NCBI GenBank assembly: GCA_963793265.1
Contig: CAWBZI010000002.1
Span: forward strand, 768,001 to 832,000
Length of the DNA: 64,000 nt
Reading direction: 5' to 3'
Origin: an uncultured cyanobacterium
GTDB taxonomy: Bacteria; Cyanobacteriota; Cyanobacteriia; Phormidesmidales; Phormidesmidaceae
In this document: piece after piece, positions 1 through 64,000 of the stretch
Numbering within the stretch: the stretch's first letter is position 1
Layout of the letters: every line of letters begins with the position of its first letter
Notes under the pieces: model-generated
Told to the model about the DNA's origin: nothing
Database searches by the model: none
What the model saw: the letters and a program-made list of their open reading frames with translations, nothing else
Program-made: the position numbers and the translations under genes

Positions 1-812
1 CCATTCTCATCTTCTCCAGCATCCCAATCTTCTCGCAATGGATCGTCAGCGATGCCGAGCAATCTGTCAGAACAGCCTACGCCCAGCGCGTCGAACTTTG
101 TGAGGGCGTTTGCCGCAATGATGAAATTCCGGCACAGGGGAACCTAGCCGAAGCTGGGGCGATTGTAGTGATAGGTGACAGCGCCGACATTGACCGGGCT
201 ATTGACGTATCTAGCGCACCGGGCGATGCCTCCGTCAACACCTCATTGGCACCCAGGCTCATTTATGCCGCGAGCCTCTACCAACAAGCACGCGACCGAG
301 GCGCTTCTCCCGTTGTCATCGTCACCGCCGGAACCGGCGAAGAAAACTCAGATCAGCGCGATGTCATCCGCACAATCCTGTCGCAAAGCAATGTCCCTAA
401 CAGCGCGGTTCAGATCGAAGATACTGGCTTAGACATTTACCGCACTGCTAGAGAAGTCGAAGAACAGCTTGAGTCCAGGCAAATTATCTCACCACGCGCT
501 GTCCGCAGAGCCCAAGGCACAGACGACGATCGCCGCATATTTCTAGTCGCCCCTGCCATCTTGATCCAAAGAGCAGCCCTCACGTTTGAAAAAAGAGGCT
601 TAGAAGTTGTGGCCAAACCCACCGATTTCTACACAGCCCCATTCAGCACCTCCGGCGACGTTCTCGACAGACTCCCTGATATTCTCCCCAGCGTAGACGC
701 CCTACAGCTCACTACCCGCTACTGGAACGAGTTGCTCAACTCGCTCTACTACTTCCTTAGAGGCTGGCTACCTAACTTCAACTTCGGTTGGGATCCTAGT
801 ATTGAGGTCTAG
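1..812 (+). CDS. YdcF/DUF218-family protein, 5'-partial
   Basis: Frame is open from nt 3 to the TAG at 810-812. Motifs 'RLIYAASLY', 'VIVTAG', 'RAALTFEKRGLEVVAKPTDF' are typical of DUF218. Confidence 0.7.
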   Translation, partial: ILIFSSIPIFSQWIVSDAEQSVRTAYAQRVELCEGVCRNDEIPAQGNLAEAGAIVVIGDSADIDRAIDVSSAPGDASVNTSLAPRLIYAASLYQQARDRGASPVVIVTAGTGEENSDQRDVIRTILSQSNVPNSAVQIEDTGLDIYRTAREVEEQLESRQIISPRAVRRAQGTDDDRRIFLVAPAILIQRAALTFEKRGLEVVAKPTDFYTAPFSTSGDVLDRLPDILPSVDALQLTTRYWNELLNSLYYFLRGWLPNFNFGWDPSIEV

Positions 813-939
813 CCGTTGAAGACAAAGCAGTGAACCAGGTTTTGAAGTTTGACCGTCAAAATCTAGCTCTACCGATGCTTAGCAAGCGGCTCGCTATCCA
901 AGTATCATCAGTAGCTTAGGTCACACAATCTCCGCTTCT

Positions 940-2685
940 ATGGCTCAGTCCTCAAAATTCGTCCGACTCGCCTCTTATCTCAGGCCCCACTGGAAAGAAG
1001 TAAGCCTGGGCCTTATTGCCCTGCTAGTCGTCAACGCCATTGGCGTCACCATTCCGCTCACCATTGGTAGAGTTGTCGATGAGCTGACAGTCGCCTTCAC
1101 CACGGAACAGGTGATTCGCTCAGTCATACTGGTGCTGATTCTCGCCAGCATCATGTGGGTCATTCGCATGGCCTCGCGGATCTTTCTATTCGGCGCGGGT
1201 CGCAAAGTTGAATTCGACCTCAAGCAGCGTATCTTCGAGCACCTGTTGACGCTAGAACCTGCCTACTTCGCCCGCAATACCATTGGCGATCTCATCAACC
1301 GCGCCACCAGCGATGTAGACAATATCCGTCGCCTGCTCGGCTTTGCCATACTCAGCATGGCCAACACACTATTCGCCTATCTTCTAATTATCCCGGCGAT
1401 GGTCAATCTCAACGGCAGCGTGGCCTTCTTCTCTTTAGCGGTCTATCCCTTTATGTTTGCCGTTGTTGCTGTGTTTGGCGATCGCCTCCGCAAGCAGCAG
1501 CTAGACGTTCAACAAAAAATCTCTAGCCTCAGCGATCTCATCCAAGAAGACATGGGCGGCATCTCCCTCGTCAAAATCTACGCCCAAGAAGACAACGAAC
1601 GCCGCGCCTTCAGCCAGCGCAACCAAAGGCTTCTCACCGCCAATCTCGCCCTTGCCAAAACCCGCAACACCCTATTCCCCCTCCTCGGCGGCTTTGCCAG
1701 CCTCAGCCTGGTCATCGCCCTTGCCATCGGCTCCCAGGCCATCATCGCCGGACAGCTCAGCGCAGGTGATTTCGTCGCCATCATCCTCTTCATTCAGCAG
1801 CTCGTCTTTCCCACTGCGCTACTGGGCTTCACCATCACCGCCTACCAGCGCGGCGAAGTCAGCCTTGACCGCATTGAAACCATCTTCGACGCCCAACCCA
1901 AAATTCGAGACACCACCGACGCTATCTCTCTGCCTCATCCAGTCGGTCGCCTCGAAGCTCGCAACCTCGCCTTTACCTATCCAGGCTCCAACCGCCCTGC
2001 TATAGACCACGTTAATTTCACCATTGAGCCAGGGCAAACCGTCGCCGTTGTTGGCCCGATTGGCTCAGGCAAATCTACCTTAGCTATGGCGCTACCTCGT
2101 CTGTTGGAGATAGACCCAAACGAACTGTTTTTGGACGGGCATGATGTCACGAAAGTTGAGCTGAGTGATTTGAGAGGTGCGATCGCCTTCGTTCCCCAAG
2201 ACAGCTTCCTATTTAGCACCACCGTTAAAAACAACATCCGCTACGGCAAGCCACTATCTGAGCAAATCGACGTAGAACACGCTGCCAAAGAAGCCCAAAT
2301 CTACGACGAAGTACTCAACTTTCCCAGCCAGTTCAAAACCCTTGTAGGCGAACGCGGCATTACCCTTTCAGGCGGTCAACGTCAGCGCTCAGCCCTTTCT
2401 CGTGCGCTTTTAGTAGATGCCCCTATTTTGGTACTAGATGACGCCCTCTCTAGCGTGGACAATCAGACGGCAACTCAGATTTTAGACAATCTTTCTAGTG
2501 AAACTCAGAAGAAGACGGTTATCTTTGTTTCTCATCAGATGTCAGCAGCGGCTTCGTGCGATCGCATCCTGGTCATGAACGAAGGCCGCATTGCCCAGTC
2601 CGGCACCCACGATCAGCTCGTCACCCAGCCCGGCCTCTACCAAGATCTTTGGAACCAGCACAAGCTCAAAGAAGTTCTGCAATAA
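940..2685 (+). CDS. ABC transporter, fused permease/ATPase (exporter type)
   Basis: N-terminal TM helices; Walker A GPIGSGKS, signature LSGGQRQR, Walker B ILVLDD. Confidence 0.95.
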   Translation: MAQSSKFVRLASYLRPHWKEVSLGLIALLVVNAIGVTIPLTIGRVVDELTVAFTTEQVIRSVILVLILASIMWVIRMASRIFLFGAGRKVEFDLKQRIFEHLLTLEPAYFARNTIGDLINRATSDVDNIRRLLGFAILSMANTLFAYLLIIPAMVNLNGSVAFFSLAVYPFMFAVVAVFGDRLRKQQLDVQQKISSLSDLIQEDMGGISLVKIYAQEDNERRAFSQRNQRLLTANLALAKTRNTLFPLLGGFASLSLVIALAIGSQAIIAGQLSAGDFVAIILFIQQLVFPTALLGFTITAYQRGEVSLDRIETIFDAQPKIRDTTDAISLPHPVGRLEARNLAFTYPGSNRPAIDHVNFTIEPGQTVAVVGPIGSGKSTLAMALPRLLEIDPNELFLDGHDVTKVELSDLRGAIAFVPQDSFLFSTTVKNNIRYGKPLSEQIDVEHAAKEAQIYDEVLNFPSQFKTLVGERGITLSGGQRQRSALSRALLVDAPILVLDDALSSVDNQTATQILDNLSSETQKKTVIFVSHQMSAAASCDRILVMNEGRIAQSGTHDQLVTQPGLYQDLWNQHKLKEVLQ

Positions 2686-2805
2686 GACGGCATATCTTAC
2701 GTAAGTTGACGCATTTAAGCCAACTACTCGGCCAATTGGGAATTTTTAGCTTAAGGAAAATCCTTTAAGCGCCCATAGCCGAGAGGCTTATGGAAACCAC
2801 CAACT

Positions 2806-3402
2806 ATGTCAACTATTTTATTCTTTGTGCTGATCATCGTCGGCGTTGTTCTTTCATTAGCAGGCGGTATTATCGGCATTGCTCAGTCGTTCAGCGAAAG
2901 CCTCGTCTGGGGATTGCTCTACTTATTCGTGCCATTCGCGTCTCTTGTCTTCCTCATCAAGTTCTGGAAGCAGCGCGAATGGGTACGCAAAGCCGTCTAT
3001 GCGAGCATTGCAGGTACCGTAGCTATGTTTTTAAGCATACTCGTCGCCCCTCAAGACAGCGGCTTCTATGCAGAGCTTGAAGCACAAAATGCAAACTACG
3101 AAGCAGGTTTTGAAGACGACTACCTTTCAGTCACGACCGAAAGCGGCACCTCTGCAACCTACTCAACGCAACCTACAAACGGCAGCGAGTTCAGAGACGC
3201 CATCAACTTAGCAACCGCAGCCGCTAACCAAACTCAAACCGCTAAAACCAAAGAAGAATGGAGTGCAGTTGCCTTCACTTGGCAAAACTCCATAGAACTT
3301 CTCAAAGCTGTCCCCACTAACGATCCAAACTACGCTACAGCCCAAACTAAAATCAATAGTTACAGCGCGAACCTCGCCTACGCCCAGCAAAACGCAAAAT
3401 AA
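2806..3402 (+). CDS. Hypothetical membrane protein with C-terminal helical domain
   Basis: 198-aa ORF with about 3 TM segments, then an 'AINLA...EEW..VA..WQ.SIELLKAVP..DPNY..AQ.KI..Y' helical domain. Confidence 0.8.
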   Translation: MSTILFFVLIIVGVVLSLAGGIIGIAQSFSESLVWGLLYLFVPFASLVFLIKFWKQREWVRKAVYASIAGTVAMFLSILVAPQDSGFYAELEAQNANYEAGFEDDYLSVTTESGTSATYSTQPTNGSEFRDAINLATAAANQTQTAKTKEEWSAVAFTWQNSIELLKAVPTNDPNYATAQTKINSYSANLAYAQQNAK

Positions 3403-3423
3403 CCCGCCTGCCACACTACAAGC

Positions 3424-3463
3424 AAAAAGGCCCAGACTTTCGCACAAAAGCCTGGGCCTTTTT
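3424..3463. terminator. Bidirectional intrinsic terminator
   Basis: AAAAAGGCCCAGACTTT...AAAGCCTGGGCCTTTTT hairpin between convergent genes. Confidence 0.8.
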
Positions 3464-3477
3464 AGCGGTATCGCATC

Positions 3478-3756
3478 CTAGTCGTGAACGAGGATCAAAG
3501 AAAGTTCATTAGGAACATCAGCTACGATTCCATCAGTGATGCAATCAGCTAGGTATTCGTCTATTGTCTCTTGAAAATCCTGCTTGGTTTCAGCAGGTGT
3601 CTCACCTCTAAAGGTAATAGTATCTCGCTCTACATTGATCACTAGGCCATGAATTAAATTATCGTCAGCATCAACAACTAAACGGCCCACATAGCCTTTG
3701 TACTCAAATGTGTTAGGCGTATTGCAACATGTTTCGGCTTCGCTATCATTATTCAA
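3478..3756 (-). CDS. HicB-family antitoxin-like protein (orphan, N-terminal domain only)
   Basis: 'YKGYVG...D.DDNLIHG.V....DTITF.GET..E....FQE.ID.YL..C' matches the HicB N-terminal pattern. Confidence 0.75.
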   Translation of the reverse strand: MNNDSEAETCCNTPNTFEYKGYVGRLVVDADDNLIHGLVINVERDTITFRGETPAETKQDFQETIDEYLADCITDGIVADVPNELSLILVHD

Positions 3757-4787
3757 AGCTCTTGCTCCATTCTTTCCATCAAAAATTCAACGAGTAGAAC
3801 ATCACTGTCATAAAGAATAGCAATGCCAATGTCTTCTATGTAGCTTTGCATCTCCCATTTAGCCTTCACGTACTCTCCTTTTCTATGGTGGCGATAACCT
3901 TCATAGCTCGCCTTCCAAAGATTATCACCGCAGTTTGACCTGGTATAAGATGTAGGAATTTCATCCATCGTCTTCCGTTCTTCTGCCTCTTCCCAAAGCA
4001 CATTGCAAGCTTCTTCTAAAAGTCGATCAGCCTTGTCCGGCTCACCCGCTTCAGTCTGCACGATCCAGCGCAGCACATAATCGTTTGCTAAACCGCGTTC
4101 TCTTTCTTCATGCGAAGCTATAAGCAGCTCAACTGTTTCTAGAGCATCACTATAGTTACCATCGAACGTTTGAAACAGTGTGAGCACTCTATAATCTTCT
4201 CTGGGCGGTTGATATAGATCCGGGTTTCTAGCTTCAATAGAGCGCTTATTGCCTTCTATAATCCCAATGGCTATGCGAATGTCTTCGTAGGCTTGAGTCT
4301 TGTTCCCTAAGACCCAATTAATCATCGCTCGTTGGTAGGTAAACTCATGAAAATGTCCAGAGGCTAATCGATCATTCAACACATTAAGATAGTTCGGCAG
4401 CGAATAATATTCTTCCGCAGATAAACCACTTTCAAGATGAATGACGGTGCTCTCATCCTGCCAATTCCATTGCGCACCTGCCCCATATAGCCGCCCAACA
4501 CTAAAGAAAACATTAGAAAACGTCACTTCTCCCGTTCCATTTTCGCCCTCCACCTGTAGCGTGAACGATGAATCACATCCATCTCCGAAGGCACAGCTAC
4601 GGTCTTTCTCTCCAATCAGTTCAGTGCCTAGTATTTCACCCGTATCTTCTAAAATTATTTCGTTCTGCACAGCCCATTTCCTAGCAGCGCGCTCAACATT
4701 TGATCCTGCGATCAGAGCAATAGCCACAACACCAGCAACACCAGCCAAACAAATCCTGTATTTTTTCTGAAATAACGGTTTCGGCAT
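3753..4787 (-). CDS. Hypothetical membrane-anchored protein with TPR-like helical C-terminus
   Basis: Long ORF (track start 4862; ATG at 4787 more likely). N-terminal TM helix and TPR-like segments. Stop overlaps the next gene's start. Confidence 0.7.
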   Translation of the reverse strand: MPKPLFQKKYRICLAGVAGVVAIALIAGSNVERAARKWAVQNEIILEDTGEILGTELIGEKDRSCAFGDGCDSSFTLQVEGENGTGEVTFSNVFFSVGRLYGAGAQWNWQDESTVIHLESGLSAEEYYSLPNYLNVLNDRLASGHFHEFTYQRAMINWVLGNKTQAYEDIRIAIGIIEGNKRSIEARNPDLYQPPREDYRVLTLFQTFDGNYSDALETVELLIASHEERERGLANDYVLRWIVQTEAGEPDKADRLLEEACNVLWEEAEERKTMDEIPTSYTRSNCGDNLWKASYEGYRHHRKGEYVKAKWEMQSYIEDIGIAILYDSDVLLVEFLMERMEQEL

Positions 4788-4860
4788 TATCAAGCACAGT
4801 ACGTAGAAGATTATATACAAGTAGTCTGATTCACTACGGTACCTTCTACGCGAAAAAATC

Positions 4861-4899
4861 AATAAAGCCTGAACTTACTACATAAGTTCAGGCTTTATT
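4861..4899. terminator. Intrinsic terminator downstream of pilC
   Basis: Perfect 17-bp inverted repeat AATAAAGCCTGAACTTA / TAAGTTCAGGCTTTATT. Confidence 0.75.
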
Positions 4900-4940
4900 C
4901 AAAGATCTAATTTATTTAGCAGAATTAGCTGTTCGCTTGT

Positions 4941-6161
4941 CTATCCCAAGTGATCCATCACCGAGAACATCGGCAAATACATGGCCACCAGAATCGAACC
5001 CACCATGCCACCAAGCACCACAATCATAATCGGCTCCATAATACTCGTCAGAGCCTTCACCGCCTGCTCCACCTCATCCTCATAAAAATCCGCCACCTTC
5101 ATGAGCATCTGATCCAGCTCACCCGTTTCCTCACCAATGCTAATCATCTGAATCGCCATCACCGGAAATACCCCGTGCTCCTGCAAAGCCAAACTAATCA
5201 TTCCACCCGACTGAATCTCTGCCTGTGCCGCATTAATCGCATTCGCAATCACCTGATTACCCGACGTATCGCGCACAATCTCCAACGCCGTTAAAATCGG
5301 CACCCCCGAGCGAGACAGTGAGCCAAACGTCCGACAAAAACGCGCCGTTGCCGACTTTTGCGCCAAATCACCAAACAAAGGCATCTTCAAAAAGAAACCG
5401 TCCATTGTCACTCGGCCTACTGGCGTCTTGTAATACTGCTTGTACACAAACACCAGCACAGAGATAATCGCAATCAAACCCAACGTCAGATACCAGGTTC
5501 GCAGCATCTTACTAATCGCCATCAGCGCCCGCGTAAACAAAGGCAATGGCGCACCCAAGTCTTCAAAAATCTCCGCAAAAATTGGCAGCAGGAAAACTGT
5601 CATACCGACGAAAATAGTCACAGCCAAAAAGCCCACCGTTACCGGATAGGCCATTGCCGACTTAATTTGGTTCTGCAAGCGGTTCAGATCTTCTAGTAAC
5701 TTCGCCAAACGGTTAAGTACTTCGTCAAGCACACCACCGACCTCGCCCGCCTGAACCATGCTCACGTACAGGTTATCGAAGCACTTAGGATGCTTGCGCA
5801 TCGAGTCAGAAAGGTTAGTTCCCTGCTGAACGTCTGAATTGATGACCTGCAAAGCCTGCTTCATTTTAGGGTTAGGGCACTGGTCGGCCAAAATACCAAT
5901 ACCTCGAACCAGGGCCACACCCGAAGTCACCAAAGCCGCAAACTGACGAGAGAAAACGGCTTTGTCCTTTACCGTCACCTTCGCCATAGAAGTCGAAATA
6001 TCAGCCATATTAAAGCTGATACCGCGATTCTCTTTAATGTCTTGAACGTGCATACCCTGCTGCGACATCAGCGTACGTGCCTCAGAGACAGAAGGCGCTT
6101 CTATTTTCTGGCGGACAGCTTTACCAGTGGTATTTCGACCCGTAACAACGTAGGTAGGCAT
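4941..6161 (-). CDS. pilC: Type IV pilus inner-membrane platform protein PilC
   Basis: GspF/PilC motifs 'MVQAGEVGGVLDEVL', 'GEETGELDQML', 'EPIMIV'; sits in a pilB-pilT-pilC cluster. Confidence 0.95.
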   Translation of the reverse strand: MPTYVVTGRNTTGKAVRQKIEAPSVSEARTLMSQQGMHVQDIKENRGISFNMADISTSMAKVTVKDKAVFSRQFAALVTSGVALVRGIGILADQCPNPKMKQALQVINSDVQQGTNLSDSMRKHPKCFDNLYVSMVQAGEVGGVLDEVLNRLAKLLEDLNRLQNQIKSAMAYPVTVGFLAVTIFVGMTVFLLPIFAEIFEDLGAPLPLFTRALMAISKMLRTWYLTLGLIAIISVLVFVYKQYYKTPVGRVTMDGFFLKMPLFGDLAQKSATARFCRTFGSLSRSGVPILTALEIVRDTSGNQVIANAINAAQAEIQSGGMISLALQEHGVFPVMAIQMISIGEETGELDQMLMKVADFYEDEVEQAVKALTSIMEPIMIVVLGGMVGSILVAMYLPMFSVMDHLG

Positions 6162-6301
6162 CTATTCTCTCTTCTGCTCTGGTGAATTAAGGTGTAGCAA
6201 TAGTTTTATTGATAGCTATAGCGATAGCAGCGATGCCTCCTAACGCGCACCCATACATTCACGGATAAACAAGCTAGAGGGCATCTACTGTGTGGTTATA
6301 T

Positions 6302-7408
6302 CTAGCGACGAGCTGCTTTAGCCGCAGCCGCAGGGGCACCGCCAATCAGGCGTTGAAGCTCCTCGGGGCGAGAAGTTTTCGCCATTGCCGACTCAAAACT
6401 AATCACTTTGTTCTTATAAAGCTCACCTAGCGCCATCTCTAGCGTTTGCATCGAAAGTCTGCCGCCAGTCTGAATCGCACCGTAGATTTGAGCGGTTTTA
6501 CCCTCGCGAATCATGTTAGAAATACCAGGGGTAACAACCATGATCTCTTGCGCCATCACTCGGCCAAACTCGCCGGGCTTAGGATTTGCTTTACTCACTA
6601 AGCACTGACTCAAAACAGCCACCAAGGAGTTAGAAAGCTGTACTCTAATCTGCTGGTGTTGTGCGGGTGGAAACACATCTACAATTCTGTCTACGGTCTG
6701 TGCTGCCGAGCTAGTGTGCAGCGTACCGAAAACTAAGTGACCCGTTTCTGCTGCCGAAATTGCCAGAGAGATTGTCTCCAAGTCACGCATCTCACCCACC
6801 AGAATCACATCTGGATCTTCACGCAAAGCACCTTTCAATGCATTAGAGAAGCTTTTCGTATCTTCTCCGACCTGCCTTTGGTGAATCAAACTCTTAATGG
6901 GTTCGTACACAAACTCAATCGGATCTTCAACAGTTAGAATATGCTCCGCCCGAGTCAAGTTAATGTTGTTGATCATCGAAGCTAGGGTTGTTGTTTTACC
7001 CGAGCCAGTTGGGCCGGTCACCAATACTAAGCCGCGTGGCTTCTCTGACAGCTCAGTCACAATCGGCGGCAGGCATAGCACGTCCATGCTAGGGATTTTA
7101 GAACTTAGTGCACGTAAGCAGGCAGCATAAGTACCTCTGTCCTTATATACGTTCACCCTGAATCGAGCGAGCCCCTTTACGCCATATGAGCAGTCCAACT
7201 CCCACGTTTGCTCAAGAATCTTACGCTGAGAGTTGTTCAACATGCTGAAAATCAGCCGTTGACACTGGTCGGCGGTCATGACTGGGTGGTCAGTCGCGGT
7301 TAAGTGGCCGCTGATGCGGATGTATGGAGGGAGGCCGGTTGAGAGGTGAAGGTCAGAGCCGCCGCGCTCTACGACTTCTTCCATCAGGTCTTCAATCATT
7401 AATTCCAT
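6302..7408 (-). CDS. pilT: Type IV pilus retraction ATPase PilT
   Basis: GPTGSGKTTTLA, 'ALREDPDVILVGEMRD', 'AAETGHLVFGTLHT', AIRN-box equivalent 'GISNMIRE'. Confidence 0.95.
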   Translation of the reverse strand: MELMIEDLMEEVVERGGSDLHLSTGLPPYIRISGHLTATDHPVMTADQCQRLIFSMLNNSQRKILEQTWELDCSYGVKGLARFRVNVYKDRGTYAACLRALSSKIPSMDVLCLPPIVTELSEKPRGLVLVTGPTGSGKTTTLASMINNINLTRAEHILTVEDPIEFVYEPIKSLIHQRQVGEDTKSFSNALKGALREDPDVILVGEMRDLETISLAISAAETGHLVFGTLHTSSAAQTVDRIVDVFPPAQHQQIRVQLSNSLVAVLSQCLVSKANPKPGEFGRVMAQEIMVVTPGISNMIREGKTAQIYGAIQTGGRLSMQTLEMALGELYKNKVISFESAMAKTSRPEELQRLIGGAPAAAAKAARR

Positions 7409-7481
7409 GAGATTTTTCCTCGGTTGAATGGTGTAGTTATCAGGATTTGAATTTTGAAATATGAGTGGGGAGAGGCGATCG

Positions 7482-9491
7482 CTAATCCTTGTATCGAGGT
7501 GTCAAACAATAAGGACAATCGATCCACTCGTGATGTAGCGCCGCATTACAGGTCGTACAGGATAGAACGCTCTTACGCTTAGCCTTTAGCTCAGCTTCTA
7601 GCCCCTTATCTGTAAAGGTTACGCGCTCTACTTCTTCAAGCGTGGTGTGCCCGGCCTTCACCAAGTTCAAGCTATAGGCCAGCAGCGTATGCATACCGTC
7701 TTCTACAGCCGCCTCCTTAATTTGCTCAGTCGGCGCATTGTCAGAAATCATCTGCTGCACCCTTTCGGTCACACGCATCACTTCATACACGCCAACTCGG
7801 CCTTTATACCCGCCGCCCTGACACTTTCCACAAAGCTCGCCCGACTCTCTGAGTTCAGCGATTTGCTCATTAGGCACCTTGTTAGCCTTATAAAAGGTCA
7901 TCTCAAAGTCACCTGAAGCCGTCATACCAAACCGCGCCAGTTCTTCGTGAGTCGGCGTATAGCCCACCCGACACTCACCGCACACCCGGCGCACCAGTCT
8001 TTGCGCCAGCACACCAATCAAAGAACTCGATACCTGGAAAGGCTCAACGCCCATCTCACCGAGTCTCGAAACCGCGCCTGCCGCGTCGTTAGTGTGCAGC
8101 GTCGTCAGTACGAGGTGCCCAGTTAAGGCAGCTTCAATTGCAGTTTTCGCCGTCTCAGGGTCGCGCGTCTCACCCACTAGGATCACGTCTGGATCTTGTC
8201 TTAAGAAAGCTCTCAAAATAGAGGCAAAGTTCATGCCCTTCTCTCGAATCACCTGCACCTGAGTAATCCCTGGCAGCGCGTACTCAATCGGGTCTTCTGC
8301 CGTGCTGATATTCACACCAGGGTCGTTACGCTCAGAAAGCACCGAATACAGCGTCGTTGTTTTACCCGAGCCTGTCGGCCCCGTTACCAAAATCAGGCCA
8401 AACGGCTTCTTAGCCATGTCCTGCACAATTTTCAGCGTCTCATCGTCGGTAATCAAAGCCCCTAAGCCCAACTGAGTCGCAGAGTTGTCCAAAATTCGCA
8501 GTACAACTTTTTCGCCATATCGACTCGGCAGCGTACTCACGCGAAAGTCTACCTTACGCTCCTGAAACACCCGGCGAATTCTGCCGTCTTGAGGCATCCG
8601 ACGCTCAGCAATATCCAGCTCAGAGATGATCTTAAAGCGAGCGGTTACCGCCGGAATAATCTTCTTCGGCAGCGCTGGAAAAGCCTCCTTCAAAACGCCG
8701 TCCTTACGAAAGCGAATTCGCAAAAACTCTTCTTGTGGCTCAACGTGGATGTCAGATACTTCTTCCTGTAGCGCCTTCACCAAGATCTTATTGACTAAGG
8801 CAATAACCGGAGCCGCGCCTGCATCTTGGAGTGCCGCACCCAAATCCGCATCTTCTTCAACGACATCTTCTAATCCATTGCCATCCAGATCGAGATCGTC
8901 TAGGTCGGTAGCTACATCGACCGCTTTAGCAGAATCGCGCTGCTTTTCTTTGGCCACCTGCTCGTCTAAATACTTCGCCATCAGGCGCTGATAATCTTCA
9001 ACGGTGATCACCATGCGCCGCAGCTTTATTTTCAGCGGTCGAAGAATGCGGTTCAAGTCATCTTGCGCCTCTAGGTTCTCTGGATCGACCATCGCCACCA
9101 GCACAGATTCAGTGCCGTCCTCTGTCGTCTTAGATAAAGGGACGAGGCGGTGGCGGCGACAAATATCTACTGATATCAAGCTGCCAATTAAGCCTGTTAC
9201 CTGCGAATCCGATATACTCTCAACTTCAGGATCAAGGGATTCGACGCCATAGAGAATTTTTAGCTCAAAGAGCTGCTGCTTTTTGTACTGACGCAAAAGC
9301 TCGGGTGAGAGCTGCTGCCCGGTCATAGACTCTAAAACGTCGGTTAAAGAACGACCTGTTTTGCGACTTTCGACCAGTGCTTGCTGCATTTGGCTGCCGT
9401 CTACAAAGCCTGCTTCGACGAGCTTGTTGCTAAAAGGCGAAAAGCTCTTTTGTAGGACAAGGGCCTTCCGCGTAGATGAAGAGTTTGTCAT
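7482..9491 (-). CDS. pilB: Type IV pilus assembly ATPase PilB
   Basis: GspE/PilB ATPase motifs, internal tetracysteine motif, cyanobacterial C-terminal CxxC...CPYC extension. Confidence 0.95.
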   Translation of the reverse strand: MTNSSSTRKALVLQKSFSPFSNKLVEAGFVDGSQMQQALVESRKTGRSLTDVLESMTGQQLSPELLRQYKKQQLFELKILYGVESLDPEVESISDSQVTGLIGSLISVDICRRHRLVPLSKTTEDGTESVLVAMVDPENLEAQDDLNRILRPLKIKLRRMVITVEDYQRLMAKYLDEQVAKEKQRDSAKAVDVATDLDDLDLDGNGLEDVVEEDADLGAALQDAGAAPVIALVNKILVKALQEEVSDIHVEPQEEFLRIRFRKDGVLKEAFPALPKKIIPAVTARFKIISELDIAERRMPQDGRIRRVFQERKVDFRVSTLPSRYGEKVVLRILDNSATQLGLGALITDDETLKIVQDMAKKPFGLILVTGPTGSGKTTTLYSVLSERNDPGVNISTAEDPIEYALPGITQVQVIREKGMNFASILRAFLRQDPDVILVGETRDPETAKTAIEAALTGHLVLTTLHTNDAAGAVSRLGEMGVEPFQVSSSLIGVLAQRLVRRVCGECRVGYTPTHEELARFGMTASGDFEMTFYKANKVPNEQIAELRESGELCGKCQGGGYKGRVGVYEVMRVTERVQQMISDNAPTEQIKEAAVEDGMHTLLAYSLNLVKAGHTTLEEVERVTFTDKGLEAELKAKRKSVLSCTTCNAALHHEWIDCPYCLTPRYKD

Positions 9492-9586
9492 GGTCGATGC
9501 GAAAAAATCTCACACCATTGTGCCCACTCAGCTCAAACCGCTACACAGCAAGGCGTCTGTGCTAGCACTTAATCCTATCGGGCGAA

Positions 9587-9595
9587 ATCATACCC
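9587..9595 (-). promoter_or_regulatory. Putative SigF/SigJ-type (GGG-rich) -10 element for pilB
   Basis: GGGTATGAT on the minus strand about 96 nt upstream of the pilB ATG; resembles cyanobacterial group-3 sigma promoters of pil genes. Confidence 0.35.
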
Positions 9596-9778
9596 GTGCT
9601 GAACTATGAAAAGGCTGTGAAGCGGGGGAAAACCCGTTACGGAAAACCGTTCCGCAAGTTGACGTGCTGCCGCCTAATATGGACAGGGTAAACGGGCTTA
9701 GGTAGGATCTGTCTAACCTAGAGAAGGCTATGAGAAAAGCCTGAAAATGAGCCGTATTAAATGGAGGGTTTTGTACAA

Positions 9779-10498
9779 ATGGTAGATGCAGACACTAATG
9801 ACAACCAAAAGGGCGCGGATGAAAGTCCTGAAGGTATTGAGGAGCTTCGGCTAGAAGATGCCGCAACCGATATCGATTTCGATAAGGTGTTTGATGAAGA
9901 AGGCCAGGTGACAGGCGAACAGGCGGCAGATGAGGCTAACGATGGCTTAGAGGATATTTCGGCAGAGGATGCTTTTGCCGCAGAGGCTGGTGGTCGCGCG
10001 GCGTTGCAGCAGCAGATCAGCCAGTTGCAGGCGCAGCTCGAAGATCGTACGGGCCAATTTACTCGGCTGACGGCTGACTTTGATAACTTTCGTAAGCGCA
10101 CGGCGACTGAAAGAGAGAATCTAGAAACTCAGGTTAAGTGCAATACCATTAGCGGTCTGTTGGAAGTCATTGACAACTTTCAAAGAGCCAGATCGCAAAT
10201 CAAACCACAGACTGATGGCGAGATGAGTATTCATAAAAGTTACCAGGGCGTTTATAAGCAGTTTATCGAAGCACTCAAAAAACTTGGTGTATCGCCCATG
10301 CGGTGCGAAGGGCAGGAGTTTGATCCGAACCTGCACGAGGCTGTAATGCGCGAGCCGACTGACGAGTATCCCGAAGGGACTGTTATTGATGAGTTCGTGC
10401 GTGGGTATGTTTTAGGGGAACGTGTTTTGCGCCATGCCATGGTCAAAGTGGCAACACCCCTCGATCCTTCTGCTGAATCTGGCGAACCATCTTCTTAG
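9779..10498 (+). CDS. grpE: Nucleotide exchange factor GrpE
   Basis: 'ADFDNFRKR', 'FDPNLHEAV', 'GY.LGERVLRHAMVKV'. ATG at 9779 follows GGAGG; alternative start 9761. Confidence 0.95.
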   Translation: MVDADTNDNQKGADESPEGIEELRLEDAATDIDFDKVFDEEGQVTGEQAADEANDGLEDISAEDAFAAEAGGRAALQQQISQLQAQLEDRTGQFTRLTADFDNFRKRTATERENLETQVKCNTISGLLEVIDNFQRARSQIKPQTDGEMSIHKSYQGVYKQFIEALKKLGVSPMRCEGQEFDPNLHEAVMREPTDEYPEGTVIDEFVRGYVLGERVLRHAMVKVATPLDPSAESGEPSS

Positions 10499-10655
10499 GG
10501 CTTAATGGGCCGCGTACATGAGCTTTAAAGTGTCTGGCTATTAAAAGGATGTTTTAAAGCTTGGGCGTTGATGGAAGCCGATGTTTTTGGAAGAAGGGCT
10601 TGTGTAAGTGTGACGCGATCGCAAGCAACCTTCATTCAAAACGTTCAAACGGATT

Positions 10656-12710
10656 ATGGGAAAAGTTATTGGCATCGACTTGGGCACCACAAATAGCTGC
10701 GTAGCTGTACTGGAAGGTGGGAAGCCGGTGGTTATTCCCAACACCGAAGGAGGGCGCACGACGCCGAGTATTGTGGGCTTTGCTAAAGGCGGGGAGCGCT
10801 TGGTCGGTCAGTTGGCTAAGCGGCAGGCCGTCACGAACGCGGAGAATACTGTCTATAGTATTAAGCGCTTTATTGGGCGGCGCTGGAACGATACCGAAAC
10901 TGAGCGATCACGCGTCCCCTACAAATGCACCCCCGGCAAAGACGAAACCGTCGATGTCATGATCCGCGCCAAAAGCTTCACCCCGCAAGAAGTGTCAGCC
11001 ATGACCCTTCAAAAGCTTAAAAACGACGCAGAAGCCTACTTAGGCGAAGCCGTTAGCCAGGCCGTGATTACGGTACCGGCTTATTTCACAGACGCACAAA
11101 GGCAGGCGACTAAAGACGCTGGAACCATTGCCGGACTAGAAGTTCTTAGAATCATCAACGAGCCAACGGCAGCAGCGCTTTCCTACGGCTTAGACAAGCA
11201 AGATCAAGATCAGACTGTCTTAGTGTTTGACTTAGGCGGCGGCACTTTTGACGTGTCCATTTTGCAGCTAGGCGACGGCGTCTTTGAAGTCAGAGCGACT
11301 TCAGGTAACAACCATTTAGGCGGCGACGACTTCGATAACTGCATCGTTACCTGGATGACTGAAGCCTTCCAGCAGCAAGAGAAAATGGATCTCACCAACG
11401 ATCGGATGGCGCTTCAGCGCATTCGTGAGGCGGCTGAAAAGGCAAAGGTTGAGCTTTCAAGCATGGCTAAAACCTCGATTAACCTGCCGTTTATTGCAGC
11501 AGATGAAACCGGGCCTAAGCATTTAGAGATGGAGTTGACGCGATCGCAGTTCGAAGAACTCGCCGCCGAACTTGTCCAAAACACCCTAGAGCCCGTTAAA
11601 CAGGCTCTAAAAGACGCTGAACTTACCGCCGAAGACATCGAACGCATCCTTCTTGTCGGCGGCTCCACCCGCATTCCCGCCGTCCAAGCAGCCATCACCG
11701 CCTTCTTTAACGGCCAAACCCCCGACCGCTCCGTCAACCCAGACGAAGCGGTCGCTTTAGGAGCCTCCATTCAGGCAGGCGTTCTAGGCGGCGAGGTCAA
11801 AGACCTGCTGCTACTAGACGTAACGCCGCTCTCTATGGGCATCGAAACTTTAGGAGAAGTGTTCACAAAAGTCATTGAGCGCAACACAACTATTCCAACC
11901 AGCAGAACTCAGGTGTTCTCAACGGCAACCGATGGTCAGACCTCTGTAGAGGTACACGCGCTACAGGGCGAACGTGCCATGGCTAGAGATAATAAAAGTC
12001 TAGGTCGGTTTGAACTCACGGGGATTCCACCTGCGCCTAGAGGCGTTCCACAAATTGAAGTCTCTTTTGAGATTGACGCTGACGGCATTTTGCAGGTAGC
12101 GGCCAAGGACAGAGGCACGAACCGAGAGCAAAGCATCAAAATTACTAACCGGGGCGGACTGACACCTGCTGAAATCGCGCGGATGAAAGAGGAAGCCGAG
12201 ATGTTCGCAGGTGAAGACGAGCAGCGGAAGATTATCGCTGAGCTGCAAAACAAAGCTGACTCGCTCTTCTATAGCTACGAAACCGCGCTGCGTGATAGTG
12301 CAGGCACGATTTCTGAAGCCTTGAAGACCCAGGCCGAGACTGAAGCTGAAGCGCTAAGAGTAGCCGTCGCTAATAAGAATGTCGAGCCCGCCGAACTTAC
12401 CCAGAAGCTAGAAGCCCTACAGCAAACTATCTTTAATATCGGGGCTGGCCTCTACCAGCAGACTAACGAAGACGGCCATAGCTCCAGTAGCAATGAAATG
12501 CCAGGAGCCAACATACCAAACGCTGCACCAGCGGCATCAGCACCGCCTACGTCACCTAGCCCGCCCTCTGCACCTCCTACGCCTCCAGTACCTACGCCCA
12601 GACCTGAACCTGTCGCTGTCGCTACGCCCGCTGCTGCATATAGCAATGCCAGCGAAGAGGAGTTTGATATCGACAGCACAGTTGCCGCCGACTATGAAGC
12701 GATTGAGTAA
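10656..12710 (+). CDS. dnaK: Molecular chaperone DnaK (Pro-rich C-terminal tail)
   Basis: [19 protein letters not shown], '[10 protein letters not shown]'. Confidence 0.97.
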
Positions 12711-12761
12711 GCAATTAAGCAAACACCGTTTCTAGCGTTATTCCCTACGATCAAAGCCCTC

Positions 12762-12787
12762 ACGCGCCTCTTTCAGGCGCGTTTTTT
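12762..12787 (+). terminator. Intrinsic terminator after dnaK
   Basis: ACGCGCCT-CTTTC-AGGCGCGT followed by a T-run. Confidence 0.7.
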
Positions 12788-12917
12788 ATGGCAAGACTCT
12801 GAAAGCGCAGGCTAAAGCATAAACTGGAACGAAAGCGGGCTAATGCATCAGGATGTTTGCTATACAATGATTCAATGCGTGTTGATTTGTGACCTGCTAG
12901 TTCTTTTTCGTGACTGA

Positions 12918-14288
<1,371 letters not shown>

Positions 14289-14295
<7 letters not shown>

Positions 14296-14333
14296 CTTCA
14301 GATGCTGTGACTTCAGATGCTGTAGCTTCGGAT
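14289..14333 (+). repeat. 15-bp tandem repeat (2 exact copies, 1 degenerate)
   Basis: GCTGTGACTTCAGAT x2 then GCTGTAGCTTCGGAT, spanning the tusA-like stop and rsgA start. Confidence 0.85.
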
Positions 14334-15470
14334 TTTGAAGATTTATCGGTGGTTGCTGGGGCTTGGGTAGGAACGGTAGTGGCTATTCAGGCTAACTACT
14401 ATTCGGTGCAGCTAGATGAGGTGCCTGGGCTAGATAAGGTGAGGAAGCAGGCTGATTTGCCGGTTTTTTTGCTGTGTATTCGGCGAGGATTGCTCAAAAA
14501 GCTGGGCCAGCAGATTATGGTGGGCGATCGCGTGGCTGTAGAAGAACCCGACTGGCAGGGAATGAGGGGTGCGATCGCGACCGTCTACCCCCGTAAAACC
14601 TCCCTAGACCGCCCGCCCATCGCCAACGTAGACCAAATCCTTCTCGTATTCGCCCTGGCCGAACCTCAGCTAGATCCTCATCAGCTCAGCCGATTTCTAA
14701 TCAAGGCAGAATCTACCGGCATGGGCATCACGCTATGCCTCAATAAGCGCGATCTCATCGACGATAAAGCCGTCAGCTATTGGCAAAACAGAATTCAAGA
14801 ATGGGGCTACCAGGCTCTACTCGTCAGCATCCGCGACGATGACCAGCTCGAAACCGACCTCATCGCGGAGCTGCAAAGTAAAATCACAGTCGTCGCAGGC
14901 CCCTCTGGCGTAGGCAAATCCAGTCTTACTAACCGACTCATTCCCGATCAAGATCTTCGGGTTAATGCCGTTTCAGGAAAACTAGGCCGAGGCCGTCACA
15001 CCACTCGCCACGTAGAGCTATTTGAGCTTCCCAACGGCGGCTTTTTAGCAGACACCCCCGGCTTCAATCACCCTGACATCAATTGCTCTCCCGAAGAACT
15101 CAGTCAGTACTTCCCAGAAATTCGGCAGCGGCAGGCAGTAGCAAACTGTCAGTTCAACAACTGCCTGCATAGAGACGAGCCTGGCTGTATCGTACGCGGC
15201 AGTTGGGAAAGGTACGAACACTACCTCACGGTGCTAACAGAGGTGATTCAGCAGCAGCAAAACCTTTTGCATCAGCCGGATGCAGAGGCTACCGACAAAG
15301 TGAAGATGGTAGAAGACGGCAAGGTGCTGCGTGAGCCTAGATTGGAAGCTAAAAAATACCGCCGCACCTCACGAAAAACGCGCAATCAAGCTTTTCAAGA
15401 GCTGTGCATAGATCTTTCAGCCGTTGAGGATCTTGAAGACCTCGAAGATTTAGAGGATATTAGCCGGTAG
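14292..15470 (+). CDS. rsgA: Small ribosomal subunit biogenesis GTPase RsgA
   Basis: Circularly permuted GTPase: NKRD, GPSGVGKSS, GRHTT, DTPG, Zn motif CQFNNCLH..EPGC. Confidence 0.95.
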
Positions 15471-15477
15471 CCAGCGC

Positions 15478-15867
15478 TTAGTCGCCGCAGTAGACTATTA
15501 AATCAATTTCAACGTCGCCAAATCCAGCTAAGGCAGTGATGCCTACGGTCGTGCGCCCCGGATATCTACCGGCTGTAAAACGGCTGGAATAAATACGATT
15601 GACCGTCTCGTAGTAGCGAAAATCAGTCACAAAAATGCGAGACATCACTACTTTCTCGAAGCTAGTACCGGCATGTTCTAGCACCAACCGCAGGTTATCC
15701 ATCACCCGCTCCGTTTGAGCCTCAATCGAGTCTTTCACAACTTCACCTGTATCAGGATCTTCGGCTAGCTGCCCAGTCACAAACAAAAAGTCACCGGCTC
15801 GAACCGCATGAGAATAGGGGGCAACTGGCGGCAGCTTACCATCGGGAAGATTAATAAATTCCAGCAT
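15478..15867 (-). CDS. RidA/YjgF-family protein
   Basis: 'PYSHAVRAGDFLFVTGQ', 'YPGRTTV', 'VEID'. Confidence 0.9.
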   Translation of the reverse strand: MLEFINLPDGKLPPVAPYSHAVRAGDFLFVTGQLAEDPDTGEVVKDSIEAQTERVMDNLRLVLEHAGTSFEKVVMSRIFVTDFRYYETVNRIYSSRFTAGRYPGRTTVGITALAGFGDVEIDLIVYCGD

Positions 15868-15898
15868 GTTTCATAGGTTCTTTTACTGCTTTTGTAGC

Positions 15899-17344
15899 CT
15901 AGCGATGCCAGGAGGTAACGCCACCCGGCTTGTCGATCAAGCTAATCCCCTGAGCGCTCAACTCATCTCGAATCCGATCTGATTCGGCGTAGTTTTTAGC
16001 CTGCTTTGCAGCTTTACGCTGCTCAATTAGTCGCTCAATATCTGCATCGCTCATTCCATCATCTGATGTAGACACTTCAATTGCTTGAGCTTCTAGTCCC
16101 AGAACACTCGCAAGCTCCACCAGCGTTTTCCACTGCTGCTGGAGATCTGCGCTATCCGCATCGGGCTTGCCCTCGTGAACAATCACATTACCTTGGCGCT
16201 GAAGCTCCTTGGCTAAGCCGAACAGCACAGCAACCGCGCCGGGCGTATTGAAGTCATCGTCCATAGATAATTTGAACTGTGCGATCGCTTCCTCATTCAC
16301 CTTAGCGCTATCTCCTTGCCAGCCCAGCTTCTCGCCGTACTGCCCACCAAAGTTTAACCCTTCATTCAGCGTCGCCCAGCCGTTCATTGCAGCCGCGATC
16401 GCCTCCTCTGTAAAGTCCAAAGGCATTCGATACTGCGACTGCATCACAAACATCCGAATCGCCATTGGATCGGGCGCATCAGGCGCGTCTAAGAGGCCGC
16501 GAATGGTAGTGAAGTTGCCCAGTGATTTAGACATTTTGGTACCGTCTACATTCACCATGCCGTTGTGCATCCAGTAAACCGATAAAGGCTTGCCGGTAGC
16601 AGCTTCGGACTGGGCAATTTCGTTTTCGTGATGGGGGAACTGAAGGTCTGCGCCGCCCATGTGGATGTCGATGGTGTCACCGAGGCGATCGCGCACCATT
16701 GCCGAACACTCAATATGCCAGCCCGGTCGCCCCGGCCCCCAAGGCGACTCCCAAGCAGGCTCATCCGCCTTCGCCGCCTTCCACAGCGCAAAATCAAACG
16801 GATCTTGCTTAATCTGCGTCTGCTCAGCATCCATCCGACCGCTCTCCCCGGCCCGCATATCCTCTAGCTTGCGCCCCGAAAGCTTGCCATACCCCTCAAA
16901 CTTACGCACCGAGTAGTACACGTCACCCTCAGCCGGATAGGCATAGCCCTTCTGCTCCAGCTCATGAATTAATCGCTTGATGCCATCAATCGTATGCGTA
17001 GCGTACGTATACTCATCGGCCTCTAAAATATTCAGCCGCGCCATATCTTCAAAATAAGCCGCCGTATACTTCTCGGCTACCGCCTTCATAGAAGTGCTTT
17101 CTTTGCGAGCGCGATTGAGGATTTTATCGTCAATATCGGTAAAATTTTGGATGTAGCGAACGTCATATCCCCGCCAGCTCAGATATCGTCGCACTGTATC
17201 CCACACGATGTACGAACGAGCATGGCCTAAGTGGCAGTAGTCATACACCGTCACGCCGCAGCAATACATTTTCACCTGATCGGGTATCAGGGTGTTAAAG
17301 GCTTCCTTTTGGCGAGAAAGCGTGTTGTAAATAGCGACGCTCAT
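15899..17344 (-). CDS. cysS: Cysteine--tRNA ligase
   Basis: CGVTVYD.CHLGH, 'GRPGWHIECS', 'FPHHENE', KMSKSLGN. Confidence 0.97.
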   Translation of the reverse strand: MSVAIYNTLSRQKEAFNTLIPDQVKMYCCGVTVYDYCHLGHARSYIVWDTVRRYLSWRGYDVRYIQNFTDIDDKILNRARKESTSMKAVAEKYTAAYFEDMARLNILEADEYTYATHTIDGIKRLIHELEQKGYAYPAEGDVYYSVRKFEGYGKLSGRKLEDMRAGESGRMDAEQTQIKQDPFDFALWKAAKADEPAWESPWGPGRPGWHIECSAMVRDRLGDTIDIHMGGADLQFPHHENEIAQSEAATGKPLSVYWMHNGMVNVDGTKMSKSLGNFTTIRGLLDAPDAPDPMAIRMFVMQSQYRMPLDFTEEAIAAAMNGWATLNEGLNFGGQYGEKLGWQGDSAKVNEEAIAQFKLSMDDDFNTPGAVAVLFGLAKELQRQGNVIVHEGKPDADSADLQQQWKTLVELASVLGLEAQAIEVSTSDDGMSDADIERLIEQRKAAKQAKNYAESDRIRDELSAQGISLIDKPGGVTSWHR

Positions 17345-17543
17345 AGGGATCGAGGTGACGAAAAATAGCTTGGAGCAATCTTAATAGTAGATTGAAACCA
17401 GTAGATTAAAACCTGTGGCTCAACGCCGCTACCAGAGCCGCTATTTCTGTAGGCGCAAATACTTTAATTGACGTGAAGTTACACGCCCAAGTTTTGATAG
17501 ATGCGTGATAATTAATCTTTGGAAGTCACCGAAGTAGATTTTT

Positions 17544-18746
17544 ATGACTGCTACGACAATTGCCTCTAGCCCTTCAAACGTCCCGTCAATGGATGCCTCT
17601 AAGCATGGGCTACCCGTCACGATTATCACCGGCTTTTTGGGCAGCGGAAAAACCACTCTGCTCAACCACATTTTGACAAACCAGGACGGGCTAAAAACGG
17701 CAGTACTCGTAAATGAATTTGGTGAGGTCGGCATTGATAACGATCTGCTGATCACCACGGGCGACGACAATATGGTGGAGCTAAGCAACGGCTGCATCTG
17801 CTGCACTATTAACAATGACTTGCTAGAAGCCGTCTATAAGGTTCTAGAGCGCTCAGACAAAATTGACTACCTCGTTGTAGAAACCACTGGCCTTGCCGAC
17901 CCGCTACCTGTTGCCCTTACCTTCTTAGGCACCGAGCTACGCGACCTTACCCGGCTAGATTCGATTGTGACCGTAGTCGATGCCGAAAACTACAGCCTTG
18001 ACCTGTTCAACTCGCAAGCTGCCTACAACCAGATTGCCTACGGCGACATCATTTTGCTTAACAAAATGGATGTCGTAGATGAGGCCGATGCGGACATATT
18101 AGAAGTCAAACTGCGCGACATTAAGCAAGACGCTCGCATTCTGCGCACCGACCACTCAAATGTGCCACTACCGCTGATTCTGAGCGTAGGATTGTTTGAG
18201 TCAGACAAGTACTTTGGTGACAAAGACGAGCCGAAAGCAGATAGTCACGATCATTCAGCTCATAATCACGAATCTCATGACCATTCAGCGCATGAGCACG
18301 ACGCGCACGATCATGATAGCCACGAGTCTCATGACCACAGCAGTCACGAAGACCATTCTGACTGCGATCATGACCACGGGCACTGCGAACACGATCACGA
18401 CCACAGCGCCCATTCCCACCTGGATATAGACGGATTCACCTCGGTTTCCTTCGACCGCGACCAGCCCTTAGCCATTCGCAAGTTTCAGCATTTTCTAGAC
18501 AACCAGTTGCCCGCGTCAGTCTTTAGAGCCAAAGGCATTCTGTGGTTTGATGAAAGCCCTAAGCGCCACGTGTTTCATCTGAGCGGCAAGCGGTTTTCGC
18601 TGGAAGATGAAGAATGGAACGGCAGACCTAAGAAAAGCCAGATCGTGTTTATTGGTCAGGATTTGGATGAAGAGACGATTAGAAAGCAGGTTGAGAGCTG
18701 TTTTTGTATTGAGTCTGCCGATAGGGGTAAGGGATTTGGTAGGTAG
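17544..18746 (+). CDS. CobW/COG0523 metallochaperone GTPase with His-rich insert
   Basis: GFLGSGKTT, 'NGCICC', ETTG, a His/Asp-rich tract and a CobW C-terminal domain. Confidence 0.92.
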   Translation: MTATTIASSPSNVPSMDASKHGLPVTIITGFLGSGKTTLLNHILTNQDGLKTAVLVNEFGEVGIDNDLLITTGDDNMVELSNGCICCTINNDLLEAVYKVLERSDKIDYLVVETTGLADPLPVALTFLGTELRDLTRLDSIVTVVDAENYSLDLFNSQAAYNQIAYGDIILLNKMDVVDEADADILEVKLRDIKQDARILRTDHSNVPLPLILSVGLFESDKYFGDKDEPKADSHDHSAHNHESHDHSAHEHDAHDHDSHESHDHSSHEDHSDCDHDHGHCEHDHDHSAHSHLDIDGFTSVSFDRDQPLAIRKFQHFLDNQLPASVFRAKGILWFDESPKRHVFHLSGKRFSLEDEEWNGRPKKSQIVFIGQDLDEETIRKQVESCFCIESADRGKGFGR

Positions 18747-18999
18747 CGCAGTACAACATGTGCGGATGGCAAACTAATCGGTCAGATTAGGAAGTTGAAT
18801 CAGTGGGTGAGTGCGATCACAAAAACCACCGAACTTTCCGTAACAAAGGCAGCATATTTGCATCTCAATAAATCTTAATATTCAGTAGAGTCGCTAATTG
18901 AACTTGACAATATAGCGAAAAGCCGGGGTTCGCATTCTCAATCGCCCTGTTACTGTAAAAAAGTATTAAGATGCTGCAATAAAGGCAATTATCTGCACT

Positions 19000-19830
19000 A
19001 TGTCCGCATGTAACTTTTCAATTAACGCGGTTCAGCCGTCTGAAAGCGCTATTGCCTCCAAGCAGGTTGCTGTGCCCAAACAAGTTGTTTTCTGCGATTT
19101 TGACGGCCCTATCGTTGATGTTTCGGAGCGCTACTACCAAACGTACCGTCAGGGCTTGCTAGCAATTGAACAGCAGTACGGGCAGGAACACTTGTCGTCT
19201 TCTAGGTCAACTTTCCACATTCGCCCGCTATCGAAAGCGCAGTTTTGGCAGATGAAGCAAAACAGAGTTGCCGATCTTGAAATTGCCCTGCGTTCAGGAC
19301 TGCCCACTGATTTGTTTGAGCCTTTCATGCATCGGGTGGTACAAATTGTGAACCATCCAAGCTTGCTGCGGTGGGACTGTTTGCAGCCCAAAGCGCAGAT
19401 TGCTTTGAACTACTTTAGAGCGTGCAATATGCGCTTAGTTCTAGTGACTTTGCGTCACCCCGAGCAGGTTCAGGAATTTTTGCAGGCTCAGGGGCTAGAG
19501 CACTTGGTCGCTGAAGTGTATGGGGCTTTGGATGTGAATGCGGCTCATGCCAATCGGGTGGAGCAGAAGCAGGCGCTGTTGAGTAAAGCGATCGCGCAGC
19601 AGAAAGCCCAAGGCTACCTCACTCAAAACGACTGGCAAAATAGCTGGATGATTGGCGACACCGAAGCTGACGTATTAGCCGCTCAAGCCATGGGTCTTCC
19701 AAGCGCTGCCCTTTGCTGCGGTGTTCGTAGCCGCACCTACTTGCAAAACCTAGCACCTTCAAAAATGTACAACTGCTTGATGACAGCCGCTCGCGACCTT
19801 GCCCAAGCACCGCTACTTCAAGCTGCATAA
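19000..19830 (+). CDS. HAD-family hydrolase
   Basis: Motif I 'CDFDGPI' and motif IV 'MIGDTEAD'. Confidence 0.88.
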   Translation: MSACNFSINAVQPSESAIASKQVAVPKQVVFCDFDGPIVDVSERYYQTYRQGLLAIEQQYGQEHLSSSRSTFHIRPLSKAQFWQMKQNRVADLEIALRSGLPTDLFEPFMHRVVQIVNHPSLLRWDCLQPKAQIALNYFRACNMRLVLVTLRHPEQVQEFLQAQGLEHLVAEVYGALDVNAAHANRVEQKQALLSKAIAQQKAQGYLTQNDWQNSWMIGDTEADVLAAQAMGLPSAALCCGVRSRTYLQNLAPSKMYNCLMTAARDLAQAPLLQAA

Positions 19831-19847
19831 AAAACGCGCTTTCAAAG

Positions 19848-20438
19848 TCACTCACTCACGCGGTATCGTTCCCACCAGCGCTTGAGCGGATAGTAAAGCG
19901 CAGGAGCCCAAAGGCTGCTCAAAATAGCTGAGCTGAGCGCAACCCTTTGGTGATAGCCCCATACAGAGCCTAGTCCGCCATAGAGCGGTTCTTTGCCAAA
20001 TAGATATTGTGCGCTGAGCTGTAGTGCGATCGCTGTCTCAGCTAGTACGGCCAGGCCAAACACTATCAGCGCAATTGAAATCAAATCTTCTTGGATAAAT
20101 CGGCGTTGCTGCAATCGGGCGGTAAGAATACCGGCTAGCATGAGCCCTAGCGCGTGAGTTGGAAATGAAATGAGGAAATTGGATTGAAGCGGGACGGTGA
20201 GGCTGTCTTGGAGGAGTCCTAAGACGAGGCCAGCGATCGCGCCCTCAAAAGGCGTACGGCTAATGCTCCAAGCGACGATCCAAATCAATAGCCAGTTAGG
20301 CCCAACCCCCAAAATATCCATGCCAGGTAGCCGCATCGGCAAAATCAGCAGGCAAAAATAAACTGAGCCAATCGTTACCAGCCAGTTCCAAAACTGCTTG
20401 CGAGAATCTGAACGCCGCCGGGGCCGAAAAGAGGTCAT
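19848..20438 (-). CDS. mreD: Rod shape-determining protein MreD
   Basis: Hydrophobic protein with 'GPNWLLIW' and 'GLLQD'; third gene of mreBCD. Confidence 0.9.
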   Translation of the reverse strand: MTSFRPRRRSDSRKQFWNWLVTIGSVYFCLLILPMRLPGMDILGVGPNWLLIWIVAWSISRTPFEGAIAGLVLGLLQDSLTVPLQSNFLISFPTHALGLMLAGILTARLQQRRFIQEDLISIALIVFGLAVLAETAIALQLSAQYLFGKEPLYGGLGSVWGYHQRVALSSAILSSLWAPALYYPLKRWWERYRVSE

Positions 20439-20468
20439 AGGTAAAAATTACCGGCTAAAGACCACCGG

Positions 20469-21260
20469 CTAAGGATTATCGTCCGTCACAATCTCAGCCG
20501 GGGCTGCGTCTACATCTAACTTTGGTGAATAAGGATGAATCGTGACCCATTCCAAATTACTCAGCGGCACCGATAGCTGCACAACGGCCTCGGGAGCTGG
20601 GCTTTTCTCTAAATTGATAGAAGCAACCCTGCCGATCGGCACGTCTTGAGGAAAAAGCCGACTGAAAGAAGACGTGACTAAAACATCGCCCGCTTCAACA
20701 TCAGGATCTTTCTCAAAGAACTGCATCTTAACTTCGCTGCCCATTTCGCCTCGAATGTAGCCAGTTGCCCGGCTGCGGCTAACCTTAGCCCCAATTTGGC
20801 TAGTTGGATCGCTCAGCAGCAAAAGACGAGACGTATTCGGCGTAACGCTGACAACTCTACCGACTAGCCCACCGGGGCCAGTTGCAATATCACCGACTTT
20901 CACATTAGCGCTGCTGCCTTTATTCACTATGAGCTGCTGCCACCAGTGATCAGCGCTGCGCCCAATCACAGCCGCCAGCGTCGTCGTATCTAAATTACTG
21001 CCTTTCTCATAGTCAATCAGCTCGCGCAGCTTTTGATTCTGATTTTCTAGCTCAACCACGCGCTGCTGTAGCTCTAGCACGTAAGCATTTTCTATTTGCT
21101 TGGTCGTTGAAGGGCGCTGAAAAGGGCGCGTGATCACCTGATAGGTTTCATCAACTAGGGCTCCGTTTGTTTGACGAATACCCCAAGCCGTACCGATCGC
21201 TAAAAAGATCAGCCCGGCTTTGAGCGCATTTTTATCCCACCATCGTCTTAAAGCAAACAT
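20469..21260 (-). CDS. mreC: Rod shape-determining protein MreC
   Basis: TM helix, coiled coil 'LENQNQKLRELI', 'GLVGRV', 'GD.LVTS'. Confidence 0.93.
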   Translation of the reverse strand: MFALRRWWDKNALKAGLIFLAIGTAWGIRQTNGALVDETYQVITRPFQRPSTTKQIENAYVLELQQRVVELENQNQKLRELIDYEKGSNLDTTTLAAVIGRSADHWWQQLIVNKGSSANVKVGDIATGPGGLVGRVVSVTPNTSRLLLLSDPTSQIGAKVSRSRATGYIRGEMGSEVKMQFFEKDPDVEAGDVLVTSSFSRLFPQDVPIGRVASINLEKSPAPEAVVQLSVPLSNLEWVTIHPYSPKLDVDAAPAEIVTDDNP

Positions 21261-21320
21261 GTATGCAGATGCATTATCTATCTTTTGGCAAACTCAACCC
21301 GTCAACGCTAAGCAATCGCA

Positions 21321-22364
21321 CTACAGATCTCTCGATCTCGCACTGAACACCCGCTCCATCTGGCTAAAGTTCTCAAGCACCCGGCCCGTCCCCAACACCA
21401 CACAGCTCAACGGATCGGCAGCGACATGAACCACAATGCCTGTCTCATGAGAAATCAGCGTATCGAGTCCTTTGAGTAGCGCGCCACCGCCCGCAAGCAT
21501 GATACCGCGATCAATAATGTCTGCGGCTAGCTCAGGGGGCGTTTTCTCGAGTGTCCGCTTTACCGCTTCTACAATCACAGAGAGCGGTTCAGCCATACTT
21601 TCACGAATTTCTGGGCTCTTGACGGTCACCGTTCTCGGCAGGCCAGAGAGCATGTGCACGCCGCGAACTTCTAGCGAAATTTCATCGTCATCAGGGCTAG
21701 GGTAGGCAGAGCTAATTTTGACCTTTATTTCTTCGGCAGTGCGATCGCCAATCTCCAGATTATTCACCTTCCGCATATAGTGCTTAATCGAATCGGTCAG
21801 CTCATCACCCGCCACCCGCACCGACTCACTCAGCACCGTGCCCTGCAAGCTCAGCACCGCCACTTCAGTCGTGCCGCCGCCAATATCCACGATCATGTTG
21901 CCCGTAGGCTCATCTACTGGTAGCCCGGCTCCAATTGCTGCCGCCACCGGCTCATCAATTAAGTACACCATCCGCGCCCCAGCCTGAAGCGCCGCATCCA
22001 TTACCGCCCTACGCTCTACGCCCGTCACACCACTAGGAATACCAATCACAACCTTCGGTGAAACCAGTGCCTTGTTTTCATGTACGCGGCGGATAAAGTG
22101 CTTTAGCATCACCTCTGCAATGTCAAAGTCTGCAATCACGCCATCCCTGAGCGGGCGAATGGCTCTGATATTATCCGGCGTTCGGCCTAGCATTTGCTTT
22201 GCTTCTTCGCCAACGGCTAATGGTTTACCTGTGGTTTCATCAATAGCAACGACGGAAGGCTCTTGTAAAACAACCCCTCGTCCCGACACGTAAACTAAGG
22301 TATTTGCCGTTCCGAGGTCGATACCCATGTCACGGGAGAGGGATAAGCGATTGAATAATGCCAC
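21321..22364 (-). CDS. mreB: Rod shape-determining protein MreB
   Basis: GIDLGTANT, 'EPVAAAIGAGL', DIGGGTTEVA, AGGGALL. Confidence 0.97.
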   Translation of the reverse strand: MALFNRLSLSRDMGIDLGTANTLVYVSGRGVVLQEPSVVAIDETTGKPLAVGEEAKQMLGRTPDNIRAIRPLRDGVIADFDIAEVMLKHFIRRVHENKALVSPKVVIGIPSGVTGVERRAVMDAALQAGARMVYLIDEPVAAAIGAGLPVDEPTGNMIVDIGGGTTEVAVLSLQGTVLSESVRVAGDELTDSIKHYMRKVNNLEIGDRTAEEIKVKISSAYPSPDDDEISLEVRGVHMLSGLPRTVTVKSPEIRESMAEPLSVIVEAVKRTLEKTPPELAADIIDRGIMLAGGGALLKGLDTLISHETGIVVHVAADPLSCVVLGTGRVLENFSQMERVFSARSRDL

Positions 22365-22697
22365 AAGCTAAGGGCCCCTATAGAGCTTTGATGTTGACGA
22401 ACTGACGAGTCGAATGGATTTTATTACGTTTCATATCAAGCCGTCTAGTCGGTTTGATAAAATCTATGTTCTATCAAAATGATGAATATCCGTGCGCTTT
22501 GATAGGTTTTCGTAACCAATGTTTGAATGAATACGCGCTATGGGCGGTTATACCTGGCAGGCGTAGCGAGTCCAAGTTTGCGTAATTGGCCTAAATCTAT
22601 AGTGACTGGCCTAATTGTACAGAGGTTAGGGCCGCTTATACTGGAAATATAAAGGCTTTTTGAGAGTTTACGGGTTACTCATGCAAGTCGCTACAAT

Positions 22698-22711
22698 AGT
22701 AAATAAGTACT
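22698..22711. promoter_or_regulatory. Putative cyanobacterial LexA box upstream of ssb
   Basis: AGTAA-ATA-AGTACT, one mismatch to RGTAC-N3-DGTWCB, immediately after a TACAAT -10-like hexamer (22692-22697). Confidence 0.5.
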
Positions 22712-22739
22712 TAGATTAATTCCAGGAACATAAACGGTT

Positions 22740-23099
22740 ATGAGTGTAAATGTAGTCACTTTGGTTGGGCGTGTTGGGAGAGATCCAGAGGTTCGCTATT
22801 TTGAATCTGGAAATGTGCTGGCAAAGTGCGGCTTGGCGGTTAATAGACGTACCCGCAATAGCGATCAGCCTGATTGGTTCAATCTAGAAATTTGGGGGAA
22901 AACAGCAGAAATCGCAGCTAATTACGTTCGTAAAGGCAGCTTGATTGGTGTTACAGGCTCTATCAAGCTTGATAGCTGGCAGGATCGCTCTACGGGGGCT
23001 TTGCGTACGAGCCCAGTGATTCGCGTAGCACAGCTAGATCTATTGGGATCCAAGCGGGATAATGCGGCTCCGATGGACTACGGTAACGACGAGTTCTAA
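22740..23099 (+). CDS. ssb: Single-stranded DNA-binding protein
   Basis: 'NVVTLVGRVGRDPE' OB fold; acidic tail ending DEF. Confidence 0.95.
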   Translation: MSVNVVTLVGRVGRDPEVRYFESGNVLAKCGLAVNRRTRNSDQPDWFNLEIWGKTAEIAANYVRKGSLIGVTGSIKLDSWQDRSTGALRTSPVIRVAQLDLLGSKRDNAAPMDYGNDEF

Positions 23100-23133
23100 A
23101 GGGTAGAAAAACTATCTAGAAGCCCAGATATTT

Positions 23134-23169
23134 AAAAGCCCGTAACGATCAAATTCGTTGCGGGCTTTT
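23134..23169. terminator. Bidirectional intrinsic terminator (ssb/mfd)
   Basis: AAAAGCCCGTAACGA...TCGTTGCGGGCTTTT. Confidence 0.8.
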
Positions 23170-23178
23170 GCGATTTCT

Positions 23179-26100
23179 TTAGGCAGAAACGCTCGACAAA
23201 GCCGGTTTTTTCAAAGCGCCCTGCATTTGCCCAAGCCAGTCGATCAAGCTTTCAATTTGCTTGTCGGGGCTAAGTACGCCCAGTCCGCGAACGGTAACCT
23301 TGCCGGGTGCGTAGACGAAACGCGATCGCAAATGACTCGGCAGCTTTTCTTGCAGCAAATTCCAGGCAGGCTTCTCCATCGGCGTTTCCATAATCACATT
23401 CTGCTTGCCCTCTAGCTTAATTCGTGAAAAACCAAGCGGCTTAGCCATCTGCTTAATCTCAAGCACTTTCACAAGCTGACCCACCGCAGGCGGCAAAGTG
23501 CCGTAGCGGTCGTTCAAATCCGCCACAATTTCCATCAGTTCCCGCCGCGTACCCGCAGAGACTAAATCGCGGTAGATACTCATTTTCTGATCGACATCAG
23601 GAATGTAGTCGGCAGGAATAAAGGCCGTGACCTTAAGATCCACCTGAGTTTCATCGACCTGTGGAATTTCTTGACCGCGAATCTCTGCAATCGATTCTTC
23701 GAGCATGTCCATGTACAGATCGAAGCCGATCACTTCCATTTGCCCAGACTGCTGCGCACCGAGTAAGTTACCAATGCCGCGAATTTCCATATCTCGCATC
23801 GCAAGCTGATAGCCAGAGCCCAACTGAGTAAATTCTTGAATGGCACGAAGCCGCTTACGAGCCTTGTCTGAAAGCTTGTTCTGAGCGGGGAAAAGTAGCC
23901 AGGCGTGAGCTTGAATACCCGAACGACCCACGCGACCTCTAAGTTGATAGAGCTGAGAAAGCCCGAACTTATGAGCGTCTTCAATGATGATGGTGTTCAC
24001 TCTAGGAATATCGAGTCCTGACTCGATGATGGTAGTGCAAACCATCAGATCGGCCTCGCCACTGCCGAAGGTGAGCATGGTGGCTTCTAGTTCGCCTTCA
24101 GGCATTTGACCATGGGCGATCGCTAACCGAATCCCCGGCACCGCCTCCCGAATCCGCCCAGCCACTTCCTCAATGCCGTCCACCCGAGGCACCACATAGA
24201 ATATCTGCCCCCCGCGATCTAGCTCCTGACGAATCGCCGCTCTCACCTTCTCAGGATCATAGGGCGATAGGTGCGTCTTAATCGGACGGCGAGACGGCGG
24301 TGGTGTGGTAATCAGGCTCATTTCTCGTACACCTGAAAGCGCCATATAAAGCGTTCTAGGAATCGGCGTTGCACTCAGCGTCAGAACATCTACCTGAGCC
24401 TTCATCGCCTTAATTTTCTCCTTTTGGTTCACTCCAAACCGCTGCTCTTCATCCACCACCAGCAGGCCCAAATCCTTAAACTTGACGACCTTGCCGAGTA
24501 GCTGATGAGTACCAACAACCACGTCGAGTTCACCAGAAAGCAAACGCTTGAGAATGTCTTTGCGTTCAGAGGCGCTACGGAAGCGGTTGAGTAGCCCAAT
24601 TTGGATGGGATAAGGTGCGAAGCGTTCTTTGAGCGTGTGGTAGTGCTGCTGCGTCAAAATAGTCGTGGGCGCAAGTAAAGCAACCTGCTTGCCTGCGGTG
24701 ATTGCTTTGAAGATGGCACGCAGAGCAACTTCTGTTTTGCCAAAACCCACATCGCCACAGACTAAGCGATCCATCGGGCGATCGCTCTCCATATCTCGTT
24801 TCACATCCTGCGTCGCCTTGAGCTGATCTGGCGTGGGATCGTAAGGAAATGAATCCTCTAGCTCCTGCTGCCAGGGCATATCTTGGGGATAGGTAAAGCC
24901 TTCCATTTGCGATCGCTTAGCATACAGCTTCAGCAAATCGACCGCCACCTTCTGAATGGCCTTACGCGCCTTACCCTTGGTTTTCTCCCAAGTTTTGCCC
25001 GTCATCTTATTGAGCTGAGGCCGCTGATCTACCGACGTGCGATAGCGCGACAGCGAAGCCATCTGATCAACCGCCACCCGCAGCAAACCATCCGCGTACT
25101 GAATGACTAAGATATTCGCGCGTTTTGTTATCAACGGTGATGCTATCAAGCCGTAGAAACTGACCGATCCCGTGGTTACGATGAACTACATAGTCCTTCG
25201 GATTGAGCTTGTTGGGATCAACCTGTTTAGAGGCTGCGCGACGGCGTTTGCGAACGTAGCTAGGCGTCGCTAGCGTGTGCTGCCCAAAGAATTCGCGGTC
25301 AGTAACGACCACAATGCGAAAGGTCGGCAGGATGAATCCTTCAAGCTCAGCGAGTCCTGAATACTTGACGGCAATAGGAATCCGCTGATTTTGCAGCTTA
25401 TCAATCGCGGGATAGTCTTTGGGAGTTCGGAATAAACTGAGCCGGGCAGTCGTGCTCTTGCAGCAGGGCAACTGAGCGGGAGGGTTGAGCAGAAATGAGC
25501 CAGGGGGTGAACTTGCGATCGCGCTCTGCCCTCAAAATATCAGCCAGCTTCCCAAACTGATGCGGGATCGTCGGAATAGGCCGACTCGCCAAATTCAGCC
25601 CCACCCCTTCCTCTGCAATTTCTGAAAGTCCAACCTGCTGAAACAGGCTCAGCTCCTCAAGCACTTCAGCATAAGGCTTATGAATCCTAGGCAATCCCTG
25701 AGCAGGCAGCTTAACGTCAGGATGTTTTTCCAAAGCCTCCTGAGCCTCTGCCCAACGCTCCTCCATCGTCTCGATCCAGCGATCGGCATGAGCCTGGCAC
25801 TGCGCAGGCTCATCAATCGCAATCATTGTATCTTCAGGCAGATAGTCCAGCAGCGAGGCAGGCGACTCGAACGCCAATCCCGTGAACCGCCGGACGCCTT
25901 CTACCTGCTGACTGGTCGCGAAACTTTCTTGATCTTCTGGCACGAGAAGGTCTTCAAGCAGACCCTTTTTATCAAGTGCCTCAGAAATGATGGGGCTATA
26001 GTCGGTGGTTGTGAGTAAAAGGGTTTCGATTTTGTCGAGCGATCGCTGACTAGCCGGATCAAACTCCCTCAGCCGTTCCAGCTCATCCCCAAACAGTTCC

Positions 26101-26723
26101 AGCCGCACCGGCAGCTCAGCCGCCACAGGAAACACATCAATAATGTCTCCTCTCTGGCTCCACTGCCCCTCAGTCTCCACCGTCGCCACTTTCGCATAGC
26201 CCAGCTTAGCCAAACTAATCGAAAGATCCTTCAGGTTCAGCTCCATCCCCAGCGTAATTTCCAGGCAGTAAGGCCGAAACACCTCAACCGGCGGTAGATG
26301 CGGCTGCAACGCCCTTTCAGTAGCCACAATCGCCATCGACCCCAAATGCTTCGAGCCCGGCGGCATCTCACCGCTATACGCCTTGCCATTAATCAGATCT
26401 GAGAGCACCTGAAGCTGTCCCCAGGTCAACTCCGACTCCTGATCGAACCCGTCATAAGGAGAAGACTCCGAGGTGGGATAAAACGAAACCGTCTCCCAGC
26501 CCATCGCCTCTAGCTGCGCGGCCCACCGACCTGCTTCTTCTAGCGTGGCCGCGATCGCTAACATCGGTCGCTGCTGCGCCTGAGCCAAAGCAGACACCAC
26601 CAACCCTTTCGGCAGTCTAGGCACACCGTTAAGCTGTAGCTGCTGCTGCTTTCCGAGCTTATTTACCAGCTCTTGGCCAAGAGCCGTTCGGGCTAGCGCG
26701 CGCGTAATCGAAGAAAAGGCCAT
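23179..26723 (-). pseudogene. mfd: Transcription-repair coupling factor Mfd, split into three ORFs by two +1 insertions (probably artefacts)
   Basis: ORFs 25401-26723, 25067-25471 and 23179-25149 join into full-length Mfd (UvrB-like domain, [22 protein letters not shown]). Shifts at about 25424 and 25110. Confidence 0.9.
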
Positions 26724-26805
26724 GGGTCAATTTAAGTGCGATCGCCACCTAAAACAAACAGAGTTTCATTCTAGAAGGCATCGCCTCAAAAATGCATCAT
26801 CCCCG

Positions 26806-26830
26806 GTAGGGGCGTAAGGTCTTACGCCCT
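26806..26830 (+). repeat. GTAG-type REP-like palindrome
   Basis: GTAG followed by hairpin GGGCGTAAG-GT-CTTACGCCC, intergenic between pgi and mfd. Confidence 0.6.
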
Positions 26831-26867
26831 CCGGCAGCAATTCACCAGATCTTCGACCCGCGAAAAA

Positions 26868-28454
26868 CTAAGCCGCCGAAACCTTCAGCGCCTCAGGCTT
26901 ACTAGGATCACCCTCTATCTTCACACCCCGATTATTGGCATCCAAATGCCGCACAATCTTATAGATATTCTCAATTCTATCCGTCGCCGCAATCTTCTCT
27001 GCAATCTCACTCAAAGACAAAGGCTTATCCGCTCCCTTCAGCGCGTCCTTCACCTGATTTTGCAGATCCAGTACAGCCGCCGCCGCCTTCTTACCCGCTT
27101 CCACGCCCGGCTGATGATAGGCATTGATATTCACCAAATGAGCATACAAACTCACTGCCCGTTCATAGAGCGCAATCAAAGCTCCCACCATACGAGCGCT
27201 CACATCCGGCACCGTAATGGTAATCGAATCGCGATGATTGTCATACAAAGCGCTGCGCGTACCCTGAAGCAATCCAGACAGATAGTCACCTGAAGTCACA
27301 CCAGGCTCCACCTCCACCGAAACACCCTCACGGTCTTGCAACACCTCAATCAATGTGGCAAAAAAGTTAGGCACCCCTTCGCGAAGCTGCTGAACGTAAG
27401 CATGTTGGTCAGTTGAACCTTTATTGCCATATACCGCAATCCCCTGGTAAACCGTATTGCCATCTAAGTCCTTTTCCTTACCCAAAGACTCCATCACAAG
27501 CTGTTGCAGATAGCGACTAAAGAGGAAAAGGCTGTCCTTGTAAGGCAGCACAACCATATCTTTTTCGCCCTTGCCATTCCCTGAGAAATACCAGGCCATT
27601 GCCAAAAGAGCCGCAGGATTTTCACGAACGTTTGCCACGCGGGTCGCATCGTCCATTTCTTTTGCGCCGTCTAGCATCGCTTGAATATCAATACCTTGCA
27701 AAGCCGCCGGTAAAAGCCCTACTGCCGACAGTTCAGAAGTTCGTCCACCAATCCAGTCGTACATCGGGAACGTAGTTAGCCAACCTTCTGACGTTGCAAC
27801 CTTGTCTAATTTGCTGCCTTCTCCGGTAACTGCAACCGCTTGTTTAGCAAAGTCGAGCCCGGCTTTTTCAAAAGCAGCCTTGCTCTCTACCATGCCGTTT
27901 CTAGTTTCGGGTGTGCCACCAGATTTAGAAACGATCAAGACGAGGGTGGTTTTGAGGCGATCGCCAATCTCATCGAAAACGTGGTCGATCCCTACAGGAT
28001 CAGTATTGTCAATAAAGTGAATATTGACCGCTGGATTAGCTTCCACCAATGCCTGAGAAACAAACTGCGGGCCTAAAGCAGATCCACCGATTCCGACAGA
28101 GAGCACGTCTGTAAAGCGATCGCCTCCTGGCGGCTTAATCTCACCGTTCAAAACCTTCGTGGCAAACTCTTTTACAGAACTCAGCGTTTCAGTAACTGCT
28201 TTCTTAAGTTCTTCGGTTGGGGCCAAATCCGCATTTCGCAGCCAGTAATGGCCGACCATGCGATTTTCATCGGGGTTAGCGATCGCACCCCCTTCCAATT
28301 CCACCATCGCCTCAAACGCCTCATCAAACCTTGGCGTGAGCTGTTTTACAAACGCATCGTCAAAACTCATCCGACTAATATCGATATAGATACCGAGCCC
28401 TTTGTGATAATAAAGCCAGTCTTGATAGCGTTTCCAGAGTGCAGCCGCGTCCAT
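26868..28454 (-). CDS. pgi: Glucose-6-phosphate isomerase
   Basis: [16 protein letters not shown], '[10 protein letters not shown]', 'QPGVEAGK'. Likely start ATG 28454. Confidence 0.96.
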
Positions 28455-28669
28455 AATGATTCTCTTTTGTGTGCTGGAATTGAAATGATATAAGCCATCG
28501 CTAATACATATAGAGCCTGATAGACATTTTTCGCAAAAGGTCGGCAGGATTTTAATATTCGTAGCTTTTGCCACCCTTTAGTAGCCGTGATTACAAAGCT
28601 CTACCCTAAGATAGAAGTAGGGCCAAGCCTCAAACTTAAAACAGCGTGAATTATTTAGTAGTGCTCTCT

Positions 28670-29704
28670 ATGGATCTCACTTCTCTAAACCTGGCAACTC
28701 TAGAAAGCTGGCTAGACAACGCCGCTTTCGCCGTACTGTTCGCAACGATGCTGGCATATTGGAGCGGACTGGCCTTCGAGAAAGCCAAGATTTTGCCGAT
28801 CATCGGCGGCGCAGGTATGGCCGTTGGCAATCTGTGTTTGGCAGCGCTCTTGACTGCTAGATGGATAGAAGGCGGCTACTTTCCCCTAAGTAATCTCTAC
28901 GAATCGCTATTTTTCATCGCCTGGGGCATCACTGCCATGCACTTTGTCGCTGAGCGTATGAGTGGCAGTCGCTGGGTCGGTGCGGTAACCTCACCTGTTG
29001 CTATGGGCATCTCAGCTTTTGCAGCGCTCACCCTACCAGATGCAATGCAGGTTTCAGAGCCTTTAGTACCCGCACTAAAGTCTAACTGGCTAATGATGCA
29101 CGTGAGCGTGATGCTGTTGAGCTATTCGGCGCTGATGGTAGGGGCATTGATTGCGATCGCCTTCCTGATTGTCACCCGAGGCCAAAATGTAGAACTCAAA
29201 GGCAGCTCTGTCGGCACCGGAGGCTTCAGGGATCGCAAGTACCAGCTCAAAAAAGCAGACGATACCCCAGCCCCCGAACCGCTACCAACACTCTCAATGT
29301 CTAGGGCAATGTCCGGTGGCGGTACCGCTGTTCTAGAAGCACCTGCAAAAACAACCGCAGCCGTTGCCCTCTCCCCTCAGCGCCTAACCCTAGCCGACAC
29401 GCTAGACAACATCAGCTATCGCATCATTGGCTTAGGCTTTCCCCTCCTCACTATCGGCATCATTGCCGGTGCCGTATGGGCCAACGAAGCTTGGGGATCG
29501 TACTGGAGCTGGGATCCTAAAGAAACCTGGGCGTTGATCACTTGGCTAGTATTTGCAGCCTACCTTCATGCTCGCATCACCAAAGGATGGCAGGGCAGAA
29601 GGCCCGCAATTTTAGCCGCTTCAGGCTTCGTCGTTGTCTGGATTTGCTATCTGGGCGTCAACCTTTTAGGTAAAGGTCTACACAGCTACGGCTGGTTCTT
29701 TTAA
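28670..29704 (+). CDS. ccsB: Cytochrome c biogenesis protein CcsB (CcsA/ResC)
   Basis: WWD domain '[18 protein letters not shown]' and C-terminal 'GLHSYG'. Confidence 0.95.
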
Positions 29705-29713
29705 GCAGCCTTT

Positions 29714-30373
29714 CTAGCCGACGCTAGCAAATAGGATAGGCAAAGGCTGCGGTGCGGCAGTTTCACTGGTGACCACTTCCAACACCTTGTTTTTGGCCGT
29801 GGGCTGACTTACGGCCTCAGCACAAATCTCAGCCACCTTTTGCCGAGGAATGCTGCCCTCAAATAGCGTGTCAGCAGCAGACATCACAATAGCCTGATCG
29901 TTATTTTCATTCTTCAGCCCACCCGGACGCACGATCGTATAGGGCACACCGCTGTTCTTCAGATAGTCTTCAGCCTGCTGCTTCCAATAGAGCACACCCC
30001 AAAACAGATTCAGCGGGTGAAAGATCTTAGAAACGCATAGAGACGAAACCATCACAAACTGCTCAACGTTAGCCGTCTTCGCGGCGTCTACCAGATTCTT
30101 ATTGCCTTCGTAGTCAACTTTATAGGGCCCAGTTGGATCAAAGCTAGGAGCCGCACCTGTCGCACTCAGCAAAACCTGACAACCAGCCAAAGCCGCCGTC
30201 AGCGTTTCGGGCTTAAGCACATCCCCTACCACAACTTCAACGCCCTCTGGCAAGCTGGCGTCCGCTTTAGATTCGGCTCTTACTAAAGCTCTTACCTGAA
30301 TATTTCGGGCAAGGAGCTGTTCGACGATGTGGCTACCCGTCTGACCTGTTGCACCTGCGACTAGAGCTTTCAT
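29714..30373 (-). CDS. NAD(P)-binding SDR-like (atypical/NmrA-like) oxidoreductase
   Basis: 'VAGATGQTG', 'VDYEGNKNLVDAA', 'YTIVRPGGL'. Confidence 0.9.
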   Translation of the reverse strand: MKALVAGATGQTGSHIVEQLLARNIQVRALVRAESKADASLPEGVEVVVGDVLKPETLTAALAGCQVLLSATGAAPSFDPTGPYKVDYEGNKNLVDAAKTANVEQFVMVSSLCVSKIFHPLNLFWGVLYWKQQAEDYLKNSGVPYTIVRPGGLKNENNDQAIVMSAADTLFEGSIPRQKVAEICAEAVSQPTAKNKVLEVVTSETAAPQPLPILFASVG

Positions 30374-30778
30374 TAGCTATACCCCTTTTGAAAAAAGTTA
30401 GATAAACTATCGATTACGGAAAGCAGTATAGGTGCTTCAGTTGCCACCAACATCCCCTCTAAAGGCATTCTTTCTACGTACTTTTGTTAGCTCATTGATG
30501 CTGTAGATATCCGTATAACAACGAAGGTCGCTGCCGAACTTCAGTAGCTACGTTTAGTGAAAGGTATAGTTTAGAACGCATCAAGCTCTCTTTATACGTA
30601 AAAAACGCAGTTCGCTTCGCTAACCAGTCACTTTTCTACTGTTGACTTAATTTTTGAATTGGTTTCGTAAGTAACAGACGCCGCCATCTATGTATCAGAT
30701 GCTGTAGTCGTCAGTTTGATTGAAAAGCGCTGCGCAGCCTCGACAAGAAATACTAAATCCCTATCTCTATTCAGCCTC

Positions 30779-31477
30779 ATGCAAATTTCTTCTGACGCAT
30801 CTTCCTCCCAGGTAGGCTCCCAATTTCTGAAAGCGGGTGCTAGTGTGATTGAAGGTAAAAAAACTTCACACGCAGAATTTTCTTCGAAAGAGACATTGCA
30901 CTTCCAAGGCGACTATATCGGCCAAATGGAGATGTACGCGGATGCAGCCAGTGTTGCGAAATATCTAGACGCACACCAAGAATGGTTTCATCGCTGCGCT
31001 CAGCCCATGACTGTAGAGCCCATTGGCGAAAATGGCTATGGATTAACGGTGGGCAAATTTAAGAGCTTAAACCACGAGGTTGAGCCCAAAATAGGTCTGC
31101 ATCTGCTGCCTCAAGAAGAAGGCATTTATCGTATTGAAACGATCCCAGTGCCCGGCTACGAACCAGCAGGTTATGATGTCGACTTCAAAGCTTCTATGAC
31201 GCTATGCGAAGGCGCTGCCGAAGATTTGCCTAAAGATTTAGAGATTGAGAAGGCAACTCATGTGGAGTGGGAGTTAACGCTATCGACTTGGGTTGAGGTG
31301 CCTCGATTTATTCAGGTATTGCCTGATAACTTGGTCAAGGCGTCAGGCGATAAGCTGCTAAATCAAATTGTTCGCCAGGTGTCTAAGCGGCTGACGAAGA
31401 AGGTGCAGCAGGAGTTTCACACGTCTTTGAATTTGCCTGTGCCTAATGAAAACAAGCGACGCTTTTGGCAGAGATAG
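30779..31477 (+). CDS. DUF1997-family protein
   Basis: 'YLDAHQEWFHRCAQPM', 'GD.LLNQIVRQVS.RLT' pattern; ATG 30779. Confidence 0.8.
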   Translation: MQISSDASSSQVGSQFLKAGASVIEGKKTSHAEFSSKETLHFQGDYIGQMEMYADAASVAKYLDAHQEWFHRCAQPMTVEPIGENGYGLTVGKFKSLNHEVEPKIGLHLLPQEEGIYRIETIPVPGYEPAGYDVDFKASMTLCEGAAEDLPKDLEIEKATHVEWELTLSTWVEVPRFIQVLPDNLVKASGDKLLNQIVRQVSKRLTKKVQQEFHTSLNLPVPNENKRRFWQR

Positions 31478-31501
31478 CAGCTTTGTACAAGCGAAAAAGT
31501 T

Positions 31502-31537
31502 AAAACCCTCCGTCGAGTAACTTGACGGAGGGTTTTT
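31502..31537. terminator. Bidirectional intrinsic terminator
   Basis: AAAACCCTCCGTCGAG-TAA-CTTGACGGAGGGTTTT between convergent genes. Confidence 0.85.
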
Positions 31538-31551
31538 AATATGAGGATTTT

Positions 31552-32499
31552 CTACTGTAAAGCGAATCGATCCGTAGCTTCAATCAAAGCGCTTCTGATG
31601 CCTGGCTCTGTCGCAGAGTGGCCCGCGTTCGCGATAACCGTAAGCTCAGCTTCAGGCCAAGCACGATGCAGATCCCAGGCGGAAGCCATCGGGCACACCA
31701 CGTCGTATCGGCCCTGAATGATGACGGTTGGAATATGGCGGATACGGTTTACGCTGTCGAGAAGCTGATTTTCGTTCTCGAAAAAGCCTTTGTTAATGAA
31801 GTAGTGGCACTCAATGCGCGCGAAGGCATCGGCAAAGCTACCGCTGCCAAACCGCTCAATTAAGCCTTCGTCCAGGATTAGCTTACTGGTGCTGGCCTCC
31901 CAAATTGACCAAGCGCGAGCGGCTGTCTGTCGAATATCAGCATCGTCGCTGGTCAGGCGTTTGTAGTAAGCCGCAACTAAGTTATCTCGTTCGGCTTCAG
32001 GAATAGGGGCGATGTAACCCTCCCAAGCATCAGGAAAGATATAGCTTGCGCCCGACTGATAGAACCATTGGATTTCTTTTGAGCGCAGCATGAAAATGCC
32101 TCTGAGGATCAACCCAGCGCAGCGAGCTGGGTGGGTTTGGGCGTAGGTGAGTGCTAAGGTGCTGCCCCAGCTACCGCCGAAGACCGTCCACTTTGGTATA
32201 GAGAGACGCGATCGCAATTTCTCAATATCGCTCACTAAATCCCAAGTCGTATTATCAGTCAGCTCTGCATGAGGCGTACTTTTGCCGCAGCCGCGCTGAT
32301 CGAATAAGATAATTCGCCATTGAGCGGGATCAAAAAACTGGCGGTAGATAGGAATGCTGCCACCGCCAGGGCCACCGTGTAAAAAGACAACCGGCTTGCC
32401 ATCGGGGTTACCGGATTCTTCGTAGTAAAGCGTGTGCAGAGAAGAAACCTGTAGCGTGCTCTGCAAATAGGGCTCAATCGGTGGATATAGATTAGACAT
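31552..32499 (-). CDS. pip: Proline iminopeptidase (S33)
   Basis: HGGPG, DQRGCG, GGSWG nucleophile motif, GRYD, AGHS. Confidence 0.95.
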   Translation of the reverse strand: MSNLYPPIEPYLQSTLQVSSLHTLYYEESGNPDGKPVVFLHGGPGGGSIPIYRQFFDPAQWRIILFDQRGCGKSTPHAELTDNTTWDLVSDIEKLRSRLSIPKWTVFGGSWGSTLALTYAQTHPARCAGLILRGIFMLRSKEIQWFYQSGASYIFPDAWEGYIAPIPEAERDNLVAAYYKRLTSDDADIRQTAARAWSIWEASTSKLILDEGLIERFGSGSFADAFARIECHYFINKGFFENENQLLDSVNRIRHIPTVIIQGRYDVVCPMASAWDLHRAWPEAELTVIANAGHSATEPGIRSALIEATDRFALQ

Positions 32500-32978
32500 A
32501 GCGGCGCGTAAAAAGACTGAAGTGAGCCTATTGTGCCAGCCAGATGCCGCTTCGAAAGAAAGCAGTGATAAACGTGAAAGAACCGCTAAGCTTTTTGCTG
32601 CTCGATATTTTCTAGCGAATTTGTTTTAAGCGCAAAAGCCATAATGACTTTCCATTTTCCCGTCTTAGGATCGCGCAGTGAGCTAAAGGGATTAGGCTTA
32701 AGCGGACGACGACTAGGCTGAGGCATAGTAGCAAATCATAAACTCATTAATACAGCTTACTGAGTATAAAAAACTACTGGTGTGATAGACATAGCCAAGA
32801 CAGGTGACTATTATCACGGATATAGCAAAACGAAGGCACTACCTACATTGGACGCCCCAGCCAGAATCAAAGTGAACAGCAAAATGAATATGTTTGTATC
32901 AGAGAACTTCAATCTTTGGTAGGGTTGCTGTTAACAGAATTTATATTTTCTTTATTTCACGTTTAGCTTGCGGCACCT

Positions 32979-35168
32979 ATGACGGTAGAAGTTTGGCCAG
33001 GAAGACCGCATCCGTTGGGTGCTACATGGAATGGTAAGGGCACTAATTTTGCTCTGTTTTCTGAGAATGCTACGGGCGTAATCTTGTGTCTGTTCGATGA
33101 GAAAGACCATGAGAGACAGGTGCAACTGCCTCAAGTAACCAACTATGTTTGGCACGGTTTTTTGCCGGGTATAGGCCCAGATCAGCGCTACGGTTTTCGG
33201 GTAGAAGGCCCTTACGATCCCGCTTCGGGCCACCGATTTAATAAGCACAAGCTGCTGATCGATCCCTATGCTAAAGCGATCACAGGAGACGTTTGTTTTG
33301 GCCCTGAGCTGTTTAGCTTTCCGATGGATCACTTTGGTGATCGCGACCTGGATCTGGACTTTTGCGTCACTGACAGCGCTAAGGCTATGCCAAAATCCGT
33401 CGTCATTGATGGTGGCTTTGATTGGGAAGACGACACCCATCCAGATATTGACTGGGATCGCACAATTATCTATGAGGTGCACGTTCGCGGCTTCACACGG
33501 CAAAATCCTAAAATTCCTCATGAGCTAAGAGGTACGTATGCAGGCATGGGGCATCCAGAGGCGATCGCCCACCTCAAAAGTCTTGGCATCACCGCCGTAG
33601 AACTTCTACCCGTTCACCACTACGATGTGCATCCCGGTCACTTAGTCACTACTGGCCTGCACAACTACTGGGGTTACGACTCACTAGGCTACTTTGCTCC
33701 CCACGCTGGCTACAGCGCTTCAGGCCCGCGGGGCATACAAAGCGGGCAGCAGGTGCGCGAGTTCAAAGAAATGGTGAAAGCGCTTCATGCAGAAGGCATT
33801 GAGGTGATTCTAGACGTGGTGTACAACCACACCGGAGAAGGTAACCACCTGGGGCCAACCTTCTCACTTCGAGGCATCGATAACGCCGCCTATTACCGGC
33901 TGGTTGAAACCTCTCCTCGCTACTACATGGACTTCACGGGTTGCGGCAACTCGCTAAACGTACGCCACCCTCAAGTGCTCAAGCTGATTATGGATAGCCT
34001 GCGCTACTGGGTGCAAGAGATGCATGTAGACGGCTTCCGCTTTGATCTGGCCTCAGCTTTGGCCCGCGAACTCTACGAAGTCGATCGGCTCTCCGCTTTC
34101 TTTGACATCATCCATCAAGACCCTGTGCTCTCTACCACCAAGCTCATCGCCGAGCCCTGGGACTTAGGCGAAGGCGGCTATCAGGTCGGCAACTTTCCAC
34201 TGCTATGGTCTGAGTGGAACGGCAAGTATCGCGACACCATTCGAGACTTCTGGCGCGGAGAGCACTATAGCTTAGGCGACTTTGCCTTTCGCTTTACTGG
34301 TAGCTCTGATCTCTATCAAGACGATGGCCGTTTGCCTCATGCCAGCATCAATTTCATCACCGCCCATGACGGCTTTACCATCAACGATTTGGTTAGCTAC
34401 AACGAAAAGCACAACATCGCCAATGGCGAAGGCAACCGGGATGGAGAGAGCTATAACCGATCTTGGAATTGCGGCGCAGAAGGCGAGACGAGCGATCCTA
34501 AAATTATTGAATTGCGATCACGGCAGCGGCGTAACTTTTTAACCACGCTCATGCTCTCTCAAGGCGTACCCATGATACTAGGCGGCGACGAAATGGGGCG
34601 CTCTACTAAGGGCAATAACAACACCTACTGTCAGGATAGCGAACTGTCTTGGTTCAACTGGCAGCTAAAGGAGGCTGACCAACAGCTACTCGAATTCACA
34701 CAGAAGCTGATCGAGTTTCGCCATGCCCATCCAATCTTTAGCCGCCACCAGTGGTTCTTTGGCCGCGAAATTCATGGCTCGGGTGTCGTAGATATCGGCT
34801 GGTTTCATCCAGATGGCACAACGATTGACGATAGGGAATGGAACGATAGCTCCACTCGGGCCGTGGGGATCTTTCTCAACGGGGCCGAAATTCCAAACCT
34901 AGACAGTAAAGGTCAGCGCATTTTCGACGATAGCTTCTTACTATTTTTCAATCCTTCAGAAGAATCGCTGCTGTTTTCTATTCCTGAATCGATTGAGAAC
35001 CAGCAGTGGCAGATTTTGATTGATACAAAAGAGCCAACTGGCTTTGTCGCAGAAGGTAGAATTTACCAAAAAGAGGAGTTAGTGAGCGTCACAGCGCGAT
35101 CGCTCGTCGTCCTTAAATGCCCTCACTGTTTTAGCTTAGCCAGCTTCAATGCCCAGACGAAGGAGTAG
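32979..35168 (+). CDS. glgX: Glycogen debranching enzyme GlgX
   Basis: 'NYWGY', 'DVVYNHT', 'DGFRFDLA', 'AEPWD', 'HDGFT'. Confidence 0.96.
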   Translation: MTVEVWPGRPHPLGATWNGKGTNFALFSENATGVILCLFDEKDHERQVQLPQVTNYVWHGFLPGIGPDQRYGFRVEGPYDPASGHRFNKHKLLIDPYAKAITGDVCFGPELFSFPMDHFGDRDLDLDFCVTDSAKAMPKSVVIDGGFDWEDDTHPDIDWDRTIIYEVHVRGFTRQNPKIPHELRGTYAGMGHPEAIAHLKSLGITAVELLPVHHYDVHPGHLVTTGLHNYWGYDSLGYFAPHAGYSASGPRGIQSGQQVREFKEMVKALHAEGIEVILDVVYNHTGEGNHLGPTFSLRGIDNAAYYRLVETSPRYYMDFTGCGNSLNVRHPQVLKLIMDSLRYWVQEMHVDGFRFDLASALARELYEVDRLSAFFDIIHQDPVLSTTKLIAEPWDLGEGGYQVGNFPLLWSEWNGKYRDTIRDFWRGEHYSLGDFAFRFTGSSDLYQDDGRLPHASINFITAHDGFTINDLVSYNEKHNIANGEGNRDGESYNRSWNCGAEGETSDPKIIELRSRQRRNFLTTLMLSQGVPMILGGDEMGRSTKGNNNTYCQDSELSWFNWQLKEADQQLLEFTQKLIEFRHAHPIFSRHQWFFGREIHGSGVVDIGWFHPDGTTIDDREWNDSSTRAVGIFLNGAEIPNLDSKGQRIFDDSFLLFFNPSEESLLFSIPESIENQQWQILIDTKEPTGFVAEGRIYQKEELVSVTARSLVVLKCPHCFSLASFNAQTKE

Positions 35169-35180
35169 TCTTCTTAAAAA

Positions 35181-35513
35181 ATGTCTTGCTATCCAAAAAT
35201 CTACGATGTCGTTAAGCTCATACCCTACGGTCAAGTCGCTACTTATGGTCAAGTAGCGGACTTGGCTGGGCTTATGGGTAAGCCCAGGGTCGTTGGCTAC
35301 GCGCTATTTCGAGTGACCGCGAATACTGATATCCCCTGGCATAGAGTCGTCAATGCGAAAGGTGCAGTGTCTCGATCTTCGTTGAGAGATGGCAATGACG
35401 ACATGCAGGAGCTGCTGCTAAAAGAAGAAGGGATCGCCTTCATCAAAGGCAAGCTAGATCTGAAAAAATATAGATGGAAGCCTGATTTTACACAAATAGA
35501 CCAAGCGCTTTGA
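35181..35513 (+). CDS. Alkyltransferase-like (ATL/MGMT-family) protein
   Basis: 'IPYGQVATYGQVA' and a PWHRV motif (Trp replaces the catalytic Cys, as in ATL proteins). Confidence 0.9.
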   Translation: MSCYPKIYDVVKLIPYGQVATYGQVADLAGLMGKPRVVGYALFRVTANTDIPWHRVVNAKGAVSRSSLRDGNDDMQELLLKEEGIAFIKGKLDLKKYRWKPDFTQIDQAL

Positions 35514-35531
35514 GTCAATAGACTAGATGCT

Positions 35532-35801
35532 CTATACCGTCATCATCACAGATGAGGGGACAGACATTTCAGCTTCGATAGTAAGCTCTTTAGGCTCAGA
35601 ACTTTGCTGAAAACTAACCTGAATGTTCTGAGCGCCCTCGCCTTCGAGATCCTCAACGTAGCCAGGTTTAGATTTATTTGCTTCGGCTTCACTGCTAAAA
35701 GGCCCAAAATAGTAAGTGCAGACGGGCTCTGCTGTCGTGATTTTTACCCACCAAGGTGGAGAAAAGAAGCTAAAAAGGCTACTAAAAAAGTTTTTCATCA
35801 C
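35532..35801 (-). CDS. DUF1816-family protein
   Basis: 'WWVKITT..P.CTYYFGPF', 'GYVEDL..EGA' pattern. Confidence 0.85.
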   Translation of the reverse strand: MMKNFFSSLFSFFSPPWWVKITTAEPVCTYYFGPFSSEAEANKSKPGYVEDLEGEGAQNIQVSFQQSSEPKELTIEAEMSVPSSVMMTV

Positions 35802-36127
35802 AGTATTGAGAATGGCTTTGTATGTTTACAGTTGAGCTTCGTCAGTGAGCGAGTTACTAAAACCAGGCTGAAGAAGCTTCATTTTAGAACAGCTTTCATT
35901 TTTTGGCTGTTAGCAAATAACGAGATTGGAAGAAGACCTCGATCACAATACCCGATACAAAATTCAATAGAACAAAACCTCACAGTACTGTTGATGTAGA
36001 AGAATACCGCAAAAAATTAGCCAAAAGCAATGTCTTAAGAAGCTTTTTCTTTTTTTGAGACTATATTCTTCTACATTGGTTTGTACCTTTCTATCAATCC
36101 CTACTCCTACTGATAATTCTGCCAGAA

Positions 36128-37387
36128 CTATTCTGAAGCGCTAGGTAGAACATTTTTATCAGTTAAACCCTGTGCGTCCGAATCTGGCAGATTCAAGGCT
36201 GGCAACTTGTTTAACCAAGTTTGGCGGTAGATCTCGTAGAGCGCCATGCCGGTTGCAACAGAGGCATTAAGGCTAGGCGTTTTACCCCTAAGCTCAATGG
36301 ATACAAGCACGTCACAAAGATTTTGAACGGAAAGGCTTAGACCACTGCCTTCAGCACCGACAACAAGAACAACCGGCGCTGAAAAGTCTGCGGTATGAAT
36401 AGGCTGGGCAGCTTCAGCGGCTAGCCCGTAAATCCAAAAGCCCTCACTCTTTAAGTACTCTAGCGATCGCCCAAGATTGACAACTCTAGCTATAGGAATA
36501 TTTTCTAAAGCCCCCGCCGAGACTTTTGCAACAGTAGACGTGATCCCCACAGCGCGCCTTTGTGGGATCACGATCCCCTGCGCACCAATGGCCTCAGCAG
36601 ATCTCACAATCGCACCTAAATTGTGGGGATCGGTAATGCCATCAGCCGCAACAATCACCGGACGCCGTACCGCTGCTTTTGCCTGCTCAACTAAAATCTC
36701 TAGCTCTAAATATCCGTAAGCGGCTACTTGAGCAACAATTCCTTGATGATTAGCGCCCTGGGTCATTTGTGAGAGTCGCAGGCCGTCTACCTCATCAATC
36801 ACCGCCCCGTTGTCTTTGGCCGCTAAAACCATTGGGCGAAAGCGTGAGTCGTAGCGTAGCTTTTCATTTACCCATACTCTATTCAGCGGTCGGTTCGCTT
36901 CAATGGCAGCTTCTACAGAGTGACGACCATAGATCAGATCGGGCTTTTGTTCTTCTCCGAACGTTTCATCCTTCCGAAACTGGTCGGGCACATCGTTATC
37001 GCGATCACCATATTTACCCCGACCGCCGCGCTCATCTCGGTCACGACGACCCTTACCATAAGTGCCTTTTGAGCCACGGTCTTCATTAAACTTGCGCCCT
37101 TTCCCAAACTTAGAGTCGCCCGCTGCGCTTTTTGGCCTATCCTGACCAGACGAAACGCCGGGTTTGAGGCGAGGCTTAGCACCCGATTTGGAGCTGGGTT
37201 TGGCACCTGGCTTAGCGCCTGCCTTGTATGCACGGCCTGCTGTCTTGCCAGAACCGCCTTTATAGCTAGAGCCGCCACGGCCAGAGCCCAACTTAGGCCC
37301 ACCACCGGATTTAGGCCCAGTCTTTTTAATACGAGGCCGCTGAGAAGATCTTTCCGAATTATCTGGTGAACTATCTAAATCACTCAC
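36128..37387 (-). CDS. rlmB: 23S rRNA (Gm2251) methyltransferase RlmB with basic low-complexity N-terminus
   Basis: SPOUT motifs 'NHQGI', '[12 protein letters not shown]', 'GAEGSGL', 'SLNASVA'. Confidence 0.92.
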
Positions 37388-37516
37388 GCCTAACGCCTCT
37401 TGATGATTCCTCTAGAGATTTCCAGAGGTTGGACTTCCAGAGGTTTTTGAACGTTTATTTTAGCGTATGCGGCCCTGAACTCAATGGGCGAGCTAGCAAG
37501 CAGTGAGAAATTCTTT

Positions 37517-37978
37517 CTAGATTGACAGGCGCTTGAGCAAATCGAATAGGCGAGGCCGATCGCTCAGGTACAGAAATCCAATCAAAGCCTCAAAGCCAGT
37601 TGCTTTCTGATAGCTTTGAGCTGTCGCACGACGCTGACGACCAGTCGTTGCGTTGCGCCCTCGCCTGAGAATATCTTTCTCTGCTTCAGTCAAAGACGGG
37701 ACTAATAGATCTGCGTACTGAGCCTGCTGCTCAGCTTTGACCTGGCTCACAACCTGATTGTGGTAGTCGCGAATTTTCTTAGCGGGGAGGAGAAGGCGCG
37801 ATCGCACGTACATTTCAAACACCGCATCGCCTATGTAGGCGAGAGATATAGGGGCGATCGCATTTAACTGACTTTCAGATAGCTCACCGATAGCATCTTG
37901 CGGCAGGTCACTCACAAAAAGATTAAAGCTGGAATCAACAGACGCTTGAGCCACAATAAGCTTTGCCAAAAACAACAC
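37517..37978 (-). CDS. mrnC: Mini-ribonuclease III
   Basis: 'LAYIGDAVFE..VR', 'RRGRNA', 'Y.KATGFEALIGFLYL'. Confidence 0.9.
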   Translation of the reverse strand: MLFLAKLIVAQASVDSSFNLFVSDLPQDAIGELSESQLNAIAPISLAYIGDAVFEMYVRSRLLLPAKKIRDYHNQVVSQVKAEQQAQYADLLVPSLTEAEKDILRRGRNATTGRQRRATAQSYQKATGFEALIGFLYLSDRPRLFDLLKRLSI

Positions 37979-38119
37979 GCAACCCGAATGCAGCCGCAGC
38001 CAGATAGCGAATGAACACCCCTAAACAAATACCACGTATCAACAGCAGACTCTTACATCCGGCGTCAATACGTGGCATTAGTGGACAAAAGTGCTGTTTA
38101 GAACTTTCGTTTGTTTTAT

Positions 38120-38488
38120 CTATGGTTTCTTTAGATTTTCAAGGGCAGCATCCACGTTGGGCTGTAAAGACAAAAACTGCTCTAGTCGAACGAGCTTGAC
38201 GGTTTGAGTAACGCGGGGGTTACTTACCACCTGAACGCTACCGCTCTCGCCCTTAGCTTTCTTGACCAATCGAACTAGCGCGCCTAAACCGGAGCTGTCA
38301 ACAAAGTCAATTGTAGACAAGTCCAAAATAATATGAGCTGGCCCGTCTTCGATGTACTTGTTGAGAACCTTGAGAAAAGTAGGCTCTGAAAAAGCATCTA
38401 ACAGTCCAGTGAGGCGAAATATTTGACATTTCCCCCTAACTTCGCGGGTGCCTCTTAGACTAACCGTTAGGGTAAGCGACTCAGCGAT
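38120..38488 (-). CDS. STAS-domain anti-sigma factor antagonist (probable ATC start)
   Basis: 'LDLSTIDFVDSSGLGALV' STAS motif. AGGAGG lies 5 nt before an in-frame ATC at 38488. Confidence 0.88.
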   Translation of the reverse strand: MAESLTLTVSLRGTREVRGKCQIFRLTGLLDAFSEPTFLKVLNKYIEDGPAHIILDLSTIDFVDSSGLGALVRLVKKAKGESGSVQVVSNPRVTQTVKLVRLEQFLSLQPNVDAALENLKKP

Positions 38489-38808
38489 GGGATCCTCCTG
38501 ATATGCCTGGCATCGAACGACAATATGACGATTAAGTATAGGGCAAGATACTATCGACTGCAAGAAAGACCTAAATACGTAGGTTTACTTACAAAGTTAA
38601 TGAGTATTCACGAGTAGCTATCTATCAGTATCAACCGAATAGTCGCCATCGAAGGCGTTAGCTACAGACCTAACTTAAGTCATAAGTATCATGCCCTATC
38701 ACGGGTCAGTATCCCTCAACCAATCAGGTTATTTTGGTCTTTCTTTTGGAACGTCCTATTATCAGAACATTTAACGCAGTGACAGGGCAAAATGACTGGG
38801 CGATACAA

Positions 38809-39987
38809 CTAGGTGCGGGCATCAGATCGCATCGCTGCCACAAAATTTGCGAACAGATAGTCGGCATCGTGAGGGCCGGGGCTAGCTTCGGGATGGTACT
38901 GCACTGAAAAGACCGGGAGCTGTTTGTGTCGAATACCTGCAACCGTTTGATCGTTGAGGTTAAGGTGCGTAATTTCGACCTGCTCTTGATCTAAAGAATC
39001 AGCCGTCAAAGCAAAACCATGGTTTTGACTGGTAATTTCAACCTGTTCACTGATGCCGCAGGGCTGATTGAGCCCACGATGCCCAAATTTTAGCTTGAAG
39101 GTTTCTGCGCCCAGCGATAGACCTAATATTTGGTGGCCCATACAAATGCCAAACGTGGGAATCTGACTGTCAATCAGCTCGCGGGTGACCTGGGGCGCAT
39201 TGGTCACTGCTGCCGGATCGCCAGGGCCGTTAGACAAAAATATGCCGTTGGGCTTGTAGCTCAGAATTTTTTCGGCAGAGGTGCCTGCAGGGACAACAAT
39301 GACCCGGCAACCATAGCTAGAAAGCCGCTTTAGAATATTGCGTTTAATGCCAAAGTCAATCGCAACAACTGTTAGCTGAGACTCATCAGTAGCCGGTTTT
39401 GGCTCGACCCTTTCGGCGTCAGTGACCGCCTTAGCGCTAAACGCCCAGCTCTCTTCAGTGGCTTCACTCCATTCGTATATATCGGGTGTCGTCACTTCTT
39501 TAACGAGGTTAAGCCCCTCCATCGAAGGCAGCGTTTGAAGTTGTCTGAGAAGTTCTTCAGCGTCTAGAACTTCGCTAGAGATAACGCCGTTCATCGCGCC
39601 AACGCTGCGGAGCTTGCGGGTAAGTGCGCGTGTGTCGATGCCGTGAATGCCTGGGATATCGTGGCCCTTGAGGTAGTCGCCGAGTGATTGAGTAGAGCGC
39701 CAGTTGCTTGGGCGATCGCATACATTTTTCGCGATCGCTCCTCTCACATAGGGCTTAGCCGATTCTTCATCTGCTGCATTGACGCCCGTATTCCCTAGCT
39801 CAGGGTAAGTAAAAGTCACCATCTGACCGCAGTAGCTAGGATCTGTGAGCACTTCCTGGTAGCCCGTCATACCCGTATTAAAAACGACTTCGCCCATCGC
39901 AGTGCCCGTCGCACCGAATGACCATCCTCTATAGATAGTGCCATCTTCTAAAACGAGCAAAGCAGGCTGAGCAGAAGGGTCGAACAT
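38809..39987 (-). CDS. carA: Carbamoyl-phosphate synthase small subunit
   Basis: '[14 protein letters not shown]', 'SNGPGDP', 'GICMGHQ', '[10 protein letters not shown]'. Confidence 0.97.
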
Positions 39988-40198
39988 AGCAATCCTATTA
40001 AGAGGGACGGTAGAAAGAGAGAAAACGACAGCCGCAGGCCCAAAAAAAGCTCAAAAGTGGGTCTGAGACTGGGCTAAAGCTGAGTGATAAACACTGAAAC
40101 TTGACAAATCTTTGACAATAATATCCGTATAAGGCGCGAGCACAGCATAAAACAGGTCAGGGAATTTTAAAGAAGTAAGCAAGGTTACAACTTTTTCC

Positions 40199-41161
40199 AT
40201 GGGCCAGTCTCGATCCGTCTACCGCTACATATTACTACCTAGCTTCATCGGATTAGTTTGCTATGCCTGCGCGCTTACGCCAAAAGAAGATACAGACGCA
40301 TCGCAAAAAGCAGGTGCTGACAGCTCGAATATAAAACAGGTTGTAGATAGTGAAAATCAGGCTGACGTGAAAGTGGCTAGTCAGTCTGGCAATCAGCTTG
40401 TTGAAACTGAAACGGCTGCTGTATCGTCTCAGGCGGCAGACGCGCGATATCGTGAAGGTATCAATCTGGCTTCTAGCGCCTATACCTTAACCCTCTCAGC
40501 CGTATCGCCTGACGACTGGGGGCTAATCGCAAGCCGTTGGAGCAGAGCCGCAGACCAGCTCAGAAAGGTGAACGCAAGCAGTGAGCATTACAATATTGCT
40601 CAGCAAAAAATAGCTGAGTACACTCGCCACGCTGATCATGCGACAGCTCAAATTAAGGCGCTACAGCAGACCGTCTATATTCCGCTGCGTCCTTCAGCGC
40701 GGTCTAACGATTATTTTATTGATCGCCCCAGCACCCAGCTACCACAGCCTATCGCTGAGATTCCTGCCAATACTCCACCAACCGCATCATCTGCGAGAAT
40801 TCGCATACCTATTGTCCGCAGGCTACACGGCACGCCAGTTGTGCAGATTTTGTTCAATGGTGAGCGAACTTACGAGATGATATTAGACACGGGGGCAAGC
40901 CGTACGCTAATAACAAGGGCTATGGCCGATGAGCTGGGCGTTGTGCCGACAGAGAGAATGGTTGCAGCAACCGCAAGCGCCGCTGAAGTCACCTTTGACA
41001 TTGGCGAAATGTATTCTATGTCTATGGGCAACGCGACGCTTAAGAATGCGAAGGTTAGCATCGGTGACTCTGTAAGCATTGGCCTGCTAGGCAATGACTT
41101 TTTGAGAGGGTACGACGTGACGATTCGCAACAGAGAAGTTGAACTTGCGATCGCTCAATAG
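40199..41161 (+). CDS. Retropepsin-like aspartic protease with N-terminal helical domain
   Basis: 'MILDTGAS' and 'LLGNDFL'; N-terminal signal-like segment. Confidence 0.85.
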   Translation: MGQSRSVYRYILLPSFIGLVCYACALTPKEDTDASQKAGADSSNIKQVVDSENQADVKVASQSGNQLVETETAAVSSQAADARYREGINLASSAYTLTLSAVSPDDWGLIASRWSRAADQLRKVNASSEHYNIAQQKIAEYTRHADHATAQIKALQQTVYIPLRPSARSNDYFIDRPSTQLPQPIAEIPANTPPTASSARIRIPIVRRLHGTPVVQILFNGERTYEMILDTGASRTLITRAMADELGVVPTERMVAATASAAEVTFDIGEMYSMSMGNATLKNAKVSIGDSVSIGLLGNDFLRGYDVTIRNREVELAIAQ

Positions 41162-41198
41162 CCCCCTCAATAGTCAGCTAATAACAAACCAAAATGAC

Positions 41199-42923
41199 TT
41201 ACAGCCACATCACTCGCTGACGACGTTTGGCAGGACGCTTGCTCGTCGCTAGGGGAATCCTTTGCGCAATCGACGGCGCTACAGTAGACGCTGAAGGCGT
41301 GATGATCGCAGGGGCAGCTTGTGATGGTCGGTCGCTGACCAGTGCTGTCGAACTCAAGATAGAAGAGAAGGTGCCCTGCTGAAGCAGCCCATTCAAAAAG
41401 TCGGAATTAGAAACCTCTTCTTCTAAAGCGCCCATCGCCTCTTGAATTAAAGTACCTGAGATATCGCTAGCTGCTGGCTCTGCGATGGGGACATAAAGTG
41501 TAGAAACATCGGCATCGCCACTAAAGCTTTGAAGCAGGGGAGAAGACGAGCTGCTAGGGTTCGAGCTTGTATCTAGATCACGCAGGGGCGTAGCATCACG
41601 AAGATCGACCGAAGACTCACCGCGCGTCGAATAGTCTAAATTTTGAGCAGCTCGGTAGCTAGCGACTAGCGGAGATAGCTCTCGGCTAGGCATGTTCTCT
41701 GTTAGGCTTGCCAACGTTGCCTGCTGGGGTACAGCCGGTTGGTAAGTGACTGCCGCAGCTTCCGCTGGCAGATCGCTGACAACAGACTCAGGTGATGATG
41801 GAACTGAGTCAGACAGGGGCGTTGCTGGAGCACTTATCACTGGAGCACTTATCACTGGAGCGGGCATATCCTGTATGGGTATCTGCTGATAGCTGTTTTT
41901 GGCAGTGCTATCAGCAACAACGGTGTCAATAGGAGGCGCAGAAGATAACCGTTGGAGATTGTTCAAGATGGTCGTGCCGATCGACACATTCTGAGCAGGC
42001 ATATCAGTAGGAGAAGCTGACACACTAGAAACTAGCTGTGGCAAACCATCTTCAAATCTGACAGGCGCAGCCATATCGTCAGCAGCCATATCGTCAGCCG
42101 CGCTGATATTAGCTGACGAGGCATTAGCTGATGAGGCAGATGATATATCAGACGAGTCGCGGCTAGTTATTGAATCGTTACCCGCTACAGACTCGAAGGT
42201 TGAGGCAACCGATGCAGGTGCGGTTAGTCCGTCTAGTGAAACCTCTGCCGATAGGTTTGGGGTAGCAAAATCTGGGATAGGGAGTAGCGTTTCAGGGCTG
42301 CTGGCAATCTCGCTGTTCGGCAAAGACTCCGTAAAGCCGAGTGCAGAGGGCTCTAGAACAGATGGGAGATTGGTAGTTGAGCCGGTAGGTGAAGAGGAGA
42401 GTGAACTAGAGGCGGCGTACTGGTTGGGAATGGGCAAAGAAGAGAGATACACCTGGGAGGCGTAAGGCGTGCGATTAGTCAGCGCGCTAGGACTGCCGCT
42501 TGAACGAAGATAGGCTCTTACCTGGGCTACGGGGTCAGGCCGAGTTGAGGGTGAGGTACTGGCTAATCCACTGGCTAATCCATTGGCCAGCCCGTAGGTT
42601 TCGCCAGTTAGGCCACTCACTTCTTTGCTGCTAGGTCTGCCTACAGTAGAGAGCTTCGCGCCTGGTATAGCGTCGGCTTCGGGCTGCTCGAAGGCAGGGC
42701 CCATCATACGCCCGCCTGCGCTTGAGCCTACAGTTGAGGACGAATCTTTTTCGAGCGATGAGGCCACTAGCTCGGCAGAAGCTAACGTGCCTTCGGTTGC
42801 ATCGGCGCTAGCTACACCTTCTTCAGTAGGAACATCAAAGCTCCATTGAGTACTGGGAATGCTGCTTTGGCTGCAGCCTGTCAGGGCGGTAAGAATAACC
42901 GCTGAGGCAGTAACTTTACGCAT
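41199..42923 (-). CDS. Hypothetical Ser/Pro/Ala-rich lipoprotein
   Basis: Lipobox 'LTGC'; low-complexity body with short internal duplications (PVISA, AADDM). Confidence 0.75.
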   Translation of the reverse strand: MRKVTASAVILTALTGCSQSSIPSTQWSFDVPTEEGVASADATEGTLASAELVASSLEKDSSSTVGSSAGGRMMGPAFEQPEADAIPGAKLSTVGRPSSKEVSGLTGETYGLANGLASGLASTSPSTRPDPVAQVRAYLRSSGSPSALTNRTPYASQVYLSSLPIPNQYAASSSLSSSPTGSTTNLPSVLEPSALGFTESLPNSEIASSPETLLPIPDFATPNLSAEVSLDGLTAPASVASTFESVAGNDSITSRDSSDISSASSANASSANISAADDMAADDMAAPVRFEDGLPQLVSSVSASPTDMPAQNVSIGTTILNNLQRLSSAPPIDTVVADSTAKNSYQQIPIQDMPAPVISAPVISAPATPLSDSVPSSPESVVSDLPAEAAAVTYQPAVPQQATLASLTENMPSRELSPLVASYRAAQNLDYSTRGESSVDLRDATPLRDLDTSSNPSSSSSPLLQSFSGDADVSTLYVPIAEPAASDISGTLIQEAMGALEEEVSNSDFLNGLLQQGTFSSILSSTALVSDRPSQAAPAIITPSASTVAPSIAQRIPLATSKRPAKRRQRVMWL

Positions 42924-43297
42924 GAACTCTCAACTCTCCACTTTTAGCGTCTGAATAACTGTTTGGACGGTTTCTCTATGTTTTTAAGGCATACAACGGT
43001 ATAGAAACTCGCTGATTATCCCTGTGCTATCTATTGCAGTCATTGCCTACGTAGATGCAATAGACAGTGCAATTAGGCAAAGAGCGCCCTTGGAACGTCT
43101 ACGTAAACAAACTTATCATCTCTGTATTTTTTAATAGATGCTTTTGCCAGTATTTACACTGAAAACGCATCCAATCTTCAAATACCTTTCATAAACTGCT
43201 TTTTAGGCGCGTTTTAAATGACTGTGATCACACGTAGAATACGCCGAACATGCTTAGTACATGCTTAGTTACTTGACGGACACAGATCGTAAAAGTT

Positions 43298-44641
43298 TCA
43301 GGTTGTATATTCTGCGTTGATTTTGACGTAATCGTAGCTGAGATCGCAGCCCCAAGCCTGTCCTTTCCCAGGGCCAGAGCCTACGCTGATGCTAACTTTC
43401 ACAGGATGGTTGAGTGTCTCTATCTCTAGCTGCTGACGCTCGAAGGGCTGCTGCGTCTCGGTTACTAGCAGCGCATTACTTTGCTGAGCGCTGGTGAGCA
43501 GAATTTGAGACATCGCCAGTACACTACGCTCTGACTGCTCAGTGAGGTAGGCGCTAGCAGCTTTGCGATCGAAAGCCTGAGGCGTGCCATCTATCATGAG
43601 TGCAAAATCGCCTAGCCTAATTGTTAGTTCACCTTGCTCGAAAGGAATACCAGCGCGTCCGGCAGCCCCAGCAATGCGGCCCCAGTTAGGATCGCGGCCA
43701 AAAATAGCAGACTTTACTAAAGAAGAGCCTGCCACAGTGCGCGCGATTTGGTTGGCAGCGCGATCGCTCATCGCCCCGGCCACCGAAATTTCTATCAGGC
43801 ATGTAGCCCCCTCGCCATCGCGAGCAATCGATTTTGCCAGGTGAACGCACACCTCCGTCAACATTGCTTCTAGCTTGTCGGCATCAGGGCCTGCTTCAGT
43901 AATCGCAGGCGTACGCGACTCGCCATTAGCCAACGCCAGCAGACAGTCATTCGTGCTGGTATCGCCATCGACCGTGATTTGATTGAAGCTTTTTTCGGTG
44001 GCGCGGCGCAGCATGTCTTGCCAAAGCTGAGGAGATACTGCCGCATCGCAGGTAACAAAAGCCAGCATGGTTGCCATGTTGGGATGAATCATCCCAGAGC
44101 CTTTGGAGATGCCGCCAATGCGCACGGGGCGATCGCCTATTTGCGTCTCTAGCGCAATTGATTTAGTCACTAAATCTGTAGTGACAATCGCTCGAGCAGC
44201 CCGATCAGATCCCTCGTGAGAAAGATCGGCAACCAGATTGGGAATGCCTGCTTTGAGCGCGTCTATTTTAAGCCGCTGTCCAATGACGCCGGTAGAGGCA
44301 GTGAGCACCTGATTGGGCGAAAGCATTAGCGCCGAGGCGGTTGCCGCTGCGCTCTCTAGAGCATCTTGAACACCCTGATCACCTGTGCAGGCATTGGCCT
44401 GGCCCGCATTGCAGAGAATGGCGCGAGCCGCTGGTTTTTCTTCGAGCAAATTCTGGCAGTAGTCAACGCAGGCTGCGCGCACCTGGCTAGTGGTGAAAAC
44501 GCCCGCAGCGATCGCATCACAGTCCGACACAATCAGCGCCAAATCTGGTGCTCCTGAAGGCTTGAGCCCTGCCGTTACACCGGCTGCTCGAAAGCCTTTG
44601 GGCGCGGTCACACCGCCTTCCACCACCTGCCAATCTGCCAT
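43298..44641 (-). CDS. argJ: Ornithine acetyltransferase / N-acetylglutamate synthase ArgJ
   Basis: 'KGSGMIHPNMATML', 'DGDTSTND', 'ARDGEGAT', 'DPNWGRI', 'YVKINAEYTT'. Confidence 0.96.
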   Translation of the reverse strand: MADWQVVEGGVTAPKGFRAAGVTAGLKPSGAPDLALIVSDCDAIAAGVFTTSQVRAACVDYCQNLLEEKPAARAILCNAGQANACTGDQGVQDALESAAATASALMLSPNQVLTASTGVIGQRLKIDALKAGIPNLVADLSHEGSDRAARAIVTTDLVTKSIALETQIGDRPVRIGGISKGSGMIHPNMATMLAFVTCDAAVSPQLWQDMLRRATEKSFNQITVDGDTSTNDCLLALANGESRTPAITEAGPDADKLEAMLTEVCVHLAKSIARDGEGATCLIEISVAGAMSDRAANQIARTVAGSSLVKSAIFGRDPNWGRIAGAAGRAGIPFEQGELTIRLGDFALMIDGTPQAFDRKAASAYLTEQSERSVLAMSQILLTSAQQSNALLVTETQQPFERQQLEIETLNHPVKVSISVGSGPGKGQAWGCDLSYDYVKINAEYTT

Positions 44642-44733
44642 CGCTATTCCGCTTTTGCTAATAAAGAGTGGATTATACCAAGCTGTTAAGCGCCTATGAT
44701 CTCTTTAGAGCCAAACGGCCTGACTGACGTTTT

Positions 44734-46346
44734 TTGCTGAAGCTGAATTTGAACTTTCTTAAGCGTTTTACAAATAAAAAGACATTGCTAATAATGTCTG
44801 GGCCTTGGGCGCTGCTACTCGGCGGAACGCTTATGGGCCTTGCGCCTGTAAACGCTTGGCCGCTGGCCTGGATAGCAATGGTGCCGCTGTGGACGCTCTC
44901 GGTTCAGCCGTCGCAATCTCTGCGAAAAACGCTCTCCTACGCCGCTATTTGGGGCGCGGCCTATCACGGCATAGCGCTCTCTTGGGTAAGGGGCCTGCAT
45001 CCGATGATGTGGATGGGCGTGCCCTGGCTAGGCAGCATTGCGGTAACCCTATTCTCATGGGCCTTCATTACGCTATGGGGCGTGGCGATTGGTGTGATTT
45101 GGACGGGGCTGATGGTGGCTTTGAGCAGGCGGGTTAGCCAAAGCGGCAGATCGCTCACTGGTCTGTCACGGGTTTTAATCGGGACAGCGCTGTGGTGCAC
45201 AATTGAATGGATTTGGAGCAAAGGGCCGCTGTATTGGTCGCCCGTTAACTACACCCAAAGTCCTTATAATCTGATGGCTTTGCAGCTTGGGCAGCTATCG
45301 GGGCCGTTGACTATCAGCGCCGCGATTTTGGCCGTTAATGGACTGTTGGCTGAGGCTTGGATAAGTGCTTGGACACATAAGGCGCGTTCTGCTCTTTTGT
45401 ATGCGATCGCCCTATTTACAGCCATCCACCTACTTGGCTTTGGCCTCTACAGCCGCCCCTTAGCTAGCGGCCCAGATAATGCAATAACAGTGGGCCTGAT
45501 TCAGGGCAACATCCCCAGCAGCCAAAAGCTAACGGCGCAGGGCGTCAAAGCATCTCGACAGGTCTATTTAAAAGGATACGAGTCTTTAGCAGCTAAAGGC
45601 GCGGACTTAGTGATCACGCCTGAAGGGGCGATACCGCAGGAATGGAACGCCTTTTTACAAGATCAGAATGTGTTTCAAAGAGCCGTTATTAAAGCGGGCG
45701 TACCGCTGCTTTTAGGAACGTTTGTTCATCAGCAGATTGACGAACCGCTAACGCCGCTAACGCAAAGTCTACTGATGCTAACGTCCGGTGACGATTCTGA
45801 CGGTGAGATTGCCGGACGCTACAACAAAATAAAGCTGGTGCCTTTAGGAGAATATATTCCGTTTGAGCCGGTGATTGGCGCGATTGTTAACCGGCTATCG
45901 CCCTTTGGCGAAAGTATGATTGCCGGGCGCGCCGATCAGCAGCTAGAAACGCCTTTTGGCCCGATAGTCGCTGGAATTTGCTATGAGTCGGTGTATCCAG
46001 AGCTGTTTCGAGCGCAGGCAAAAGCAGGTGGACAGGCTATTTTTACAGCGTCTAATAACGATCCTTATCCGCCGCGCATGATGATGCAGCACCACGGACA
46101 AGATGTGATGCGCGCTGTGGAAACCGATCGGTGGGCGGTGCGCGTGACAAATACGGGATTTCGGGCGTCGTTGATCCTCGGGGGCGATCGCGCTGGCTTT
46201 CTACACCCAACGAATATGCTACTCACCTTGCCACAATTCACCTGAGACAAACGCAGACGCTCTACGTACGCTGGGGAAACTGGCTGACACCTGTGTTGCT
46301 CTTAGGAAGTGTGATCGCGCTTTTCAACTACCGTCGCACGCCTTAG
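44734..46346 (+). pseudogene. lnt: Apolipoprotein N-acyltransferase Lnt, one missing base near the 3' end (probably artefact)
   Basis: QGNI, PEGA, 'KLVPLGEYIP', 'ICYES'. 'TNTG|ISGVVDP.G...TLYVRWGNW' continues in another frame after about 46157. Confidence 0.9.
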
Positions 46347-47998
46347 GCCGATAAATTCAGCGGCAACTGCACGACAAACGTCGCCCCCTGACCAGGCACC
46401 GACTGACAAAACAGCCGCCCATGATGCTTTTCGGTAATGATGCTATAGCTAATCGAAAGGCCCATGCCCGTCCCTTTACCGACTGGTTTGGTCGTAAAAA
46501 ATGCATCGAAAATGCGAGCCTGTACCGCTTCAGGAATGCCGAGGCCAGTGTCCGCGATCGCTACCTCAGCCCAACTATCGCCGCCTAGCGTTTTAAGACT
46601 TGTGCGTAACGTAAGCTTTCCGCGATCGCTTTTTTCCTGGCACGCTTCTCGGCGCTCACGTTCACGCTCGTTCCTTGCCCACGCCTCGTCAATCGCATCA
46701 ATCGCGTTAGAAATAATATTCATCAACACCTGATTGAGCTGACCTGGATAGCAAGCCACCTGAGGCAGCGGGCCATAATTGCGCACGACCTCAACGGCTG
46801 GCACCTCAGCAGACGCCTTCAGCCGATGCTGCAAAATCAGCAGCGTACTCTCTATACCCTGATGAATATCAACAGACTTCAGCCCGGTTTCATCCGACCT
46901 TGAAAAATTGCGTAGCGACAGCACAATCTGCCGAATGCGCCGTGTACCGACTTCCATAGAGCTTAAGATCTTAGGCAAATCGGCGCGCACAAACGCCAGA
47001 TCCGCCGCTTCGATCTCATCTTGAATCTCAGCAACAGGCGTAGGATAGTGCGTTTGATAGCTGTCCATTAAGTTGAGTAAATCCGTAGCATATTCGCGAA
47101 TTGGATCTAGATTGGCATGAATGAAATTAACCGGGTTATTAATCTCATGAGCAACCCCAGCTACGAGCTGACCTAAGCTCGACATTTTTTCACTCTGCAC
47201 CATCTGCACCTGCGCCTGCCTGAGTTCAGCAAGCGTGTATTCAAGATCTTTAGCCTTCTGCTGAAGCGTTGCCTCTGATAGCTGAAGCTCTTGATGGCTA
47301 GTTTCGAGCTGCTGCTTAGCCTGGCGCAAACTATCTTCAGCCGCCCGGCGACGGAGAATATATTGATTAATTAAATAGAGCAGCACTACCCAGGCAATCA
47401 GCAAAATCCAAAAGCTGACCATGCTAAAAACGCTGGAGAGAAATAAACCTTCACCGTAATTTTTGAGATTGGTATTCACTTCAGCGCTGAGTATGTCTGA
47501 CCAAGCTCGCATACCGCTAGCTGAGATTTCTTTTTGGGCCTGATAAGTATCGCTAAACAAAAGCGCTAGCGCCTGCTGCGGCTTCTCAATCCGTACTAGC
47601 CTAAAGGCCGCATTTTCTATCTCAATCAGCCTGGAGCTGGCTTTTGTAATCGGCTCTACTTCTAAGTTGTAGGCATCGGCATTAAGATCCACAACCTGAT
47701 CGATAGACTCAATCAGTCTGGGCTCAAAGGCTCTGTAGCGTGCTTCCCACGATAAATCTCCTGTGGCTGCCGCTAAGCGAGCTGACATTGTGAGCACTTC
47801 GTTGTAGTAGCTAATTTCGTCGCTAAGACGCTGAAGCTGAAAGTCGGTAGTGATGCCACGCTTGAACCCCTGAGAGATCTTGGCCGTATTAAAGCTGCCA
47901 ATCGCAACCAGCATCAGACTAATGACGACCGCTATTGTAAGGACGGGCATTAGGAAGTCATTAGATAGCCGACTAGGCCGATGCAAAGCGAGTTTCAT
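46343..47998 (-). CDS. Membrane-bound sensor histidine kinase
   Basis: Two TM helices, H-box 'GVAHEINNP', N-box 'NIISNAIDA', 'DTGLGI', 'FFTTKPVGKGTGMGL'. Confidence 0.93.
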   Translation of the reverse strand: MKLALHRPSRLSNDFLMPVLTIAVVISLMLVAIGSFNTAKISQGFKRGITTDFQLQRLSDEISYYNEVLTMSARLAAATGDLSWEARYRAFEPRLIESIDQVVDLNADAYNLEVEPITKASSRLIEIENAAFRLVRIEKPQQALALLFSDTYQAQKEISASGMRAWSDILSAEVNTNLKNYGEGLFLSSVFSMVSFWILLIAWVVLLYLINQYILRRRAAEDSLRQAKQQLETSHQELQLSEATLQQKAKDLEYTLAELRQAQVQMVQSEKMSSLGQLVAGVAHEINNPVNFIHANLDPIREYATDLLNLMDSYQTHYPTPVAEIQDEIEAADLAFVRADLPKILSSMEVGTRRIRQIVLSLRNFSRSDETGLKSVDIHQGIESTLLILQHRLKASAEVPAVEVVRNYGPLPQVACYPGQLNQVLMNIISNAIDAIDEAWARNERERERREACQEKSDRGKLTLRTSLKTLGGDSWAEVAIADTGLGIPEAVQARIFDAFFTTKPVGKGTGMGLSISYSIITEKHHGRLFCQSVPGQGATFVVQLPLNLSA

Positions 47999-48081
47999 GA
48001 GCGCCGAAGACGGGAGGTTTTGCTATCGCAGCATTCCCGAATCCAACTTAAATTGATAGAAGCTTGATAGAGCGATGGAGC

Positions 48082-50115
48082 TTACTTGCATAGCAGCTTG
48101 CTGATTTCAGTAGCCTGTAGCGGACTGCTCAGTAAAAATCCCTGCCCGTGCGGACAGTCCAAACTCACTAGAGCATCTAACTGCTGCTGAGTTTCAATGC
48201 CTTCGGCAATGACGCTCATATTGGCACTCCGACCGAGATCAATAATCGTCTTAATAATTTCTGTACCCCCGATACTGTCTATACCCTCAACGAAAGTGCG
48301 GTCAATCTTTAGCGCGCCCACGTTGAGCTGATGCAGACGGCTCAGCGAAGAATGACCCAGGCCGAAGTCATCAACACAAAGCCCCAAACCCAAAGCATGA
48401 AGCTGCTGCAAAGCGACCATAACAGCCGGGTCGCTGCTGAGTAGCACCTGCTCTTCTATTTCTAATAAGAAAGCAGAGGGCGGGAGCTGATAGTCCGCTA
48501 GCATGTCGCGCCAATAGTCGATTAACTGCGGGCAGCAAATTTGGACTAAAGACAAATTGAGGTGTATCTGTAGGTTGTTTTCAGGCAGGCAGTCGCGCCA
48601 CGCTTTAAGCTGACAGCAGGCGGTCTGAATAATTTGATGGCACAGATCGACGAGAAGACCGATGTCGTTAGCGATCGCAATAAACTCACTCGCCTCTAAA
48701 CAGCCATGCTGCGGGTGATGCCAGCGCAAAAGTGCCTCAAACCCAGCTATTCGCGCATTCTCCAGACCAAAAATAGGCTGATAATACAGATGAAACTCAC
48801 TTTTTTCTAATCCTTGACGCAGCTCACTTTCTAGCATCAGTCGGGTTTGGCCGCTACCTTTAGTCGCCGCGTCAAATACGACGAATCGCTGCGCATCATC
48901 AATCGAGTTGTCTTGAATGAGAATAGGCGATGTAGATGTCTCAAGCGCGTTTTTAGATGACTTCAGGGTGCGCTGATGCTGCTCAAGCTGGGCTTGAATT
49001 TTAGCTTTGGCCTGCTGCTTGGAACGCGCCTTAGCCCGATACATAGCGACATCGGCATCTCTGATTGCGGCTTCAGGATGCTTGTAGCCTTGATTGCTAA
49101 AGGTAATGCCCACGCTAGCGCCGATTGAAATTTGGCGATCGCCGACTAAAAACGGCAGACTAAGCTGCTCTTGAAGCCGCTGCACCACTACAAAAACATG
49201 CTCCTCGTTTGGAATATCGTCTAGCAGTACGGCGAACTCGTCGCCACCTAAGCGGGCCACCAAGTCACTCTTGCGCAGCAGCAGCTTGATTTGCTCAGCG
49301 ACATACTGAAGTAGCTGGTCGCCAACATCATGACCGAGCGCATCATTCACCTGCTTAAACTCGTCAAGATCAAGAAAGAGAACGGCGTATAAATGGTTAG
49401 GTTGACGATTTGCAAGCTGAATAGCCTGATCGAGCCTTTGTGAAAAATAGCTGCGGTTAGGGAGCCCGGTTAGCGGATCGTGAAGTGCACTGTGCCTTAA
49501 AGCCGCTTCTCTTTTGAGTAGCTTTGTTTGAGCCTTAAGCAGTCGATGCAGTGCTGAAGTCAGCCCGGCAGTGCGCTCATTAACGCGGTGCTCCAAATTA
49601 TCGTTAGCAGACTTAAGCAGATTCGCCCGATAGATTAGCTCAAGCTGAGCCACGACCTGCCTGCTCAAAACCAATAGCCCATGTTGTTGGGGCGCTGTAA
49701 GCTGGCGAGGTTGGTAGTCGATCACGCACAGAGAACCCAAAGCGTGACCATCAGGTGTTATTAGCGGAGCCCCTGCATAGAATCGAATATGGGGCTCACC
49801 TGTCACCAGCGAATTAGCTTTGAAACGATCGTCTTCTTGAGCATTCTCGACGACCAAAAGACCTGACTGCTGAATTGTTTGATTGCAAAAAGCAATATTA
49901 CGGGGCGTTTCGTTCACCGTCATGCCAATTTTTGACTTGAACCACTGGCGGTCGGCGTCTATCAGGCTGATAAGAGCCGTTGGCGTTTGGCAGATGTGAG
50001 CAGCCAACGAAGTAATATCGTCATAAACTGGCTCAGGAAGCGTATCTAAGACGTTATAGCCTTGGAGCTTCGCTAGGCGAAGGGTTTCTTTCGCTGGCCC
50101 AAAATCTGCTGTCAT
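48082..50115 (-). CDS. GAF-GGDEF-EAL c-di-GMP signalling protein
   Basis: GAF 'IRFYAGAPL', intact GGDEF, EAL 'FEALLRW', DDFG, EGIE. Confidence 0.93.
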   Translation of the reverse strand: MTADFGPAKETLRLAKLQGYNVLDTLPEPVYDDITSLAAHICQTPTALISLIDADRQWFKSKIGMTVNETPRNIAFCNQTIQQSGLLVVENAQEDDRFKANSLVTGEPHIRFYAGAPLITPDGHALGSLCVIDYQPRQLTAPQQHGLLVLSRQVVAQLELIYRANLLKSANDNLEHRVNERTAGLTSALHRLLKAQTKLLKREAALRHSALHDPLTGLPNRSYFSQRLDQAIQLANRQPNHLYAVLFLDLDEFKQVNDALGHDVGDQLLQYVAEQIKLLLRKSDLVARLGGDEFAVLLDDIPNEEHVFVVVQRLQEQLSLPFLVGDRQISIGASVGITFSNQGYKHPEAAIRDADVAMYRAKARSKQQAKAKIQAQLEQHQRTLKSSKNALETSTSPILIQDNSIDDAQRFVVFDAATKGSGQTRLMLESELRQGLEKSEFHLYYQPIFGLENARIAGFEALLRWHHPQHGCLEASEFIAIANDIGLLVDLCHQIIQTACCQLKAWRDCLPENNLQIHLNLSLVQICCPQLIDYWRDMLADYQLPPSAFLLEIEEQVLLSSDPAVMVALQQLHALGLGLCVDDFGLGHSSLSRLHQLNVGALKIDRTFVEGIDSIGGTEIIKTIIDLGRSANMSVIAEGIETQQQLDALVSLDCPHGQGFLLSSPLQATEISKLLCK

Positions 50116-50426
50116 AGGTTGGTGATTAGCGCGAAACGATTGGCTCTAAGTGACTTGAGCGAATCTATATAGGTGAATTGACTAGAGAGGAATGCTGAAT
50201 CGATAGATCGCACAAGAAAAGCCGATTTGTGGCTAAGTATTTTAAGTATAGGATTAGAACATTGATTTAAATAAAAACCGTCTGCCTCAGTTAAAATACT
50301 TAGATGGTTATAGCACAGCGACAAGAATAGACTAGATCCAGCTTGCTTTAGTAGCAAAAGCTACTTAGTCAGAGGACTTCAATACATAAGCAAATAAGTA
50401 TTAAAGTTCTTAAAAGGTGCAGTGTC

Positions 50427-51485
50427 TTATCTGGTTGTAGCCGCATCGCACCAGTTTAAAACTCGATTCCAGGCCCACCAGCGGTCAGGATCTTTGATCT
50501 GCTGCTGACAAGCCCGGCTACTGATATAGCCCACATGGCCACCTTCTGAAGTCAGAATCAGATCTATGCACTCATTTTCCGCACAAGTCGCCTCAATTTC
50601 TTTAACTAGCGCCGGTTCAAATAGTGGATCATCCGCAGCATAGAGAATCAGCGTGGGCTTTTTGAGTTCGGGCAAAACATATAAGCCGCTGGTGATGGTG
50701 TAGTACTCTTCTACAGAACTAATCCCCAACCGGGAAATAACAATTTCGTGATCAAAGCTCCATATGCTGTGCACGCGCTCAACGGCTTGCGGATCGAACG
50801 CGGCAGGGTGATCTTGCTGAAGCTGGTAAAGGAGCTGTTTGAGCTTGCGAGTAATGGCCTTTTCTAAGTATTTACCCGTAGGATGATTCACTAAGTACTG
50901 AAGACTTCGCAACGACTCTAGCGCCGGGCAAATCACCGCACAGCCGCCGATATCATCTAGCGTCAAGTCTAAATCTGTTCCCCATTTGTCAATTGACTGC
51001 GCCGACTTTACGCCCCAAAGTGCCAGCAGCCCTCCTAAGGAAAATGCTGTAAACCAGAAGGGAGCAGGCGCGCCCATTGCCTTTACTGCTGCTGCAATTC
51101 GCACAAAATCTTCGCCTTCGTATAGGCCATCTGACGTCATCGCGGGTGAAAGCTTTGCCGTTTTGCCGTGCGCGCGCCAGTCAAACACAACCACTGCGTA
51201 GCCGCGGGCGTAGGCTTTGCGGGCCATAATTTGCAGGAACCACTGATCGTCTAAGTCGCCTGTGATGCCGTAGGTGCCAATGATGGTTTTGGTCGCGCCT
51301 GGCGGAATGGCAACTCGCCCAAAGATAGGGACGCCGTTTGCACCGATGAATATCTTTTCTTGAAATACTGGCTCAGGTTCGCTTAGCGTGTTTTGCCAGT
51401 TGTGGCTCGCTCGCAGTCCTGTATAAAGGGTCATCAGCAGACCGCTGTTGAGTGGCCAGGGCGCGCAGTAGGGAGGCGGATTCAT
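50427..51485 (-). CDS. Alpha/beta-fold hydrolase (YheT-like)
   Basis: 'FDWRAHG', nucleophile elbow 'AFSLGG', 'ADDP', 'GGHVG'. Confidence 0.85.
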   Translation of the reverse strand: MNPPPYCAPWPLNSGLLMTLYTGLRASHNWQNTLSEPEPVFQEKIFIGANGVPIFGRVAIPPGATKTIIGTYGITGDLDDQWFLQIMARKAYARGYAVVVFDWRAHGKTAKLSPAMTSDGLYEGEDFVRIAAAVKAMGAPAPFWFTAFSLGGLLALWGVKSAQSIDKWGTDLDLTLDDIGGCAVICPALESLRSLQYLVNHPTGKYLEKAITRKLKQLLYQLQQDHPAAFDPQAVERVHSIWSFDHEIVISRLGISSVEEYYTITSGLYVLPELKKPTLILYAADDPLFEPALVKEIEATCAENECIDLILTSEGGHVGYISSRACQQQIKDPDRWWAWNRVLNWCDAATTR

Positions 51486-51622
51486 GTATGTAGACGCGAC
51501 GATCTTTCTAGGATACAGATCATCTTACGACCTACGCTTACATGTGGCCTCTAGTAAAAGGCTAGGAACCGACTACATTGCCTGACTTCGATACTGGATA
51601 ATGTCTCGTTTGCATCCGCTCT

Positions 51623-51871
51623 TTATGTAACGGTGACACATCCTGCTTCTTTAAGAATCCGCTTTGTGGCAGCCGGGTATCTATGTAGCGATATTAGCGG
51701 ACGAACGGGGCGACTTTCCAGATGGCCGCCGCAGTTTGGGCAGGTGCCGTTGAGCATTTCGTCGGCGCAGTCTTGGCAGAATGTGCAGTCAAAGGTGCAG
51801 ATCATCGCTTCTGATGAGTCGGATAGCAAATCTTTGTTGCAGCATTCGCAGTTGGGTCGAATTCCTAGCAT
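51623..51871 (-). CDS. DUF1272-family Cys-rich protein
   Basis: 'RPNCECCNKDL...A.ICTFDCTFC..C....CPNCGG.L..RP'. Confidence 0.88.
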   Translation of the reverse strand: MLGIRPNCECCNKDLLSDSSEAMICTFDCTFCQDCADEMLNGTCPNCGGHLESRPVRPLISLHRYPAATKRILKEAGCVTVT

Positions 51872-52044
51872 GTTGGAAGTTATTAAAAACCGCTAGCTTT
51901 ATTTGTATCTGAGAATCTCAAATGTGGAGCGTTTTTGACTCAATAATTCATGAGCTGAAAGCATGGAGCGGTGCTTTATTTTCTCATGGTAGAGGGGCTG
52001 AGAATGCTGTCAGAATTGAGAGTGTTGAGGTGTGAAAGGCAGAT

Positions 52045-52707
52045 ATGACTAAAAAGCTGATTGATTTGAGCCATACCGTGGAAGATGGCATGGTTACCTA
52101 TAAGGGCATTCCGGCTCCTTTGATCTGTGATTTTCTGACCCGTGAGGCTTCTAAGGCTCACTATGCTGAGGGGACGACTTTTCATATTGGCAAGATTGAA
52201 ATGGCGGCGAATACGGGTACTTATCTAGATTCGCCGTTTCATCGGTATGCGGATGGGAAGGATTTGTCTGAGCTGAAGCTGGAGGCGATCGCGGATCTCG
52301 ATGGCATTCTCTTTCATGCCAAACCCGATCAAACCACTATCGGGCCTGAGCTATTTGCTGACGCTGATGTTCGCGGTAAGGCGGTCTTAGTTCATACGGG
52401 CTGGGATCGGCACTGGCGAACGGATCAGTATTTTGAAAACCACCCGCATTTGAGTGAGGCTGCTGCTGCGTTGCTAAGAGAGTCGGGCGCTACGCTGGTT
52501 GGGATTGATTCTTATAATATTGACGGGACGAAGGATGGTAGGCGGCCTGCGCATTCGATTTTGCTGGGCGCGGATGTTCCTATTGTTGAGCATATGTGCA
52601 ATTTGCAGAACTTGCCTGATGGTGGCTTTAAGTTCAATGCGGTGCCGGTAAAGGTGAAGAAGTTTGGGACGTTTCCGGTTAGGGCTTATGCGGTTGTTGG
52701 TGCATAG
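52045..52707 (+). CDS. Cyclase / kynurenine formamidase-like protein
   Basis: 'IDLSH', 'TGT.LDSP.H', 'LVGIDS', 'H..LLG..VPIVE', 'PVRA.A'. Confidence 0.88.
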   Translation: MTKKLIDLSHTVEDGMVTYKGIPAPLICDFLTREASKAHYAEGTTFHIGKIEMAANTGTYLDSPFHRYADGKDLSELKLEAIADLDGILFHAKPDQTTIGPELFADADVRGKAVLVHTGWDRHWRTDQYFENHPHLSEAAAALLRESGATLVGIDSYNIDGTKDGRRPAHSILLGADVPIVEHMCNLQNLPDGGFKFNAVPVKVKKFGTFPVRAYAVVGA

Positions 52708-52846
52708 ACTGCATAATTTTAATCACCTCAGGCTGAGACGGTTGTATATATGCTAGAGTGAGGGTGTATTAGCTGATTGAGCGTTGACTAACTGAGCAAC
52801 ATCAATTGATTCGCACAGGTTGTTCAAATAAGGTTTATTCACCATC

Positions 52847-53614
52847 ATGCGATCGCAAACAAAATGGCTAGTCTCGACGGCGCTGACTTTCTCTGCACTT
52901 GGGCTTGATGCACAAATTGCTAGCGCTCAAACAGCGGTAAACGAGTTTGAAATTGTCTACGATACGCTCTTTGTCCTAGCGCCGATTGAAGGCCAAGAAG
53001 GGTTCTTTACGGCTAATATTTCCGGTATATCTCAAAATAGCGATGCGGCGTTTGGTCTTACTCAATTTGAGAGTAATGCGTTTGGTAGGTTAGTCTCACA
53101 AGAGTTTGCAACAGATGAAAGCGGTAATACCGTTCCTGTTCAGCAGCGACTTGAGTTCAATGCAAATCCTGATGTGATTGGCCTAGCAGATAGACCCGGC
53201 TCGGTAATAGAACGGCGAGCGGCTTTGGGTATTCCGAATCCTGAGTCGAACTCTGATATCTATTTTGGCGAGGGCGATAACCAGCTATTTGGTCAGGCAG
53301 CCGATCGCGCTGAAATTAATTTCTCTCCGCCAGGCTCTCCTGACTTTCCTGGCACTATCAACGGCGGCGGGCTCATCACTATCACAGATGGCACGGGCAT
53401 TTTTGAGAATGCGAGCGGCCAGATTACGTTTGAGCAGAGCGATCGCTTGCCAGCAGATCAGAGCGCACCCGCACCAGGCGTTGCAACTTTGTTGTTTACC
53501 GTGACGCAAAGTCAGGAAAAACAGGACGTTCCTGAACCTACAGGCGCTTTAGGTCTAATAGCAATAGGTGCGGCAGTCATGACTGGTAGCCAGCGCAAGC
53601 GTCAGGTCAGCTAG
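52847..53614 (+). CDS. PEP-CTERM sorting-domain surface protein
   Basis: Signal peptide; C-terminal VPEP, hydrophobic helix and basic tail (RKR). Confidence 0.85.
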   Translation: MRSQTKWLVSTALTFSALGLDAQIASAQTAVNEFEIVYDTLFVLAPIEGQEGFFTANISGISQNSDAAFGLTQFESNAFGRLVSQEFATDESGNTVPVQQRLEFNANPDVIGLADRPGSVIERRAALGIPNPESNSDIYFGEGDNQLFGQAADRAEINFSPPGSPDFPGTINGGGLITITDGTGIFENASGQITFEQSDRLPADQSAPAPGVATLLFTVTQSQEKQDVPEPTGALGLIAIGAAVMTGSQRKRQVS

Positions 53615-53618
53615 ACGT

Positions 53619-55085
53619 TCACTTGTCCACCGGATTTTGAATTTTTGCTAGCAAATCGTAGAAAGGTTGCCAGTTGTCTTCTTCGGTAATAGGTGCCCAA
53701 ACAGCTTCGATTTGAGGGCGTAGGAGTACTGTTTTAGGATTGGTGGCGTGCAGGCACTTTTGGACTTCAGACATTTTGTCGGTGGGTAGGTGGCTGAGCG
53801 CTTTTTGGTAGTGCGATCGCCATCCTTTCAATAGCTCAGCCGCCACTGGATCAGACTTCTCAACCGCATTTGTCAAAATCAGCGCATCATCAGTCTGCCA
53901 CTCGGGCACGAACTGCTGAGTAAGGGCAGCGAAAAAATCGTGGTAGCCAACGCGAGTTTCTTCAAGCAGAGGTGATGGTTTCAGCAAGCAGGTCGCGTTT
54001 GAGATCGGCAGGTAGGGTGGTGGCAAGAGTAGAGGAGATGCCGAGCTTTTGGAGGGTGTGATCGCAAAACACCTCAGCATACTTAGGCTGATACTGCGCG
54101 AGTCCCGATTCCAGACCGTTAGCATCCACAATCCCAGCTAACGCAACGGCTAATTTCTCCAAATTCCAGTAGCAGGCTCCCGGCTGATTGCCATAGCAAT
54201 AGAGGCCCGAGTAGTCAAAATAAGCGGCTGTGAACTTAGGATCGTATTCGTCCATAAAGGCGAACGGCCCGTAGTCAAAGCTTTCGCCGGTAATCGACAT
54301 GTTGTCGGTGTTAAGTACCGCATGACAAAAGCCTACGCTCATCCACTGGGCAACTAAGGCAGCGAGTCGTTCGGCAAGCTCTGCAAACCAAAGCGCATAT
54401 CGTTCCTGCTCGTCTTCGACACTAAGCAAGTGCGGATAGTAAGTTTCAATGACGTGAGTCAGTAGCTTGCGAATAAGCTCGGGCTGCTTGAGGTAGCTCA
54501 ATCGCTCAAAGGTGCCAAAGCGAATGTGCGAATGGCTAAAGCGCACCATGACCGATGATCGCGTGGGTGACGGTTCATCGCCTCGGTGCAAATCTTCGCC
54601 GGTTTCGATCAGGCTAAGGGTGCGAGAGGTATTTACGCCAAGTGCATGAAGGGCTTCGGAGGCCAAAATCTCCCGTACGCCCCCTTTGAGCGTGAGGCGA
54701 CCGTCGCCGCCACGTGAGTAAGGCGTAGGGCCGGAGCCTTTGGTACCCAAGTCATAGAGTTTGCCATCGGTGCCGCGAACTTGGCCGTATAAAAAGCCGC
54801 GACCGTCGCCTAAAAATGGGTTGTAGCTGCGGAACTGGTAGCCGTGATAGCGGAGGGCTAGGAACTGATCGCGACCCGTTTTTTTGGGGAGAACTCACCG
54901 AAGGCTTGGGTGAAATCGCGATCGCTCACCTCATCCGCACTCAGCCCCATCTGCTGCAACACATCATCATTCCGAAACCGCAGCACATGCTTTGGAAACG
55001 TCGCAGGCGTCACCGCATCGTAGTAGTCATCGCCCAAATCAGCCAAAGCAGACTCATAAGGCAGACTCAAAAAAAGATTCGTCAT
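53619..55085 (-). pseudogene. selO: Protein adenylyltransferase SelO/YdiU, split by two frameshifts (probably artefacts)
   Basis: 'ALRYHGYQF', 'LGDGRG', '[15 protein letters not shown]', 'HAVLNTDN', 'DYGP'. Shifts at about 54879-54889 and 53970. ATG 55085. Confidence 0.88.
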
Positions 55086-55086
55086 C

Positions 55087-57342
55087 TTATCCAACCGCCG
55101 TGATCCGTCTGAGATTGAGCACATCAGACATCTTCCGAATTTGAGCAAAGGTTTTATTCAAATGCTCGCAGTCTTGAATGTCGATACCCAAATCAATCTC
55201 AGCAATTTGGTCAGGGTGCGTCGTCACCCCGGCCTTATGCACATTGATCTTCAAATCCGAAAGCCGGGTCAAAATATCCTTCAACACACCCACTCGGTCA
55301 ATCACCTCAACCTTGATCTGCACCGGATACGTATCGGGCTGTCCTTTCGCCTCATCCATCTGATTCCATCGCAGCGGAATCAGACGCTCACCTGGAATAT
55401 TTTCCACATTAGGACAGTCTTGCCGGTGTACCGCAATGCCTCTACCACCCGTAGAAACGATGCCCAAAATACTTTCACCCGGCAAAGGATGACAGCAGCC
55501 TGCAATGTAGTGTAGCAAGCCTTCTAATCCAGCAATCGGCGCATTATCATAGCCAGTATTACGGTTAGCAGGCGCTTTTACCGCCGGAATCTCGTCTTCT
55601 AAAGTCGTCGTTCGGCCACTCGTATCCGGTTGAATCGGCTGCGATTCCTTAACAGCCTCTTGCAGTCTATTTACAACCGCATTCAGCGTGACCTCGCCAT
55701 AGCCCAACCCCGCCAGCAAATCATTCGCTGAACTATAGTTACAGCGCGCTGCTGTCACCTGCGCAGGCTCAGACTTCAGCAGCGCGTCCAAGCCGCTTTT
55801 GCCCATCACCTTTTCGAGCATGTCATGACCGCGCGCCAGGTTCTCGTCGTAGTGAGACTTTTTGTACCACTGCCGAATGCGGTTGCGCGCCCCTGTGCTG
55901 ACAACAAAGTTCAGCCAGTCAAGACTAGGATGAGAGTTCTTTTGCGTAATAATTTCAACAATGTCACCGTTTTGCAGCTCAGTGTCGAGCGTAACAATCC
56001 GCCCGCTTACCTTTGCCCCAGCGCAGTGATTGCCGACTTCTGTATGAATGCGATAGGCAAAATCGACTGGCGTCGCGCCCCGGCTGAGTGGAATCACATC
56101 GCCGCCGGGGGTAAAGACATAGACATCTTCTTCAAACAGATTATTTTTTACGCCCGAAAGGTATTCCTGAGCATCTTTAAGTTCGTTCTGCCAGTCTAAG
56201 AGCTGACGCAGCCAGGTGAACTTTTCATCGTCGGCATTTGCTGTTGCGTTGCTATTACCTGACTCTTTGTACTTCCAATGAGCCGCAATTCCGTACTCGG
56301 CAATGTGGTGCATCTCGACGGTACGAATTTGCACTTCAATCGGGCGACCGTGAGGCCCAATTACAACCGTGTGTAGCGACTGATAGCGGTTGGGCTTAGG
56401 TAGGCCAATATAGTCTTTAAAGCGGCCTGGAATCGGGCGAAATAAGTTGTGGGCCACCGCCAAGGCTCGGTAGCATTCCTCGGTAGTGCTGACGATAAGA
56501 CGAACGGCGGCGATGTCGTAAATCTCGGTAAACTGCTTTTGCTGCCGCTCCATTTTGCGGTAGATGCTGTAGAGGTGTTTAGGACGACCGCTGACATCTT
56601 CGCAGTGAATGCCCAGGCTCGTAATGCTCTCTCTAAGACTTTGACTGACTTGATTAAGGCGCGCTTCGCGGTCGGCGCGCTTCTCAACGATGAGCTGCTT
56701 GAGTTCGTTGTAGGCGTCGGGCTCAAGGTATTTGAAGCAAAGATCTTCGAGTTCCCACTTGAATCGCCCGATCCCTAAGCGGTTTGCTAGGGGTGCGAAT
56801 ATCTCTAGCGTTTCACGGGCAATCCGAATTTGTTTGTCGGGGCGCAAGTGCTCCAGGGTTCGCATGTTGTGCAGGCGATCGGCTAGCTTGACGACGATGA
56901 CGCGAATATCTTGAGCCATTGCCAAGAACATACGGCGAAAGTTCTCGGCCTGCTGCTCGGTTTTACTTTCAAAGTTAAACTTAGAGAGCTTTGTAACCCC
57001 TTCGACTAGGTGACGAACTTCTGCGCCAAACAGTCCTTCAATCTCATCGGCGGTAACGTCAGTATCTTCAACAACATCGTGCAAAAAGCCAGCGGCAATC
57101 ATGGCGCTATCGCCACCTAAGCTTCGGAGCAACCCGGCGACTGCAACCGGATGAGCAATGTATGGATCCCCAGACGCTCGCATTTGCCCCTTATGGAGCT
57201 GATAGGCAAATTCAAAAGCGCGGCAGACGAGCTGGTTGCCATCGACGACATCAGCGTTCTCTTCATGCTTAACCAAACAGGAGGAGAGCCAGGCGGGCAA
57301 CGGACAATCTTCTTGAGAAACGGCAAGGGCGGTTGCAGTCAT
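55087..57342 (-). CDS. spoT: Bifunctional (p)ppGpp synthetase/hydrolase Rel (RelA/SpoT)
   Basis: HD domain 'LHDVVED', synthetase 'FKDYI..PKPN.YQSLHT', 'EVQIRT', TGS and ACT domains. Confidence 0.96.
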   Translation of the reverse strand: MTATALAVSQEDCPLPAWLSSCLVKHEENADVVDGNQLVCRAFEFAYQLHKGQMRASGDPYIAHPVAVAGLLRSLGGDSAMIAAGFLHDVVEDTDVTADEIEGLFGAEVRHLVEGVTKLSKFNFESKTEQQAENFRRMFLAMAQDIRVIVVKLADRLHNMRTLEHLRPDKQIRIARETLEIFAPLANRLGIGRFKWELEDLCFKYLEPDAYNELKQLIVEKRADREARLNQVSQSLRESITSLGIHCEDVSGRPKHLYSIYRKMERQQKQFTEIYDIAAVRLIVSTTEECYRALAVAHNLFRPIPGRFKDYIGLPKPNRYQSLHTVVIGPHGRPIEVQIRTVEMHHIAEYGIAAHWKYKESGNSNATANADDEKFTWLRQLLDWQNELKDAQEYLSGVKNNLFEEDVYVFTPGGDVIPLSRGATPVDFAYRIHTEVGNHCAGAKVSGRIVTLDTELQNGDIVEIITQKNSHPSLDWLNFVVSTGARNRIRQWYKKSHYDENLARGHDMLEKVMGKSGLDALLKSEPAQVTAARCNYSSANDLLAGLGYGEVTLNAVVNRLQEAVKESQPIQPDTSGRTTTLEDEIPAVKAPANRNTGYDNAPIAGLEGLLHYIAGCCHPLPGESILGIVSTGGRGIAVHRQDCPNVENIPGERLIPLRWNQMDEAKGQPDTYPVQIKVEVIDRVGVLKDILTRLSDLKINVHKAGVTTHPDQIAEIDLGIDIQDCEHLNKTFAQIRKMSDVLNLRRITAVG

Positions 57343-57477
57343 AGCTGAAAGTGTCTCTTATGAAATGACGATTGATATGGCGACCGATATGGCGGTTAGG
57401 ACGGCAGCCGCTTAATAACCTGGCTGATAGTCCAAAAAGAGCGGTAGAACGATAGAAGTTGAGTAACGTTAGTTAAA

Positions 57478-57491
57478 GTAGAATTAACTAC
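57478..57491. promoter_or_regulatory. NtcA-type box (GTA-N8-TAC)
   Basis: GTAGAATTAACTAC inside the extended palindrome AAAGTAG-N6-CTACTTT. A TAN3T (TATCGT) hexamer lies 23 nt away on the minus strand, towards rel. Confidence 0.55.
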
Positions 57492-57968
57492 TTTGAGATA
57501 AAAATCAGAACTTATGAAAGTATCTTCTTTTCGAGGCTTTCTTTTTATGAGAGAGGCATCACAAAAGGAAACAAACTACAAGGAGTAACCGTAAATTATG
57601 TCTTCAGGCATGATTCGTTGAGCCCTGGAAAGCAATTATCGTGATTTGGCTATCTTTTAAATCGTAGATATCTGATAAATGAAAGATGCTCTACGGATAA
57701 AAAAATAGACCTTGATAGGTCTGACGCAAATCAAGTGTGTTTTGTTCAAGCGCATTTTGTTGTACGCAAGCTTGGTCAACTGCTTTGTGCAAGGTAAATT
57801 TACTTAGAGAATGAAGGGTGTCAGACTCTTTTTGATACTGAGCTTCCGTGAGCTGTTTTTGTGGGCTTTTGATTTGGCTAAAGGCAGAGCTGGTATAAAT
57901 TTGTTGATTAGACAATGATAAACAAAACTGTCACGATTGAGAGAAGAGATTAGAAAAAAAGGAATTGG

Positions 57969-58340
57969 ATGGCCCATTCAGCGCATGAATTATGTAGCCT
58001 TGTTCAGTCTTTTTTGACGAATATTAACGAGTTGGCTGTCATACCCGACGATTGGACTGCTACTTTTGTAGAGCAGCTAACGGAGCTACAACAGCAGTTT
58101 CAACAAATAATAGAGGCATTTGAAGCAACACGCATCGATCCTCAGGCAGAGCAGCGATTAAGACCTTTTTTGACAGAAGGCCACAGGCGGTTACGATTAG
58201 CAGGCGTTGAAGCGATGCGGCTGCGGGCAGCAAAACAGCCTGCCACGATAGAAAAGCAGCGATCGCACATTCAAGCCCATCTCGATCAGCTGCAAAAGTT
58301 CGCCCAAGCGATCGCTGATGAGGTGTGCCCCGACTCGTAG
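57969..58340 (+). CDS. patD: PatD-like protein (heterocyst frequency control family)
   Basis: 'TE.HR.LRL...AM.LRAAKQPAT...R..I...L..L' pattern; position divergent from rel. Confidence 0.7.
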   Translation: MAHSAHELCSLVQSFLTNINELAVIPDDWTATFVEQLTELQQQFQQIIEAFEATRIDPQAEQRLRPFLTEGHRRLRLAGVEAMRLRAAKQPATIEKQRSHIQAHLDQLQKFAQAIADEVCPDS

Positions 58341-58352
58341 GAAACCACTGCC

Positions 58353-58919
58353 GTGCACTGCCCCAAAGAAACCGCGATCGCGCTAACCCCCAATCAGCGC
58401 ACCAAAGATCTGCCGACTCACGGCTGCGCTAGCTGCGAAGGCCACTGGATTCCGGCTAAAAACTACCAGAGGTGGCAGGCGCTCAATGCTGGCTTAGATG
58501 CGATTCCTGAAAAAGTGCTGCCGCTATCGCTAGAAACAGATTTTAAGCCTGCGCCGCTAGATGGGCGGGCGGGGCTATGCCCGGAGTGTGGGACATATTT
58601 GAAGCGATCGCGGATTAATCTGCGCAGAGGCTCCTTTTATATAGAGCGGTGTCCTTTGTGCGATGGGCTGTGGTGCGATCGCGGTGAATGGCAGATATTT
58701 GAGGCGCTAGGCTTACACGTTCAAATACCAATCGTCTTTCAGCCTGAGTGGCAGTCGCAGGTAAAGGCAATGGAGCAGGTTGAGCGGCAGCGAATGGCGG
58801 TGGTGGAAAAGCTGGGGGATGATATTGCCAATCGTGTGTTTGAGCTATCTGATTTACTTAAGAACCATCCCCACGGCGATTTTGGGGTGGGCTATTTGAT
58901 GCGGAAGTTGAACGAGTAG
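58353..58919 (+). CDS. zf-TFIIB-like zinc-ribbon protein
   Basis: Repeated CxxC motifs 'CASCEGHW', 'CPECG', 'IERCPLCDGLWCDRGEW'. Confidence 0.8.
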   Translation: MHCPKETAIALTPNQRTKDLPTHGCASCEGHWIPAKNYQRWQALNAGLDAIPEKVLPLSLETDFKPAPLDGRAGLCPECGTYLKRSRINLRRGSFYIERCPLCDGLWCDRGEWQIFEALGLHVQIPIVFQPEWQSQVKAMEQVERQRMAVVEKLGDDIANRVFELSDLLKNHPHGDFGVGYLMRKLNE

Positions 58920-59094
58920 AAGCCCTCAGACTTGGCGACGCAGGATGTACGCGAGTTCGCAGAATTTGCGCTGCAGGTGTATGAAATGTCAGGGAAGCTG
59001 TTATGCGATCACGCCCAAAGCGACAACAACAAACAACTTTGCACTTGGGAAAAGAACAGCTCGCCAATCTAAATTCTCGATAAACTTATGCTTA

Positions 59095-59224
59095 CGGCCT
59101 GAAGTAAATCCTCTGTGGAGGGGCGCAGGGGTGGGTTTCGGTTTGTTGCGTAGGTTGCCGAACCCATCCCATCGCTCCTAATGCCTCTTGGGCCACCCTT
59201 CCAGAAGGGATTTACTTCGGGCTG
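59095..59224. repeat. ~130-bp imperfect palindromic element (MITE/REP-like)
   Basis: CGGCCTGAAGTAAATCC...GGATTTACTTCGGGCTG outer arms with inner GGGTGGGTTTCGG / CCGAACCCATCCC arms. Confidence 0.65.
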
Positions 59225-59276
59225 TGAAGTTAAACAGCGCTGATAGAAGTGCCCTATAGACAATTGCTTGCCCGAA

Positions 59277-59447
59277 CTAGCATCGATTTAGCTGCAAAAG
59301 TTCGGGCACCATCACTCTTAACTTTTGTGCCAGTAATTCTAACGTTTCAGCCTCAGTTGCTAAGCCAGGAACATCATCACTCGTCGCCACCCACACTTCA
59401 GCCTCATCATCCCAAAAAGCATCAATCTTGCAGGTTGTCTGACTCAT
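59277..59447 (-). CDS. DUF1902-family (HicB-like) protein, short and possibly truncated
   Basis: 'AFWDDEAEVWVATSDDVPGLATEAETLE.L..KL..MVPELL' pattern; 56 aa from ATG 59447. Confidence 0.8.
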   Translation of the reverse strand: MSQTTCKIDAFWDDEAEVWVATSDDVPGLATEAETLELLAQKLRVMVPELLQLNRC

Positions 59448-59520
59448 ACTGACATCTCCCTCATTCTTTGAGCCTACCTGAATAGTTCTCGCAATTGCCA
59501 AGGTTTCCTGTCAAAAGATG

Positions 59521-59558
59521 TTGACACCCGTAAAAATACTGATACGCTAGTTTTACGG
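59521..59558 (+). promoter_or_regulatory. Sigma70-like promoter with overlapping inverted repeat
   Basis: TTGACA (59521)-16 nt-TACGCT (59543); CCGTAAAA-N15-TTTTACGG at 59528-59558. Confidence 0.5.
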
Positions 59559-59599
59559 CTGTTGCCCTGTCTTAAACCCACTCGGCAATCGCTCTAACC

Positions 59600-59752
59600 G
59601 CTCAAAAATTTAGCAAGCCGCCCGTGTTAACTGCTACGAACAGCCAACACAGGCTCGCCCCTTAACTGCTCTCGGCAGTCAAGAGGTTATGGAATATGAT
59701 ATTCCATAGCCGCCCTGACTCATGACAAGTTGGGGCGGCTAAATTTTTGCGC
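59600..59752 (+). ncRNA. Candidate structured cis-regulatory leader (attenuator-like)
   Basis: Two repeated hairpins, a perfect palindrome, a terminator-like hairpin with T-tract, and an alternative long-range pairing of 59600-59623 with 59733-59752. Confidence 0.45.
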
Positions 59753-59778
59753 TTTCTTCAAACTCATCTCGGAGAAAC

Positions 59779-60129
59779 GTGAAAATGACCATTCGCCTCA
59801 TGAGACTGCCTGGCCTCGCGCTCAGGTTGCAAACCCATTCGACTACTTTTCCTGGATCCCTAACCTCAGACGCTATAGATCAAGACTTCCTGAATCCTTT
59901 AAGTGGGCCTACTCGTAAGCAAAATAAGGGCGATCGCACCTGCCAAAAAGAAGAACTGCGCCACATTCTACTCGGCTCGCCCGGCGCAATTCAGCAGGCC
60001 ATCCATCAGCTACACGTATTGAACTACGCAGAAACAGTACTGTGGAGCCCGACTACGGCGGTGGACGATCGCATCATCATCACGCCAGAGCAGGGAGAAG
60101 CCATGAGCTTATTGAGGCGATCGGTATAG
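59779..60129 (+). CDS. Small hypothetical protein ('LRHILLGSP..I..AIH.LH.LNYAE...WSP' type)
   Basis: 116-aa ORF with GGAG at 59771 before GTG 59779 / ATG 59785. The C-terminal half looks like a conserved cyanobacterial hypothetical. Confidence 0.7.
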   Translation: MKMTIRLMRLPGLALRLQTHSTTFPGSLTSDAIDQDFLNPLSGPTRKQNKGDRTCQKEELRHILLGSPGAIQQAIHQLHVLNYAETVLWSPTTAVDDRIIITPEQGEAMSLLRRSV

Positions 60130-60246
60130 TTTGACACCGGTTCAGGATAAGCGTTTCATGCTTACCGGCAGATCCTTGTATCTTAGGAGCAAGGCATCTG
60201 CGGGTGCCAGCCAAATGACTCTTAATGCGTAAACAATAAAAAGCCC

Positions 60247-61947
60247 ATGGCCGCTCTTCCCACTCCGCCCGGCGTTTCCAATCCCGTAGATACTGTAAAC
60301 GTGGCATCAAATCCACCACTATTCGCCGTCGAGAACTTTCGGGTGTCTTATACGGGCCAGTCGGTATGGGCGATTGACGATGTGAGCCTTTCCTTACGGG
60401 CAGGCGAACGGCTTGGCCTCGTAGGCGAATCGGGCTGCGGCAAAAGTACGCTCGGGCGAGCAGCGATGCGACTTATGCCGCCAGCCACCCGCATTGAAGG
60501 CAAAGCCACCTTTCAAGGCGACTCCATTCTAGATTTCTCGCCCGTAGAGCTGCGAAAGTTCCGGGGAGAAGCCGTCTCACTCGTCTTTCAAGATCCGATG
60601 ACGCGGCTCGATCCTCTAATGACGATTGGTGACCACTGCACAGAAACGCTGATGGCCCACCGGCCTGAGCTGAGCAAAAAGCAGGCCAAAGAAATTGCGG
60701 TAGCCACGCTCGAAACCGTCAAAATTCCTGCTGAGCGTTGGGCGCAATATCCCCACGAGTTTAGCGGCGGTATGCGGCAAAGAGTCGCGATCGCGCTAGC
60801 CCTCGTGCTCAATCCCAAACTCATCGTTGCCGACGAACCTACCACCAGCTTAGATGTCACCGTATCAGCGCAAATTTTAGAGCAGCTTACAGAGCTGTGT
60901 GCTGAGCGCAATATGGGTCTGATTTTGATTTCTCATGATTTGGCTTTAGTGGGGGAGTATTGCGATCGCATCGCTGTGATGTACCAAGGCAAACTCGTCG
61001 AAATCGGCCCCACCCAAGAAGTCTTTTACAACCCACAGCATCCCTACACCCAGTCGCTCCTCAAAGCCGCCAATCAGCTTCAGTCCGCCGGAGCCCAAAA
61101 CTCAGCGGGCGAGGCAATTAACGAAAACATCCCGATCCTTAGCCTGCAAAATCTCACCAAGCACTACACCTTAGAGCAAGGCATTCTCAGCAAGCTGCTC
61201 AGGCAAGATCCGCCCGAGGCGATCAAAGCCGTCGATGGTGTCTCACTCGATCTTTACCCCGGCGAAATTCTCGGCCTCGTAGGCGAATCCGGCTGCGGCA
61301 AAAGCACCCTCTCTCGCACCCTGCTGCGCATCGTCGAACCCACCTCCGGCAAAATCATATTCCAGGGCACCGACTTCACCGACCTATCGCGCACAGACTT
61401 ACAGGCCAAGCGTCGCGACATTCAAATGATCTTCCAAGATCCACACGCCTGCCTAAACCCAATGATGACTATCGGCAGGGGCATTGCCGATCCACTGTTA
61501 ATTCACGGGCTTGCCAGCCACGCCGAAGCTGAGAAAAAAGTGAACGCGATGCTAGAGCGCGTCGGCCTTACGCCCGTAGAAGACTACTATCATCGCTATC
61601 CCGGCGATATTTCGGGCGGACAGCAGCAAAGAGTTGCGATCGCCCGCGCCCTCATCACCCGGCCCAAGCTCGTAATCTGCGATGAGCCCGTCAGTATGCT
61701 AGACGCCAGCGTTCAGGCACAGGTGCTAGAGCTAATGCTCGATCTTAAAGATGAGCTGGAGCTGACGTATTTGTTTATTACGCATGATCTGTGGGTGGCG
61801 AAATATTTGTGCGATCGCATTGCTGTGATGAACGGCGGCAAACTCGTCGAAATCGGCTCCACCGAACAAATCTTCAGCGCCCCCGCCCACCCCTATACAA
61901 AGACACTGCTTCAAGCAGCTCCCCTGCTTGCAAAGGCCAACGGTTAA
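60247..61947 (+). CDS. Peptide/nickel-type ABC transporter ATP-binding protein (two fused NBDs)
   Basis: Two GESGCGKS Walker A motifs, '[12 protein letters not shown]', 'SGGQQQR', HPYT motifs. Confidence 0.93.
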
Positions 61948-61989
61948 GCAAGAGATAGGAGAAATGACTAACAAAAAGTAGGAGAGAAA

Positions 61990-62910
61990 ATGACTGCATT
62001 GATTGTTCATGGGGGCTGTGGGATTTGGCTTGATTATGCTGAGGAAGAGGCAATAGCTGGCTGTAGAGAAGCGGTTGTAGCAGGGCGGCAGGTTTTAGCA
62101 GCAGGTGGCACGGCTTTGGCAGGGGCGATCGCAGCCTGCACTGCCTTAGAAAACAACCCCCTCTACAACGCCGGTACCGGCAGCGTTCTCAACTACGATG
62201 GCAACGCCCAAATGGACGCAAGCCTAATGGAAGGGCATACGCTACGCTTCGGCGGGGTCGGTGCTATTGAGCGCGTCAAAAATCCTGTTCTCGTAGCCCA
62301 ACAAGTCATCGAACAAACCGACCACAATCTTTTAGTCGGGCCAGGTGCCACTGAATTCGCCCGCAAGGTTGGCTTTCCAGACTACGATCCGCGCACAAAC
62401 CAAAGAATCGCAGAACACCAGATGCTCAAGGCCAAAGTTCCCAAAGGCGAGCTTAAAACCAGCCGTTTCTCAACCGGCCATCCTGAACACGCCCACAGCT
62501 CAACTACTGGCACCGTTGGCGCAGTCGCTCTGGACTCGTACGGCAACTTAGCCGCCGTCACCACAACCGGCGGTATTTTGCTCAAACTCCCCGGACGAGT
62601 AGGCGATACAGCGCTACCCGGCGGCGGCACCTATGCTACAGACTACGGCGCGGCTTCTTCAACCGGCACAGGCGAATATGTCATGCGAATTCTTGGCACC
62701 CGGCAGGTGTGTGACCTGATCGCAGCAGGGCATTCCGCTCAAGTGGCAATAGACAAAACGTTAATGGAGATTAATACGCGCTTCAGCGCACAAACCGGGC
62801 TCATCGGCATTGATCGCGAAGGCAATGTTGGCCTGGCACATCTTACGCCTGAGATGCCTCACGCATTCTTTTCAGGCAGCGATGAGATCACGGCTCGGAT
62901 TCGCGTTTAA
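61990..62910 (+). CDS. iaaA: Isoaspartyl peptidase / L-asparaginase (Ntn hydrolase)
   Basis: 'IVHGG.G', 'LE..P.YNAG.G', autoproteolysis site 'GTVGAVA', 'GRVGDT', 'TGTGE'. Confidence 0.88.
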   Translation: MTALIVHGGCGIWLDYAEEEAIAGCREAVVAGRQVLAAGGTALAGAIAACTALENNPLYNAGTGSVLNYDGNAQMDASLMEGHTLRFGGVGAIERVKNPVLVAQQVIEQTDHNLLVGPGATEFARKVGFPDYDPRTNQRIAEHQMLKAKVPKGELKTSRFSTGHPEHAHSSTTGTVGAVALDSYGNLAAVTTTGGILLKLPGRVGDTALPGGGTYATDYGAASSTGTGEYVMRILGTRQVCDLIAAGHSAQVAIDKTLMEINTRFSAQTGLIGIDREGNVGLAHLTPEMPHAFFSGSDEITARIRV

Positions 62911-63550
62911 GATCTTGTGCCCAACGTCTGACCGTCTTCGCCCAGCTATTTTCGCCCATACTCTGAGACTTTTCGAGTAATGCTAAAACTGAATCTGGCT
63001 GCGCCAATGGCAGCACTAAAGACTGTTCGATCTTTTGATACGCTTCATCTACGAGCGAAAGGAACATCAGTTCCGAGCCGTCAAAGCGCCAAACTTCAGG
63101 TACACATAAAGCCGCATAAATAGACAACCGAGGAATAGACAAGCTTGTCATATCCACCTCAATTGCCAAATCTGGCGGCGGATCGACCGCTAAGTTGATA
63201 TCCATTCTGCCTCGGACAACTGGCTCATTTTGAATGTAGTAGCATTCGTCCGGCTCTAGGCCTTTCACCAAATCCTCTCGGTTCCAGGTGCAAAAGCCTA
63301 AGCCACAAATTTCAATATCCCAACCCTCTGTAAGGGATTCGACTAAGCGAGCCAGAAGCTTTTTGTATCTTTCGTGAGGCGGGCTAGGCATCCAAATTTC
63401 TAAGTTCCCTTGGTCATACGTCAATCGCCTACTGGGCTGCGATTCTAAATCGTCAATTAGCGCCTGAAATGTTTTCCACGAAATATTCCGCAAAAGAACA
63501 CTGTCCGACGCTAATGGCTGAGCTGATTGCGGCTTAAAAGTAGTAACCAT
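62888..63550 (-). CDS. Uma2-family (PD-(D/E)XK-like) protein
   Basis: 'ISW..F', 'LEIWMP', 'EPDECYYI', 'PPPDLAIEVD', 'VPEVWR'. Confidence 0.9.
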   Translation of the reverse strand: MVTTFKPQSAQPLASDSVLLRNISWKTFQALIDDLESQPSRRLTYDQGNLEIWMPSPPHERYKKLLARLVESLTEGWDIEICGLGFCTWNREDLVKGLEPDECYYIQNEPVVRGRMDINLAVDPPPDLAIEVDMTSLSIPRLSIYAALCVPEVWRFDGSELMFLSLVDEAYQKIEQSLVLPLAQPDSVLALLEKSQSMGENSWAKTVRRWAQDLKRESEP

Positions 63551-63658
63551 CCTCTATCCTCGCGAAAAGGCCGTGGTAAAAAGCCTTGAAAATCTTAGAT
63601 GCTTTCTTAGGGTAAGCCATTACCAGTAAAATGAAAGGATGTATTGGCGAGCGGTGGC

Positions 63659-64000
63659 ATGACAGATGTATTAGTAATTGGGTCGGGGCCAGCCGGGCTG
63701 TCTTTGGCGACAGCGTTAGAGCAGCGCGGGCTAAAGGTAGAAGGACTGAGTGCTACCGATCCGACAAAGCCCTGGCCTAACACCTACGGCATTTGGGCCG
63801 ATGAGCTAGAAGCGCTCGGCATGAGCAAATACCTGTGGCAAAGCTGGAAAAATACGGTGGTGCACATGGGTAAGCAAACGATTCCTTTACAGCGTGAATA
63901 TGGCCTGATTGATCGCGAAACGCTTCAGGGCGACTGGCTAAAGCAGAGTCATCAGCACGGCATTAAGTGGCACGAAGGCAAAGCCGCAAGTGTAAAGCAC
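63659..64000 (+). CDS. crtL: Lycopene cyclase (CrtL type), 3'-partial
   Basis: MTDVLVIGSGPAG FAD-binding motif and 'PWPNTYGIW.DEL'; runs off the window end. Confidence 0.8.
   Translation, partial: MTDVLVIGSGPAGLSLATALEQRGLKVEGLSATDPTKPWPNTYGIWADELEALGMSKYLWQSWKNTVVHMGKQTIPLQREYGLIDRETLQGDWLKQSHQHGIKWHEGKAASVKH

Follow-up and report, generated by a model that had tools for sequence, protein, structure and literature searches.

To our knowledge, the octamer HIP1 has remained unexplained for three decades. The closest described system is the G-mC-directed mismatch repair proposed by Elhai, which concerns the same word and posits strand-directed repair with a range near 1 kb (PMC4390886). The available sections of that paper describe no flank skew or asymmetry; of the palindromic extensions of HIP1 that they list, most place C or A immediately 3' of the word, which is the direction seen here. 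The model deals with the making of sites and activates sites that match HIP1 at 7 of 8 positions, whereas the flanks analyzed here show otherwise. Methyl-directed mismatch repair of the Dam/MutH type would use MutS1 and MutL, which are present here, but there is no clear signal at GATC, CGATCG and 7-of-8 sites. Such repair should also lower substitution rates near the site (expected ratios 0.71-0.81), whereas the ratios found here are 0.86-1.09; the expected values are excluded in one genome pair but not in another. mutH has been reported absent from every cyanobacterium surveyed (PMC5101192).

Chi and the GT-rich "islands" of Escherichia coli are comparable in that an octamer tied to recombination lies in DNA that is G-rich on one strand (PMC3763553, in the sections available). 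Chi is non-palindromic while HIP1 is a palindrome, and works cited in the same sections attribute the islands to codon usage. Unlike these islands, the HIP1 effect lies in synonymous sites, reverses across the word, is the same on either gene strand and tracks whether the site has been gained or lost. At human meiotic break hotspots, one mutation type is enriched on one side and its complement on the other, as at HIP1. There, however, the part of the study at hand gives an about 8-fold raised rate, no asymmetry in the central 100 bp and a peak 700-800 bp out (PMC7615360), whereas around HIP1 the asymmetry is greatest at the word itself and the rate stays level. Replication GC skew switches from G-rich to C-rich with terminus polarity, again as at HIP1 (PMC7198777, in part), but HIP1 marks thousands of switches about 800 bp apart that are stronger than the regional skew and add to it. 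In pneumococcal marker-specific mismatch correction the fate of the donor base likewise depends on the type of mismatch; the sections available of PMC3375284 involve no sequence word or strand polarity and give repair no role in large imports, and recombined segments in whole-genome transformation were not shaped by mismatch repair. Outside subscription papers and supplements, we found no description of HIP1 flank skew in the literature.

HIP1 sites mark a switch from G-rich to C-rich DNA

The window, a stretch of 64,000 nucleotides from an uncultured cyanobacterium, contains 61 copies of the HIP1 palindrome GCGATCGC. Each strand is G-rich 5' of the site and C-rich 3' of it. This flip was found at 54 of the 61 sites, the other seven being without it, and pooled flanks held G922/C654 on the 5' side and G577/C999 on the 3' side. 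The following features are referred to below (50-nt flanks; no strand is assigned to the palindromes).

1478..62132, no strand: the 61 HIP1 palindromes (density about 0.95 per kb), of which 54 coincide with a change from G-rich to C-rich
2179-2186 (flanks 2129..2236), no strand: HIP1 in an ABC transporter gene (+), G18/C5 then G5/C17
14571-14578 (flanks 14521..14628), no strand: HIP1 in rsgA (+), G22/C9 then G8/C25
25515-25522 (flanks 25465..25572), no strand: HIP1 with a clear flip, G22/C7 then G10/C17
53813-53820 (flanks 53763..53870), no strand: HIP1 in the final piece of selO (- gene), + strand flanks G18/C7 then G7/C18
54918-54925 (flanks 54868..54975), no strand: HIP1, G15/C11 then G5/C22
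58554..58732, no strand: HIP1 pair 58604 and 58675, little flip on the 3' sides
62125-62132 (flanks 62075..62182), no strand: HIP1, G22/C9 then G9/C20

A sequence-only reading of this DNA had claimed such a flip from a few hand-counted sites, and the recount confirms it. The count at 53813 was exact, and the polarity of this site within a minus-strand gene matches that in plus-strand genes. At 14571 only the downstream G differed (G8, not G7), and at 2179 the flip held with corrected numbers (G16/C7 and G6/C17 had been given). The sites at 54918 and 62125, said to look the same, flip as listed above; 1478 is T-rich upstream (T25/A3) but has no G excess there (G11/C11). Site 25515 had been named as weak or lacking a flip, which the recount contradicts. 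The two further weak sites, given as about 58613 and about 58675, do show little flip on their 3' sides, although the first starts at 58604. Genome-wide, the opposed footprints of close HIP1 neighbours cancel in part. Pfam bears out the gene names ABC transporter, rsgA and selO; no Rfam families were found in the window. The upstream flank of 14571 holds a second HIP1 at 14524.

Across the genome, the flip occurred at 87% of 6,888 HIP1 sites compared with 47% of 7,000 random positions. HIP1 is strongly over-represented (observed/expected 39) and occurs at 1.16-1.35 per kb on all seven contigs (6,884 copies in 5.68 Mb). GC skew reached +0.3 to +0.5 at the 5' edge and -0.3 to -0.5 at the 3' edge, and fell to near zero within a few hundred bp. 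The flip had a z of 88 at HIP1. The 121 other palindromic octamers with at least 20 isolated copies each did not show it, their z values having a mean of -0.25, an sd of 1.0 and a maximum of +1.8; 134 of 256 had been excluded for low counts. Genome-wide, there was no clear flip at 8,877 GATC-only or 483 CGATCG-only sites, and none at 373 and 358 sites of the 7-of-8 forms GCGATCG-notC and notG-CGATCGC. We conclude that the flip needs the full octamer; the Dam-type and CGATCG cores, to which the earlier reading had drawn attention, do not produce it by themselves. That reading had also described a change from G/T to C/A. The G versus C part stands, but the T/A part was overstated: AT skew over all sites was about -0.05 upstream and +0.07 downstream, and at 4-fold sites 20-50 bp from HIP1 ln(A/T) was about 0.1 versus about 1.0 for ln(C/G).

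The skew lies mainly in synonymous positions and ignores gene strand

The flip is mostly carried by synonymous positions, as had been suspected. At 4-fold codon sites on the 3' side, C outnumbered G by up to about 4.5:1, and the skew reached 0.6, compared with a regional background of about 0.1 (maximum 0.3 per 100 kb) to which it was added rather than replacing it. It was seen in plus- and minus-strand genes, in all eight 4-fold codon families and in all 15 sequence contexts, and it persisted when amino-acid content was controlled for. Intergenic DNA was skewed as well (+0.26 to +0.38), and the bias extended to first and second codon positions. When 61 segments of 100 kb were sorted by background skew, the flip was present in 18 leading-like and 36 lagging-like segments, seven with little background being left unclassed. 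Switch points were thus not confined to origin or terminus, and their sign was not set by replichore.

The asymmetry was maximal at the site itself and decayed smoothly to 1 kb, with a short component of about 55 bp and a long one of about 1 kb; the only period visible, in the first 60 positions, was that of the codon. Two exponentials gave a negative log-likelihood of 294088, and a short exponential with a linear sawtooth gave 294131. A single exponential and a pure sawtooth, the worst fit, were both poorer than two scales; two exponentials plus a sawtooth brought no gain, probably because this fit had not converged.

The skew follows the site between lineages

Comparison with a relative at aligned 4-fold codons showed the skew in the lineage holding the site and only weakly where the site is missing. 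At 152 sites present only in G000, 3'-strand ln(C/G) was +0.84 there and +0.19 in the relative; at 167 relative-only sites the relative had +0.63 and G000 +0.14. A three-genome tree for polarising changes offered only 65 three-way orthologues. Coding HIP1 sites were kept in 162 of 191 (G004-G009), 115 of 134 (G004-G007) and 55 of 57 (G288-G271) cases, counts that stand without control octamers. Among 168 HIP1-rich genomes, the direction was the same in 142, weak or null in 23 and reversed in three. The reversed genomes are G077, G237 and G254 by counts, the 60-80 kb samples of two being too small for confirmation. Most HIP1-rich relatives examined flip more weakly than this cyanobacterium, and between lineages the amplitude ranges from none to threefold and the sign also changes. 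At the variant word GGGATCCC, the skew leans the opposite way in 12 of 12 genomes, all of one family.

Divergence near HIP1 is about level

Rates were taken from genome pairs, with reversibility assumed and sites chosen beside conserved HIP1. The near/far ratio of 4-fold distance in three pairs was 0.99 [0.85-1.19], 0.87 [0.73-1.08] and 1.09 [0.80-1.44]. Two of the pairs, which have G004 in common, are about one third diverged at 4-fold sites; in the closest pair the alignment covered no more than about 130 kb of 400 kb, so that its intervals are wide. G007-G004 leans low, with a raw ratio of 0.86 [0.78-0.97] and further values of 0.87-0.93. Without requiring a conserved HIP1, ratios were 0.89-1.05. 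Favoured changes rose near HIP1 and their reverses fell, leaving total divergence about level. For G004-G009, the ratios were T>C 1.45, C>T 0.83, G>A 1.08, A>G 0.76, G>C 1.51 and C>G 0.56. Transversions, in small counts, were biased as well as transitions. A fixation-bias model predicts 1.3, 0.75, 1.3, 0.75, 1.6 and 0.64 for the same changes and 0.94-0.96 overall, and strand-blind repair, which reallocates changes, predicts 0.91-0.94. Added mutagenesis predicts a distance ratio of 1.19-1.43. Pure error removal predicts 0.71-0.75 (raw 0.77-0.81), values outside the G004-G009 intervals (0.85-1.19; 0.87-1.09). Level synonymous divergence (0.87-1.09) fits fixation bias better than added mutagenesis.

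Biased gene conversion as the preferred explanation

A flip that is centred on HIP1, mainly synonymous, independent of gene strand and lineage-following makes a directional, strand-asymmetric process at HIP1 the natural reading, and the footprint is likely the trace of recombination or repair that acts on one side of the word. The sequence-only reading had proposed such a process, and this part gains support. Its footprint of extra mutation does not, since synonymous divergence is not raised and simple single-strand deamination mispredicts the composition. From the observed polarity, octamer requirement, length scales, lineage-following and pattern of change we infer a recombination origin and a mismatch rule. 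Our preferred explanation, held tentatively, is that biased gene conversion wrote the switch, with HIP1 bounding heteroduplex tracts.

Heteroduplex tracts that arise during homologous recombination would have one of their ends at HIP1, and G-containing mismatches would mostly be settled for the base on the strand 5' of HIP1. In a first, Chi-like geometry, the 3' end of the donor strand would lie at HIP1, and the stable mismatches G:T, G:G and G:A would survive strand exchange more frequently than C:A, C:C and C:T. In a second, the donor strand would begin at HIP1, and MutS/MutL would reject its G-containing mismatches more efficiently; behind this stands the order of MutS efficiency among mismatches. 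Both geometries would give the same sign and are indistinguishable with these data. Differences in amplitude and sign among lineages would then follow from how tolerance and rejection are balanced. A one-parameter mismatch-stability model (k=0.3; about 2.9 kcal/mol for G-containing and 4.3-5.3 for C-containing mismatches) gives mean shifts of +0.41 for G, -0.42 for C and +0.14 for T/A, near the observed +0.61, -0.40 and +0.08. Across the 15 sequence contexts, its correlations (r=0.12, -0.07 and 0.32) were not significant.

In PCC 7002, a homologous HIP1 raises integration up to 7-fold when unmethylated and more than 100-fold when methylated, and deletion of addAB left this effect in place (bioRxiv 10.1101/2024.09.10.611283). 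HIP1 abundance tracks DNA-uptake genes (PMC13756078). The heteroduplex, its tract ends and the enzyme are all postulated. Against conversion, strand-blind repair matches the rates equally, and the low G007-G004 ratio allows plain error removal. The lack of context prediction, the persistence of the HIP1 effect after addAB deletion, the occurrence of mutS1 and mutL whether or not a genome is skewed, and the pneumococcal result also count against it.

Excision repair directed by HIP1, in the spirit of Elhai's model, is a somewhat doubtful alternative. Replication errors or lesions would be met by a nick at HIP1, from which the strand extending 3' would be excised and synthesized anew. Such repair would lower the rate if targeted to the new strand; if blind to it, errors on the 5'-side strand would be fixed and those on the 3'-side strand erased, with the net rate unchanged. 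The rule is that of conversion, replacement of the 3'-side base, and hence fits the composition; the strand-blind form fits the rates too, and near/far ratios lean slightly below 1. The 1 kb component matches the repair range assumed in section 3.4 of the Elhai paper (PMC4390886). Pure error removal is contradicted by G004-G009, and 7-of-8 sites with one G-mC should be active, yet have no clear flip. Moreover, the genomes with the strongest skew, G111, G168 and G066, lack the methylase family that was searched for, which is of the m5C and not the m4C type.

Selection or molecular drive on the flanks, through a HIP1-binding or RecA-loading step that prefers a G-rich strand leading into the site, appears improbable. 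Being a fixation bias as well, it fits the rates, and G gain on the 5' strand depends on the preceding base, being strongest with G (+0.77), then T (+0.65), and lower with A or C (+0.5), which recalls the RecA preference for TGG repeats described in part of PMC3763553. However, T is barely favoured over A (+0.03 to +0.13), and the smooth decay and the lineage differences in size and sign speak against it.

G-rich followed by C-rich DNA is the sign of a replication terminus. Forks or Okazaki fragments that start, pause or end at HIP1 could orient a leading/lagging bias locally, an explanation we consider quite improbable. It predicts a level total rate and the direction of the usual skew, the fit with a sawtooth is nearly as good, and many cyanobacteria have multiple origins and irregular GC skew (PMC7198777, in part). 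Yet the local amplitude is far above the regional background and adds to it, and most of the signal is gone within about 55 bp.

Added mutagenesis, by single-stranded exposure or error-prone patch synthesis as at meiotic breaks, is disfavoured and distinctly improbable. The 5'-side strand does gain C>T and A>G types at 2-fold sites, the direction of deamination, and conditioning on conserved HIP1 could mask some excess divergence, but the observed ratios stay below those predicted even if sites need not be conserved. With deamination as the sole cause, the 3' strand should have A at 0.36 and T at 0.11, compared with about 0.21 and 0.19 in the data; with C loss as the sole cause, GC should be 0.45, compared with 0.59-0.60. 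C loss is also near-uniform over contexts, unlike UV or deaminase signatures. Finally, the view that the skew is an artefact, whether of the codon or amino-acid context, of gene orientation or of how examples were picked, is refuted by the breadth of the skew, its absence at control words and its switching between lineages at the same aligned codons, even though reading-frame preferences of HIP1 yield a period-3 pattern and single non-palindromic motifs can yield false one-sided ratios.

Returning to gene conversion, we raise with more reserve the possibility that HIP1 is a palindromic Chi-like recombination end point across cyanobacteria. It would drive an undescribed strand-polar biased gene conversion at thousands of sites per genome, rewriting synonymous and some amino-acid-changing positions, with a sign that depends on how far mismatches are tolerated or repaired and that is reversed with GGGATCCC. 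The footprint gives HIP1 a measurable output with strand, length and spectrum. Any mechanism must need eight bases, act differently 3' and 5' over about 55 bp and 1 kb, favour C over G with no rise in substitution rate, and vary in size and sign by lineage. In model strains, the rivals differ in what they predict for mutation-accumulation lines or for transformants that are sequenced. The HIP1 bias also confounds analyses of codon usage, GC skew and selection in cyanobacteria.

Candidate genes and methylation

Among 78 chosen genomes, mutS1 was found in all and mutL in 75; G000 has both. They occur in genomes with and without skew and show no link to amplitude. A conserved m5C methylase lies at G000:C4:631026-632333. 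One m5C methylase family was found in 66 of 231 genomes with a single-protein query, and it did not account for amplitude (median ratio 1.21 in 64 genomes with it versus 1.24 in 104 without, p=0.61). At GTGATCGC, the C-to-T product of HIP1, the skew had seemed confined to one side, but this was a reading-frame artefact, both sides being skewed (+0.58, +0.66). This word is 3.5-fold over-represented, compared with 0.83-1.25 for the 11 other one-off variants.

The Composition Flip at HIP1 in the Window and Across the Genome

At 54 of the 61 HIP1 sites of the window we found an excess of G upstream and of C downstream of this palindromic octamer, and the remaining seven did not show both. This G-to-C switch had been claimed by a sequence-only reading from counts in 50-nt flanks; its three hand counts were exact or at most two bases off on recount, and its gene names match Pfam. 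In the genome containing the window (G000; 5.68 Mb, 7 contigs) the flip occurs at 87% of 6,888 HIP1 sites, compared with 47% of 7,000 random positions. At the two edges of the site GC skew is +0.3 to +0.5 (5') and -0.3 to -0.5 (3'); it drops to about 0.15 at 30 bp and is close to zero by a few hundred bp. The flip score of HIP1 is z = 88, while the other palindromic octamers that had 20 or more isolated copies (121 words) averaged -0.25 (sd 1.0), 134 of the 256 palindromic octamers having been dropped for low counts. Unlike HIP1, the GATC-only (8,877) and CGATCG-only (483) sites proposed as controls by the same reading revealed no clear flip in G000, and neither did 7-of-8 sites (373 and 358). 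The flip is a real, large and widespread feature.

The Skew Depends on the HIP1 Site Itself

Orthologues of G000 and its relatives were aligned, and ln(C/G) of the 3' strand was compared at their 4-fold positions. For the 251 HIP1 sites that both genomes share, the value was +1.07 (G000) and +0.85 (relative). At 152 sites present only in G000 it was +0.84 vs +0.19, and at 167 sites present only in the relative +0.14 vs +0.63; sites one base from HIP1 in the partner (n = 13 and n = 29) were intermediate. Against a more distant genus (g16; 160 sites) the values were +1.03 and +0.13. This dependence shows that the skew is caused by the HIP1 site itself. Since it is present where a lineage holds HIP1, protein context and a prior character of the locus are largely excluded. 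The skew differs between lineages at the same aligned codons and thus withstands the control for amino-acid content that the sequence-only reading had set. At lineage-specific sites (G000 vs G004, G007 and G009) the partner is usually at least two bases off (152 vs 13; 167 vs 29), hence one-off intermediates are scarce at such divergence.

The variant GTGATCGC, the C-to-T product of HIP1 at the cytosine reported methylated, is the sole over-represented one-off variant in G000 (766 copies, O/E 3.5). Both of its sides retain most of the flip, as expected if these sites decayed recently, and it is the most frequent G000 state where a relative carries HIP1 in aligned orthologues, pointing to probable decay of HIP1 by C-to-T change at the methylated position. 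GAGATCGC and GCAATCGC retain a small flip; in the other nine one-off variants it was slight or absent in G000.

Anatomy of the Footprint

In a self-trained gene set of G000 (4,839 genes) the 4-fold skew immediately beside HIP1 is +0.60 on the 5' side and -0.60 on the 3' side, equally in plus- and minus-strand genes, and the independence from gene strand noticed earlier therefore holds. With strands folded, 4-fold C:G peaks at about 4.5:1, A and T barely change and GC content increases slightly from 0.56 to 0.60. At 2-fold sites C is preferred over T (about 0.62 vs 0.50 far off) and A over G on the 3' side; both preferences are reversed on the 5' side, and codon positions 1 and 2 are shifted as well. 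The direction is identical in 8/8 4-fold families and 15/15 neighbour contexts. On the 5' strand, the gain of G is +0.77 after G and +0.65 after T vs +0.5 after A or C, and the loss of C is nearly flat across contexts. The intergenic effect has about a third of the full size (+0.26 to +0.38), in line with an aligned intergenic divergence of about 0.4 of the 4-fold rate. HIP1 density in intergenic DNA of G000 is roughly half that in coding DNA (0.58-0.75 vs 1.31 per kb).

The decay with distance, fitted to 439,839 G/C 4-fold sites treated as independent, was best described by two exponentials, of 56 bp (amplitude 1.26) and about 990 bp (0.52); a short exponential plus a sawtooth followed closely and a pure sawtooth was worst. 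Footprints of nearby HIP1 neighbours cancel in part, and the flip sums with regional background skew of either sign. Far from HIP1, this 4-fold background forms blocks from -0.30 to +0.32 at the 100-kb scale of G000, without a single clean switch. At 2-10 bp from HIP1, 3'-side 4-fold sites in several genome samples are T-rich relative to A (lnOR -0.5 to -2), opposite to the longer-range trend, which may reflect amino-acid context.

Breadth Among Cyanobacteria

We surveyed 231 genomes of the class by counting exactly how often five frame-symmetric positions after HIP1 are all not-G and how often all not-C, expressed as a ratio. After setting aside 63 HIP1-poor genomes (pooled ratio 1.07, z = 2.4), 142 of 168 HIP1-rich genomes lean in the same direction (z > 3), 23 lie within 3 and three are reversed; 24/28 families and 75/86 genera are positive by median, related genomes not being independent. 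Ratios range from 0.82 to 3.0 with a median of 1.23, so that most cyanobacteria carry a much weaker form than G000 (2.28), which is among the strongest. Control words in G000 give 0.94-1.11, and ratios within about 0.06 of 1 therefore mean little. Genus g39 (11 genomes) and family f6 (two) have ratios near 1 throughout; 80 kb of the g39 genome G116 gave a weak positive signal 25-200 bp from HIP1. Among named loci, the flip was seen in samples of Nostocales, Pseudanabaena, Microcoleaceae and Oscillatoriaceae; small samples of Synechocystis, Crocosphaera, Pleurocapsa and Coleofasciculus did not show it.

Genomes rich in GGGATCCC, a variant word, number 12 of 33 searched, all from one family. Each of these 12 has a reversed lean (0.82-0.96; 0.91 when pooled; z < -3 in five), and in three loci C/G, C/T and A/G odds are mostly reversed around the word, most strongly in L120.

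A locus titled Candidatus Sericytochromatia, a non-photosynthetic relative (L259), carries 13 copies of HIP1 over 22 kb and leans weakly in the same direction (4-fold lnOR +0.38 ± 0.22). Another, titled Spirulina sp. (L063; 21.9 kb, 57% GC), has zero HIP1; judged by protein identity, it is close to Nodosilinea-like loci that are HIP1-rich.

Possible Mechanisms and Substitution Rates

The favoured directions of change would be accounted for by a mismatch rule. Where a mismatch contains G, the strand 5' of HIP1 would keep its base and the partner base would be replaced; mismatches containing C would less often be settled in favour of the 5'-strand base. Such mismatches would arise in recombination at HIP1, which we consider a serious candidate at somewhat below an even chance. 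Recombination is favoured as their source because, in the available text of two reports, integration in PCC 7002 is increased by homologous HIP1, also without methylation (bioRxiv 10.1101/2024.09.10.611283), and HIP1 abundance rises with uptake genes (PMC13756078). The main rival, strand-blind excision repair starting from a nick at HIP1, would leave the same footprint; to recombination and this repair jointly we assign about two thirds of the probability.

Using DNA energy parameters (near 2.9 kcal/mol for G-containing and 4.3-5.3 for C-containing mismatches), a mismatch-stability model with one scale factor gave mean shifts right in sign and roughly in size, with a rate ratio of 0.89-0.96; it does not reproduce the differences among sequence contexts. 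In 78 chosen genomes mutS1 and mutL are near-universal with no link to amplitude, and amplitude is unrelated to one m5C methylase family. Enzymes for m4C are reported outside groups A and B, with none in S. elongatus, in the accessible part of Elhai (PMC4390886).

Fixation bias or strand-blind reallocation predicts a near/far distance ratio of 0.91-0.96, error removal only 0.71-0.75 and added mutation 1.19-1.43. The observed ratios assume reversibility and come from three genome pairs, two of which share a genome and are partly saturated; about 130 kb was alignable in the closest pair.

Near/far divergence ratios beside HIP1 (4-fold ratios: far sites from the same genes)
Genome pair; orthologue pairs contributing to the 4-fold ratios; 4-fold, 3-40 bp from conserved HIP1; 4-fold, conservation not required; nucleotide alignments
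G004-G009; 96/149; 0.99 (0.85-1.19); 1.05; 0.98 (0.87-1.09)
G007-G004; 58/96; 0.87 (0.73-1.08); 0.93; 0.88 (0.75-1.01)
G288-G271; 45/117; 1.09 (0.80-1.44); 0.97; 1.08 (0.83-1.31)

Favoured changes were up and their reverses down by about the amounts predicted for fixation bias; the G007-G004 ratio is also compatible with error removal. Deamination-only and C-loss-only models fail on composition too.

In 4/4 pairs (G004-G009, G007-G004, G007-G009 and G288-G271; small counts, pairs not independent) 2-fold divergence downstream of HIP1, in gene direction, exceeded that on the upstream side, for example 0.088 vs 0.031 in G288-G271.

Relation to Known Systems

No flank skew around HIP1 was described in the literature found, with subscription papers mostly outside coverage, and it is apparently unpublished. 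In the available text, the word "skew" is absent from PMC5861425, both of its matches in PMC13756078 refer to sampling, and a term search of PMC3497702 gave no matches. Flank skew is likewise not described in the accessible parts of PMC4390886, PMC5101192, PMC7198777, PMC3763553, PMC3375284, PMC7615360, PMC3219970 and bioRxiv 10.1101/2024.09.10.611283. Closest in kind are Elhai's repair model and HIP1 extensions, Chi islands, the asymmetry associated with breaks at meiotic hotspots, and replication skew; as described in the available portions of the sources, each differs from the HIP1 footprint in a tested feature. Through the footprint, HIP1 function becomes directly testable.

Further Features of the Window

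Further stretches of the window were recorded:
53619-55085, minus strand: selO, split into three pieces that lie in different frames (Pfam positions 2-65, 107-355 and 358-466)
23179-25134, minus strand: Mfd-type ORF with DEAD, Helicase_C and TRCF, 651 aa as called
25401-26723: ORF adjoining the Mfd-type ORF

Full-length Mfd has about 1,150 aa, and the remainder may be located in frame upstream or within the ORF at 25401-26723. The split selO reflects either a pseudogene or assembly indels, and several methylase matches of G000 also contain stops or splits.
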